Below are positions 1 through 64,000 of a stretch of DNA of 64,000 nucleotides, piece after piece. Below the pieces are notes generated by a model, which saw only the letters and a list, made by a program, of their open reading frames with translations, ran no database searches and was not told the DNA's origin. Made by a program: the position numbers and the translations under genes. How positions within the stretch are numbered: position 1 is the stretch's first letter; each line of letters begins with the position of its first letter. This DNA is from Strigamia acuminata (lineage: Eukaryota): contig OX442314.1 of the NCBI GenBank assembly GCA_949358305.1, forward strand, positions 23,746,001 through 23,810,000. Reading direction: 5' to 3'.

Positions 1-1280
1 CCTTCCTTCAGATGTCGGAGTTCACGCGACAACGCATCATTGACTCCGACGATCACGGCGAATCAATCCTCAAATGGCTAAACAGAGAAGCCCGATCCAC
101 CATGGACGCCGTCTTCCATCGCCGTATCCTACGGGCCCACAGGAAACCCGGATCGAGCGCCGAGTCGCGAAGGATCCGACTCGTCCCCGATCGATTCCCC
201 GCGTCTACCCGGATTTGGATCCATGAGCGTACGGGGTTGGTTGGCGAGCCAGCCGGCAGTCACCCGCAGTACTTCATCAACGAGCGACAAAATCCTGCGG
301 ATCTGACAACCTCTCTGCCCCCGGATTTACCACCGCCGCCACCGGCAGTGCCACCCGTGATCCTCCGCCCATGCAGAGGAGTGCTGCCGGCTCTTCGCAG
401 AGGAGAGCGATGAGAAAATTGAGATCGCTCCGATCCGAGATCGAAGCTGGAGGAGGGACGTGTGGTGACCCAGTTGGATAAGTGTCCCCCCAGGGCGGAT
501 ACTTGTCCTATGAGTCACTATGATTAAAGAGTCGTTCCCCCCCGAGTTGGCTCCACCTCCCCATGGCAGGTGTGTGCCCCGAGGGGGAGGAAGCGGCTGG
601 TGGTCAGCCCCCATTGGTTGATCGCCGGCCCTTCACCCCACTGCATAAAAGGCTGTGTTTCCCGCCTAAAGACAGAACTTACACAAACGACACCAAGAAC
701 ACAGCAACTACCTCACCGTCAGGCCAACTTCAACTACAAGTTAGGATTGATCGAGGATCGCTGAGTAAAGTGCAAACTGTAACTCTCACGAAGTCACTTG
801 CGAGCTATTCCTGCGAAAGCACGAGAATAGCCCTTGTGAAATCACCCAGAATAATCGCCCAGACGATTATTCGCCGAAGTAAGTGTCCGAGTGCTTTGTA
901 GGGAACCCCAAAGTTCCTAGACGAGGCCTCTGCGACGCTAAACAAACCCTAGACAACAGGCACGGATAGAAGACTCGAAAGAGCATTCCACCGCGTCCGT
1001 GAAGACGAATCCGTGACGAATTAACGACAACTCGAGACGCCGCCTTTGTTCCGCCGACCACGCGGAATCGACGACGCCATCTTGAGAAATCCTTTGTTCG
1101 ACGCTGACCACGTCGACTCTAGAATTATTACTGAGTGTATTTTAAAGGCATAAAGCCTGGTGAATAAATTACCTGTTTATTTACATACATTTGGTATTCA
1201 TTTGGGTATTTACATAATTGATCACAGGTAAAGTATTACACGTTAGCGCTATTTAAACCTATACCAAGTAGGACGCGACA
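1..1280 (+). mobile_element. 3' end of an LTR retrotransposon: internal region 1-460, polypurine tract about 443-460, 3' LTR 461-1280; lies in intron 9 of astacin copy 0
   Basis: GC-rich block. Purine tract GAAGCTGGAGGAGGGACG directly precedes TGTGGTGACCC at 461; the block ends CGCGACA at 1280. Both termini are the reverse complements of the termini of the solo LTR at 32044-33040. Confidence 0.75.
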
Positions 1281-1325
1281 CGAGAAACTAGGATACCATA
1301 TAAAATCTTATTTGTGTTGTACCAG

Positions 1326-1663
1326 GCTCCTCGTGGCAAAGTCCCTTCACTCTCCTTTCATGATTTTAATCTCATGGTACGTGCAGGAGATGACAACCAG
1401 TGTTACTGGAGTTCCTTACGCATAAGAAATGGAGATCCATTGAATGATGATCCTGGTGAAATGTATGAATTAATACCGAATTCAATGGATATGAATTTGT
1501 TATTGAACTAATACCGGTACCTTACTATTTTTTTTTTACTAGTCATTGCGCTGATGAACTTCACCACAATGCAGTTTTAGGTAAAAGTAATCAGATGCTT
1601 CTTGTTCTCAGCTCAATGTATGACTCAGCAAGAGGTTTTGATGTATCAATTAAGTTTGTATAA
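1326..1663 (+). CDS. Astacin-EGF-CUB metalloprotease copy 0, last two exons (CUB C-terminal half); the rest lies upstream of the window
   Basis: Exon APRGKVPSLSFHDFNLMVRAGDDNQCYWSSLRIRNGD and last exon HCADELHH...RGFDVSIKFV-stop closely match exons 10-11 of copy 1; AATAAA follows. Confidence 0.85.
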
Positions 1664-2103
1664 ATTGAAAACCTTAAATAAAAAAAAAGGGTTTGATGTA
1701 TTTGTAAAATTTAGATAAATTCGGTAAATAAAATTTATTCAATATTCTGTCTGGATTAGTAGAAACTATACGGTACATTATTGTAAGTTATTTCAATGTT
1801 AGAATCACCAGCACTGAGCAAATGTTCATAAATCGCTAAGATTTATGTAATTACGTATTTGTTGATCTCATGAAAATAAAACATGCTTTGATGGTCAAGA
1901 ACAAGTTCGTTGTTACATTTCTTGGGGTTCACATACATAAAATCAGGGGGAGAAAGGGTTATCCAGGACAATTTGTGACTATTTCGGACACTTCCTATTT
2001 CGCGTCATTCAATATCGCAAAAATCACCCACTAAATGTTGGCTTTCTTCTTGATAATACCCCACCCACTCGATCTCAAAATGCCAGTTTTCACACAAACA
2101 CCT

Positions 2104-2203
2104 GTTGAAATATTTGTCCAATTCCTTTTTCATTGCCTGACGTTGATACGGCGCGGATCCATTAATTGGAGCTAGTGTTAAGAGCGTGGAATATTCGCCG
2201 ATC
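2104..2203 (-). pseudogene. Remnant of an alpha-1,2-fucosyltransferase (GT11) exon
   Basis: Translates GEYSTLLTLAPINGSAPYQRQAMKKELDKYF, paralogous to GQYATLLALAPINGHAPYLQKSMKDELNKYF of the gene at 6140-7235; flanks are unrelated. Confidence 0.75.
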
Positions 2204-2815
2204 GTGCAAGTGGGATTCGCAAACAGCATTGCAGATGTGGTCAGATGCGACCATTCGCTCTGCGGAATCAAGGTTACTTGAATACTATGCGGAATAACAA
2301 CTCGTGGATCACTCAGTTGCCCCACACTACTTCCGGATGGTCATTTCCGGGGCCCGCAGCTCCACCTGGTTGCAAGGAACCATGTCAGGTGCATGCGCAG
2401 CTTTAGTCAAAACTTAATTGGCTAAGAAACTTAATTGAGGCAAAACTAAATACTAAAAATTGCAAATTACAAATTACAATTTCCATGTCAAGACCTTTAA
2501 CCTCTGCTATGTGGTCTTAAGTACACATTCTTTTTCTTTTATGGTGAAAATGTTTACCTGTCTCTTTATTGCAAGCAAACAAAAAAACAGCAATAAATTA
2601 CAGTCAACATCATTGACATTTTGCAATCAATTTGATTGTTATTGACACTTATGTCTATAAACGTTTCAATACACGTTTTTGCAAACAAATTTATTCCATA
2701 TTCAAGTATCTCAAATTATTGCAAGTAATGCCAATAATGCAGGTGATTGTGACTATGCATAAACATCTTGCTGTATAAAAAACCTAAAGTTTAAGCACAC
2801 TTTCACACATTCACA

Positions 2816-5103
2816 ATGGTTCCTATCTTCTTCATCGTTTTTCTTTCCGGTTTTATATATCCAGTAAGTCACTTATTATTTTTTTTAAACATCATTACAA
2901 TATATTTCAATTTTTCTGAATTTAGTCAAAAGCCGAGAACTTAAAATTGCCTGTAAGTATTTACTAATCAATTGATTTACACAAGAAAATATAAAGATTA
3001 CAATAGATATATATATTTTTTTAGTTATGGGCAATTTTGGAGCAAAATAGCAAGTTTGATGCGGAGGGCTTTCGAATCTGGGAAGAAGACATTGTCTTCC
3101 ACGGAAAGAGTAAAGAGAATGTTATATCTGAAAGAACTGCTCGTAAAGACCTAAAATCCAGATGGCCTCAAGGAAAGATTCCGTACAAGATAGGTCCATC
3201 CTGTAAGATTTAAAACACCAATTTATAGTGCTATATTTTAATGGCAATAAATTCAAACAAAATAAAAATGCGAAGAGAACACGTGGATAATTTTTAGAAT
3301 CTAATAGTTAATAGTGAGCATCTAATGTAAGCTCAAAGTGAAACACCACTATACGATGTCACTGCCACTAATTTGAATTTGTTACCAGACACATCAATTA
3401 TCTGAATTTGAGGATATTTTCTCACAGTTAATTTCTTCACGTTGATTAAGTTATATATTGATTTCAGTAAACCAAAAAGAAAGCAGAATTGCAATCAATC
3501 AAGCCATGCAAAATTGGATGGATAATACATGCCTTGCATTTGCAAATTTACCAAATATTGATAATCAACCACATTTGGTGTTAGAGCATACAGGGACGGG
3601 GTAAAATTTACTACGATTTTGCTCCAGAATTCATATTTTTATTTATATTATTTATTATTCTAGCTGCACTTCTTGGGTTGGTATCCGTGATGAATACGTT
3701 ACTAATCAGACTGTATCACTTGATTACCCTGGCTGTTCAACATCAGTAAGTAATATTAATACCAACTAACTGAAAAAATGATAATATCCGAATTACATTA
3801 TCGTAACATTATCAAGAAGCACAACCATTTGCACGGAGAGCTTAACTTCTTGTATTTGCAGGTGCCAGTTGTAGCCCATGAATTAGGCCATGCTATTGGA
3901 TTATGGCATGAACAAGATCGCTTGGATCGTGATGCTTATTTGAATGTTTACACTAAGAACATGGGCGAAGACGGACTTCATATGGAATATCCCTCTGATG
4001 ACGTAATGATTTACGATGTACCGTACGAATATTCATCTCTTATGCAGTATACACCAGATGTAAGTTATGTATAAACCAATCGAATTAACTTTTCTTTCGT
4101 CAAAATGTGATATTTTTTTATATTTTGAAATAGGCATATTCCGCGAATGGTAAACTTACTCTCGTTCCAAAAGACCCACTGGCATTTCCATTAATGGGAA
4201 ATGCAGAAAAGATTACATTTCTCGATTATAAATTGGTTAATCGAATGTACAACTGCTCAGGTACAAATTTTGATATATTTCATAAATATTCATGACTGTA
4301 TATAAATATTTTTTTCTTGGATTAACAGCCAAATGCAAAAATCCCCCGTCGTGTCAAAATGGTGGATATGCCACATGGAATAATAAAAAGGGATGTCGAT
4401 GTGAATGCCCACCTGGATTTTCTGGTTACATTTGTCAAATCAAAGTTGATTTTGGTATGATTGGGTTCACGTCCACCTTACATACTTATCATTTATTCTG
4501 TGCATGTGATAAATTAAAGCAAAAATGGTTTTTTCAGAACCTCCTTGCGGTGGAAAAATTACAACTCCAACACGGTTTCAAAGTCCTAATTACCCGAATA
4601 ATCATCCTGCAGGCCTGCGATGTGCTTGGCTAATTGAGGTAACTTTTACATGCATTAAAGCATTTGGTAAATACTTCCAATTCTGCAATCCTCTGTTCCA
4701 AGTCGAAAGATCGAACAAACATTAACTGCCAATTTAAAAAACAATTACTTAACATATTATTTGTTTCATACCAGGCTCCTCGTGGTAAAGTTCCTTCACT
4801 CTACTTCCATGATTTTGATCTCATGGTACGTGCAGGAGATGACAATAAGTGTTACTGGAGTGCCTTACGCATAAGAAAAGGAGATCTAATGAATGATGAT
4901 CCTGGTGAAATGTAAGAATTAATACCAAATTCAATAGAAATGCAATTGTGATTAAACTAAAAGCGTACATAATTTTTACTAGACATTGCGTTGATGAACT
5001 TCACCATCGTTCACTTGTAGGTAAAGGTAATCAGATGCTTCTAGTCCTCACTTCAATGTATGACTCAGCAAGAGGTTTTGATGTATCAGTTAAATTTGTA
5101 TAA
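2816..5103 (+). CDS. Astacin (M12A) zinc metalloprotease with EGF-like and CUB domains, copy 1, 11 exons
   Basis: Hydrophobic signal exon 2816-2863; 27-nt microexon 2926-2952; prodomain WEEDIVF; mature region WPQGKIPY; HELGHAIGLWHEQDRLDRD from 3877; Met-turn SLMQY; EGF-like CQNGG..CRCECPPGFSG..C; CUB CGG..FQSPNYP..CAWLI. Exons splice in frame via GT-AG. Confidence 0.93.
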
Positions 5104-5345
5104 ATTTAAAACCTTAAATAAAAATATAAAGAAAAGGTGTAAATATATTTGCTAAATTTGCTAAATTTGCTAAATTTTGCTTCTCACTGTGAATGCTGGA
5201 ACCGGTTAACATGAACAATAATTTACAATTGTTATTTAAAGTCACCAACCCTTTGGAATTGAAATGAATTTATTTAACGAATCTTAAAAATTTAATTCAC
5301 ACACATGCAATAATGAATCTCTGGCTGTTGAAGAATTTGTTACGG

Positions 5346-5886
5346 AATGGGACGGAAATGGAACGTAATGGGACGGAAATGGGGCGTGATGAGACGGAAA
5401 TGGGACGTAATGGGACGGAAATGGGACGTGATGGGACGGAAATGGGACGGGAATGGGACGTAATGGGACGGAAATGGGACGTGATGGGACGGAAATGGGA
5501 CGTGATGGGACGGAAATGGGACGTGATGGGACGGAAATGGGACGTAATGGGACGTGATGGGACGGAAATGGGACGTGATGGGACGGAAATGGGACGGAAA
5601 TGGGACGGAAATGGGACGTGATGAGACGGAAATGGGACGGAAATGGGACGTGATGAGACGGAAATGGGACGTGATGGGACGGAAATGGGACGTGATGGGA
5701 CGGAAATGGGACGGAAATGGGACGGAAATGGGACGTAATAGGACGGAAATGGGACGTGATGGGACGGAAATGGGACATGATGGGACGGAAATGGGACGTA
5801 ATGGGACGGAAATGGGACGTAAAGGGACGGAAATGGGACGTAATGGGACGGGAATGGGACGTGATGGGACGGAAATGGGACGGAAA
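5346..5886. repeat. G-rich minisatellite of interspersed GGGACGGAAAT (11-mer) and GGGACGTGAT/GGGACGTAAT (10-mer) units, within a dispersed repeat (about 5182-6008)
   Basis: Units read directly. The same array and flanks recur at 13455-13935 and 14233-14359. Confidence 0.95.
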
Positions 5887-6139
5887 GCACTCCAAAAACT
5901 AATACAGTAGCACTAAGACTTCAACATTTCTCTCCTTCTGATCTCATGAATAACAGGACATCTTTATCTTATCTTATCAAAAAACGAGATCCCAACTTGT
6001 GTGCACCTTGTGTGTCTTACTGATAGATGAAAAAAAGGACAAGTTTTAATTTCGTTTTTAACATATTTATTTTATACGTGCCATAATATGTATGTAGTGT
6101 ACTAGTATACGTGACTACTGAATGCAGTTAGAGCGTACA

Positions 6140-7235
6140 TTATAAATCAGCGTCAATAGAAATCCATTCAGGTAGGTAAGATGAATTGTACAAAAACTTT
6201 TTAAGAAAAAACGAGTCATTCCGTAAATAATTATTAAAATAAACCACCTGACCACCAGTTAAATAAGCCACCCAAAAACTAAAAGTACCAACAGTGATTA
6301 TACTGTGGTTGCACTGAGTGAGCAGTGCCATGTCTCGCCCGGACGATCTCGAATTACCATTCCAACAAAAATGTACATCTCTCAAACTATTATCGATATT
6401 CTTTTTACACCAATTCAAGTCATCGCTACACACGACAAATACACAATCCTTAAATTGACTTCGAAAATAATTCATGGCTTCAGTAAAAAACTCCGAATTT
6501 GCCAACACCCCGTTGTATAAATATTTCATCAAAGGCACGTAATCGTCTCGTCGCACGTGCACCCCAATAAAAGTAGTGTTCTCTGATTTTCTTAATGACT
6601 CCAGGTGCGTTTGAGCATCGTGTACGAAGTTATGTTTAAATCGAAACTCTCTCTTGACATCATCTCGTATGTGATGAAAAAATGTCCACGAGTTCGGAAA
6701 CCCTGCAATTTCGGTGAAGTTGCACCCAAATTCAGAATATTCATCACTCATCCAATCGTGAATCTCGTGTTCAGTCCATACGCTTGTGTTGTATACTTTT
6801 TGATTGACCACGGGAATCGAAGTGTCGAAATATTTATTTAATTCGTCTTTCATTGACTTCTGTAGATACGGCGCGTGCCCATTAATTGGAGCCAGTGCTA
6901 AGAGCGTGGCGTATTGGCCCATCGAGTTTCCTAACCGACCTATGAAAGCAAACGGTTTAACTTTGGGTCTGTGCAAATCGGCTGAAATCAAGTGTAAACT
7001 CACCGAGATAATTTATTGTCATTGGACAACGGAAATTGTAAGACTTTGAGCCGCCTTTTGAAAATGCAACTTGTAAGTTTGTATCCATCGATTGACACAC
7101 ACAATTGCGAGAATTTACAATTGGGTTATTCGATAGTAATTGAAATATTAAAACGCACAGAGTAAATGACAAATAAAGAATCGCAACAGATTCTAAAAGA
7201 AGGCAAAACAATTTGATATTTCTTTTTTTAACCAT
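6140..7235 (-). CDS. Galactoside alpha-1,2-fucosyltransferase (GT11, FUT1/FUT2-like), two coding exons; alternative upstream in-frame ATG at 7325
   Basis: Type II membrane anchor (LFCLLLESVAILYLSFTLCVLIF). A 64-nt GTGAGT..TAG intron at 6940-7003 joins MTINYLG to RLGNSMGQYATL. GT11 motifs GVHVRRDDY, VVCSDD and DMALLTQCNHSIITVGTFSFW are present. Confidence 0.9.
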
Positions 7236-8669
7236 AGTTGTGCAACCGGATGCTACAAAAATGAAGAAGTTGGTGGTTTTCCTCAAGATGAGTGATAATC
7301 TACGAGAAGTTGATAATATTTGCATCCTAATTTAACTAATAAAAAAACGTTAATTTTATTTGTTTAATTTGTGCTTTCACCAAGTATGTAAAAAAGCAGC
7401 ATTAAAGAAAGTAATGGAACAGAAGTGTAATTTAAGTAATAAATCGTACCTTTGTTATCAAAACAAGAAATGAAAGCAATAACATCCGTAATTTGTAACC
7501 TTTCATGCAAATAATACAAACCCAACCATTAAGGTAATCTTATAAATACCATAATAAATTAGCTTGCTTTGTTTTATTGGCATTGATCATTTTACTATCA
7601 ATTTCAAAAAATTTTAAATCCGTAACACACAAATTAAGTAATCGTATCGATCAATTTGGCAAAAAGTGACATTCAAATTTAACAAAAAAATAAAAAAAAA
7701 AAATAAAAAAAATAACGTTTACAACAATTTTTTGGCCATATTCAGCTACAAGTTTGCTGTGTGGATTTTTATCTGACAGTATAACAGCTCTTTCACATTT
7801 ATGTACAAACTTATGCTGTGGCCTGTGACCATCAATGCAACGGTCCTGTCACCAGGTAAAGCTGTGGCTCCAAAAAAATTCTGGAATCCACACAAGCACT
7901 TGGGCAACAGAAAGTGGCAAATATGGTCAAGACAGTCCTAACTTCACCAGTAAGGTGAAGAATCGCATGCGTTCATTTTCTGTAACTCTCGGCCATGGTA
8001 TTGCCATCCTCTGGAATCTCAGCATCCCAGATGGGCCATGTGTTGGTGATATTGTTTGGTGCGTCACAATCAGGTGGCGTACAAGCGTATTTGAATATAT
8101 TTGTATACTAAGAGAATAAATCTCACTTCCTGTTTAACATGCACATATAAGACGTGTCCAGTTGTGTCTCCAACCACATCCTGATGCAAATGACCCCATC
8201 CAAGCATAATCTCAACACCATGCTTAAAATTAAAATTACAGCAGAGAATAAACCATCCGATACCGCTAACGATCTAGTCCATGACCACTAAAGTTGTTTC
8301 TTGGTCTAATAGAAATTCAGAAATACTTTGATACATTGCGAATTATTTGTGACACACTTTGTTTTGTGTTTTTCAAGACTTAAAGTGACGAGTTTGCGGT
8401 TTTCCGCTTTCGTGTTTTTGCAATTATGAACATTTGGTGAAAAATAAACAGCCAAGACAAAAAATAAGCAAAAATTACGGGCAATTCATTATGACATGTT
8501 ATTGACAGTTGAATACCGTTTTTTCACCTTAAATTAATCCTATACAAAACTTATAGTGCAAATATAAAATGTAAACATCAATTTCGTCTGCATTCAAAAA
8601 TGAAGCCTACATAAAATCTTGTTACAATAAAATGCACTTGTTCATTTATATCATTCACTAATATTCACG

Positions 8670-11576
8670 ATGTCACCTATCTACTTCATCCTTATTCTTG
8701 TAGCAGTCATTTATCAATCAGAGGTAAGCAAGTCTAGAAAATAGTTTTATCACATTACTGTCGTCTTCCACTTTCTTAATTTAGTCACTCACAGAAAAAC
8801 TTCAATTGCCTGTAAGTACTTAATCGAATGTGTTCACATTTATCAGAGCTCAATGCAATGTGATATTACATATTTTGTAATATTAGACATGGGGAATTCT
8901 GAAGCACAATAGCAAGTTTGATGAAGATGGTTATCCAATTTGGGAAGGAGATATCCTCTTCCATGGAAACAATAAAAACGACGTAATATCTGAAAGAAAT
9001 GCACGTAAAGATCTCAATTCAAGATGGCCCCAAGGAAGAATTCCTTACAAGATCGACAGTACTTGTAAGTGTTAAAACCATTTGGATGGTAAAAAAAGCA
9101 CCTTTACCCCTATAAGATTTTATACTGCCTACAACACTTCAAATATACAATCAACATGTTTATTTAAATTTTCTAATAATTTTTAGTAAACCAACAAGAA
9201 AGTAGGAGTGCAATCACTGAGGCCATGCAATTATGGATGGATAATACATGTGTTACTTTTGTAAACTCACCAACTATACAAGTACGTGATCAACCTCATT
9301 TGGTGTTAAAGCAAGCAGGAACTGGGTAATTATAAACTCAATACAATCTAACTCACTTCAAGGTTGGCCTAACTCCCATTGGCCGAACTTTATTACCCTT
9401 AACTAGCGACTGTGCACTACTGCATGGAAAAGTAGTTTTGTTTATTTTTAATTGTTTCGAGTATTCTAATTATGTCTGCACAACATTTAAGTAGCAAAAC
9501 ATGTTTATCTGCAATTTTAAACCGACTTTCGAAAGCAGATAAAGCAAATTACCAATGATGAGTCTAGTCTACGATTTTATTATCCTATTCCCTTATTCCA
9601 GATGCAATTCTTGGGTTGGCATTCAAGATGAATATATAACCAATCAAACTCTATCGCTGGACGGCGATTGCTCGACAGTGGTAAGTGGTATTAATCATTT
9701 AAGAGTACACCGAAAAGATATGTCACATCTTATATCTACAGGTTGGTACTATTGCTCACGAATTAGGCCATGCCATCGGGTTATGGCACACACAAGACCG
9801 TTTAGATCGTGACAGTTATTTGGAAGTTTATAAAAACAACATGGGCAGTAACTCAATATACTTCGAAACCGCCAACAATGACGTAATGCATTATGATGTG
9901 CCATATGAGTACACATCCATTATGCAATACCCACCAGATGTAATTGAATGAATATTGAGCAATCCCGTCAAATTGGAATTAATTTTGTCACTAATTTGTT
10001 TTTAATAGGCTTTTAACAACAATGGTAAACTCACACTCGTTCCAAAAGATCCGATGGCATTGCCACATATGGGCAATTTTGAGAAAATCACGCATTTGGA
10101 TTTTAAACTAGTTAATCGAATGTACAATTGCTCAGGTGCACACTTAAATATCTGTAAAAAATATCCATAAAAATATAATTTTTTTCTTTGATTATCAGAT
10201 AATAGGTGTAAGAATCCTCCATCTTGTCAAAATGGAGGATATGCCACGTGGAATAATAAAAAAGGATGTAGATGTGAATGCCCTGCAGGATTTAATGGTC
10301 CCAACTGCCAAAGCAGAGTTCACGTTGGTATGCACACACAATTCCATTTTTGAAATTACCGTATATCGTCGATTCTAAAGGTGGAAACACAAGAGAGCAG
10401 GTAAAATTTAAAAGCTTGCTTTTACTTGAAAAAGCGGATAAAAGCTCGCCCGCTTGAGCAAACACAAGCTTGCGTTTTTATTCAAAACTTTGTTTTGAAG
10501 CGAGCTTGTACTCACCTGCTCTGATCAAACTGAGTTTGATTTACCAGCTTCAAGCTTGCTGGTGTTTTGGTCATGTGACTTTGACAGCCAATCAGAATCG
10601 TGAGGAAATTCTTGGAGGAGATTTTGGTGAAAATTTCTGATAGCCAGCTAGCTTGAGTTTGCCAGTTAAGCTGGTAAGCCAAAAGCTGGTCAAGTGAGCT
10701 TGTAAATGACTCCTTCTTTAAACTTGTACTAGCACGCTTGGGAATTTTACCCGCTCCCTTGTGTTTCCACTTTTAGACGTACTTTTTTCCCCATATAAAC
10801 ATCTCTAAAAACGCGTTGCATCTTACAATAGATGATAATAAAAAAAATACGGTATTTATTTACAGTAGAGTCGATTATCCGAACTTCGGTTGTAAACGAC
10901 TGGTTACGATCGATATTTTACATTAATTTTTATCAAATGTTTAATTGATTTTAAACGGTTTTTTTATTATACATTGTACATAAGCCTAATATCTGATTAT
11001 GCGAACAAATCGGTTTTATGAACTCCTGTGTACATAATCGACACACTGTATATATTTTTTTTATTGCTGCAGAGCCTCCTTGTGGTAGAAAGATTACTAC
11101 TTCAACACGATTTCAAACTGCTAACTATCCTGACAATCATTCAGCTAATCTGCGATGTGCTTGGCTAATTGAAGTAGATTTGTATTCGAATAACAAGCAA
11201 GTTTTTCTCTAGTGAATGACAAGTGTATTCTCCTAACACCAGGCTCCTCGTGGAAAAGTCCCTCAGTTATTTTTTCACGACTTCAGTCTGATGGGACGTG
11301 CAGAAATTGATAATAAGTGCTATTGGAGCGCTTTACGCGTAAGAAATGGAAATTTAATGAATGATGATCCTGGCGAAATGTAAGAAAATTAATTCCATAA
11401 TCATTTGTCATAACGTACCTAAGTCTAAGACTAAAAGAAAATTTAATTTCAATAGATATTGCGCAGATGATCTTCACCAAAGATCAATTAGAGGTAAAAG
11501 TAACCAAATACTTCTTGTCTTTACAACAGCGTATGATGGCGCACGAGGTTTTGATATATCTGTTACTTTTGTATAA
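8670..11576 (+). CDS. Astacin-EGF-CUB metalloprotease copy 2 (most divergent paralog)
   Basis: Same exon layout; WEGDILF prodomain motif; HELGHAIGLWHTQDRLDRD from 9757; SIMQY Met-turn; EGF-like and CUB exons; stop at 11574-11576. Confidence 0.9.
10379..10772. mobile_element. MITE (PIF/Harbinger-like) nested in another small element (TACCGTA..TACGGTA) in intron 8 of astacin copy 2
   Basis: Roughly 30-bp inverted termini GGTGGAAACACAAG.GAGC.GGTAAAATT with TAA/TTA flanks. Confidence 0.65.
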
Positions 11577-11633
11577 ATTACTGTAGTAAGTAATTCACTC
11601 TAAAATGGAATTTGAAGTAAAAATAAAATTTGT

Positions 11634-12728
11634 TCAATCTGGTAAATCAGACAGGTGAGCACCTCGGTGCTCATTGTTGATAAATAGTTGCAATGAATTA
11701 TCTTCAGTTAAATAGAATGTGATTATAGAAATATTATACATGTCAATGGAAACAGTGTCTGTTGTCAGGGTTCAAAATGTCTATTGATAAGTAAAATAAT
11801 AAACGTTAGCAATTTTTTCAAGAAGATGTAGGAAGAAAGTCTCAATAACAAAGTCATTTGTTTATTACAATGACATTTGTTACAAAATTGTTTAAAAAAA
11901 ATTTTAAAAAAAAATTAATTTAAAAAAAGTTATTAAGACTTCACCAGTTTGTGACTTTTGGCCCACCCTGTATTAATATGGAAAGTTTTTTTTTAGAAAA
12001 TATGACACTACCAGTCAACATGTTTGTGTTTCAGATTATTTTCCACAACATGTTCACTTATAGTTTACACAGTGTTTCAAATTCATGATTGTGTAACTTT
12101 GACTACAAAATAAACACACTGGACCTGTCAATCATTTTTTGGCATTAAAGCTTAGTTTTTTTTATTTTCCTCTTTTCTAAGCCACTTTGAGCAGTTTAAA
12201 TAAAGATCAAAACTCAAAGTAAGTCCATGTTACGCGAGTTATGACACATGAATATAATAAGTCATGACAAATTTTTATTACTTCCGTCTTTTGAATGGCA
12301 TTTACATGAAGATAGGTCACACATCCTTCCAAAATTGAACTAAAGCATTAAAAAATATATATATTTTTTTACCTGGTTCCATTTGTTACTAATTTCTCTG
12401 GTACGGCATCAGCCCAGAATCCTTCAGTGTCAACCAAGTTCGGATAAGCATATCGTGGAAGGTGTTCAATATTTTCTGGATTTTGGGCAGTCACTCCAAT
12501 TCTAAGAGCACCGCTCCATTCGTGGATCTGAGTGACTACAATTGTCACGTGCATGCTAACCTCCAATGGCATTTTGCTGTTAAAACAAGGTTAATAATCT
12601 CATTGAACCATTGTGTGTTGTCATGTCTACCTGAACGTGATTCCGTGACAAAAACTGTCCAATCGGGTTGCTCTCGTTTCTTCTTCTTCAATGATAATAT
12701 TTGTGCCATGGGTGCTATGAAACAGCAT
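11634..12728 (-). pseudogene. Neuralized homology repeat (NHR) gene, three exons, apparently pseudogenised
   Basis: Exon 12728-12631 MLFHSTHGTNIII..RATRLDSFCHGITFS; exon 12576-12373 ..WSGALRIGVTAQNPE..LPRYAYPNL..GFWADAVPE; exon 11724-11634 ITFYLTEDNSLQLFINNEHRGAHLSDLPD-stop. The last acceptor reads TAT instead of TAG and the NHR C-terminal DxYG segment is missing. Confidence 0.75.
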
Positions 12729-13454
12729 CCTCCAACACCCCTTTCACTTCTTTCAGTCACCATTTATGACCATAAATGATAAATGGCAAATGATTACTAA
12801 AGATCAATAGGTTGGCCATTATATTTATCGAAGTGTGTCCTGCAGACTTAACCAGTGATAGCAATAACCTGCTGATTGAAAATCAAAATTGATTATCCAC
12901 GGCGTATAATTTATTACTTGTAATCCTAAAAATTATCACTCCAGGTGATGAACTTTGTTTTGTAAACAATCATCACTAGTTTTAAACTGTTAAATGTTGT
13001 TATTGTAACCATGACAACTACGATAAACAAGTCTGACAAAAGTGTGCCAGTTAGAAAAACAAGAGAAATATGAATGAAAATAGAATGAATTCCATTTTAC
13101 TTTACTCGTATGACCCTATAAGTGATTCTAAAATTGTAAATCCTGTTTTGAATTGTTGACATTTAAACTAGAGTATCAAATATTGATCGTTTTTATGACC
13201 TAGGTAGACGAATTCAGGCCAGTTCTTATTCCAGACAGCAATTGAAACTATTTGGACCAGATGTAATAAGCTCTTACCTGAACATTCATCTGACATACCG
13301 GTATGCCAAAGTGGCGAGCTACTTGAAAAGGATAAAATCATGTCTGTTGATCGACGGATCAGAGTATAGCGACGATTGCTATAACTTGTGCTTTGATCGA
13401 TTTTAGCCACGGCGCATGAGCTGCCAGACCCCGCCTTGTGCCACCGTGGGACCT

Positions 13455-13935
13455 GTTAACATGAACAATAATTTACAATTGTTATTTAAACTCACCAAAC
13501 TTTTGGAATAGAAATGGATTTATTAATTTATTTAACGAATCTTAAAAATTTAATTCACACACATGCAATAATGAATCTCTGGCTGTTGAAGAATTTGTTG
13601 CGGAATGGGACGGAAATGGGACGGAAATGGGACGTAATGGGACGGTAATGGGACGGAAATGGGACGGAAATGGGACGAAAATGGGACGGAAATGGGACGG
13701 AAATGGGACGGAAATGGGACGGAAATGGGACGGAACAGTATTATTGGGTTGCAGAGGGCCGCCTGGTCATTCTGTGTCATTTTGCTTCTCATTGTGAATG
13801 CTGGGACCGGTTAACATGAACAATAATTTACAATTGTTATTTAAAGTCACCAACCCTTTGGAATTGAAATGAATTTATTAATTTATTTAACGAATCTTAA
13901 AAATTTAATTCACACACATGCAATAATGAATCTCG
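13455..13935. repeat. Two tandem copies of the dispersed repeat flank seen at about 5182-5345, the first followed by a GGGACGGAAAT minisatellite (about 13604-13735)
   Basis: GTTAACATGAACAATAATTTACAATTGTTATTTAAA..CACACACATGCAATAATGAATCTC occurs at about 5205, 13456 and 13810. Confidence 0.85.
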
Positions 13936-14467
13936 ACGTTCGGCCGACGTTCACAAACGGCAGACGGGTGGCCGAACGCGGCGTAAGTGTGGGCCGAACA
14001 ACCCGGTATCGGTGCACCATAGTTGCGCAGTACCGGGTTTTCGCTATACCGGGTCGTTCGGCCCGTTCAGCCGTTCGGCCTTTTACTATGTGCCGAACCT
14101 GGCATTATAAATAATCTAACATTCTTCTTATAAAATTATTTGTAAAATACGATACACCAGTATAAATCGCAAAAATTTTTGTGGGGTTCTTTATAACGTA
14201 CACACATGCTTGCCTTGAAATTACTTGTATTAGCACTCCAAAAACTAATACAGTATGGTAGCACTAAGACTTCAACATTTCTCTCCTTCTGATCTTATGA
14301 ATAACAGGACATCTTTATCTTATCTTATCAAAAAAAGAGATCCCAACTTGTGTGCACCTAACAACGATTGTTCCGAACTGATTCAATTGTGTTCATCAGT
14401 GAGTACGAAATCGGCATTTTCTGCCACTTTTGTCTTGTAGGCATATTATACCTTAAATTCATTTGTA

Positions 14468-14842
14468 CAGGGTAGGCCAAAAGTCACCGAACTGGTCTAT
14501 TTTTAATTAATTTAATTTTAAATTTTTCTTTAACTATATTTTGTAAAGAAGATGCAGGAGATTAATCGTGGAAAAATTCACAACCGAACAGAGAACACAA
14601 ATTGTTAAATTTTACTAACAAAATCTGAGGATCAATAATTCTGACCCAAGACAGTAAAATTCCCAATTTGTGTTTGCTGTTTGGTCGTGAATTTTTCCAT
14701 GATTAATCCCCGAAATCTTCTTTCCAAAATATTTAAAGAAAAATTTAAAACAAAATTATTTTAAGAAAAGTTATTAAAACAAAATTATTTTAAGAAAAGT
14801 TATTAAAACTTCGGACCGGTTAATGACTTTTGGCCCACCCTA
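14468..14842. mobile_element. Tc1/mariner-type non-autonomous element
   Basis: TA-CAGGGTAGGCCAAAAGTCA ... TGACTTTTGGCCCACCCT inverted termini; one end of the same family occurs at about 11900-11972. Confidence 0.65.
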
Positions 14843-15061
14843 TCAGTAAAATTATTCTTTTTATATCTATTCTCAATACGAACAATTCATTAAATATTGT
14901 TAATTTCTTTTTTAACAATAAAACCGTGTATTTATCTTATCGCGCAAGTATTTTATTCCCCAGACAACTTAACCATTTTTATTCCAGATTTAAGAGAAGT
15001 TTGGCACTCTAATTTGAAATAACCCGGATCACAGCAGCTACTACGGAACCACTGCCACGAT

Positions 15062-15138
15062 TTCACGATGAAACTTAAGCAACACATCCTGCTCAGCTAG
15101 ACCACAAGATAAAAGATTCTATTTTTATGACTTTTCCT
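15062..15138 (+). promoter_or_regulatory. Conserved upstream block of astacin copies 3, 4 and 6 (also about 18633-18694 and 29560-29637)
   Basis: Shared TGAAACT..AG.AACACATCCTGCTCAGC.AGA..GATAA..TTTTTATGACTTTTC about 110-200 nt before each ATG. Confidence 0.5.
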
Positions 15139-15258
15139 TTGTGTTTGAGCTCTAACTGTATACTTACTCTATCGGAGTGTTAACAATTGTTAACTACATA
15201 TTTATATAAATCCCGTTATAGATCATCTAAAGTTCTCGCATACATTCACACAATCGCA

Positions 15259-17965
15259 ATGGGTCTTTTCTCCTATATCGTTATTCTTTTCGGTTTTATA
15301 CATCTAACTGAAGTAATTAGCTTATCAATATAATTTTTTTTAAAAAATTTCATTACATTTACATTTTGATATTTTTGAATTTAGGCAGAATCAGAATTAA
15401 AATTGCCTGTAAGTACCTGATTGATTAATTTACACAGAAAACTGAATGATTACAACAGACACATTATACATTTAATTTTAGATGTGGGCAATTTTGAAAA
15501 AAAATAGCAAGTATGATGCGGATGGTTTTAGAATCTGGGAAGATGATGTCGTCTTCCATGGAAAGAATGTAAGGAATGTTCTATCTGAAAGAACTGCACG
15601 TAAAGACCTAAAATCCAGATGGCCTCAAGGAAAAATTCCGTACAAGATAGATCCGTCGTGTAAGATTTAAAACACCAATTCATAATGGTATTTTAATGGT
15701 AATAAATTCAAACACATTGTGCCTTTTCGAAAAAGAAACTGATAGTAGGCAAATGAGTAAACTCAAGGTCTGCCATCCCTATTATAGAATGTCACTGCCA
15801 CATACTTCAATTTGTTACCATGGATCTCCATCATTTTAGCGATTTCATTTTAGCGATTTCATTTTAGCGACACACCATTTTAGCGAACATGTCATTTTAG
15901 CAACACAAAAACCTAGGTTTAATTCCTAAGAAGGGCTAACAAGAGGGGGCTGCGCCCCCCCTTGACCCCCCCGCGAACCTAACCTTACTGGTTTTTTGAT
16001 AAAAACCACTTTTTTGAGCCGGCTTGTCGCTAAAACCTAGGGTTTTGTGTCGCTAAAATGACATGTTCGCTAAAATGGGACTTTTTTAGTAAAAATCGCT
16101 AAAATGATCGTCGCTAAAATTACTATAACCGGTTACCATACTCATCAATTAACTGAAATTGAGAAGATTTTCTCACAATTAATTCATGTTTATTGTTTTA
16201 TAACGATTCCAGTAAATACAACAGAAAGTATAAGTGCAATTGACGAAGCCATGCATTTATGGATGGATAATACATGTGTTGTCTTTTTCCAATTACCAAC
16301 GGTACATGATCAACCACACTTGGTGTTAAAGCATACGGGGATGGGGTAAATTTTACTCCAATTTTACTCCAGAATTTATATTTATATTTATATTATTTCT
16401 TATTCAAGATGCAGTTCTTGGATTGGTATTCGTGATGAACAAGTTACTAATCAGACTGTATCACTTGATCACCCTGGCTGTTCAACGTCGGTAAGTACAT
16501 CCAATTTCTGTTTTACACGGTAGATTAGTTCCAGAAAAAACGTGTAAAAAAACGTTATCACGAACCGCGATATAATGAATTTTTTGTTATAACGAATACC
16601 TAAAAATGGCTTAGTTGATTGGTAGGCCATAGAAAAGCATATTAAAAAATTTGATATAACAAACTTTCGTTATAACACACCGATTTTTTCGGGACCCTTG
16701 CGATTTGTTTTAACGATGCTCAACTGTACACTGTTCTTGACTTCTTGTATTTGCAGGTACCAATTATAACCCATGAATTAGGCCATGCTATTGGATTATG
16801 GCATGAACAAGATCGGTTGGATCGCGAAACGTACTTGAAAATTTACTTGAACAACATGGGTGAAGGCAGTCAGTATTTAAACATTGCCAAAGAAGATGTA
16901 ATGAATTATGACGTACCATACGAATATTCATCAATTATGCAGTATGCACCAGATGTAAGTTTAATATAAACCAATCGACTTATATTTTACTATCAAAATT
17001 TGGTATGATCAATATTTTGGAATAGGCATATAGCAGTAATGGTAAACTTACTCTAGTTCCGAAAGACCCACTGGCATTTCCAGTAATGGGAAATGGCCAA
17101 AAGATTACACACCTCGATTATAAATTGGTCAATAGGATGTACAATTGCTCAGGTGAATATATTAATACATTTGTTCATGATATCATGAATATATATAAAT
17201 ATTTTTTCTTGGATTATCAGATAAATGCCAAGATCCCCTTACGTGTCAAAATGGTGGATATGCCACATGGAATAGTAAAAAGGGCTGTCGATGTGAATGC
17301 CCTCTTGGATTTAATGGTTCCAGCTGTGAAACCAAAGTACATGTTGGTAGGATTGGGCTCACATCATACTAATAATTCCTTCTCTGCATCTAGTAAATTA
17401 GAGCAAAAAATGTTTTTACAGAACCTCCTTGCGGCGGACATTTAACAACTTCAAAACGGTTTCAAAGTCCTAATTACCCCAATAATCATCCTGCAGACCT
17501 GCATTGTGCTTGGCTAATTGAGGTAATTTTTATTATGGATAAAAGTATAATAAATAACTGTCAATTAAAAAGAAAAATTACACAACATACATCTTACCAG
17601 TAACTTGAATACTTTATATGATATATTTACACCAGGCTCCTTTTGGTCAAGTCCCTATACTCTACTTCCACGATTTTAATCTCATGGAACGTGCAGGAAA
17701 TGAACATAAGTGTTACTGGAGCGCCATTCGCATAAGAAACGGAGATCCAATGAATGATGATCCTGGTGAAATGTACGAATTAATACCAAATTCAATAGAA
17801 ATGAAATTGTTATAGAACTAACATCGAACTATTTTTTAAATTAGACATTGTGCTGATGAACTTCACGAAAATGCAGTTGTAGGTAAAGCTAATCAGATGC
17901 TTCTTGTCCTCACCACAATGTTTAACAATGCAAGAGGTTTTGATGTATCAGTTACATTTGTGTAA
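15259..17965 (+). CDS. Astacin-EGF-CUB metalloprotease copy 3
   Basis: Signal exon, 24-nt microexon, WEDDVVF, HELGHAIGLWHEQDRLDR, SIMQY, EGF-like and CUB exons, stop at 17963-17965. Confidence 0.92.
15822..16131. mobile_element. MITE with CATTTTAGCGA subterminal repeats in intron 3 of astacin copy 3
   Basis: GTTACCAT direct repeat on both sides (15814-15821, 16132-16139); inverted arrays CATTTTAGCGA / TCGCTAAAATG; absent from the paralogous introns. Confidence 0.7.
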
Positions 17966-18812
17966 ACTTGCAATAAAATTTGGCCAATAAGCAACCCATC
18001 TCATATTTCTTTTAAACTCCCTTGATGACTTGATAAATGATGCTATATCTTGCTTTAAAAACAGCAAATAGTTGCATTTGGAAGACTAAATTACATTTAC
18101 TAAATCATCCATTGTTAATCTCGCCGCCAAAAAGTGCCGAATGAACCCAATGGTTTCTGTCCCACAACGTCTGAGGTAGATCGAAGTCTGGGGTGGATCG
18201 TAGTTCTACATCAAATTGGAGTAGAACTAGGACAATACTCTAAAGGGTAATGGACACCAGCGCCAGCAACAAAAATAAAGACCAATACCAACTTGAATTA
18301 TTGGGAATTTACAATTTCCATCAAGAGATGGCACTGAAACAATCTCCTTCGTATGTTAATACCAGTGACAACTGGTGGCAGCTGGCCACAAATCGAAATC
18401 GAAATAACAATAAAAACATAACCCGCTCGATCAACCCCTCCCTATGATTGGTTCTATATTGCGGCATAGTTAATACGGTGCCCCTCTGAATTTTTAATGC
18501 AATTGACATCAAAGCTGTACTAGTATTACAGAATGTCAAGAAACCACAAAGTTTAACTGCCCATTCATCCGTTATTTCAGATCATGACAATCATAAGTGT
18601 ATTCATTCACTAGTGTATTCACCATTTCAAGGTGAAACTGAAGAAACACATCCTGCTCAGCCAGATAATAGAGCTTCTGTTTTTATGACTTTTCAGCTTT
18701 GTATTTAACGGCAACTGTTGCTTACTCTATCGTAGTGTTAAAAATAACTAAATATTCATTTAAATTCCGTTACAGAAAAGTTGAACTTTCTGCAAACTTT
18801 CGTGTATTCACA

Positions 18813-21800
18813 ATGGGTCCTTTCTGCGCCATCGTTTTAATTTTCGGCTTTATATATGGATCTGAAGTAAGTAACTTACAATAAACTAAAAATATCATTA
18901 CATTGTTATTTTGATTTTTCTAAATTTAGTCACAAAAAAATAAAAAGAAGTTAAAATTGCCTGTTAGTACTTGATTAATTAATTTACACAGAAAATTGAA
19001 AGATTACAATAAGAATGTTATATATTATTTTAAGTTATGGGCAATTTTGGCAAAAAATAGTAAGTATGATAAGGATGGTTTTAGAATCTGGGAAGAAGAC
19101 GTCGTCTTCCATGGAAAGGATAAAAAGAATGTTGTATCTGGAAGAACTGCACGTCAAGACCTAAAATCCAGATGGCCTCAAGGAATAATTCCGTACAAGA
19201 TAGATTTGTCATGTAAGATTTAAAACACCAATTCATAATGGTATTTTAATGGTAATAAATTCAAACACATTTCGGCGCCACTCATTTTAAGTCACACAAG
19301 GTGGACGTTACGCCGCTATACGTGCCCAAATTGAGCCACTATAAAAGCACTGCATAACTAATTAGTGATCATTAATTTCGATTACTACACTGCGCAATGG
19401 CCAACGACAATGAAATTGTGATGAGTAAGACCATCAGGAACAAACCTAAGTCCATAGTCGAAAAGAAGAAACCTGAATGCATCTACTGGAGATATGAGAA
19501 GTAACAACAGTCTAAATCCAGAAGTTACTAAAGAGCTTTTTACACACAGCCATCCACCAGACTCCACCCGAGCGGATGTTGTTCAAGTGATGCATGCCCT
19601 GAAAAGCAGGGCTTTACACAACCTTGGATGGTTGTTTCTTCCACCTTGTGCAAAGCATCTACCACCATGTCAAGACTAAGTAGACCAAGGACAACGATTT
19701 CAATATGGCAGTTCGGCAGTTAGCAGCTCTGTTCGTTTTTGCTTCATAACAGAATAAAGTCAGCATACAGGCTGCTAAAGCCGCAGTTCGGCATTGGAGC
19801 CTGCGGCTTACTCAAGTGGTGGAAGGACAATTACATGTTTAAGAAATCCAGGCACAATGGTACACGGGCTGCACCTAAGTCTCCACCCAGCTTCAATGGC
19901 TTAGTGGCAGCTGCGTAAGTTGGTAAATACCATATGCTGGTCACATTGAGAAGGGAGCAAGCAGACACAGAAACGGCAATGGAATTGATTATTCGCCGAG
20001 GACCAAGGCCAAAGAAGAAGGAAAAGTTCTTATGTCGGAAAGCCTATCTCCAGGAAGTAATGGTAGACAGGATTAACATGCTGCTTTACACTTCCTGCGG
20101 TGCATTGCCACTGCCTACAAGAAATAATCAAATATTTTTCACAAACGATAATAACTGACGGCTTACAATAACAAACATAGAAAACATCCTCTAATGGTTT
20201 TCAGCATTTGGATTGCCATTTCGGATTCCAGTGTAGTGTGTTTTGCTACTGTTTTTAATGCATACTATAATTTGTGTGCTACTTATATACACCATTTGAT
20301 TTCAACGGTAACACGGCACGTCGTTAAGACATACCCTCGCTAAAACGACACGTCGCTAAAACTTTTCTGATTTTATGTGCTGTCTATTGCTGGGCGCACA
20401 CATACCGCGATTTCGCGTCGCGTCGCGATTTCACCAGCGAAATCGTGCTGTAAATCGCGCGCAATGCTACTCACATGTAGCTAGCATTTCAACTCTGCGA
20501 ATTCAATCTTATGACGTCATTCCACAGCATTCACACAGCAACCGAAAATGTTGATGAAATGACGTCATTTCAAACAGCTCACGGGATTGGCTGCAACATG
20601 AATCGCGGGCGAAATAGTACTTGGGACAAATACTATTTCGCAAAGTAGATTTTGAACTGGCGCGAAGGAAATGATGTGACCTGCGCATGCGCAATGGCAA
20701 CGCGATCGCGACGCGACGCGAAATCGCGGTATGTGTGCGCCCAGCATTAGACAATTCCTCTTCTTCCAATGTGACCCAGAAAAGCCTGCCTTAAAAAATC
20801 TTAATACAAGATTTGTTTAAAAGTGATTAATTTTTTTATAGACACCAACTAAATATCAGAATTATATACATTTATTTAATTTTAAATTTTTGAGTTTTTG
20901 AAAATTTAAGTGCCATGCCGACCTGGTGCCCGGTATTTTCCTCCTTTGCGGCCCCACCCTATACGATGTCACTGCCACTAATTTGAATTTGTTACCATGC
21001 ACATCAATTAACTGAAATTGAAAGTATTTTCTCACAATTAATTTCATGTTTATTGTTTTTATAATAATTTTAGTAAACAAAAAGGATAGTAAAGATGCAA
21101 TCAGTAAAGCTATGCAATTCTGGATGGATAACACATGTGTCGTATTTACCAATTCACCAAAAATAAGTGATAAACCACACGTGGTATTAAAGCATACAGG
21201 AACGGGGTAAATTTTAAAACAATTTTACTGTGTAATTTATATTTTTATTTATATTTTTTCTTAGGTGCAATTCTTGGGTTGGTGTTTACTCAGAAGAAAC
21301 TACCGTACACGAGTTATCACTTGATTACCCTGATTGCGCAACATCAGTAAGTAAAAATAATACCTATTAACTGAAGAAATAAACATATCCAAGATATTGA
21401 GCCAAAATATCACAATATTATCAAAGACCACATAACCATTTGCACGAAAAATTGTGAAAACTGCATTTCTTCATTTCGTCGCCCACCATTACTCCCTAGA
21501 AGGAGTTCTGATTAAAGAAAGTGGTAAGGTTAAGTTCGCGAGGGGTCAAGGGGGGGGGGGGCGCTAGCCCCCCATTGTTAGGCATTCTTAGGAATCCGAG
21601 AGGCGGACTCAGCCTAAAAACGGTGGCGACAAAATAAAGGGCGACGAAATGAAGTGACTTCGTTTGAAAGTTGTTAACAGATGTCCAAGTCTTTGATAAG
21701 AAGGCAAAGATAAGAAGCAACTGAGGATCCCTGAGAATGAGCCCAAGAAAGACCTGCTGCAATGCAAAAATCAGAAAATTCAATACTCTTATCCTAACTT

Positions 21801-23232
21801 CTTGTATTTGCAGGATATTGTCGCGGCCCATGAATTAGGCCATGCTATTGGATTATGGCATGAACACGATCGCGCGGACCGTGACACTCACTTGAAAGTT
21901 TACACGAAAAACATGGGTGAAAACAGTGTGTATTTCGAAATTGCCAAAGATGATGTCACGAATTATGGTATACCATACGAGTATTCATCTCTTATGCAAT
22001 ATTCACCAGATGTAAGTTATGTATAAACCAATCCAATTAACTTTCTTTTTATCAAATTTTGATTTATATTCATATTTTGAAATAGACTTTTTCAACTAAT
22101 GGCAAACTTGTTCTTGTTCCGAAAGATCCAATGGCATACCCCTTAATGGGAACTACAAGAAGATTGACACATTACGATTATAAAGTGGTCAATAAAATGT
22201 ACAATTGCACAGGTTTGCATTTTTATACATTTGAAAAATTTTCCTGAATGTATAAATATATAATTTCTTGGATTATCAGATAAATGTCAGAATCCACCTT
22301 CTTGTCAGAATGGTGGATACGCCACATGGAATAAAAAAAAGGGCTGTCGATGTGAATGCCCTCGTGGATTTAATGGTTCCAACTGCCAAACCAAAGTGCC
22401 TGTTGGTATGATTGGGCTCACATCATACTCATCAAGTCTTCACTGCATCTATATAAATTAGAGCAAAAATTGTTTTTCAGCACCTCGTTGCGGTGGAAAA
22501 ATTACAACTCCAATACGGTTTCAAAGTCCTAACTACCCCAAGAACCATCCCCCACAGATGCGATGTGCTTGGCTAATTGAGGTAATTTTTATGTTGATTA
22601 AAGCATTTAGTGAATGCTGTTAATTATGAAATTCTTTGTATCATTTTTCGGGAGGTCGTATAATATTAACTGTCAATTTTATAAATAAATTACACAACAT
22701 ATTGGTTTACATCTAGAAGTAACTTACGGTTTACACTGATGTGTAATTAATAGAGTGATTGTAATGACATTGATGACGGTCTTAAACTTTAAGAGCGCCA
22801 TTAATGTCATTAAAATCACTATTAATTATCAAAAAGAAGGTGCGCATTAAGATAGATGTTTTTATACAGTGTAAGATGTTATTCGTTTTACTACAGCTTC
22901 CTCCTGGCAGACTCCTTTCACTCTACTTCCATCATTTCAACCTCATGCAACGTGCAGGAGAAGCAAACGAATGTCTCTGGAGCTCTTTACGTATAAGAAA
23001 TGGAGATCTATTGAGTGATGATCCTGGCACAATGTGAGAATTAATACCAAATTCAATGAAAAAAAATTGTTATCGAACTAATACCATTAATTTTTATTTA
23101 CTATTTTGTAGACACTGCCATAATGAACTTCATCAAAAAACAGTTGCAGATAAAGGCAATAACACGCTTCTTATCCTCACCTCATCATATAACCACGCAA
23201 AAGGTCTTGATGTATCTGTTAAATTTGTGTAA
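18813..23232 (+). CDS. Astacin-EGF-CUB metalloprotease copy 4
   Basis: Signal exon, 33-nt microexon, WEEDVVF, HELGHAIGLWHEHDRADRD, SLMQY, EGF-like and CUB exons, stop at 23230-23232; introns enlarged by transposon relics. Confidence 0.9.
19400..20120 (+). mobile_element. Degenerate Mutator-like (MULE/FLYWCH) transposase remnant in intron 3 of astacin copy 4
   Basis: Broken frames give FLYWCH-like THSHPPD..LKSRA, the MULE motif GCFFHLVQSIYHHV and FNMAVRQLAAL, with stops and frameshifts. Confidence 0.65.
20388..20746. mobile_element. MITE with about 42-bp perfect terminal inverted repeats
   Basis: TGCTGGGCGCACACATACCGCGATTTCGCGTCGCGTCGCGAT and its exact reverse complement at the other end. 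Confidence 0.8.
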
Positions 23233-24156
23233 ACCAAGTGCATTGCACTGCAGGTAAGTGATCAGCGCGCATGGGCAGCTGGTTACATCTTAATGTATCA
23301 GTTAAATTTGAGTAAATTTAAAACGTGTGTAATGTATATGCTTGTATTATAAATTATACCATGTTCTAATAATGTTAAGAAATAAATGATGTTACTTATG
23401 GCTTGTCCAATTTAATGTACCTAAAATCAGTACTTTCAAGGTCATAGGAAAAGAAATGAAAAATTCCTGTAATCTAGTTGAAATAACCTTAAAAAAGGTT
23501 ATAGAATATTTTCTTCTGCATAACTTAAGCAATAATCAAGTAGTGGTTTTACCGTTTGAAAAAGAGAACAATTTTGTGCAATGCATGACATCGTTTTGTA
23601 AACACTGAGTTAAACACACACCACACACCACACGTACACGTTTTAAAATAGAAATTTTACTGTTTATGAAGGCTTTCTCAGGGGGAAGATATGTTATGTA
23701 CATGCTTATATTATATATTATACTGTGTTCTAACAATGTGAGGTTGCCAAGACTTTCTCCTCTGACAACCATCATCAATAAAAATCAACTAGTTAACATA
23801 CTAAACTCACTTAGTCACCTCGAACCTGAGTTCCAACCCAGCGGAAGTTTATTGAAAACGTAATACATAATAACATGAAGTAAGAATAAAGAAATTCAGA
23901 TTGAATTAAATTTGCTCAATTAGCGACCCACCTCACATTTTTTTAAAACTCCCATTACGGCTTATAAATGACGAGATATCTTGCTAAAAAACAGCAAATC
24001 TTTCTCTTGAAAATATTATATCACTGTATTCAAAAACAAAAAAAAACAAAGAAACAGCTTTTTCACTTATTCCTCATGCCAATATAAGGATTAAGGTTGG
24101 TAATTTCATATGCACTGGCATGCTGCTTAAAGTGTGGTAATAAAATATAATCATAT

Positions 24157-24740
24157 TGTGACTGATATGGTCTTCGCCAGTGCAATCACGGGACTGAAGA
24201 CACTGGTTTGGGACGCATACTCACGTAAATAACAGAAACTCCCCTAATATTGGTTGGTTGGCCTTTATTAATGTTGTCTAGGGGTATGGGGAATCTCGTT
24301 ACCCGTTGCGGGGGTGCCACGAAGGCACGCCGCACCGGCAACCGACCCGTCACACACTGGGTGTGAGCCCAATGGGTGACGTGGTCGGTTCGACTAAACA
24401 TTTGTGTCGTACTCACCTACGACCCGCGTATCCGCTGATGGAGGCTGCGTTATTGAATCTGCCATAGCACTGAGTATCAACGTGGTGAATGGTGAGGAGT
24501 ACAGAGTCCAACCCGGGACACGTTTTGTCCCTTTGATGAATACCTTCTCCTCCTCAGCAACTGTACACACGTCCTTCTCAGTCCGTGTCCAGTGCTACTC
24601 TCTACACTCCTCTCCTCACCACACCACTCCACTCCCTCCTCCCCCAGGCTAGGTCAATCACCCACAGAGGGGATGACCTTTGGGGCCGTATGGCGGTGTG
24701 TGGCAGTGCCGCAGGTCACCCAGGTGGCCAAGCGGTCACA
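24157..24740. mobile_element. Solo LTR, same family as 49150-49726
   Basis: TGTGAC...GTCACA termini with a 4-bp ATAT target-site duplication; internal similarity to the 49150 element (GCAACCGACCCGTCACAC, TCTCCTCACCACACCACTC). Confidence 0.8.
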
Positions 24741-24789
24741 ATATTTTGCATAGCACAATACAATATGATATTATATTTTGTAATATAAG

Positions 24790-24971
24790 ACAAGGGCAAT
24801 TCTGACGCACAGTAGCAAGTTTAATGAAGATGATTATCCAATTTTGGAAGAAGATATCACCTTCCATGGAAACAATAAACAGAACGTAATATCTGAAAGA
24901 AATGCACATAAAAAGCCGAGCTCAATTTAAAACAGCACCAAAAAGGATCCCTTACAAGATCGGCAGTACTT
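24790..24971 (+). pseudogene. Orphan degenerate exon 3 of a copy-2-type astacin gene
   Basis: Reads AILTHSSKFNEDDYPILEEDITFHGNNKQNVISERNA then frameshift and stop; closest to copy 2 exon 3; retains the GTAAGT donor; no other exons nearby. Confidence 0.8.
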
Positions 24972-25151
24972 GTAAGTATTAAAACAGTACCAATTTTATG
25001 GCAATAAACGTATCCTCGCCCATAAGATTCCAGTACCTACTACTAAGGCCGTTCCTGGAAAGTGAAATCAAAATTTAAAGTTTAACGAAATTAAAATTGA
25101 ATCAACTTCGACTGGCATTAATCACAACCTGAAGTTCCTGCACACTTCACA

Positions 25152-28100
25152 ATGCATTCTATCTACTTTATCGTTTTTCTTTCCGGTTTTATATATCAAT
25201 CTGAAGTAATTAAATTATAATTTTTCAAAAATATTACTCCGTATTATATTATTATTTTCATTTTTCTAAATTTAGCCAAAAACAAAGAAGTTAAAATTGC
25301 CAGTGAGTACATAATTAATATACAAGAAAAATTTAATGATTACAATAGACATATTATACATGTTTTTAGTTGTGGGCAATTTTGGCAGATAATAGCAGGA
25401 TTGATGAGAATGGGTTTCGAATTTGGGAAAAAGATATTGTTTTCCATGGAATGAAGAAAGAGGATGATTTATTTGGAAAAACTGCACGCAAAGACCTTCT
25501 GTCCAGATGGCCTCTAGGAATCATTCCTTACAAGATAGGTCCATCCTGTAAGATTTAAAACACCAATTTATAGTGATATTTTAATGGCAATAAATTCAAA
25601 CAATGAAACACATGATTAAAAATGCGAGGACACTACACACCTAGATGATTTTTGTCTTTTCGAAAAGGAATGCGTAAGCTCACGGTCCCTACCTGCCACT
25701 AACTTGGATTTGTTACCATACTGATCAATTAACTTAGATTGAAAATATTTTCTCGAGTTAATTCAGTCACGCTCATTATTTTTTAAAATTATTTTAGTAG
25801 ACCACAAAGATAGTAAAAGTGCTATTATGGAAGCCATGCAATTGTGGATGGATAATACTTGTGTTAAATTTTCATATTCACCGACTATAAGTCGTCGTCC
25901 ACACTTAGTGATAAAGCATACGGGAAGTGGGTAAATTTTACTCCAATTTTACTCTAGAGTTTTTATTTATATTATCTCTTATTCTAGATGCAATTCTTGG
26001 GTTGGTATCTATGAACCAACTACCATCGTTCAGACTCTATCACTTGATTACCCTGATTGTGCAACATCAGTAAGTAAAATTATGCTCTGGCTCATCATAA
26101 TAGTGCAACTTTTTCCTATTGGCTGAGCCATTTCACTGGTGTAGTTATACATAAAAGTAGGCCAAAATACATGTTTAGTGCTTGCCAGACAAAACAACCA
26201 ATCAAAAAATTCAAAAATTGCCTGCTTTTTCAATAAACTGAACAAAGACGTATTTTGAAAAAAGAACAGCATAAAAAATTGTTTTAAAATTTTTAAAATC
26301 ATTTTATTGTAAAAACAAATCAATTTACATCATTTCAACCATTACAATAATCAAACAAATTAAAAACAGAACAAAACTACTTTTTCTGGTGGTAATATAA
26401 AGGCAACACTTAAGGAGTAAACAGGCTTGGCTAATAGGAAAAAGTTGCACTCTTATGATTGGCCAGAGTATAACCTACTAACTGAAGAAATTAGCAAATC
26501 TGAGAAATTGAGCGATAAGATTATAAAAACACCATTTGCCCAGTGATTGGCAGATGTCCATGTCTTTGATAAGACGGCAAAGAATAAGAAGCAACTGTGG
26601 GATGTCCCGAGAATGAGCCCAAAAATGACCTGCTGTATCGCAAAATCAGAAAACTCAAACCCGACTTCTTGTATTTGCAGGTACCAGTTGTAACACATGA
26701 ATTAGGCCATGCTATTGGATTATGGCACGAACAAGATCGCGCGGACCGTGACACTCACTTGAAAGTTTACAAGAAAAACATGGGTAAAAACAAAGTGCTT
26801 TTCGAAGTTGGCAAAGATGATGTAATAAATTATGACGTACCATACGATTATTCATCAATTATGCAATATACACCTGACGTAAGTTATGTATAAACCAGGG
26901 ATTCCCAAACTTTTTCTGTTCACGGCGCACATATTGTTTCGAGATTTTTTCCCAGCTCCCAGAGTCAAACCATATATACTCCAATCCGATACAACGTGGT
27001 CCTAACTCCTATTGGTTGAGCCGTCTCACTGGTGTAGTGGCACAAAAAAGTAGCCCGTAACACCAGAATGGTAATCTAACTAGACAAAACAACCAAATCT
27101 AAACCTTTGTTTACCCCCGGAAAGAAACAAACAAACTACCGGTATGCTAACATTGATTGATTAAAAGGGGAAAAAGCTTATTTTAGCAAATAAAACAAAT
27201 ATTTTATTACCAAATAAATAAAATCCATCATTCTAATCACTTTTTACACTGAAATTCATTGAAAATAAACAGAACTACTTTTCTGCGTAGTAGAGCACCG
27301 TCCACAGTTAGGCATAATCTGGCTCAACCAATAGCTTGATATAGTTTGGGAACCACTAGTTTAAACCAATAGAATTAACTTTTACTTTCTGAAAATTTGA
27401 TTTATATTTTATTTTGAAATAGACTTTTTCAAGTAATGGTAAACTTATTCTTGTTCCGAAAGATCCAATGGCATTCCCGTTAATGGGAAATTCAAAAACG
27501 ATTACACATCTCGATTATAAATTGGTCAATAGAATGTACAACTGTTCTGGTGCATAGTTTAGTATGTTTGAAAAATATTGCTAAAAAGATATTTTTTTCT
27601 TGGAATTTCAGTCAAATGCCAGCCTCGACTTTCTTGTCAAAATGGTGGATACAATGCATGGAATATTAAAAAGGGCTGTCGATGTGAATGCCCTCCTGGA
27701 TTTAATGGTTCCAAGTGCGAAACCAAAGTAGATGTTGGTATGATTGGGCTCACATCATACTTATCAAGTCTTCGCTGCAGCTATATAAATTAGAGCAAAA
27801 ATTGTTTTTTCAGCACCTCGTTGCGGTGGAAAAATTACAACTCCAACACGGTTTCAAAGTCCTAACTACCCCCAGAACCATCCTGCAGACATGCAATGTG
27901 CTTGGCTAATTGAGGTAATTTTTATGTTGATTAAGGCATTCTTTGTACCATTTTTCGGGAGATCGTACAACATTAACTGTCAATTTTATAAATTAATTAC
28001 ACAACATACCGGTTTACATCTTACTAATAACAGATGCGGTGTAATTAATAGTGTATTTTAATGACATTGATGATGCTCTTAAACTTTAAGAGCGCCATTA

Positions 28101-28535
28101 ATGTCAATAAAATCACTCTATTAATTACAAAAAAGAAGGTGCGCATTGAGATAGATGTTTTTATAGATACGGTCTAAGATGTTATTCGTTTTACTACAGC
28201 CTCCTCGTGGCAAACTCCTTTCACTCTTCTTCCACGATTTCAACCTCATGAAACGTTCAGGAAAAGAAAATAAATGTTTCTGGAGCGGTTTACGTATAAG
28301 AAATGGAGATCTATTGAGTGATGATCCTGGCACAATGTGAGAATTAATACCAAATTCAATGGAAGCAAATTGTTATTGAACTAATATCATTAATTTTTAT
28401 TTATTATTTTATAGACACTGCGATAATGAACTTCATCAAAAAACAGTTGCAGGTAAAGGTGATCACACGCTTCTTATCCTCACCTCATCATATAACCAGG
28501 CAAAAGGTCTTGATGTATCCGTTAATTTTGTGTAA
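25152..28535 (+). CDS. Astacin-EGF-CUB metalloprotease copy 5
   Basis: Signal exon, 27-nt microexon, WEKDIVF, HELGHAIGLWHEQDRADRD, SIMQY, EGF-like and CUB exons, stop at 28533-28535. Confidence 0.9.
26081..26472. mobile_element. MITE (TATACTCTGG family) in intron 5 of astacin copy 5
   Basis: About 49-bp imperfect inverted termini TAT(G/A)CTCTGGC..CATAA.AGTGCAACTTTTTCCTATT; related termini at 50048-50509. Confidence 0.7.
26896..27358. mobile_element. hAT-type MITE in intron 6 of astacin copy 5
   Basis: CAGGGATTCCCAAACT ... AGTTTGGGAACCACTA termini; near-perfect 8-bp TSD GTATAAAC/GTTTAAAC; paralogous introns show the empty site. Confidence 0.75.
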
Positions 28536-29073
28536 ATTTAAGAAGTTAGGTAAGAATAAATAAGAAATGAAGAAGGATAAAATTTGTTTGATAAGCGACT
28601 GATGTCATATTTTTTCACAACTCCCTTTATGGCTGATAAACGACGCAATTCAAGCTTTTGAAAAATAGCAAACTGTTGTAGTACATTTAAAAAAAATATT
28701 TTTACAGACCTCGCTTTCTTTTATTGTTTTTCACGTAAAACTACATCTAGCGGATAATCTTCTAAACGGAAATGGAACCAGAGCCAGCAACGGAAATGGT
28801 GACCAGCATCAATTCGAATTGCTAGGAATTTCCAATGCCACAATGGAAAACAATTTTCATCAAGAGATAATTTCCCGCCTACGCCGTTGCCAGTACCAAT
28901 TGGTGGCAAATGATCACAAATTGAAATCAAAATAACAATAAACACACAACAAACAACGCCCTCCCCGCATAGTTCTACGTTATGGCACAGTTATTATTAT
29001 TGTTTGTTCTTAACAATTAACTGCTTCAAAACGGCCCCTACATTTACAATCGTTACTATTGTCGATCTAACAT

Positions 29074-29192
29074 TAGCTGCATTCAAAAACTCTAAAACGT
29101 ATGCAAAACTCGTTTCGTGTTTGTACGTGATATCATTCCCATTGAATAACAGAAATGTTTTGCATACGTTTTAGAGTTTTTGAATGCAGCTA
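29074..29192. mobile_element. Tiny foldback element/MITE with 36-bp perfect inverted repeats
   Basis: TAGCTGCATTCAAAAACTCTAAAACGTATGCAAAAC and its exact reverse complement; a related end occurs near 43960-43975. Confidence 0.75.
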
Positions 29193-29744
29193 CTGCAAAA
29201 TGGCTGCCAACAAGCTGCAAATTAAACGTGAAAACTCGTTACACAAGACAATAATTTAAGCTGTTTAGTTTTAGCCCGTTTAAACAATCATTTAAACAAA
29301 ACTTCAAACTATCGTTTATGTGTTATTGAATACGCACGTATTCCACACCCACTCCAGTTACTATTTAATATTACTATGATAACTTCTTACAATTTGTAGT
29401 GTTACTGTTATTTAGGCACAATAAACTTTTGTTATTATTATATAAAAAATTGTCTCCCTAATTTATTCTCAATCACAGGTATCAAAAGTCCACGATAAAT
29501 ACTGTCTGCCACCTTGGTTATCCGAGATGAGTAAGCCGGATCACGACAATCAAACTCTGTTCACGATGAAACTTGAGAAACACATCCTGCTCAGCCAGAC
29601 CACCTGATAAAACAATCTATTTTTATGACTTTTCCTTCGTAGACCAATTGTATACTTATTCCATCAGTGTTAACAATGACTAAATATTCATACAAATCTC
29701 GTTATAAAAAAGCTAAAGTTCCTGACCACTTTCACACATTGACA

Positions 29745-32700
29745 ATGGGTCTTTTCTACTCTATATTCGTAGTTATAATTTTCGGATTTATATATCAATC
29801 TGAAGTAAATTACTTATATATTTTTTTATTAAATATCATTACAATAATATTTTGATTTTTCCGAATTTAGTCAAAAAAAGCAGAGCAATTAAAATTGCCT
29901 GTAAGTACATACGAGAATTCATTTACACAGTAAATTGAACGATTACTGTACAGACATAGTGTATATTTCTTTTAGTTATGGGCAGTTATGGAGCGAAATA
30001 GCAAAATAGATAAGGATGGCTTTAGAGTCTGGGAAGAAGATATCGTCTTCCATGGAAAGACTAAAAAGAGTGGTATAAATGAAAGAACTGCACGCAAAGA
30101 CCCAAAGTCCAGGTGGCCTCAAGGACAAATCCCTTACAAGATACATCCATCGTGTAAGATTTAAAACGATAAAACATGGTAATAAATTCAAACACACTGC
30201 GACAAGGTGCCCCACCCTTATACGACGTCACTGCCACTAACTTGAATTTGTTACCATACCCGTCGATTAACTGAAATTGAGAATATTTTCTTAAGAGTTA
30301 ATTTAGTCATGTTTATAGTTTTACAATAATTTTTAGTAGACCAAACAGAAAGTTTAAGTGCAATCAGTGCAGCTATGCAATTATGGATGGATAATACATG
30401 CGTTGAATTTACCAATTCACCAGATGTTCATGATCAACCGCACTTGGTGTTAAAGCAAACGGGGACGGGGTAAATTTTACTACAATTTTACTCCAGAATT
30501 TCTATTTCTATTTATATCCTTTCATATTTCAGATGCAATTCTTGGATTGGTATCTATACGGAAAATACTACCGAGCAGATTGTATCACTTGATTATCCTA
30601 ATTGTGCAACATCAGTAAGTAATATTAATATAGGATTGTGAGGTTATTTTTTTTGGCAAGTGCGGTGCGGTTTCCGTAAAAAACCTCAATGCACGCGGTA
30701 TATCTCAAAACCGCAAAAACCCAAAATTTCAAGAAAATAAAATCTAAAAACTCCAAAATTCAGAAATAAAAAAATAAAAATTATTACATTTTTTTTTTTT
30801 AAATAAAATAAAATGAAATTTGCAGATTTGCGGTTTTCTGCGGTTTGCGGTTAATCGTGTTGCGGTTTTTTATAAAAACCGCAGTGCGATTTTGGAAAAA
30901 AAAAATCGCTGTGCGATATTTCGCACTCGTAAACAACCCTAAAAATGAGCATACATATCCGAGATATTGAGCCACAATACAAGTACATCCATGTCCTTTA
31001 TAAGAAGGCAAAAATAAAAAAGAAATGGAATTCCTAGAAATCACTCCAAAAATAACCTGTAGCGGCTTATTCCTTTTATTTGCAGATACGAGTTGTAAGT
31101 CATGAATTAGGTCATGCTATTGGATTATGGCATGAGCAAGATCGCTTGGACCGCGATGATTACTTAAAAATTTACACTGACAACATGGGAGAAAACAAAC
31201 TGCGTTTCGAATCTGTCAAAGATATAATGACTTATGATGTACCATACGAATATAAATCAATTATGCAATATGCACCGGATGTAAGTCAATAAACCAATTG
31301 AATTAACCTCTATTTTTTATCAAGATTTGATTTATTGTCACATTTATATTTTGAAATAGTCTTTTTCAAGTAATGGCAAACTTGTTCTTGTTCCGAAAGA
31401 TCCAATGGCATACCCATTAATGGGAACTGCAGATAAGATGACCTTTCTCGATTACAAATTGGTTAACAGAATGTACAACTGTACAGGTGCATATTTTAAT
31501 ATATTTGAAAAATATTCTTACCGGTAATATTTTTTCTTGGATTTTCAACAGATAAATGCCAGCATCCACCTTCTTGTCACAATGGTGGATACGCCACATG
31601 GAATAATAAAAAAGACTGTCGATGTGAATGTCCACCTGAATTTTCCGGTTCCAACTGCGAAACTAAAGTAGATGTCGGTATGATTGGGGTCACATCATAC
31701 TCATCAAGTCTTCACTGCATCTATATAAATTAGAGCAAAAATTGTTTTTTTAGAACCTCCTTGCGGTGGAAAAATTAAAACTCCAACTCGGTTTCAAACG
31801 TCTAATTACCCCAAGAATTTTCCTGCAGATTTGCGATGTGCTTGGATAATTGAGGTAAGTTCTTTATGAATTAAAGCATTTGGTAAATACTTAAAATTCT
31901 GTAATCCTCTGTTTCATTTTGGGAGATCGTATAAACATTAATTGTTAATTTAAAAAAAATTAAACAACATATGCACCGTCATTCAAGTAGAAACTCGCTA
32001 TTACAAACAGGTTCGGGGAGGAAAAATAGTTCGTAATAACGAGTGTCGCGCTCAACTCGGTCTGTCGCTAATACGTGGTATGAGTCACTCTCTAATCTTG
32101 CAATACCGCTTTACTCAAGCGGTTACCCAAATAATGTAACACGGCAAGACAATGAAAAAGGTAAATATAATAAATGTATTTATTATACGGAAATATACAG
32201 TTAAAAGGGAATAAAATATATAAGGGAATAAAAAGGTAAAAGGAAAGGTGTGTGAAGTTGGCGGGAAACTGGTCGAGGTCGTCCTTTGTCGCTGTGGATC
32301 CAAGATGGCGTCCGCGTGGCAACGTGGTGTCGTCTTGGGCCGGCGTGGCAATGAATGGCGTCCTCGTCTCTCGTTTCTTGGTCGGTCCTTCGGGCTCACG
32401 CTGGTCGGGCGCGAGTGAATGCCTAAAAGGTCTTACTTCGGCTGTTGTCTAGGTTTTAGGGTTTTGTGTAGGTGTCCGGCGATCACACAGCGGCGGACGC
32501 TTGGTGGTTCCCGGCGATACACACAGCGGCGGGAACGCTCGTCGTGGTTACTGCAATTTAGGCTTGTGCGACCGTTTGTCTGCACAACTCGCTAAGTTGG
32601 AGTAGGTTTACTATTTCTAGCTGGCTTGCTAAAATAGTGTGGTAATCTTATTTCGCAGGTTACTCTGCGGAGGTTAACACAAATCAATCGTACTCACGTT

Positions 32701-33747
32701 GGAAGTCCCTTGTCCTAGGTCACTCCTGAAGTCTTTGTACTTAGGCTTGATCGTTTTAGGACGTTTGGCTTTTACGTGTATCTTGGTTGATTTTTGTGTT
32801 GGTTCTGCCCGCTCAGTGCAAGGCAAATTCCTTTGCACAAAGCGGGGGGGGTGACAGGTGACTAAAGCCACCCAATGGTGGAGAAGGCGAATCTCCCCCA
32901 CTCCCCCAGGGCAGACGCCCGTCCATTGACTGGATGTCAATGCTCTGAGGGAAGGGAGGCGCGCGTGTGACTCCCCCTCTTTACCCGTATGTAGGCCACG
33001 AGAGAAACTCTTCGTGCCCCACCCCAGTCGGGTCACCACACGAGAATTCGTTATAGTGAAATGATAATGGGTGAAGTAAGGCAGGCAACCAACTAGTTGT
33101 TTACAATGAAGAATTTGGGGTGTTCACACCAATCTTGGATCTAAATCCCTAGTTTCAAATGAGACCCAAAAGCTTGGTGTGAACATGGTATTACAACACA
33201 CAGTAAAGAATTCTGTGTTGTAACTGTTTGATACAATGTAAAAAAGAAGTGCTTTTAGAAAAAAACATTGTTTAGGTCATGTGAATACTTTATTAATGAA
33301 TACAGTATTAAAAAAAAAACATTATTTAGGTCATGTGAACACATTATTTTAAAAAAATTTAACAATTGTGGATTACACACTCCTGCGGTCTCCTTGTAAG
33401 ATATTATTCGTTTTATTCAAGGCTCCTCCTGATAAATTGCCTTCACTCTACTTCCATGATTTCAATCTCATGGGTCGTGGAGGAACTGAAAATAAGTGTT
33501 TCTGGAGTTCCTTACGCATAAAAAATGGAGATGCAATAAATGATGATCCTGGTAACGTGTAAGAATTAATACCAATATCAAGAAAAAGGAAATTGTTACC
33601 AATACTGTTCATTTTTTATTTACTAGACATTGCGCTAACGAACTTCACCACAATACAGTTGTAGGTAAAACTAATCAGGTGCTTCTTGTCTTCACCACAA
33701 TGTATAACCATTCAAGAGGTTTTGATGTATCAGTTACATTTGTGTAA
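29745..33747 (+). CDS. Astacin-EGF-CUB metalloprotease copy 6
   Basis: Signal exon, 30-nt microexon, WEEDIVF, HELGHAIGLWHEQDRLDRD, SIMQY, EGF-like and CUB exons, stop at 33745-33747. Confidence 0.9.
32044..33040 (-). mobile_element. Solo LTR (about 1 kb) in intron 9 of astacin copy 6, related to the LTR at 461-1280
   Basis: TG...CA termini (TGTCGCG ... GGGTCACCACA), 4-bp TSD CGAG, GC-rich interior. Confidence 0.8.
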
Positions 33748-35020
33748 ATGTGCAATAAAATGTGTCAAATAAGCAACCCATCTCATATTTATTTCAAAAC
33801 TCCCTTCATGACTTGAGAAATGACGTAATTTAATACTGTATCTATCCAAAAATTAATTTTTTACGCGCCGTTTTCTGTTTACAATACAGTAACTCCTCAA
33901 CTTACGAACCAGTTCCGAATTCTTCTGAAGTCCAGCTAAGGTGTACAATGTGGAAAAATTGTTCACCCTAATTAAAGAAACATTTTATCTTATTTTTTAA
34001 TTATAAATTAATAAAGAATCATATTAAACAACATTTAACAACAATAAGAGCGAGGGTTTTGCGCTCAGCCTTGTCAGACACGTAAACTTAACATAAGTGT
34101 GGAAACTGACGGTTCCCAAAAAGACTACCCTAGTTTAGTTTACACGTTTGACCACTGTGGCACAGATGTAAATTCACCGCTGTGACCCATTTATGTTAAT
34201 TCCTTCTTTGTCACAACAATAAAATTTTTGTAAATGTAACCAGCAAGGTGTGCTTTTCTTGCATCCTCCAACATCAAGTTAAATCCAACTCCATTCGCTG
34301 TTTTTAAGATAAGCTTCGAGAATTACAATATTTTAAGTCGCTGCGTGCATTGCCACACAGTTTGTATCTCTGAAAATTCTAGGAATTCGTTAGTTGAGGT
34401 GTTAATTAGGTTGGCTGTGAATGTGACACATCAAAGAGATTAATATATGCATAAAATTTTAATGAAACGATTGAACGACCGATTGAACTTTTTCCAAATT
34501 GTCTGATAGTGAGATTTGCAAATTTCAATGTCCATCTTGCAAATTTCACCATCAGGCCAAAGCCCATGAACCTATAAGAGTGATGAGGCAGAATACTAAT
34601 ACCATTTAATCTATTGTTGCGACTCTGGTAGCCAGTAGCAATGCTTACAAATTTAACAAAAATTGTCTTTCTCATTTTTAATTCATTACTAAAATATAAA
34701 ATATAAAAATATTGCCAAAATAGAAAATAAACTTGTATACGGAAAAGGAAGATAACGATTCACGACTACTGTTTTTTTTCTTTGCAATATTATGCCCGCC
34801 TTCTGTATGTTTGCAAAAAATCTTGCGGAAATGTTTACTACATTGAAGTAGTAAACATTGAATTTTAAATTAGATTTGAAGACACTCTTATTGATTAAAT
34901 TTACATATCGATTGAATTCATACGCTCAAACCAGAAAACAAAAATTTTACATTAATATCTGTTGCATTTCCGGATGCAAATGCGCTGATAACTCATGTGT
35001 TACACATCTGTCAAGTAATA

Positions 35021-38000
35021 ATGAAGAAAAGACGAAATCAAATTTTGAACCAGAAAAGCGTACCGGTAAGTTGAAAAAGCTTTATTTTTTAAAAAAAAAT
35101 TTCTCAATATTTAATTTTAATTACAATTACAATGAAAATTTTTTTTTAAATACTTAACCAGTTGCAATCAAAAATGATAATTAAAAGAGAAGCAAAAAAA
35201 ATTCGAAATCTAGCAAGCGAATATATTCGTTTGTACGAGATCCAAAATAAACAAACTTTAATTCCAATGTTGAAAACTGCATTGAGTGGAAATTTCAATT
35301 TTTATCGCGTGCGTTGGATAGTAACTATCGTCACTGCGTTAAGCATATGCATCTATCAATGTTCCACCGTGATCAACTACTACTTCGAAAAACCCTTCAA
35401 AGTTCAAACCGAAATTACAGAAGAAACTACTGATGATTATCCGGCAATTTACATCTCTTCAGCCTTTACTGATGATATCATCGCTTTTCAGAAAAATCGT
35501 TCATGGAGCTTGCAAATTAGACGTACAGCAAGATAAACGAATTATTACCGATTCTCAATCAATACAAAAAAATTCACTCCTAATTTTTATTTTATTTTAG
35601 AATGTCGGCAAACGTTTTTATTTGCGGAAGATAACGTCACTACACTACGAACAATAATGGAGAAAAGTAACTTCACAAAAATGATTCAAAACATCACATT
35701 TTTCAGAGTAAGTAAAATTAAATATTTTTTATGAACTACCAGTAATTCTTTTTGAATAAGCAAGTCAACATTTATTTGTTTAGATTAACTATAAATTTGC
35801 TTCATAAAACTAGCAAAATCCATTTTTTTTTTCTTTGTAGGGAAGCAAGAAGGAATACAATTTGTTTGAAACTGAAGAAATGTTCACCATTTATGCAACT
35901 GTAACTAAAGTTACAAATAGTAAGTAAAGTTGATTTATTATAATGGCCACACTAGCAAAATCTCAAATTCAAAGGCTGAAAGTATTCTAATATTGCACAC
36001 CTTCAGTGCATACAATTTCACTTTTATCGATAACTATAAATCAGGGGTGGAGAACGTCCGGCCCACGAGTCGTATATGGCCCGCGAAATCATTTAGTCTG
36101 GCCATGCCAACCACAAGCAGAACTGGGCCAATTTAATTAAACGTTTGAACAAATGTAGCAGGTTTTTTTAATTGATAATTTTGGAAGGTCCACAAATAAT
36201 GCTATAAATATCTAAATAGCTCGTTGCAGAAAAAAGGTTCACCACCCCTGCTATAAATCATCCAATTCGAGTCAGATTGCTCACTTGTTCCAGATAAGTT
36301 AAGACACTAATTAGATAAATGCAGCTCCCACGGTTTTGCCTTTTCATCATTTTGAGGCATATCTGCGAAATACATACATGCAGGTGTGATCCCGAACCAC
36401 ACTGACTTGTGAGTTCAGTCAAAACTCTTTTGGATCATGAGTGGAATGTTTTGTGTAATGTGTCCCTGTGTACCAAATCAAATAGGCCCCATGCAGGGCC
36501 TTTGAGAAAGAATGTTTCCGCCTCAAAGGCGAAACCTGTCATGACAAAATCCGAGAGAATACAGTAATACGAAAAGTATAGCATAATACCACTTTAAGAA
36601 TGTGCCTACTGCTATTAAAATGCAATAATGTTCTTGCACAATAATATCTTTTTGGTGTTGAATTTGATTAAATAGTTAAAAAATTACCAATTGGACCAGA
36701 AAATCGAGTGAAAATTCAGATTCACACAAAAGAGACCTACACTAAAAACCGTTTCCTTCTTGGAGTAAGTAAAAAAAAAAAAATTCGCTCTATACACATA
36801 CAACTTAAAGAAATTAAATAATTTCTTTTGTGTAGGTAACCTTGCAAGCAAAAGTAGTCACACTATCATTTATAATGCCACTGAGCATACACACGGCACA
36901 TTTATTTAAACAAACTTCCTTTGCTTTCACTTCTAAAAGAGTAAGTTTTAATTAGCACTTTTTTACTGACTAATAATCATCTTTTGTTAGTTCACATTTC
37001 TTAATAGAAAAGCCTCTCCATGCGTCCCACTAACTGTTATGGAAGACTGTCACTATAAATGTTACTTGAATTCGATCAATGCTCTGAATTTTACGTGCCA
37101 GTAAGTTAGAAAATCAAATAAAACAAATTTATTACGTAAACTCCATTACTTTACACGTGTGAATTTATAGCTTACCAATATTGCCCCAGGAAAACAAAAG
37201 CGACTGCATTACAAATGAATTGACATGCAATTACACGCGACAATTGGGACGAGTGAGATGGACAATTAACCCCCAATACACTTGCAATTGTCCAAGGGAA
37301 TGCCGTAAAACTGTGGTTACTTCCCATCACTACTTCGACGAATATGAAGAAAAATCAACAAGTTTTTACTCCTTCAGCAATTGGATCCGTACATTGCAAG
37401 AATATTACTCCTACGACTTCATAGCCCTCTTGTGCGACATCGGAGGGTATTTAAGTTTTTATACGGGAATTTCTTGCCTGACACTTACTTACTCAATAGT
37501 CAGCAATATTATGACACTGTCATTCCACCTTAATAAAATCAGTCCGTACAAAAAGCATGTGGTTCAGCAAACTCAAAAAATGATAATGCAGACTGAACAA
37601 GAATTAACAAAGAAAATCCACGACCCATTTTTCAAGCTATTCAACAATATAAAGAAGGCGACAATTCTAATTGGTTTAGTTACTAGCTGCTACTTAATGT
37701 ACGTTCAAAGTGTGTTTTACTTGACCTATCCTACATACGTTACTATAGAACTTGTACAAGACAGAGATGTTCAAATCCCGAGCATTGTTATATGTAGTGA
37801 TAATGCAAAAATATACATGAAAAAAGTAAAAATGCAACAGAAAAAAATGAATGTGCGTTGTTCCGAAGATATAGACATACTCGATTTACTTGATCTATAT
37901 AAAAACGATGCCACATTATTATGGAACACATCTAGCGATTTCATAAACTTTGAAATGGGCAAGGTGCGTTATTGCATTTAGCTAGTATTGCATTTGTTTA

Positions 38001-41000
38001 AATAATCGGGTGTCCCTCCAAGTAAGCCTAGGCTGTTGAGGGGCACCACTGTTATTTTTTAATAAGGAATTAAATTATTATTATTATTATTATTATGACA
38101 ATTTTCAGAACATGGGAAAACAATTTGGAGAGCTAAGTGCTGTTTTACAACCAAGATTTGGGAATATTTCATCTATAGATACTGTGTTTGGAAACTGTGT
38201 TAAAATGGAGTCTGGTAAGAGAACTTATTTATTAGATGCGACCACATATACATTATGCACCCAGGAACTTGATGCCAAATTCGTACTGCACAGTGCACAT
38301 CCCATTTTATAATATGATTTCCTAATTCCAGTCGTTATCTAGCCTGGTAATGCTAAAATAAAGTAAATAAACAACAATAAACTCATTTACAAAATGGAAC
38401 CGAAATTGTGTTGCTTTGTAAGCCACACAAAGCTTGATAATCGCCATGTTAAATGCATGCGCAGAATGTATTGTGCAGTTTGAATTTGGCATCTAGAAAA
38501 AGCTTGCATGATCGGTCTTAGTTTTCGGGTTTGGCCATCTGAACTGGGATCAGACGACCAAGCGGATCTGCAGTCAATCCGCGCGGATAAAATTGTCTGG
38601 ATCCGCAATCCGCAATCCGATACACAAAGTGATGTTTGTTATTTTTCAGCAGTTTGGTGATATTTCGGTCAATTTTAGGCGTTTTCGTAATGAAAACATG
38701 ACAAAAATGTCAAAAAAAATTTTTTTAGGAACTATTAAAAACAATATTATTTTATAGGGTATGTTCAGCACGTGACCTTGCGTTGCATTGTGGGTAAGGG
38801 TTGCTTAGCAACCCTTGTAAACAAATGTCGGCGGCCATGTTGGTGTACAAGGATGCATGTAAACAACAGGGAAATGTATGTTTTTTGGATTTATTTTTAA
38901 AAATACGAAAAATTATGCATCTAATTTTGCAAGTAGATGATTAATAAAGTAAATAACAATAGTTTAGTGATTTGTATATTCATTTCTTGATTATTTTTTA
39001 ATATCAAACGCTCCGTATACTGTAGGTTTTTCAATAGAACGCTCCATATACGTTGAGCATTTTATTATACATATGAATTCACTTTAATTATTTGCCGGAT
39101 TAATATTTGTTCGTTCATTGTTTGTCGTGATTATTATTTGCCATGGTGATTTGTTCTTATACGTTGAGCATTTTTCGGTAGTGCATAGGGAGCCACTAAT
39201 GGAATGGACTAATCGGCAGCTGTCAGCTTTCAGCCGTCGACTGTCGCGGCCGTCAGTCGACAGTCGACCGTCACCTGTCGAATGTCGCGTCCGTCGGACG
39301 TCGACTGTCAGCCGTCGAATGTCGCGGTCGTCAGAAGTCGACTGTCGCGGTCGTCAGAAGTCGACTGTCGCGCCGTAAGCCGTCGACTGTCGATCGTCAG
39401 CAGCGACGGCCGCAACAGTCGGCGTCCGACGGACGTGACAGTCGACAGCTGACGGCCGCAACAGGTCGACGACCAACGGAGACGATAATCGACAGCTGAC
39501 GGCCGACAGTAGACAGTCAGCCATCGAATGTCGCAGCCGTCGACTGTCGACGGTCAGCCGCAACAATCGTCATTCGACAGGTGACGGCCGCGACAGTCGA
39601 CGGCTGACAACTGACAGCTGCCGGTTAATTTCGACTATTTTCGGTTAATTCGAATCGTCAGCTGACGATTAGTCCATCCCTCAGAATAATGGCTACGTAT
39701 TACGTAGCCATTATTCTGAGGGATGGACTAATCGTAGTACGTAGTACGTAGTACGTAATAAAACTTTTGTTCGTTACTTTTATTATAAAAGTAACGAACA
39801 GCCGAACACTCGTCCGGACGTTCGAGCGGGCGATCAGACGAGCGTTCGGGCGGACGAGTGTTTGGGCGTTTGGGCAGGCGAACAGACGAGTGTTTGAGCG
39901 TCTGGGCAGGCGAACGGACGACCGGCGTTTGGGCGGGCAAATGGACAGCCGAACACTCGTTCGGCCGTTCGGACATAACTACAGAACATAATTATAGAAA
40001 AAAAAATACAGTTTTATTAAAAACTAAAAAAAATCTAACAAATTGTTCTTCATTTTATTTACTTATTTCTATCATTTAAACACGCTTAAGGGTTGCTTAA
40101 CAATCACTGTGCTGCACTGCACGGTCACGGTCACGTGACAAACATCCGCCATTTTTTTTGTCACCAACGCATCGTCATATGACGCGTGCTGAACATACCC
40201 TATTGGCAATCCGGGTCAGATCGCCTGATTCCGATTCGCAAAATCTGCTGATGGATTCGGATTGGCGCCGAATATGACCCGATTCGCAAAGAATTCAAGC
40301 TTACTCCGTATTATGATACCCCATTATCCCCAAAATGAAATAAAATAAATTTATGTAGTTAGGCTATCTAAAAATAAGGTTAGTAAATAATAGACAAAAT
40401 TAGCATACGGTAGCAACAGTGGACATATTGAAAATAGTGAATATTGAAGTTAAAAATTAAAAATTTCACTTTTGGTTACCTGTACTGCAGATATCATCGA
40501 GTATAACCCAACGACAGCAATAGCCTTAGCATTTTTTATTTCTAGAGGAATAAAGTGCAATTCACATTCTAAGGTAGTTATTTCATACATGAAGAAATAT
40601 ATATTAATTCGTATTTAATTTGTTTGTTTGTTTGTTGTGAAACACATGTAGACTTTTTTAATGCAAACTGAAGAACGAATTGATTTAAAAACAATGGATA
40701 TTCAACCTCATAACTCTTGGATGAATATGAAATTCATACGACAAACAGTAAGCATCAGTAGTAATATACCGAGCACAATCAATTAGTACTAAACTAATAT
40801 ACCAAGCGCAATGGGTAATTGTCACATGACGGGATAATTAGGTCAGTGTTATGTATCAATAACATCAGTTAAAGCTAGGCTTAAGTGTTGTTAATATGCA
40901 ACAATAACATGTGAACTTATTAACCGAGTAATAATTGCATAGTTGCAACAATTACTCAAGCGCAAGTTGTATTTAACACAAGAATTTACCTACCGGTATA

Positions 41001-41848
41001 CAAAATCTAAAAATAAAAAAATAAAAACACATCCATACCATTGTGAAGATTTCAAATTTGAACCTAACACCATTTGGATTTGTTTGAAACACCCACACGA
41101 AACAACATTTCACTGATGAAAATTCCTGGCACCAGAAATTTTTATCAGTGAAGACCAATCAGATGTTGTCACTGTTTAATTATTAAATTAAATCAATGTT
41201 GTCTGACTCTCCTCATTGTTTGCATAAATTGTTATTTAAACTATTTAACAATCTTCAAAATAACTTAGATGATCCGAATAAACACCCCAACAAACCCTTG
41301 TACACCATCTTTAGAAGCATTCAAACTTTGTGAAGAAAACTGTCTTGAAACCAAAAAGGCAACTGAAAATATCAACTGCAGGTTTGTTATCATATTTTTA
41401 AATTATTATTAGTTAATCTAATTTCCTTTTTATGACAAATCTCCCAAGCTTGCCGTTTATGAATGCCACCAATGTGCCACCATGCAAAACAATTGCAGCA
41501 GCAAAATCAGCAAGAACTTCGTACCTCAAAGTTTACGCAAATAATGATGCTATTCGCGACTGCAGCTGCTCGCCCCCTTGCAACTACACAATTTTCATAC
41601 CATTTTCTGAGTATTACCAAACGTTTAATATGCTGAGTTTAATGGTGATAAAATTAGAATTCGAATCCAACATCCGTGAAATTTTTAAGCAAGAATTAAC
41701 AATTAAATTGACCAAATTAGTTTGCGATTTTGGATCAATCACAGGCTTCTTTTTGGGAATATCTGTTTTGTCAAGTTTAGAATATTTAGAAAACTTTTCC
41801 AGCTCTGCTGTACAATTCAAACGCCAACTTAAGAGAGGGAGAAATTAA
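35021..41848 (+). CDS. Double-module DEG/ENaC (pickpocket/ASIC family) channel protein, gene A, 13 exons, about 828 aa
   Basis: Exons 35021-35065, 35162-35522, 35601-35707, 35841-35919, 36676-36764, 36836-36940, 36991-37100, 37171-37963, 38109-38214, 40491-40573, 40652-40747, 41269-41381, 41449-41848 splice in frame. Module 1: TM1 WIVTIVTALSICIYQ, post-TM1 YYFEKP..YPAI, thumb CNCPREC, TM2 LLCDIGGYLSFYTGIS. Module 2: TM1 ATILIGLVTSCYLMYVQ, YLTYPT..IPSIVIC, TVFGNC, CSCSPPC, TM2 LVCDFGSITGFFLGIS. Confidence 0.88.
36042..36250. mobile_element. hAT-type MITE in an intron of DEG/ENaC gene A
   Basis: CAGGGGTGG...CCACCCCTG termini; perfect 8-bp TSD CTATAAAT. Confidence 0.85.
38756..40201. mobile_element. 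Non-autonomous DNA transposon (AT target duplication, ISL2EU/Harbinger-like) with nested GTCGAC-rich foldback repeats, in intron 9 of gene A
   Basis: AGGGTATGTTCAGCACG ... CGTGCTGAACATACCCT termini; the empty site AATATTATTTTATTGGC is at about 48325-48341 in gene B. Confidence 0.75.
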
Positions 41849-44800
41849 ATTAATAGTCTATCTCCCATTCATGCAAACTTCTGAATGTACACGTTCTATA
41901 TAAACGATAATTTCCAGCATTTTGTAATCACACATCGCTTGTAAAAATAAAATGTACAATTTCTTTCATCACAACACATGATCTCGTTCTTGTAAGTTGT
42001 ATTTGTATTTGTATTGGTCCACGATACCCTTAATTTAATGTTGTGGACCAATACCCATCCCCAAGCCATTTTACTATTGGGATGGTTTTTCCGTATGGGT
42101 ATCGGTCTAAAACATTAAATTAAGGGTATCATGGACCATAACACTAATACAAAAGTATTGGAGGATTGTTATGCTTCCATTTGCAGATGATAAACTGCCT
42201 TTGACATGGATATTTCAGCAGAATAATGATTCTAAGCATAAAGTCAAGTCAATTGCTCAGTGTTCTAAACCCATTACATGTAGGCTTTGACTTGGCCTTC
42301 ACAATCACATACAATATTTTGGTTCTCCAACAAAATATTGAAATGTGTTGTTCAAATAAACAATGATTTTCTGAAGAAACCGGTTTTTTTTTGTGATTTT
42401 TTGAATGTGGTGTTAAAATTTTTCTGCCGGCCCAACTCACTTAAGCGTGGTGGCCAAATACACTTGTGCCAAGTAGCGCATATTCAAATGGAAATAACTT
42501 TTGACCTATTTAAATTAAAAATTCATTCTTTTTTTAAAAAATAAAGCCCAATGTTTGTTCTTTAAGCTACATTTGTTTTGATTAGAAGCATCTTTTAGGG
42601 TTTGAATTTCACCATTTTATTTTTTTTAACATTAAAATATACATGCGGCCCAATACACATGGGTGCGGGTAGTACATGCGTTGTCCGAAAAGATATGGAG
42701 GCGAAAATAGGGACTGTAATGTGGTCTGGCTTCCTAAAAAGGCACTCCATGGTCTGCATTTTGGAACTTGTAGCCCTTTTTCTTCGAGAACCGACAAATC
42801 TGCCTCTGCTCACATAAATATCAAAACCCTGTAAATGTTTAATTGTAATTTTCTTTAATGAATCTGGTGTCGATTGGCAATTGTCAATAAATGTCTAACT
42901 GACACTATCTTTTTGGCCACTGGTTCTATTGTTTGCTTTTCACCAAAGATTACCCGATTGAGTAATCACTTGCCCCATGCCCTTCAATTCTAAGTTAAAG
43001 GGCCCCGGTGCACATACAAAATAAAGTGATTAATTTTTTGAGTTTATGCTATTTCTTTGGTTTTTGATAAGATTTGGGTTCTTTACTTCGTGGCAGTATT
43101 TGCGTATTGTCTTCATTAATGCCATACAGCTAAAAGTGCTCATTCTGCAATTGGCCGCTGCAATCTATCCAAAAATAATTTTTCTTACGCTGATTATTAG
43201 TTTTTATAACAGTGGCAAGAAAATTCATCAAATATTTAGTTCGAATTACTTTTATTTAAAAAAAATCTGTAAACTGCAAAAATATAAATTGTAAAAAATA
43301 TTGGCTTACGTTTTCACAAAAGTAACAAGAAAATTGAATTTAAATCATCACATTCCGAGAAAGCAAATGCATATAATAAACTTTATGGTAATGATGAATA
43401 TTACAAAAAAAAGCCACTTGCAATCTTACTCCATAATTGGCTCACGCAATCTTACTCCATAATTGACTCACGCAATCTTGACCTAAAACCCGTTATTGCA
43501 CATGATAGAATCACTCCTGAATTACTCCGCAGTTGCCACGAAGACGAGGCCCTCGTGCATTGTGCAGCTGTTTGAATTTATATGAACATGCAACATGATG
43601 ATTTTGACTAATAATTTTGCGCACTGATTATAGTACATGTATTTTAAATCAAACTGTGCAGCCATAGCGCTGAGAAAACATAACATTCTGCATTTCTGCG
43701 AGTGCCAGTGAGAGAGAAAGGTTCTTATTCAGATAATTCTTGTTTGACTTAAACGTAAGTCCAATTACGCGTAATTTCTCAAAAATCCTACTCCGTATTA
43801 GTTTTCATTTTTATTCTCAATTGTCTTCGTACGACTTGTTGTCGCTAATGTATACGTCGCTAAAACGTCCCGTTTTTTCCGAAATTTGCTATCTGGACTG
43901 TCGCTAAAGTGACCTATTCCGGTACAGACACGAAACGAATTTTAGAGGCGTTTTTGACTTTTTGAATGCAGCTAGTGTGTAAATTACTTTAATATCTAGA
44001 TACGGTTGTTTCAATTATTAATTAATTAATATATTGTTTATTTCCAAGAAGGAGGGGTGCCCCTAACCAGCCGAAGCCTACAAGGAGGGATACCCCAGCG
44101 TATAAACATCCAACCATACACTCAAACCTCAAAACAAAAATTTTATATTAATATCTGTTGCATTTCCGCATGTATGATATACCGGTATGCACTGTTAACT
44201 CATGTGTTACACATCAGTCAAAGGATAATGAAAAAAAAACTAAATCAAATTTCAAACCAGAAAAACGTACCGGTAAGTTGAAAAATTTTTCATTTTTAAA
44301 AAAAAAAAATTCTCAGTATTTAATTTAAGTTACAATTATGTTCATAATATTTTTAATTTTCTTAACCAGGTGCAATCAAAAATGATAATTAGAAGAGAAG
44401 CAAAAAAAATTCGAAATCTAACAAGCGAATTCATTCGTTTGTACGAGATCCAGAATAAACAAACTTTAATTCCAATGTTGAAAACTGCATTGAATGGAAA
44501 TTTCAATTTTTATCGCGTGCGCTGGATAGTAACTATCGTCGCTGCGTTAAACATATGCATCTATCAATGTTCCACCGTGATCAACTACTACTTCGAAAAA
44601 CCCTTCAAAGTTCAAACCGAAATTACAGAAGAAACTACTGATGATTTTCCGGCAATTTACATCTCTTCAGCCTTTACTGATGATATCATCGCTTTTCAGA
44701 AAAACCGGTCATGGAGCTTGCAAATAAGACGTACAGCAAGATAAACGAATTATTATTCTCAATCAATACAAAAAAATTCACTCCTAATTTTTTTTTCTTT

Positions 44801-45589
44801 TAGAATGTCGGCAAACGTTTTTATTTGCGGAAGATAACATCACTACACTACGAACAATAATGGAGAAAAGTAACTTCACAAAAATGATTCAAAACATTAC
44901 ATTTTTCAGAGTAGGTAAAATTAAATTTTTTTTTGAACTACCAGTAATTTTTTTTGAATAAGCCGAGTCAACATTTATTTGTTTAGATCAACTATAAGTT
45001 TGCTTCATAAAACTAGCAAAATCCATTTTATTATTTTTTTTATTTTCTTTGTAGGGAAGCAAGAAGGAATACAATTTGTTTGAAACTAAAGAAATGTTCA
45101 CCATTTATGCAACTGTAACTAAAGTTACAAATAGTAAGTAAAGTTGACTTATTATAATGGCCACACTAGCAAAATTTCATATTCAGAGGCTGAAGGCATT
45201 CCTACGGTACAGTAATACACAAAGTAAAGTCTAAATCACTTTAAGAATGCACCTACTACTATCTAAATGCAATAGTGTTCCTGCACATTAACTTTTTGGT
45301 TTTTAATTTGATTAAATAGTTAACAAATTACCAATTGGACCGGAAAATCGAGTGAAAATTCAGATTCACACAAAGGAGACCTACACTAAAAACCGTTTCC
45401 TTCTTGGAGTAAGTAAAAAGAATGCGCAATACACACATAAATTAAAGAAATTAAATACTCCGTAATTTCTTTTGCATATAGGTAACCTTGCAAGCAAAAA
45501 TAGTCACACTATCATTTATAATGCCACTGAGCATACATATGGCTCATTTATTTAAACAAACTTCCTTTGCTTTCACTTCTAAAAGAGTA

Positions 45590-46559
45590 CCGTAAAGCGG
45601 GGTGACTTTGGCTTAAGGGGTGACTTTACCCCAAAGTGAAAAAAAAGATTTGCTGCATTGCCAAAGACAGGCAGTAGGAAATATTAACAAATAAAAAATA
45701 TGAAAATATACTATAAAGTATGCTCTTTCACACTCTTAAGCTGGATTTTATCTCAGCATGCACACAAACCTTAAAAAAATTCACAAGTGGATGCATGTTT
45801 TTAACTTAAAAAAAGAAACACTCAAAAATTATTTTATATCTCAGAAATGGTTAGAGTCAGGACAATGTCCTTTTAAAGTGTTAATCTGTAATTATTCACG
45901 ACCTTTCAGTTAAAATTTCATGCACTTATCATGAACAGGAAAGTCAGGGGAACATGTTATCATCACTGGGGCGACTTTGGCCATTTTTTGGGGTGACTTT
46001 ACACCACCCCTACAGATGGGGTGACAAGAGCTTTGTAATATTATTTTTTGATTGTTTTGTTCCTATTTGTTTATTTTTCTATCTTTAAACACTTGTGATT
46101 ATTTATGACATTTTTAATGCAGTTTTTTTTGTTGTTTCAATTTTTTGTAAGAAATAAATTTCTAATGTTCTTATAATTAAGTCATGATCACATGAATTTA
46201 TAGACTGAACATAAAAAATGTCAGAAAAACTTTAGAATGTGACAAAATGATTTTTAAATGTTTTCTGATAAAATCTTATTATAATTATTATTATAATTAT
46301 TATCTGATTAAACATTATCATTGGATTTCAATGGTGTTCCAATTGATGGCCAAAGTCACCCCAAGCAGGTGTGAAATTGGTCAGCTGGATTAATTTTTTT
46401 TTTTTAAAAATGTAATAACTATAATTTTTTTTAAACTTGCCATTGTTTAGCACATACAAATATATACCTTACATTAAATTTTCATAACAATATGATTATT
46501 CCTAGGATTGTTATTGAAATCTGCAACAAAAAGTGGCACAAAGTCACCCCGCTTTACGG
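45590..46559. mobile_element. Tc1/mariner/pogo-type non-autonomous element inserted in the exon 6 splice donor of gene B
   Basis: CCGTAAAGCGGGGTGACTTTG ... CAAAGTCACCCCGCTTTACGG termini, TA TSD; gene A has the empty GTAAGT donor. Confidence 0.88.
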
Positions 46560-48908
46560 TAAGTGTTAATTAGCAATTTTTTACTGACAAATAATCATCT
46601 TTTGTTAGTACACATTTCTTAATAGAAAATCCTCTCCTTGCGTCCCACTAACTGTTACGGAAGACTGTCACCATAAATGTTACTTGAGTTTCATCAATGC
46701 TCTGAATTTTACATGCCAGTAAGTTAGAAAATCAACTAAAACAAAATAATTAAATAATTACTTTACATGTGTGAATTTATAGCCTACCTATATTGCCCCA
46801 GGAAAACAAAATCGACTGCATTACAAATGAATTGACATGCAATTACACGCGACAATTGGGACGAGTGAGATGGACAATTAATCCCCAATACACTTGCAAT
46901 TGTCCAAGGGAATGCCGTAAAACTGTGGTTACTTCCCATCACTACTTCGACGAATATGAAGAAAAATCAACAAGTTTTTACTCCTTCAGCAACTGGATCC
47001 GTACATTGCAGGAATATTACTTCTACGACTTCATAGCCCTCTTGTGCGACATCGGAGGATATTTAAGTTTTTATACGGGAATTTCTTGCCTGACACTTAC
47101 GTACTCAATAGTCAGCAATATTATGACACTGTCATTCCACCTCAAGAAAATCAGTCCGTACAAAAAGCATGTCGTTCAGCAAACTCAAAATATGATAATG
47201 CAGACTGAACAAGAATTAGCAAATAAAATCCACGACCCATTTTTCAAGCTTTTCAACAATATAAAGAAAGCGACAATTCTAATTGGTTTAGTTACTAGCT
47301 GCTACTTAATGTACGTTCAAAGTGTGTTTTACTTGACCTATCCTACATACGTTACTATAGAACTTGTACAAGACAAAGATGTTCAAATCCCAAGCATTGT
47401 TATATGTAGTGATAATGCAAAAATATACACGAAAAAGGTAAAAATGCAAAAGAAAAAAATGAATGTGCGTTGTTCCGAAGATATAGACATACTCGATTTA
47501 CTCGATCTATATAAAAACGATGCCACATTATTATGGAAGAAATCTAGCGATTTGAAAAACTTTAAAATGGGCAAGGTGCGTTACTGTTTAATCGGTGTCC
47601 CTCCTTGTAGGTCTAGACTGTTGAGGGGCACCCCCCTTAATTTTTAATAAGGAATTAAATTATTATTATTATTATGACAATTTTCAGAACATGGGCAAAC
47701 AATTTGGAGAGCTAAGTGCTCTTTTACAACCTAGGTTTGGAAATATTTCATCCATAGATACCGTGTTTGGAAACTGTGTTAAAGTGGAGTCTAGTAAGAG
47801 AACTGCTTTATTAGATGCGACCACATATACATTATGCACCCAGTATCTGGATGCCAAATTCGTACAGTACAGTGCACATCCCAATGTACAGCGCACTTCC
47901 CATTTTATCAAGACGGTTTCCTAATTCCAGTCGTTATCTAGCCTGATAACGCTAAAATTAAGTAAATAGACTACAATAAACTCATTTACAAAATGGAACC
48001 AAAATTTTGCTGCTTTGTTTCCTTTGTGTGCCACAAGCTTGACAATCGCCATGTTAAATGTGTTGTGCTGTTTGAATTTGGCATCTAGAAAGCTTGCATG
48101 ATCGGTCTTGGTTTCGGATTTGGCCATCTGAACTTGGATCAGACGGCCAAGCGAATCTGCATTCAATCCGCGCGGATCGAATTGTCTTTATCTGAAATCC
48201 GATACGCAAGGTGATGTTTGTTATTTTTCAGTAGTTTGGTGATGTTTCGGTCAATTTTAGGTGTTTTCGTGACGAAAACATCAGAAAACTGTCAAACAGA
48301 ATTTTTTAGAAACTTCTCAAAAAAAATATTATTTTATTGGCAATCCGGGACGGATCGCCTGATTTCGATCCGCAAAATTTGCTGATCGATTCGGATTGGC
48401 GCCGAATATGACCCAATCCGAAAAAAATTCAAGCTTACTCAGTATTATTATGATAGCACACTATCCCCAAGATGAAATAAAATAAATTGATGTAAGTACG
48501 CTCTCTAAAATTAAGGTTAGTAAATAATAGACAAAATTTGCCTACGGCAGCAACAGTGGACATATTTCAAAAAAGGAATATTAAACTTAAAAATTAAAAA
48601 TTTCACTTTTGGTTACCTATACTGCAGATATCATCGAGTACAACCCAACGACAGCAATAGCCTTAGCATTTTTTATTTCTAGAGGAATAAACTGCAATTC
48701 ACATTCTAAGGTTTCAAATTATTTCAAACATTAAAAAATAAATATTAATTCTTATTGAATATGCTTGTTTGTTTGTTGTAAAACACATGTAGACTTTTTT
48801 AATGCAAACTGAAGAACGAATTGATTTAAAAACAATGGATATTCAACCTCATAACTCTTGGATGAATATGAAATTCATTCGACAAACAGTAAGTATCAGC
48901 AGTAATAT

Positions 48909-49010
48909 ACCAAGCACAATCAGTTAGTACTAAACTAATGTACCGAGCACAATCAGTTAGTACTAAACTAATGTACCGAGCACAATCAGTTAGTACTAAA
49001 CTAATATGCC
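48909..49010. repeat. Three tandem 33-bp units in an intron of gene B (one unit in gene A)
   Basis: ACC(A/G)AGCACAATCAGTTAGTACTAAACTAATGT repeated. Confidence 0.85.
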
Positions 49011-49149
49011 AAGCGCAATAAGTAATTGTCACAAGTCGGGATAATTAGGTCAGTGTTAAGTAACGATAACATCTAAGTTAAAGCCAGGCTTAAGTGTTGT
49101 TAATATACAACAATACCATGTGAACCTATTAACCGAGTAATAATTATAT

Positions 49150-49726
49150 TGTGACGGGTGCAGTCTTCTCCATAGCAATCTAGGAATTGGTTACCGTGAG
49201 TGGGACTAGACCTCATGTAAATATTGGAGACACAGACTCCGGGTTGTTGGTTGTTGGCCTTTAATCCGTTGTCTAGGAGTCAGAGTTCCCATCATCCGTG
49301 TCGGCGATACCAGTAAGGCATGCCACACCCGCAACCGACCCGTCACACGCAGGGCTTTAGCCCGTGAGTGACATGGTTGGATAACACATAACATTTTGCT
49401 GTAGAACTCACCTACAGCCCATTTAGTCGCTCATGAAGGCTGCAACACGCACATCTTCCCATCACTGAGCGTCACAGTGGTGAATGGGAGGAGAGAACAG
49501 TCAACTCGGGCACTGCTGCCCAGGCTGGCTATGGGACCTCACAAGCACATGTCTTCTCCCTGTGCTGTCCAAACTCTTCCTCTCTCTCTCTCTCCTCACC
49601 ACACCACTCAGCTCCCTCCCTCCCTGGCTGGGTCAGTCCACACCACAAGGGTGGATGACCTTAGGGCCAGTGAGCAGTGTGTGGAGTGACGTACTGTAGA
49701 TCACCGTGGGTGGCCAGACGGTCACA
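49150..49726. mobile_element. Solo LTR in intron 11 of gene B, same family as 24157-24740
   Basis: TGTGAC...GTCACA termini, ATAT/GTAT flanks; empty site in gene A at about 40930-40946. Confidence 0.8.
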
Positions 49727-50047
49727 GTATAGTTGCGACAATTACTTAAGCGCAAGTTGTATTTAATCCGAAAATTTACCTCCCGGTATACAAAATCTAA
49801 AAATAAAAATAAAAACATATCCATACCATTGTGAAGATTTCAAATTTAAACCGAACACCATTTGGATTTGTTTGAAACACCCACAAGAAACAAGATATCA
49901 CCGATGAAAATTCCTGGCACCAGAAATTTTTATCAATGAAAACCAAGCAGATGTCAAATATGGTTTGTTATCTACTTCAAAATTGTTCAGCTGCAAGATG
50001 ACTGTTTTCTAACTCTTCTCATTGGATGTGATTTTATGACTTACAAG

Positions 50048-50509
50048 TATACTCTGGCAGAGTATAAGATTGCTCATTGTTCATTGGTCCAGCCTGATTA
50101 CTTGTAACTGTGGACTGTGTACTACCACCAGGAAAAGTTTTTTTGTTATGTTTTTAATTTGCTGGATTATTATAATGAGTGAAATGATGTAAGTTTATTA
50201 TTTTTTTATAATAAAATGTTTATTCAATTCAAAAAATAATGTTTTATGTTGTCAAAATACATGTTTGTTCGGTTGGTTCTGCAGCAGAACCAACCGAACA
50301 AACATGTAAGCAGAACTTCTGCTTATTGGTTGCTTTGTTAGGAAAGCAAGCAATTTTTTAATTTTTTTATTGGTTGTTTTGCCTAGAAAGTATTCAAAAT
50401 ATCAGCCAGTGTTTTGATCTATTTTTTGGGATTACTACACTAGTGAAAAGGCCGGGCCAATAGGAAATAGCGCAACCTTATACAAGTACAAGTACTCTGC
50501 CAGAGTATA
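50048..50509. mobile_element. MITE (TATACTCTGG family) containing a perfect 25-bp-arm palindrome
   Basis: TATACTCTGGCAGAGTA ... TACTCTGCCAGAGTATA termini; absent from gene A. Confidence 0.7.
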
Positions 50510-53500
50510 GATAGTGGTAAATTGACAACACATTTATGTTTGCCTAAATTCTTATTTAAACTATTTAACAATCTTCAAAATAACTTAGATGATCAGAATA
50601 AACACCCCAACAAACCCTTGTACACCATCTTTAGAAGCATTCAAACTTTGTGAAGAAAACTGTCTTGACAACTGAAAATATCAACTGCAGGTTTGTTATC
50701 ATATTTTTAAATTATTATTAGTTAATCTAATTTTCTTTTTATGACAAATCTCCCAAGCTTGCCGTTTATGTACGCCACCAATGTGCCACCATGCAAAACA
50801 ATTGCAGCAGCAAAATCAGCAAGAACTTCGTACCTCAAAGTTTACGCAAATAATGATGCTATTCGCGACTGCAGCTGCTCGCCCCCTTGCAACTACACAA
50901 TTTTCATACCATTTTCTGAGTATTACCAAACGTTTAATATGCTGAGTTTAATGGTGATAAAATTAGAATTCGAATCCAACATCCGTGAAATTTTTAAGCA
51001 AGAATTAACAATTAAATTGACCAAATTAGTTTGCGATTTTGGATCAATCACGGGCTTCTTTTTGGGTATATCTGTTTTGTCAAGTTTAGAATATTTAGAA
51101 AATTTTGCCAGCTCAGCTGTACAATTCAAACGCCAACTTAAGAGAGGGAGAAATTAAATTAATAGTCTATCTCCCATTCATTCAAACTTCTGAATTTTCA
51201 CGTTCTATATAAACGATAATTTCCAGCATTTTGTAATCACACATCAATTGTAAAAATAAAATGTACAATTTCTTTCATCACAACACATCATCTCTTTCTT
51301 ATACGATTAAGTTGTTTTTGAGTTGAGATGGCCGTCAATTTGAACGCGACCAAGCCTTTAGATTGAATAATGAGAATAGCAAAATAAAAAGTTCGTCTAC
51401 CGGACATCAATAAACTGCACCGTTATAGTACACAAAGCAGTCGCAGTATAAATTTCGAATATTTCGAATGTAAAAAAAGGTAAAAAAAACTTACATTTCG
51501 GATGAAAACTTGTAAAGCTGTGCATTATTAGTTGGACCTAAACAGTTCGATGCAGGTTAGACCAGCGCAGAACAATGCGCATTAGATCGGCGCAGAACGA
51601 TGTGCAATAAGCCTGTGCAATAAACTGCGCAAAGCGATGCTCAATAAGCCTGTGCAATAAACTGCGCAAAGCGATGCTCAATAGTAGCTCTGACTATACG
51701 TCATAAGAGCTGCTGAGGATCCTGTTGCATTTTTGGAAAGTGACATAGAATGACAAATGAAGTGTTTTGCATTTAGATCAAACTCATTCAAGCAACTCCA
51801 ACTTCATAAAGTTGACTTTCTTTGAAATTAGAAATTGTACGTTACATCTGGTGAATTATTCATTATTGAAAAGTAACATGAATAACAGATGTAGAATTTT
51901 GCATTTAGATTAAACTCACGCAAGAAAATTCAACTTTTAAAAATAATTTTCTTTGAAATTAAAAATTATACAGTACATCTGGTGAATTATTCACTGTTGG
52001 AAAGTGTTGGAAAGTGTTGGAAACATGAATAATAGATGAAAAATTTTGCATTTAGATTAAACTCATGCTGTATCCGATCACTTCAGTGACCATTGTGAAG
52101 TTGTCAACTGGAGAAAACAGTAAGTTAAATTTTGAATTTAAGATACAGTGTACTCTGTACGGAATGAACAGTGCTCACCCGGAAAGCTGTGTGATCCAGA
52201 CCGGTTTGCTGGACCCAACCTATACCCAGTAATGTTAAATTCTCTTTCCCCGTCTGTTAATCCAGACAACTTTCTGTGACCAGTCTTACGACCAAGCTAC
52301 ACTCTACACCGTAGATATAAAGAATGAAACTGGTTAATTTTTTAAATAGTTTTTCTGTGATTCAGTGGATGGAAAGTAGGTGTAGTAGTTTTGTGAGTTG
52401 GGTAGGTAGTCGAGCTGACCAGTGCCTCAGGGTGTTTCCTTGGTCAAAATGCAATCAGTTTACACCGGTTTGCAACAGTTTGTCGTAATCTGGTGTACGG
52501 TTAAAAGCTCTTTTAATAAAATCTTACTTAGAAATTGATATACGTTTGATATAATTAAATAACTTTTCTGTAACTGTTTTCTGTTAACTGTTGTTTCACA
52601 GCAACACAAAATGTCAAAATGTAATACATGTGCAGTTCGTAGGCAACTAGGCAATACGTATATTTTACGGAGTACTGAGCAGTACTGAGCTGTACTGCAC
52701 ATGCGACGTATGCTAGCGACATACTGTGGAAGAAAAAGTAAGCTGCGAAATACAGACCAAGCAAATTATTATGTTAGGAATGGCTGGGTAGGGATGGGTA
52801 TTACAAAAAAAAGCCACTTGCAATCTTACTCCATAATTGGCTCACGCAATCTTACTCCATAATTGACTCACGCAATCTTGACCTAAAACCGGTTATTGCA
52901 CATGATAGAATCACTCCTGAATTACTCCGCAGTTGCCACGAAGATGAGGCCCTCGTGCATTGTGCAGCTGTTTGAATTTATACGAACATGCACCATGATG
53001 ATTTTGACTAATAATTTTGTGCACTGATTATACTACATGTATTTTAAATCAAACTATGTAGCCATAGCGCTGAGAAAACATAATATTCTGCATTTCTGCG
53101 AGTACCAGTGAGAGAGAGAGGTTCTTATTCAGATAATTCTTGTTAGACTTAAACGTAAGTCCAATTACCGTACGCGTAATTTCTCAAAAATCTTACTCCG
53201 TATTAGTTTTCATTTTTATTCTCAATTGTCTTATGGGACAGTTGTATTTTTTGGATAAAAATGGATCTCAGTGATGCGAGACCAAAATAATGCTAAGTTT
53301 AATTGCAAAATGAGCGCGGAATAGTTTTCTGACCATATTTCATTTTAATTCGCAATTAAATATATAAAGTGTGTAACGGTTTGGAATCATAAAAGCCGAA
53401 AATTTGTGACATCATAGCATATGTATCACATATGTTTCACAACATCTCGGCAGGAATTACGTCATCCGTTCGTGACCGGAACGTATATTACGGTTCCAAA

Positions 53501-53564
53501 CTGTCACAAGTTTCATTTTAATTTAATTCTTTTCTAATTTACAGCACGAACAGTAAAAACAAGC

Positions 53565-56500
53565 ATGCGTGTCGGAAGAGAAAATAATGTAATTAAAAAA
53601 ATTACTAAACAATATCAGGATTTGTATGAAGAAACAGATGTTTCGATAGTAAAGAATGTGATGAACACCAACTTTTCACCAATTTACCGCATGGGTTGGC
53701 TGATAATTGTTATCACTGCATTTTCTTTGTGCACATATCAGTGCTATGAAAGGATGGCTTATTACTTGAGTAAACCAATAAAAGTAAATTCTGAGATAGA
53801 AGAAAAGTCATTGGATGATTTTCCTGTACTGCATCTAGCCACTATAATTACGGATGACAGTCATGCTTATTATTCTGCCCGTAATGCTACTAAATACAAA
53901 GGTATTTACTCATAACTAAACAGTAGTGTGAGTACAGTTAGTTTTCAGGCTCCATTTATTCCCGCACTAATTGCTCCCAGATTTCCACTGAATAAATATT
54001 GAATGACCCACCAACTCCTTTTCCCACTAAACATCTTTTTTTTAACCCACTTATTTATTTACATCCAAAATAATTAAATTCTTCACTAAAAATAATTTAT
54101 TTTTTATATTATACAACTAATGCCATCTTAACTTTAGATGGTCTTTCCCTTTTAGTGGAGTATTCAATTTTTTGGGATATTGTAAAGTAAGTAAGCTTGG
54201 GTCAAAAAAAATTTTTAGTGGGAAAAATAGGGGTTGAGACATTAAATATTTTTTAGTGGTAAACTCAGGAAGAGTAGGGGTGTAATAATATATCCCCTAA
54301 GTTTTCTGACCAAGCTCAACAATCATTTACATTTAGTGCGCAAAAAAATCACATGAAATCATCTGGTGCATTTAATAATTGCAATGAAAAGTGACTCCTT
54401 AGAATGGTCATTTAGTCGCAAGATTGTATTTATTGAGAGCAAGAAATGAATTTAAAAAAATTGGATATTTTGCTAAGTATAACGCAAAATATAAATTATA
54501 AAGAGGCAATAAATGTTGTTAACTATAAGCTCATCAATACATTGTTGAGTTTGGTCTTGTCAGCTAATTGGCTAATTTGCTAATTTGGGTTGCCTGATTG
54601 GAATAACTATAAAATCTAAACAATAGTCAATAAAATATTCGATAATAACTTATCTATTTTTTTCAGCATGCGCTCAAACCTTAGCTTTTAAGTTGGATAA
54701 TCACACATCACTGCGCAAAGTGATGGAATTAAGAAATTATACAAAAATGATTAAAAAAGTGTCCTTCCAATGGGTATGTAAACTGCAGTTACAGTAGGCC
54801 ACTAGTGACAAAATTATGAAAAACCTGTAAAATGCAGAAATATTTCAATTGATATTTTTCCCCATCTCATTATAAGTTGCTAACATCTATTTTACAGGGA
54901 ACCAAAGTATATGACAATTTGTTTCAAGCATATGAAAAATATACCCTCTATTCCAGCGTAACAAGAATTGAAAGTGGTACGTCTTAACATATTTTTACAT
55001 ATTGTATAAACAATGCCGCATTATCGTATCATTCGTATAGTCCAGGGTCCCAAATTTTTAGGGGGTCCCATTTCACTCAATAAATTATCAAAAAAAAAAA
55101 TTTAATGAATTTGATATTATCATTTGGTGCTTGGGGGCCTAGGGTCCACAAACACCATGATGCGCCAGTGTGAGTAAATATACAGTGAGGGCAAAAACTA
55201 AGGTTACTGGACTACTGGACCGATATCCATACAAGAAACCATCCCCAAGCCATTTTACTATTGGGATGGTTTTTTTATATGTGTATCCGTCCACCCCATT
55301 AAATTAAGGGTATCATGGACCAATATACTAGTACTTATAAAAAAGTATTGGTGGATTGTTATGCTTCCATTTCCACATGATAAACTGCCTTTGACATGGA
55401 TATTTCAGCAGAAAAATGATTTTAAGCATAAAGTCAAGGCAATTGCTCAGTGTTTCACATTGACATTGCTTGTGGTTTGGATGTTTTAATGAAGTGTATG
55501 AGTGACTACACGTGTGTTTATGGATAAATTTTAATATTTGCCGCATATTTTATAACGGGAATGACTAATTGTTTGTGGATAATGGGTCTGTTTCCTTACT
55601 TTTTGCCTGTAATTTTTGATGTCACTTCACAAAAGAATTTCTTTCTCAGAAACTGATGGATAGATGTTGATAAAATTTTAGGTGAATAAAGTAAGAAGTT
55701 GTACGAGTCTCCAGTTAAAATTTCATAAATTTTCCTCTCTTTTTTCCCGAGATACAGCCATAAGAATCAACATGATGCGTTTGTTAACTTAGTTTTTGCC
55801 CTCACTGTAACAATATTTTGATTTTCAAAAATTCTCTAATTCTCTGATTACACAGTTAAAAAAGTATCGGTTGGTCCAAAAGCCAGGCTTACAGTTAAGA
55901 CACACACAACTGAAAACTTTCCTTTGAATCAGTTAATTGTACATGTAAGTGAAAACTAAACCATTAAAACTTGTAAACTACAAACAAAATAAATATCTTC
56001 CAGATGAATCTGGCAGCAAAAAACTACCACCTGTCCTTTATACCTGCAACAGCATCTCGTTTGGCTCACATGTATTATCAAAATGAGCTTTCTTTTACAA
56101 GTAGAAGAGTGAGTGAATAAAACATTGGAAAATTTTATTATCAAATTCACTCATTTCAAATGTTCTAGTACTCATTTTTGAACAGGAAGACATGTCCGTG
56201 TTGGAATATATCAGCCATGGAAGAGTGTCACGAAAAATGTTATTTAGACGAAATAAAGAATCAAAATTTTTCATGTCAGTGAGTACACTAGTGTTGGCAG
56301 TGGTGATTTTACAGCATTTGAGGCCAGTGCAAGGGGTACGAAATAGGTGTAAACTGTGTACGAGATTCCTGATTCCCAAAGATTCCAACAGATTCTCAAG
56401 CATGGGATTGAAATAGGTTGGAATAGATCACATGTTTTAAACATTGAAATAGATTAATAGATTTTTGAATAGATTGTGCTTATAAAAATCAAAATACAGT

Positions 56501-59372
56501 CAGTTCAAAAAGTTTATAAGAATCCAAATTTTCTTGAGCACATCATTGTTTGAACTTGGTGCTCGTCGAGGTATCCCCTGTCATCGAGGACGTCGCGTAC
56601 GTGTGTCCTGTATGCGGCCAGATGTTCTCGTTGCACGACCGGCTCGCCAAACGCATGGCGAGTCGGCACCGGCACCGCGGACTGGGCGCGGGCGGCGGGT
56701 TGTTTTTTAAAATTCAGAGCGGAATTGGAACCACCCCAAACATCAAATATCGAATATTTTGGAGTGGAATTGGGAGGAAGCGGAATTGGGACGAGCTGAT
56801 TTGAATTGCATCGAGGCGGAATTCCAACTTTTTTTTACTGAAAGGGGCAGTTTAGGAACTGGCGAAATTGATTCTGGCCACTCCACACCATTACTTTAGC
56901 AGAAATTTTTACAGTTTGTTGCAAGCCATCTGGGTGGCTAGTTTCATGTTTGAGTCTCCAAATATTCCCACTAAAAACATGATTTTATCACTAAAGCAAA
57001 CATCTTCTCATTGTTTAACTATGAAATGCTTATATTTTAAAATCTAATTAGCAAAATGCAAAATACGACCAATAAGCGTGATTCTAGTAAAGCTAATTTT
57101 GTTTGTTAGTGAATCCAACAGTAGCCTTTAATAGAAAAAGAAAATGCCCCCCCCTCCCTTTCTACAATCTTTGTTTGTACAACATTTCAGCATGCCATTC
57201 CTGCCGAAGGAAACTGATGATGAAGAATGCATCTCAAATCAAATAGCGTGTAACTACACAGAAACACTTGGGACAATTCGAATTAATATCAACCCACCAT
57301 ACTCCTGCAAGTGTGCGAGAGAATGTGAAAAAACAGTCATCACTTCTCATTACAGCTATGATAAACTCGAAACAAACAAAACAATCGTTTCCTCCTACAG
57401 CAACTGGATACTTGAATTGAAAGAATATTACTGCTACGACTTTATCGCTCTCCTGTGTGATGTTGGGGGTTATTTAAGTCTCTACACAGGAGTATCCTGT
57501 ATCGCTATTGTCCATTTGTTATTTCACGACGTCAAGAAAACAATCCAAAAGTTATTATTTGTTGCCAGAAAAAACCCATTCGAAACCAAAATTATTTCCA
57601 AAATTCAAAGTATAATGTTGAAAAGAAAACGTCGTGCAGAAAAGCAGATTCAGCCAGATGACAAGCAGTGGGAGAAAATCAAAATAATTTTCATACTATT
57701 GTCATTCATTTTCAGCTGCTATTTAATATACATCCGAGTCGTACATTATTTTGGATTTCCTGTATATGTTACTATTGAGCTTGTTCAAGATCGGTACGTT
57801 GAACCACCTACGATAGTATTTTGCTCTGAACATTCAAACATATACGAGGAAAAAGAAAAGTTCATGAATAGTTCTCGAAGTAATGCCTCAAATACTTCTG
57901 CTAACGTTAAATGCGTTGAAGATGTAGACATATTAGATTTGCTCGATCAATTCGAAAATGATGCTGAGGAATTGTGGGAAGCAACGGGTGATTTAGAGAA
58001 CTACGAATTTTTTGTGGTAAGAAATGTCGATTATTAAATGGACAGTTGCATTCAAACACGTTACTTACAAATATTTACAACTACAGGAGTTGGGGAAAGA
58101 GTTCGGAAAATTTTCAGCAATGTTTAGATTCAACTATGGAAATATGTCCTATATTGATACCGTATTTGGAAAATGCATCAAAGTAGAATCAGGTACAGTC
58201 GTAGACAAAAAAACCTTCCCTTCAGTTTAGCTTTTTTAAGTTTATTTATCATTATTTGCCCGGTCTATCTTTTAATACTGTTTGTTGGGGCAAGACGAGA
58301 AACCGGGTCAAGATTGATGTCATTGAAACTCAATGGATTTTTATACCACCTGGTAGGATAAACTTAACACAGCTAAACTGAAGGGAGTATAGCATCTGTC
58401 TTGTGCATTAAACTTGTAATTTTGTCGTTAAATAAGTCTGCTTGATCCCTTCAGACTGAACAAAGATTTATAATTCCCTTTCTATTCTTACATTTTAATA
58501 GGGCGTGTAGAATATAATCCTGTAAGTGCTGTAAACGGTATGGGGTTCATGGCTGGAGGAATTCGTTGCAACGCACACACCAAGGTAACTCATAATATAT
58601 TTCAGTCAATAGTTTCGAATGATTCACTTGATGGATTTTAATTTAGTTATTTTTAATGAAATCAGAAGAACGATTGGATTTTATATCGTATAATATTCAG
58701 CCCCACGACGTATTAATGTACATACAATTCTCAAGAAAAACAGTAAGAGCAAAGAAAATAGAACTTATCTTCTATTTATACTAATTAATTTTATACTTAT
58801 TAATTTTATACTAATTTTAAAAAATTAGACAGATAAATTAAATACACCAAAAAACCCATGTACTACTTTAGAAATATACACAAAGTGTGAAGAGGACTGT
58901 ATCAACACTAAAATGGAAAATGAAAATATAGCATGCAGGTGTGTATCAATGGGTATTATCCGACACTCGTTTTAATTGTAAATGATTAAAATGTATTAGC
59001 TTGCCATTTCTTAACTGGACCAATTTACCTAAATGCAAAACACCAGCCGATGCCAAAGCAACAAGAAAATCGTTTATTAAAGTGCACAGTGATGGACTTC
59101 GCGATTGCAACTGCCGCCCTCCGTGTTATTATACTGCTCACTCAAGTTTGATTGACTATAACCCAGCAATGGATGACAAAGGTTTTGTTTTAACAATGTA
59201 TGAATTTGACGGTAACATTCGCGAGATTTTTAAAGACGAGTCAGCTGTGCCATTTATCAAATTACTGTGTGATATTGGATCGATTTTTGGCTTTCTTCTC
59301 GGACTTTCTATTCTGTTATGCTTTGAATTACTCGATAAGTTTCTGCACCATATTAAAAATAAATTAAATTAA
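53565..59372 (+). CDS. Double-module DEG/ENaC channel protein, gene C (divergent paralog, apparently intact; a short upstream exon is possible)
   Basis: Same exon order and intron phases as gene A. TM1 WLIIVITAFSLCTYQ; TM2a LLCDVGGYLSLYTGVS; linker and TM1b IIFILLSFIFSCYLIYIR in the same exon; YFGFPVY..PPTIVFC; TVFGKC; TM2b LLCDIGSIFGFLLGLS; stop at 59370-59372. Confidence 0.87.
55183..55807. mobile_element. Tc1/mariner-type MITE in an intron of gene C
   Basis: CAGTGAGGGCAAAAACTAAG ... CTTAGTTTTTGCCCTCACTG termini, TA TSD. Confidence 0.85.
56595..56700 (+). other. Isolated GC-rich C2H2 zinc-finger coding fragment in an intron of gene C
   Basis: AYVCPVCGQMFSLHDRLAKRMASRH has CxxC-x3-F-x5-L spacing, with Arg (CGC) at the first His position; GC content is far above the intron background. 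Confidence 0.6.
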
Positions 59373-59660
59373 TGCAAATAAAGTTGCACATATTTTATAA
59401 CTCTTAACAGCACTTTAAAAATCTGAATGTTCTTATATGAAAACTTATTCTGGTCTTGTCTGAAAAGACAAACCAAAAAAATCTTTTTTGTATTTTAAAT
59501 TTTTTTTCTGATAACTAGTGATAAGATTACTAAAATATTTTTAAAGTTTACGTGTTTTTAAAAATAATTTATTTAAATAATTTTTTCTCACTAAAAATCA
59601 TAAACAGAAAAGAGGAATGTAAAATTGACACCAAAGTTCTAAAATAGTAATCACAGACAA

Positions 59661-60197
59661 TTACCATGTTTACATGTTACCAGTTATCTAGATAAGTAAA
59701 AATGCGAATTTTTACTTATCTAGAAAACTGCATGCGTTTACAAAGAATCAGTTTTCCAAAAAATGTGACGTTATATGACGTATTTAACTCTCTGTTAAAC
59801 TTGCGCATTAATCATCCACAATGCACTGTGCACAAACAATATATCTTCCCGCCAACCTCGGAATATATTGTTTTGTTTCGTTGGAGTTTCCCAGGTAACA
59901 GTATTCATTCTAACATTGTGAGCACTGTGCTCGCTCCATTTTGCCGCCATGTTTTTAAACAGTTGCATTACAGCGTTGTTGTGACGTTAGCTTATCCAGA
60001 TAAGCAATGAGTGGGTGTTTACATTGCAAATGGCAATGCGCAAAACACCCAAAATCTACCTCAAACAAGTGGATTTTAGTTTTCCAGATAAGTTTGACTT
60101 TTCTGGAAAACTGATTTGTTTACATGATCAGTTTTCTAGAAAAGTAAAATTCGCATTTTCACTTATCTAGATAAGTGAGTACATGTAAACATGGTAA
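59661..60197. mobile_element. MITE with long imperfect terminal inverted repeats
   Basis: TTACCATGTTTACATG..TTATCTAGATAAGT.AAAATGCGAATTTT is mirrored at the right end (..CATGTAAACATGGTAA). Confidence 0.75.
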
Positions 60198-60300
60198 CTC
60201 ACAAATGAAGTTTATTGAAAAAATGGGTGTTACGAAATGAATAAAATGCATTAAAAAATAAATCCAATTTCTTTCGACTGCATTTAGGCGTACATATTTT

Positions 60301-60458
60301 AAGAATTAACAATTAAATTGACCAAATTAGTTTGCGATTTTGGATCAATCACGGGCTTCTTTTTGGGTATATCTGTTTTGTCAAGTTTAGAATATTTAGA
60401 AAACTTTGCCAGCTCTGCTGTACAATTCAAACGCCAACTTAAGAGAGGGAGAAATTAA
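60301..60458 (+). pseudogene. 3' fragment (second TM2 and stop) of a fourth A/B-type DEG/ENaC copy; homologous 3' flank continues to about 61213
   Basis: Near-identical to 51000-51157 and to the downstream 51158-51630 region; no upstream exons. Confidence 0.85.
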
Positions 60459-60663
60459 ATTAATAGTCTATCTCCCATTCATGCAAACTTCTGAATGTAC
60501 ACGTTCTATATAAACGATAATTTCCAGCATTTTGTAATCACACATCGCTTGTAAAAATAAAATGTACAATTTCTTTCATCACAACACATCATCTCTTTCT
60601 TATACGAGTAAGTTGTTTTGAGTTGAGATGGCCGTCAATTTGAACGCGACCAAGCCTTTAGAT

Positions 60664-60937
60664 CAGGGGTCGGCAACCTTTTGAGACAGAAGAGCCAAAA
60701 GTTACAATTTACAAAATTTCCCAGTTTTTAAAGAGCCACTAACATTTTTATTTCAATATTATGGTATTTGATTAGGATTAGGTATATAAATTTTATTTTT
60801 TTTGCAGTATAATATTTGTTATGAGTTTTGAAAATAAAATAATATAATTATTAATATTTGCGCACGGAACTGGAGAGCCGCATCTTGACACCGAAAGAGC
60901 CGCATGCGGCTTACGAGCCGCAGGTTGCCGACCCCTG
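60664..60937. mobile_element. hAT-type MITE
   Basis: CAGGGGTCGGCAACC ... GGTTGCCGACCCCTG termini; 8-bp TSD CTTTAGAT; empty site at about 51356. Confidence 0.9.
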
Positions 60938-61682
60938 CTTTAGATTGAATAGTGAGAATAGCAAAATAAAAAGTTCGTCTACCGGACATCAATAAACTGC
61001 ACCGTTATAGTACACAAAGTAGTCGCAGTATAAATTTCGAATATTTCGAATGTAAATAAAAGGTAAAAAAAATTTACATTTTGGATGAAAACTTGTAAAG
61101 CTGTGCATTATTTGTCAGACCTAAACAGTTCGATGCAGGTTAGACCAGCGCAGAACAATGCGCATTAAATCGGCGCAGAACGATGCGCAATAAGCCTGTG
61201 CAATAAACTGCGCCAAGTAATGAATAAACCATAATACTACCATAATACCATAACGATGCGGCAATAAGCCTGCACACCAGAGCCGTGCCGACCTATGAGG
61301 TCAAATAAGAAATCCCATTGGTTATTGTGTTATCAGGAATGACGAATGAATGACAGGTCAGTGTGAAGTCTAACTAACAAGTGATTTATTATAAGTACAA
61401 GTACAATTTATATATGTCGGGAATACGTCATATGTTCGTATGACGTAAATACAATTAGCCAATTACACATCTCCCCTTTTCAAGCTCACAAATTCGTACG
61501 AGTCGGTCTTTTAACTTCTCTGCCGGATCTGGTAAAATATGGAGATCCTGTGGGAGCGTTGGGGCGAATAACTCCTTCGTCTGGATTTACCGGGTGATCT
61601 GTGTTGATCAATTCTTCTTCTTCTTCTTCCTCTTCCTCCGTCTGATCCTCGTTTTCTCCCGAGATTACCTCTTCGTCTTCGG

Positions 61683-62101
61683 CAGAGAGGAGCATCGGGT
61701 ACCCGTACCCGTAACCGTAACCGTACCCGCCCGTACCCTACGGGTACGGGCGGGTAACGGGTACAGTTCTCTCGCGACTAACGGTTACGCGTCGGGTACG
61801 TTTTTTGTACGTCCGCAACGTGATGCTAACATCGTAAATACAGACTTTGATTTTGAATTTGAACTATAAAAATGTTAGCACCACTTTGCAAATTATCACA
61901 ACAACACAACAACACCACAGACCACGCGACAAAAACAGCAAAAACAGTTAAAACACTTGACGTGATTGCGATCGGGTATGGGTACGGGTAGGGTAGGGTG
62001 TGTACGGGTACGGGTAGGGTAGGGTATGGGTAAGAACTTTTAAGGGGAGACGGGTAACGGGCGGGTAACGGGTAGAAATTTTACGCCAATGCTCCTCTCT
62101 G
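61683..62101. mobile_element. hAT-type MITE inserted in the Gypsy integrase tail
   Basis: CAGAGAGGAGCAT ... ATGCTCCTCTCTG termini; 8-bp TSD GTCTTCGG; internal CGGGTA/TACCCG repeats. Confidence 0.9.
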
Positions 62102-64000
62102 GTCTTCGGCTTCTGGAGCAATGTCGGGAAGTGGTATCAAGTGAAATCGGTTCCGTCGGATCGTTCTCTTATCGGTTTCGACGATGTATGATCGGGGTGA
62201 TGTATCGAGTTGTTTTATACGTCCTTCGCGTCGTAGATCGGTGATCCAAACAGTTTCGCCGATTTTTAGTGGATGTAGTTCTCGTACGCCGTGGTGTCTG
62301 TCGTAATTCGTTTTCTGTGTTTTCCGTCTGTTTTCTTCCTTCTGGCGTAACGTTGATTCGTTCGGTGTTTTCGGATTTAATTTCGAGCTGATGATAGGGA
62401 CTGACAAATTTCGAATAGCTCTTCCGTTCAGCAGTTCGGCTGGTGAAAATCCGTTTGCAAGAGGAGTTGCGCGGTAAAGCTGCAGTGCGCGATAGCCGTC
62501 ATCCGCTTTTTTCAAGCTTCGTTTTATGATTTTCACCGCTGCTTCGACGAATCCGTTACTTTGAGGAAATCCGGGGCTACTCGTGACGTGAGTAAATTGC
62601 CATTCTTTGGCGAACGTCCGAAATTCCGAATTCAATAATGGTCCAAAATGTGTTCCGTTGTCGCTGTAGACGACTTCGGGCGATCCTTGTTCCGAAAATA
62701 AAGATTTTAAATGCGTTATTGTCGTTTTCTCGTGAAGGCTTGTCATCGGAAAAATAAATGGAAATCGTGAGAAGTAATCGGTAACGAGGAGATACCATTT
62801 GTTCTCCAGTTTAAATAAATCCATCGCAATCTTTTGCCATGGTCGCTTTGGAAATTCGGATGGCATCAACGGCTCGTGTTGATTATTCGTCTCCTTGATG
62901 CATTCGGGACAGGTTTTAATCAATTCTTCAAGCTGCGTCGACAAACCTGGCCACCAAACCGATTGTTTTGCCAAGGCTCTGCATTTAGTTATTCCAAGAT
63001 GGGCGCCGTGAATTTTTGCTAACATTTCCTTCTGGAGAGCCGCCGGAATCACGATACGAGACGCTTTGAGCAAAATTCCGTCATCAACAGTGAGATCCGT
63101 TCGATGTTGCCAATAGTCTTTAACGAGTGCGGGAACTTCGTTTTTTGGCGGCCAATAATGTTGTGAAAATCTGATGAGATGTCTGCAAATTTCGTCTTCT
63201 TGCTGTGTTTTCGTGATTTGTTGTAGACGTTCGTCCGTGGCTGGAAGTGATCTGGTCACCAAATGTACGTACGCGACTATTTCTTGGTCTAGATCGTAAT
63301 CGCCCTCCGTTCTTTCGATTGGTCGGCGAGAGAGAGCGTCGGCGAGTCCCAAATCTTTTCCCGCGATGTGAACCACTGTATAGGCATGACGCTGGAGTCG
63401 TAACCGCATTCTCTGGAGTTTCGGGGTTAATTCGTCGAGTGGTTTGGTCATGAAGATCGGAACCAGCGGCTTGTGATCGGTTTCTAATCGGATCGGGATG
63501 CCTGTAATAAAATCTTGAAAACGGTCGCATGCCCAGGTAAGTGCGTATCCCTCTTTATCGATCTGTGCCCACTTAGTTTGAGCCGATGTGAATGTCTTCG
63601 CTGCGTATGCAATAGGCCGAAACTCGCCGCTATCTTGTTTTTGTTTTAACACGGCTCCAACCCCGTAACTTGATGCGTCGGAGGAGATTACAGTTTCTCG
63701 TTTCGGGTCGAACCAAGCGAGGACGGGTTTTGCTGATAATGCGAGTTTCAGTTTTTCGAACGCTTCGTTTTGTATCGGGCTCCACAAGTATTCGTTTTTC
63801 TCTCGTAGTAAATCGTTTAGTGGGTGTGCTAACGTAGCTAGGTGTGGAATAAAACGCCCTAAGTAATTGATTGTACCGAGAAAACTACGAAGTTCCGATT
63901 TGTTTTGTGGCGCAGGCATTTTAGCTATCGCCTCAATTCGATCGTCGTCGATGTGTACCCCTTCCGAATCGATAATATGGCCCAAAAACTTGATGCTTGT
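62081..64000 (-). CDS. pol: Gypsy pol polyprotein, partial (RT C-terminus, RNase H, integrase); the original C-terminus ran to 61486
   Basis: LRSFLGTINY; RNase H SDASSYGVGAVL and ETDHKPL; integrase zinc-binding H..H..C..C; DDE core KIAMDLF, SDNG, QSNGFVE. Confidence 0.92.
   Translation of the reverse strand, partial: TSIKFLGHIIDSEGVHIDDDRIEAIAKMPAPQNKSELRSFLGTINYLGRFIPHLATLAHPLNDLLREKNEYLWSPIQNEAFEKLKLALSAKPVLAWFDPKRETVISSDASSYGVGAVLKQKQDSGEFRPIAYAAKTFTSAQTKWAQIDKEGYALTWACDRFQDFITGIPIRLETDHKPLVPIFMTKPLDELTPKLQRMRLRLQRHAYTVVHIAGKDLGLADALSRRPIERTEGDYDLDQEIVAYVHLVTRSLPATDERLQQITKTQQEDEICRHLIRFSQHYWPPKNEVPALVKDYWQHRTDLTVDDGILLKASRIVIPAALQKEMLAKIHGAHLGITKCRALAKQSVWWPGLSTQLEELIKTCPECIKETNNQHEPLMPSEFPKRPWQKIAMDLFKLENKWYLLVTDYFSRFPFIFPMTSLHEKTTITHLKSLFSEQGSPEVVYSDNGTHFGPLLNSEFRTFAKEWQFTHVTSSPGFPQSNGFVEAAVKIIKRSLKKADDGYRALQLYRATPLANGFSPAELLNGRAIRNLSVPIISSKLNPKTPNESTLRQKEENRRKTQKTNYDRHHGVRELHPLKIGETVWITDLRREGRIKQLDTSPRSYIVETDKRTIRRNRFHLIPLPDIAPEAEDQRGALA

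What the first reader, a model, noticed from the sequence alone, without database searches (positions are those of the whole stretch)
35021..59372. Natural concatemer DEG/ENaC channel: two channel modules fused in one polypeptide, in three tandem genes
Seen: inside one exon (37171-37963 in gene A, ORF 46793-47647 in gene B, ORF 57144-58037 in gene C) a DEG/ENaC TM2 (LLCDIGGYLSFYTGIS) runs without a stop through a linker of about 45 aa into a second TM1 and post-TM1 signature (YLTYPTYVTIE..IPSIVIC). A second ectodomain and TM2 follow, giving a predicted 4-TM protein of about 828 aa. The junction is open in the divergent gene C, so it is neither a merge of neighbouring genes nor a single stop-loss. 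Established: DEG/ENaC/ASIC/pickpocket subunits have 2 TMs and assemble as trimers. Inference: a two-module chain cannot form a trimer alone, so it needs a single-module partner (2+1), leaves a module spare, bridges channels (3 chains forming 2 pores), or adopts a non-trimeric state. I do not know of a characterised example, but I cannot search the literature.
Basis: partly seen in the sequence, partly recalled or inferred. Interest (0 to 1): 0.92.

Follow-up and report, generated by a model that had tools for sequence, protein, structure and literature searches.

The report
Naturally chained DEG/ENaC channel subunits
These genes, likely from a soil centipede, join two different DEG/ENaC ion-channel subunits in one reading frame, so the predicted four-helix protein would fill two of the three places of a channel pore, and related predicted proteins in shrimps and crabs join three, an architecture I found in no paper searched.

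Summary
The junction is real. One exon carries TM2, a 45-47-residue linker and a second TM1 without a stop in all three genes. Genes A (828 aa) and C (806 aa) splice GT-AG into two full modules. Gene B is broken: an 11-nt deletion in module 2 and an element in a splice donor.

It is a family, not an accident. 29 of 51 search hits carry the junction, and 20 are named Strigamia maritima models. Modules 1 and 2 are 19% identical and form separate groups in trees, which fits one old fusion. The pore is asymmetric: the gate glycine is kept in 27 of 27 module-1 helices and replaced in 10 of 11 module-2 helices. Decapod crustaceans have three-module proteins, several on contigs barely longer than the coding sequence.

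Best reading (0.45): the chain fills two places of a trimer and a single-module subunit fills the third. Not shown: any centipede transcript, the assembly state, or a current. No prior description was found in nine searches.

The parts
35021..41848 (+). Gene A, predicted intact two-module DEG/ENaC, 828 aa; exons 35021-35065, 35162-35522, 35601-35707, 35841-35919, 36676-36764, 36836-36940, 36991-37100, 37171-37963, 38109-38214, 40491-40573, 40652-40747, 41269-41381, 41449-41848
   Evidence: all introns AG/GT, no internal stop; two full modules, residues 58-421 and 460-814
37171..37963 (+). Gene A junction exon: end of module-1 thumb, TM2, basic linker (about 37493-37658), TM1 of module 2 and start of its ectodomain
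44228..51157 (+). Gene B, recent duplicate of A (94% amino-acid identity per module), disabled; truncated at 686 aa
46783..47575 (+). Gene B junction exon, open
45588..46561 (.). Element with 23-nt perfect terminal inverted repeats, inserted in the exon-6 splice donor of gene B
50589..50690 (+). Gene B exon 12, 11 nt shorter than in A; frameshift and stop in the module-2 thumb
53565..59372 (+). Gene C, predicted intact two-module DEG/ENaC, 806 aa; exons 53565-53901, 54667-54773, 54898-54976, 55856-55944, 56004-56108, 56169-56278, 57191-58016, 58087-58192, 58502-58584, 58647-58742, 58829-58938, 59000-59372; nearest row is S. maritima T1JBK6
   Evidence: modules at residues 10-393 and 439-804
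57191..58016 (+). Gene C junction exon (linker about 57513-57681)
60301..60663 (+). Remnant of a fourth copy: last TM2 and 3' tail only, 97.5% identical to gene B 51000-51363

Best explanation
Genes A and C have one open reading frame through two different DEG/ENaC modules; the predicted four-TM chain likely fills two neighbouring places of a trimeric cation channel, and a separate single-module subunit would fill the third (2+1). Shown by sequence: the open junction, two full modules, conservation across a large Strigamia family, purifying selection, matching intron phases and the asymmetric gate residue. Inferred: one old head-to-tail duplication or fusion joined the last exon of one gene to the TM1 exon of the next. 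The short basic linker, cytoplasmic by topology, fixes which two modules sit together and in what order. Module 2, with Ser, Asn or Ala at the gate glycine, is tolerated once per pore. The third subunit most likely comes from another gene; an exon-skipped single-module form of the same gene is also in frame. A sensory role (heat, acid or chemical) is a guess from the nearest solved relatives, BRTNaC1 and PDPNaC1.
For: Open junction and intact models. Two full modules per gene. 29 of 51 hits carry a TM2-to-TM1 junction, 20 of them named S. maritima. Module 1 against module 2 in one gene is 18.5-18.6% identical, against 43% and 46% for like modules of A and C. Module-1 and module-2 rows each form one group, SH-aLRT 88 and 94 and 91 and 97 under the mixture model. 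5 of 5 module-2 introns match module-1 introns in phase and lie within 0-6 alignment columns. dN/dS is about 0.3 overall. No splice site in the linker is conserved between A and C, and 5 of 23 parsed linkers have no Met. The gate site (cASIC1 G436 = PDPNaC1 G375, a 0.39-A constriction, PMC12714832) is Gly in 27 of 27 module-1 helices and not Gly in 10 of 11 module-2 helices. AlphaFold2 on the full two-module homologue T1JD34 gives pLDDT 78 and pTM 0.72, and both halves match DEG/ENaC structures. Three-module decapod proteins show the same principle taken to a whole pore.
Against: No centipede transcript or peptide was seen; every full-length two-module homologue I could name is an automated S. 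maritima model, and one of them (T1JBK6) has a merged-looking N-terminus. No partner subunit was identified. Engineered two-subunit ASIC1a fusions give currents with no added partner, though lower-mass products were also seen (PMC4529235). Full-length UT-A1 gave trimers mostly of its N-terminal half (PMC10541013). Both precedents favour self-assembly. That Ser at the gate cannot be carried twice is an inference; 1 of 11 module-2 helices keeps Gly. I could not see the model's coordinates, so pTM 0.72 suggests a defined packing but does not show a two-thirds-trimer geometry, and the model is of a homologue only about 22-29% identical to the window exons.
Confidence: 0.45

Rival explanations
1. 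The full chain is made and assembles with itself. A second chain lends its module 1 to complete the pore and leaves a module 2 spare, or three chains build two linked pores.
For: Two-subunit ASIC1a fusions conduct alone. Tandem UT-A1 forms trimers dominated by its N-terminal half. A second module 1 would supply the gate Gly.
Against: Module 2 is conserved as strongly as module 1 (ectodomain dN 0.42 against 0.48 for A-C), which fits a used module but not which chain fills the third place. Three chains in two pores needs a pore with at least two module-2 copies, which the gate residue disfavours (inference).
Confidence: 0.27
2. The gene is read or processed into single-module subunits (internal promoter, exon skipping from module 1 to module 2, or cutting of the linker), as the UT-A gene gives half-length forms, and the full chain is minor.
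For: All 5 of 5 module-1 to module-2 skips tested are in frame in A (427-436 aa) and in C (394-403 aa). 18 of 23 parsed linkers hold a Met. A and B have a moderate acceptor in the linker (5.3-6.9).
Against: Module 1 has no stop after TM2 in 27 proteins. Gene C lacks the linker acceptor (3.1 at most) and no linker donor is shared by A and C. Module-1 TM2, which all skips remove, is the best conserved part (dN 0.28 for A-C, 0 for A-B). The in-frame skips follow from the duplication alone.
Confidence: 0.13
3. The chain does not conduct on its own account and acts as a regulatory or scaffolding pair of subunits for other DEG/ENaCs.
For: No HG motif in the parsed linkers or before TM1 (read by eye). 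Module 1 of A and C lacks the acidic residue at the E18' selectivity site (Tyr, His).
Against: PDPNaC1 also lacks HG and conducts. The Asp at 0' and the GxS motif are kept in both modules of A and C, and module 2 of A and C keeps E18'.
Confidence: 0.08
4. Two chains form a four-module pseudo-tetrameric pore.
For: It uses every module with no partner. One cross-linking study argues for ASIC1a tetramers at the cell surface.
Against: The review read describes the solved family members as trimers, PDPNaC1 is a homotrimer, and the decapod chains have three modules, not two or four.
Confidence: 0.07

Closest known systems
[quoted passage not shown]
   Same: Best solved matches by sequence (E 2e-13 and 2e-10 for T1JBK6) and by fold (Z 21.7 and 20.7 for module 2 of the T1JD34 model); similar module size; PDPNaC1 also lacks HG.
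   Different: They are single modules of 431 and 421 aa with two TMs; PDPNaC1 is a homotrimer. Here two unlike modules lie in one frame. Orthology was not tested, as their sequences were not in my trees.
Engineered ASIC1a and ENaC concatemers
   Same: Head-to-tail joining of TM2 to the next TM1 gives working channels (PMC4529235; PMC5449180).
   Different: Those are laboratory constructs of whole subunits. Here the join is natural, old, trimmed to 35-63 residues and links modules only 19% alike.
Urea transporter UT-A1 (SLC14A2)
   Same: A natural tandem of two modules in a family that assembles as trimers, so the same counting problem arises (PMC10541013).
   Different: Unrelated fold; each UT module has its own pore, whereas a DEG/ENaC pore needs three modules.
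Heterotrimeric ENaC and heteromeric pickpocket channels
   Same: Unlike subunits give an asymmetric pore (established knowledge, recalled).
   Different: Their subunits are separate polypeptides; here two are predicted to be locked in one chain.
Tandem-domain channels of the tetrameric superfamily (K2P, TPC, Nav/Cav); recalled, from no call
   Same: Internal duplication fixes subunit order and lets modules diverge.
   Different: Two divides four but not three, so a two-module DEG/ENaC cannot close a pore by simple dimerisation.

Membership tests
DEG/ENaC module (Pfam PF00858 ASC) | Match to PF00858 above the curated cut-off | tested here: met
   7 of 7 ORFs at 27-44.6 bits against 23.6; two full-length hits per gene with a local profile
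DEG/ENaC module (Pfam PF00858 ASC) | Two hydrophobic helices flanking a large ectodomain | tested here: met
   Four segments per gene, Kyte-Doolittle 19-mer means 1.33-2.41, 6 of 8 at 1.5 or more; a simple hydropathy scan, which also gave one extra ectodomain peak in A
DEG/ENaC module (Pfam PF00858 ASC) | Cysteine-rich thumb | tested here: met
   Aligned Cys series in both modules of A (273-343, 669-740) and C
DEG/ENaC module (Pfam PF00858 ASC) | TM2 with Asp at 0' and GxS motif | tested here: met
   GIS and GIS in A, GVS and GLS in C
DEG/ENaC module (Pfam PF00858 ASC) | Hand-like fold | tested here: met
   On homologue T1JD34, not on the window proteins: module 2 Z 21.7 with 8ymw, module 1 (38-392) Z 11.7-12.7 with FaNaC and ENaC chains
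Canonical DEG/ENaC subunit | One module (two TMs) per polypeptide | tested here: not met
   Two modules in one frame; hence filed as a variant, not as a canonical subunit
Canonical DEG/ENaC subunit | Pre-TM1 HG motif (common, not universal) | tested here: not met
   Absent from 23 of 23 parsed linkers and from the N-termini of A and C (by eye); PDPNaC1 lacks it too
Canonical DEG/ENaC subunit | Trimeric assembly | not tested
   No complex prediction was obtained, and a full 2+1 complex exceeds the 1000-residue limit
Canonical DEG/ENaC subunit | Cation current, amiloride block | not testable with these tools
   needs electrophysiology
BRTNaC1/PDPNaC1-type centipede sensors | Single-module channel gated by heat or protons | tested here: not met
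   Architecture differs; gating not testable

The most novel reading that the evidence does not exclude
Arthropods have repeatedly evolved genetically concatenated DEG/ENaC channels. One is a large centipede family of two-module chains that work as fixed two-thirds of a pore with an exchangeable third subunit. Another is a decapod family in which one polypeptide of three unlike modules is a whole pseudo-trimeric channel, the DEG/ENaC counterpart of the single-chain Nav/Cav design.
Probability: 0.5. Interest if true: 0.93.

Novelty: new variant of a known kind. Interest (0 to 1): 0.86.

Why it matters
DEG/ENaC subunits are described as two-TM chains that form trimers, and concatemers have been laboratory tools. 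A natural two-module family with about 20 members in one centipede, and three-module chains in shrimps and crabs, would change that description. They would give ready-made asymmetric pores for asking what each of the three positions contributes to gating and selectivity, and a direct test of trimer against tetramer. Surveys that filter on two TMs or on length, or that treat long models as annotation merges, would have missed them.

Tried and rejected
RNA evidence: no RNA holder listed; this says nothing on expression. The two runs listed (X1, X2, one study, possibly the window's source) cover 30 of 30 bins including introns. None of the 15 joints shown has GT..AG ends (13 more not shown), and no indel is listed in either junction exon laid or at gene B's deletion. 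That is weak, since A-type contigs can take up such reads, so gene B's deletion is not verified in reads.

No whole genome is held, so copy number, partners and other loci in this species are unknown.

The structure of the three-module protein P0054 gave pLDDT 59 and pTM 0.37; its fold matches ASIC chains but it says nothing on a single-chain trimer. The Atlas search with part of T1JBK6 gave only ASC clusters of 376-598 aa; the one with P0054 did not complete.

Independent origins are suggested but not shown: AU tests did not reject centipede modules 1 and 2 as one clade (p 0.595), nor centipede plus decapod modules as one clade (p 0.229). The third test and the careful tree did not finish; supports quoted are SH-aLRT from quick trees. 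Rows dropped: of 82 modules, 4 short ones and the 12 from four decapod proteins for (66 left); 21 more for (45 left).

Rejected: assembly or annotation merge (junction inside one exon, shared with S. maritima); single stop-loss (27 module-1 helices without a stop); recent internal duplication (19% identity between modules). Hits P0029 (repeat) and P0042 (ankyrin/WD40 merge) are not concatemers; P0011's junction lacks the linker and looks like a model error but is counted among the 29. In one search the third TM2 of P0058 was parsed out of register. Three look-ups in the scan's earlier findings returned nothing.
Full report
OBSERVATION. Six-frame translation shows the three junction ORFs. I built exon models from splice sites. 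Gene A (35021-41848, 13 exons) gives 828 aa and gene C (53565-59372, 12 exons) 806 aa; all 23 introns are AG/GT and neither has an internal stop. In both, one exon (37171-37963; 57191-58016) carries the end of a thumb, TM2, a basic linker of 45 or 47 residues, a second TM1 and the start of a second ectodomain. PF00858 hits 7 of 7 ORFs above its cut-off. A profile from nine apparent single-module proteins finds two full modules in each gene. Gene B (44228-51157) is 94% identical to A per module but disabled: exon 12 lacks 11 nt, giving a stop at 686 aa, and a 974-nt inverted-repeat element sits in its exon-6 donor. Its dN/dS against A (0.027/0.093) looks like that of a working gene, so the damage is likely recent. 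A fourth, tail-only copy lies at 60301-60663.

NOT CHANCE, NOT A MERGE. The junction lies inside one exon, so no gene finder joined it. A linker-length stretch of intron-like composition stays open 1-2% of the time. The same junction is in S. maritima proteins at 66%, 36% and 37% identity, which places the window most likely in a geophilomorph centipede. The deeper search gave 51 hits; 29 carry TM2 followed within 80 residues by TM1. Twenty of these are named S. maritima UniRef models; the other nine were not looked up. T1ITL7, T1JD34 and T1IPM9 are full two-module models of 791-907 aa. All are automated models whose DNA I did not see.

ORIGIN. Within a gene the modules are 18.5-18.6% identical; between A and C like modules are 43% and 46% identical. 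In trees all module-1 rows form one group and all module-2 rows another (12 and 19 rows, SH-aLRT 88 and 94; 8 and 13 rows, 91 and 97, mixture model). All five module-2 introns match module-1 introns in phase and place. The simplest reading is one old head-to-tail event that joined one gene's last exon to the next gene's TM1 exon, followed by wide duplication of the fused unit. Whether the two parents were sister copies is open (AU p 0.595).

WIDER PATTERN. Two other multi-module sets appeared. The first is a S. maritima clade (T1ITG7, T1IU28, T1IZL2, T1IL99) with two to three similar modules, grouped at 100 with apparent single-module proteins; these could be real or merged models. The second is in decapods. 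Halocaridina rubra KAK7013173.1 (1289 aa) has three modules. A search with it gave 10 proteins of 951-1289 aa, 9 of which show three TM2 hits. Named members are from Halocaridina, Petrolisthes and, through cluster membership, Penaeus vannamei. The unnamed full-length Logan and ENA members (970-1050 aa) lie on contigs of 3,244-5,168 nt, in several cases leaving little room for introns (1050 aa on 3,462 nt), so those frames are not made by joining genes; I cannot tell whether the contigs are RNA or DNA. The middle module is short in most of them (about 210 aa in P0054) and full in the Halocaridina query. Each decapod position forms its own group, apart from the centipede family in the free trees, but a common origin is not rejected (AU p 0.229).

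PORE. Using the PDPNaC1 numbering (D372, G375, S376, G378, G382-A-S384; PMC12714832), the lower-gate glycine is kept in 27 of 27 module-1 helices and replaced in 10 of 11 module-2 helices (Ser 7, Asn 2, Ala 1). In A and C the G378 site is Ser in module 1 and Gly in module 2; in PDPNaC1 the G378S change raises sodium preference. The E18' selectivity site (PMC5449180) is Glu in module 2 of A and C but Tyr or His in module 1, and it varies across the family. The modules are therefore specialised, and the pore would be asymmetric. Four decapod proteins whose three TM2s were all parsed in register keep Gly at all three gates.

STRUCTURE. The spliced window proteins could not be folded, so I folded the homologue T1JD34 with a 41-row alignment: pLDDT 78, pTM 0.72, the linker partly helical and of low confidence. 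Best matches are BRTNaC1 and PDPNaC1, and both halves align to DEG/ENaC chains. A pTM of 0.72 suggests the modules pack in a defined way, but I could not inspect the geometry. The three-module model was poor (pTM 0.37).

MECHANISM. Shown: frame, modules, conservation, selection, gate asymmetry. Inferred: the full chain is made (about 0.85) and fills two neighbouring places of a trimer. The third place must come from somewhere. A separate single-module subunit is my best reading (0.45 overall), because module 2 looks limited to one copy per pore and single-module relatives exist (such as T1JKA6). Self-assembly is the main rival (0.27), with precedents in ASIC1a dimers that conduct alone and in UT-A1. 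All five module-1 to module-2 exon skips are in frame, so the gene could supply its own third subunit; this follows from the duplication and is not evidence that it happens. Splitting at the RNA or protein level (0.13) has no conserved signal. A sensory role is a guess from relatives.

NOVELTY. Nine full-text searches listed no paper whose title or abstract start describes a natural multi-module DEG/ENaC; I saw listings only for most. One search was for UT-A. Passages read: PMC12714832, PMC9974506, PMC5203786, PMC8438182, PMC7067487, PMC4529235, PMC5449180, PMC10148893, PMC9822975, PMC10541013 (passages 40, section 6 in 99). PMC4244043, the S. maritima genome paper, has 0 hits for six channel terms in its main text. 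PMC8438182 reports 46 insect pickpockets (8%) with three to five predicted TMs and never uses fused, fusion or chimeric. I opened no supplements; those of PMC4244043 and PMC8438182 could bear on this, and most subscription papers are not in the library. The sequences themselves sit unremarked in UniRef and GenBank as uncharacterised proteins.

VERDICT. Real, conserved and apparently undescribed: a tandem variant of a known channel family, with three-module relatives that raise its weight. The gaps are a centipede transcript, the assembly state and any function. Interest 0.86.

Noticed in passing
proteins P0049, P0053-P0061, P0048, P0072, P0078 (not in the window): Decapod family of three-module DEG/ENaC proteins (951-1289 aa; Halocaridina, Petrolisthes, Penaeus and unnamed Logan/ENA contigs): candidate single-chain pseudo-trimeric channels, most with a shortened middle module.
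   Followed up: partly
proteins P0049, P0053, P0054, P0056, P0058, P0059, P0061, first TM2: 6 of 7 decapod first modules have Ser at the site of PDPNaC1 Ser376, the proton-block residue that its paper calls unique among relatives.
   Followed up: no
proteins P0007, P0015, P0016, P0037: Second S. maritima set with two to three similar modules, grouped with apparent single-module proteins; a younger concatemer set or merged models.
   Followed up: partly
protein P0001 (T1JBK6) residues 1-132: The N-terminus repeats module-2-type pieces before the module-1 thumb; by eye a model that merges two tandem genes.
   Followed up: partly
window 3760-31730 (+): Tandem array of at least six astacin metalloprotease genes (6 of 6 active-site ORFs hit PF01400; one CUB hit at 4513-4722; EGF-like exons by eye).
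   Followed up: partly
window 6143-7012 (-) and 2008-2340 (-): Glycosyltransferase family 11 (fucosyltransferase-type) ORF of 290 codons inside the astacin array on the opposite strand (E 1.5e-68); the second stretch resembles it by eye but has no Pfam hit.
   Followed up: partly
window 12372-12590 (-): Isolated Neuralized (NHR) domain fragment.
   Followed up: no
window 62084-64000 (-): Open retrotransposon pol frame (RNase H, integrase) running off the window end.
   Followed up: no
window 39200-39990 and 5287-5920: A GTCGAC-rich repetitive insert in gene A intron 9 (absent from B) and a long short-period tandem repeat.
   Followed up: no
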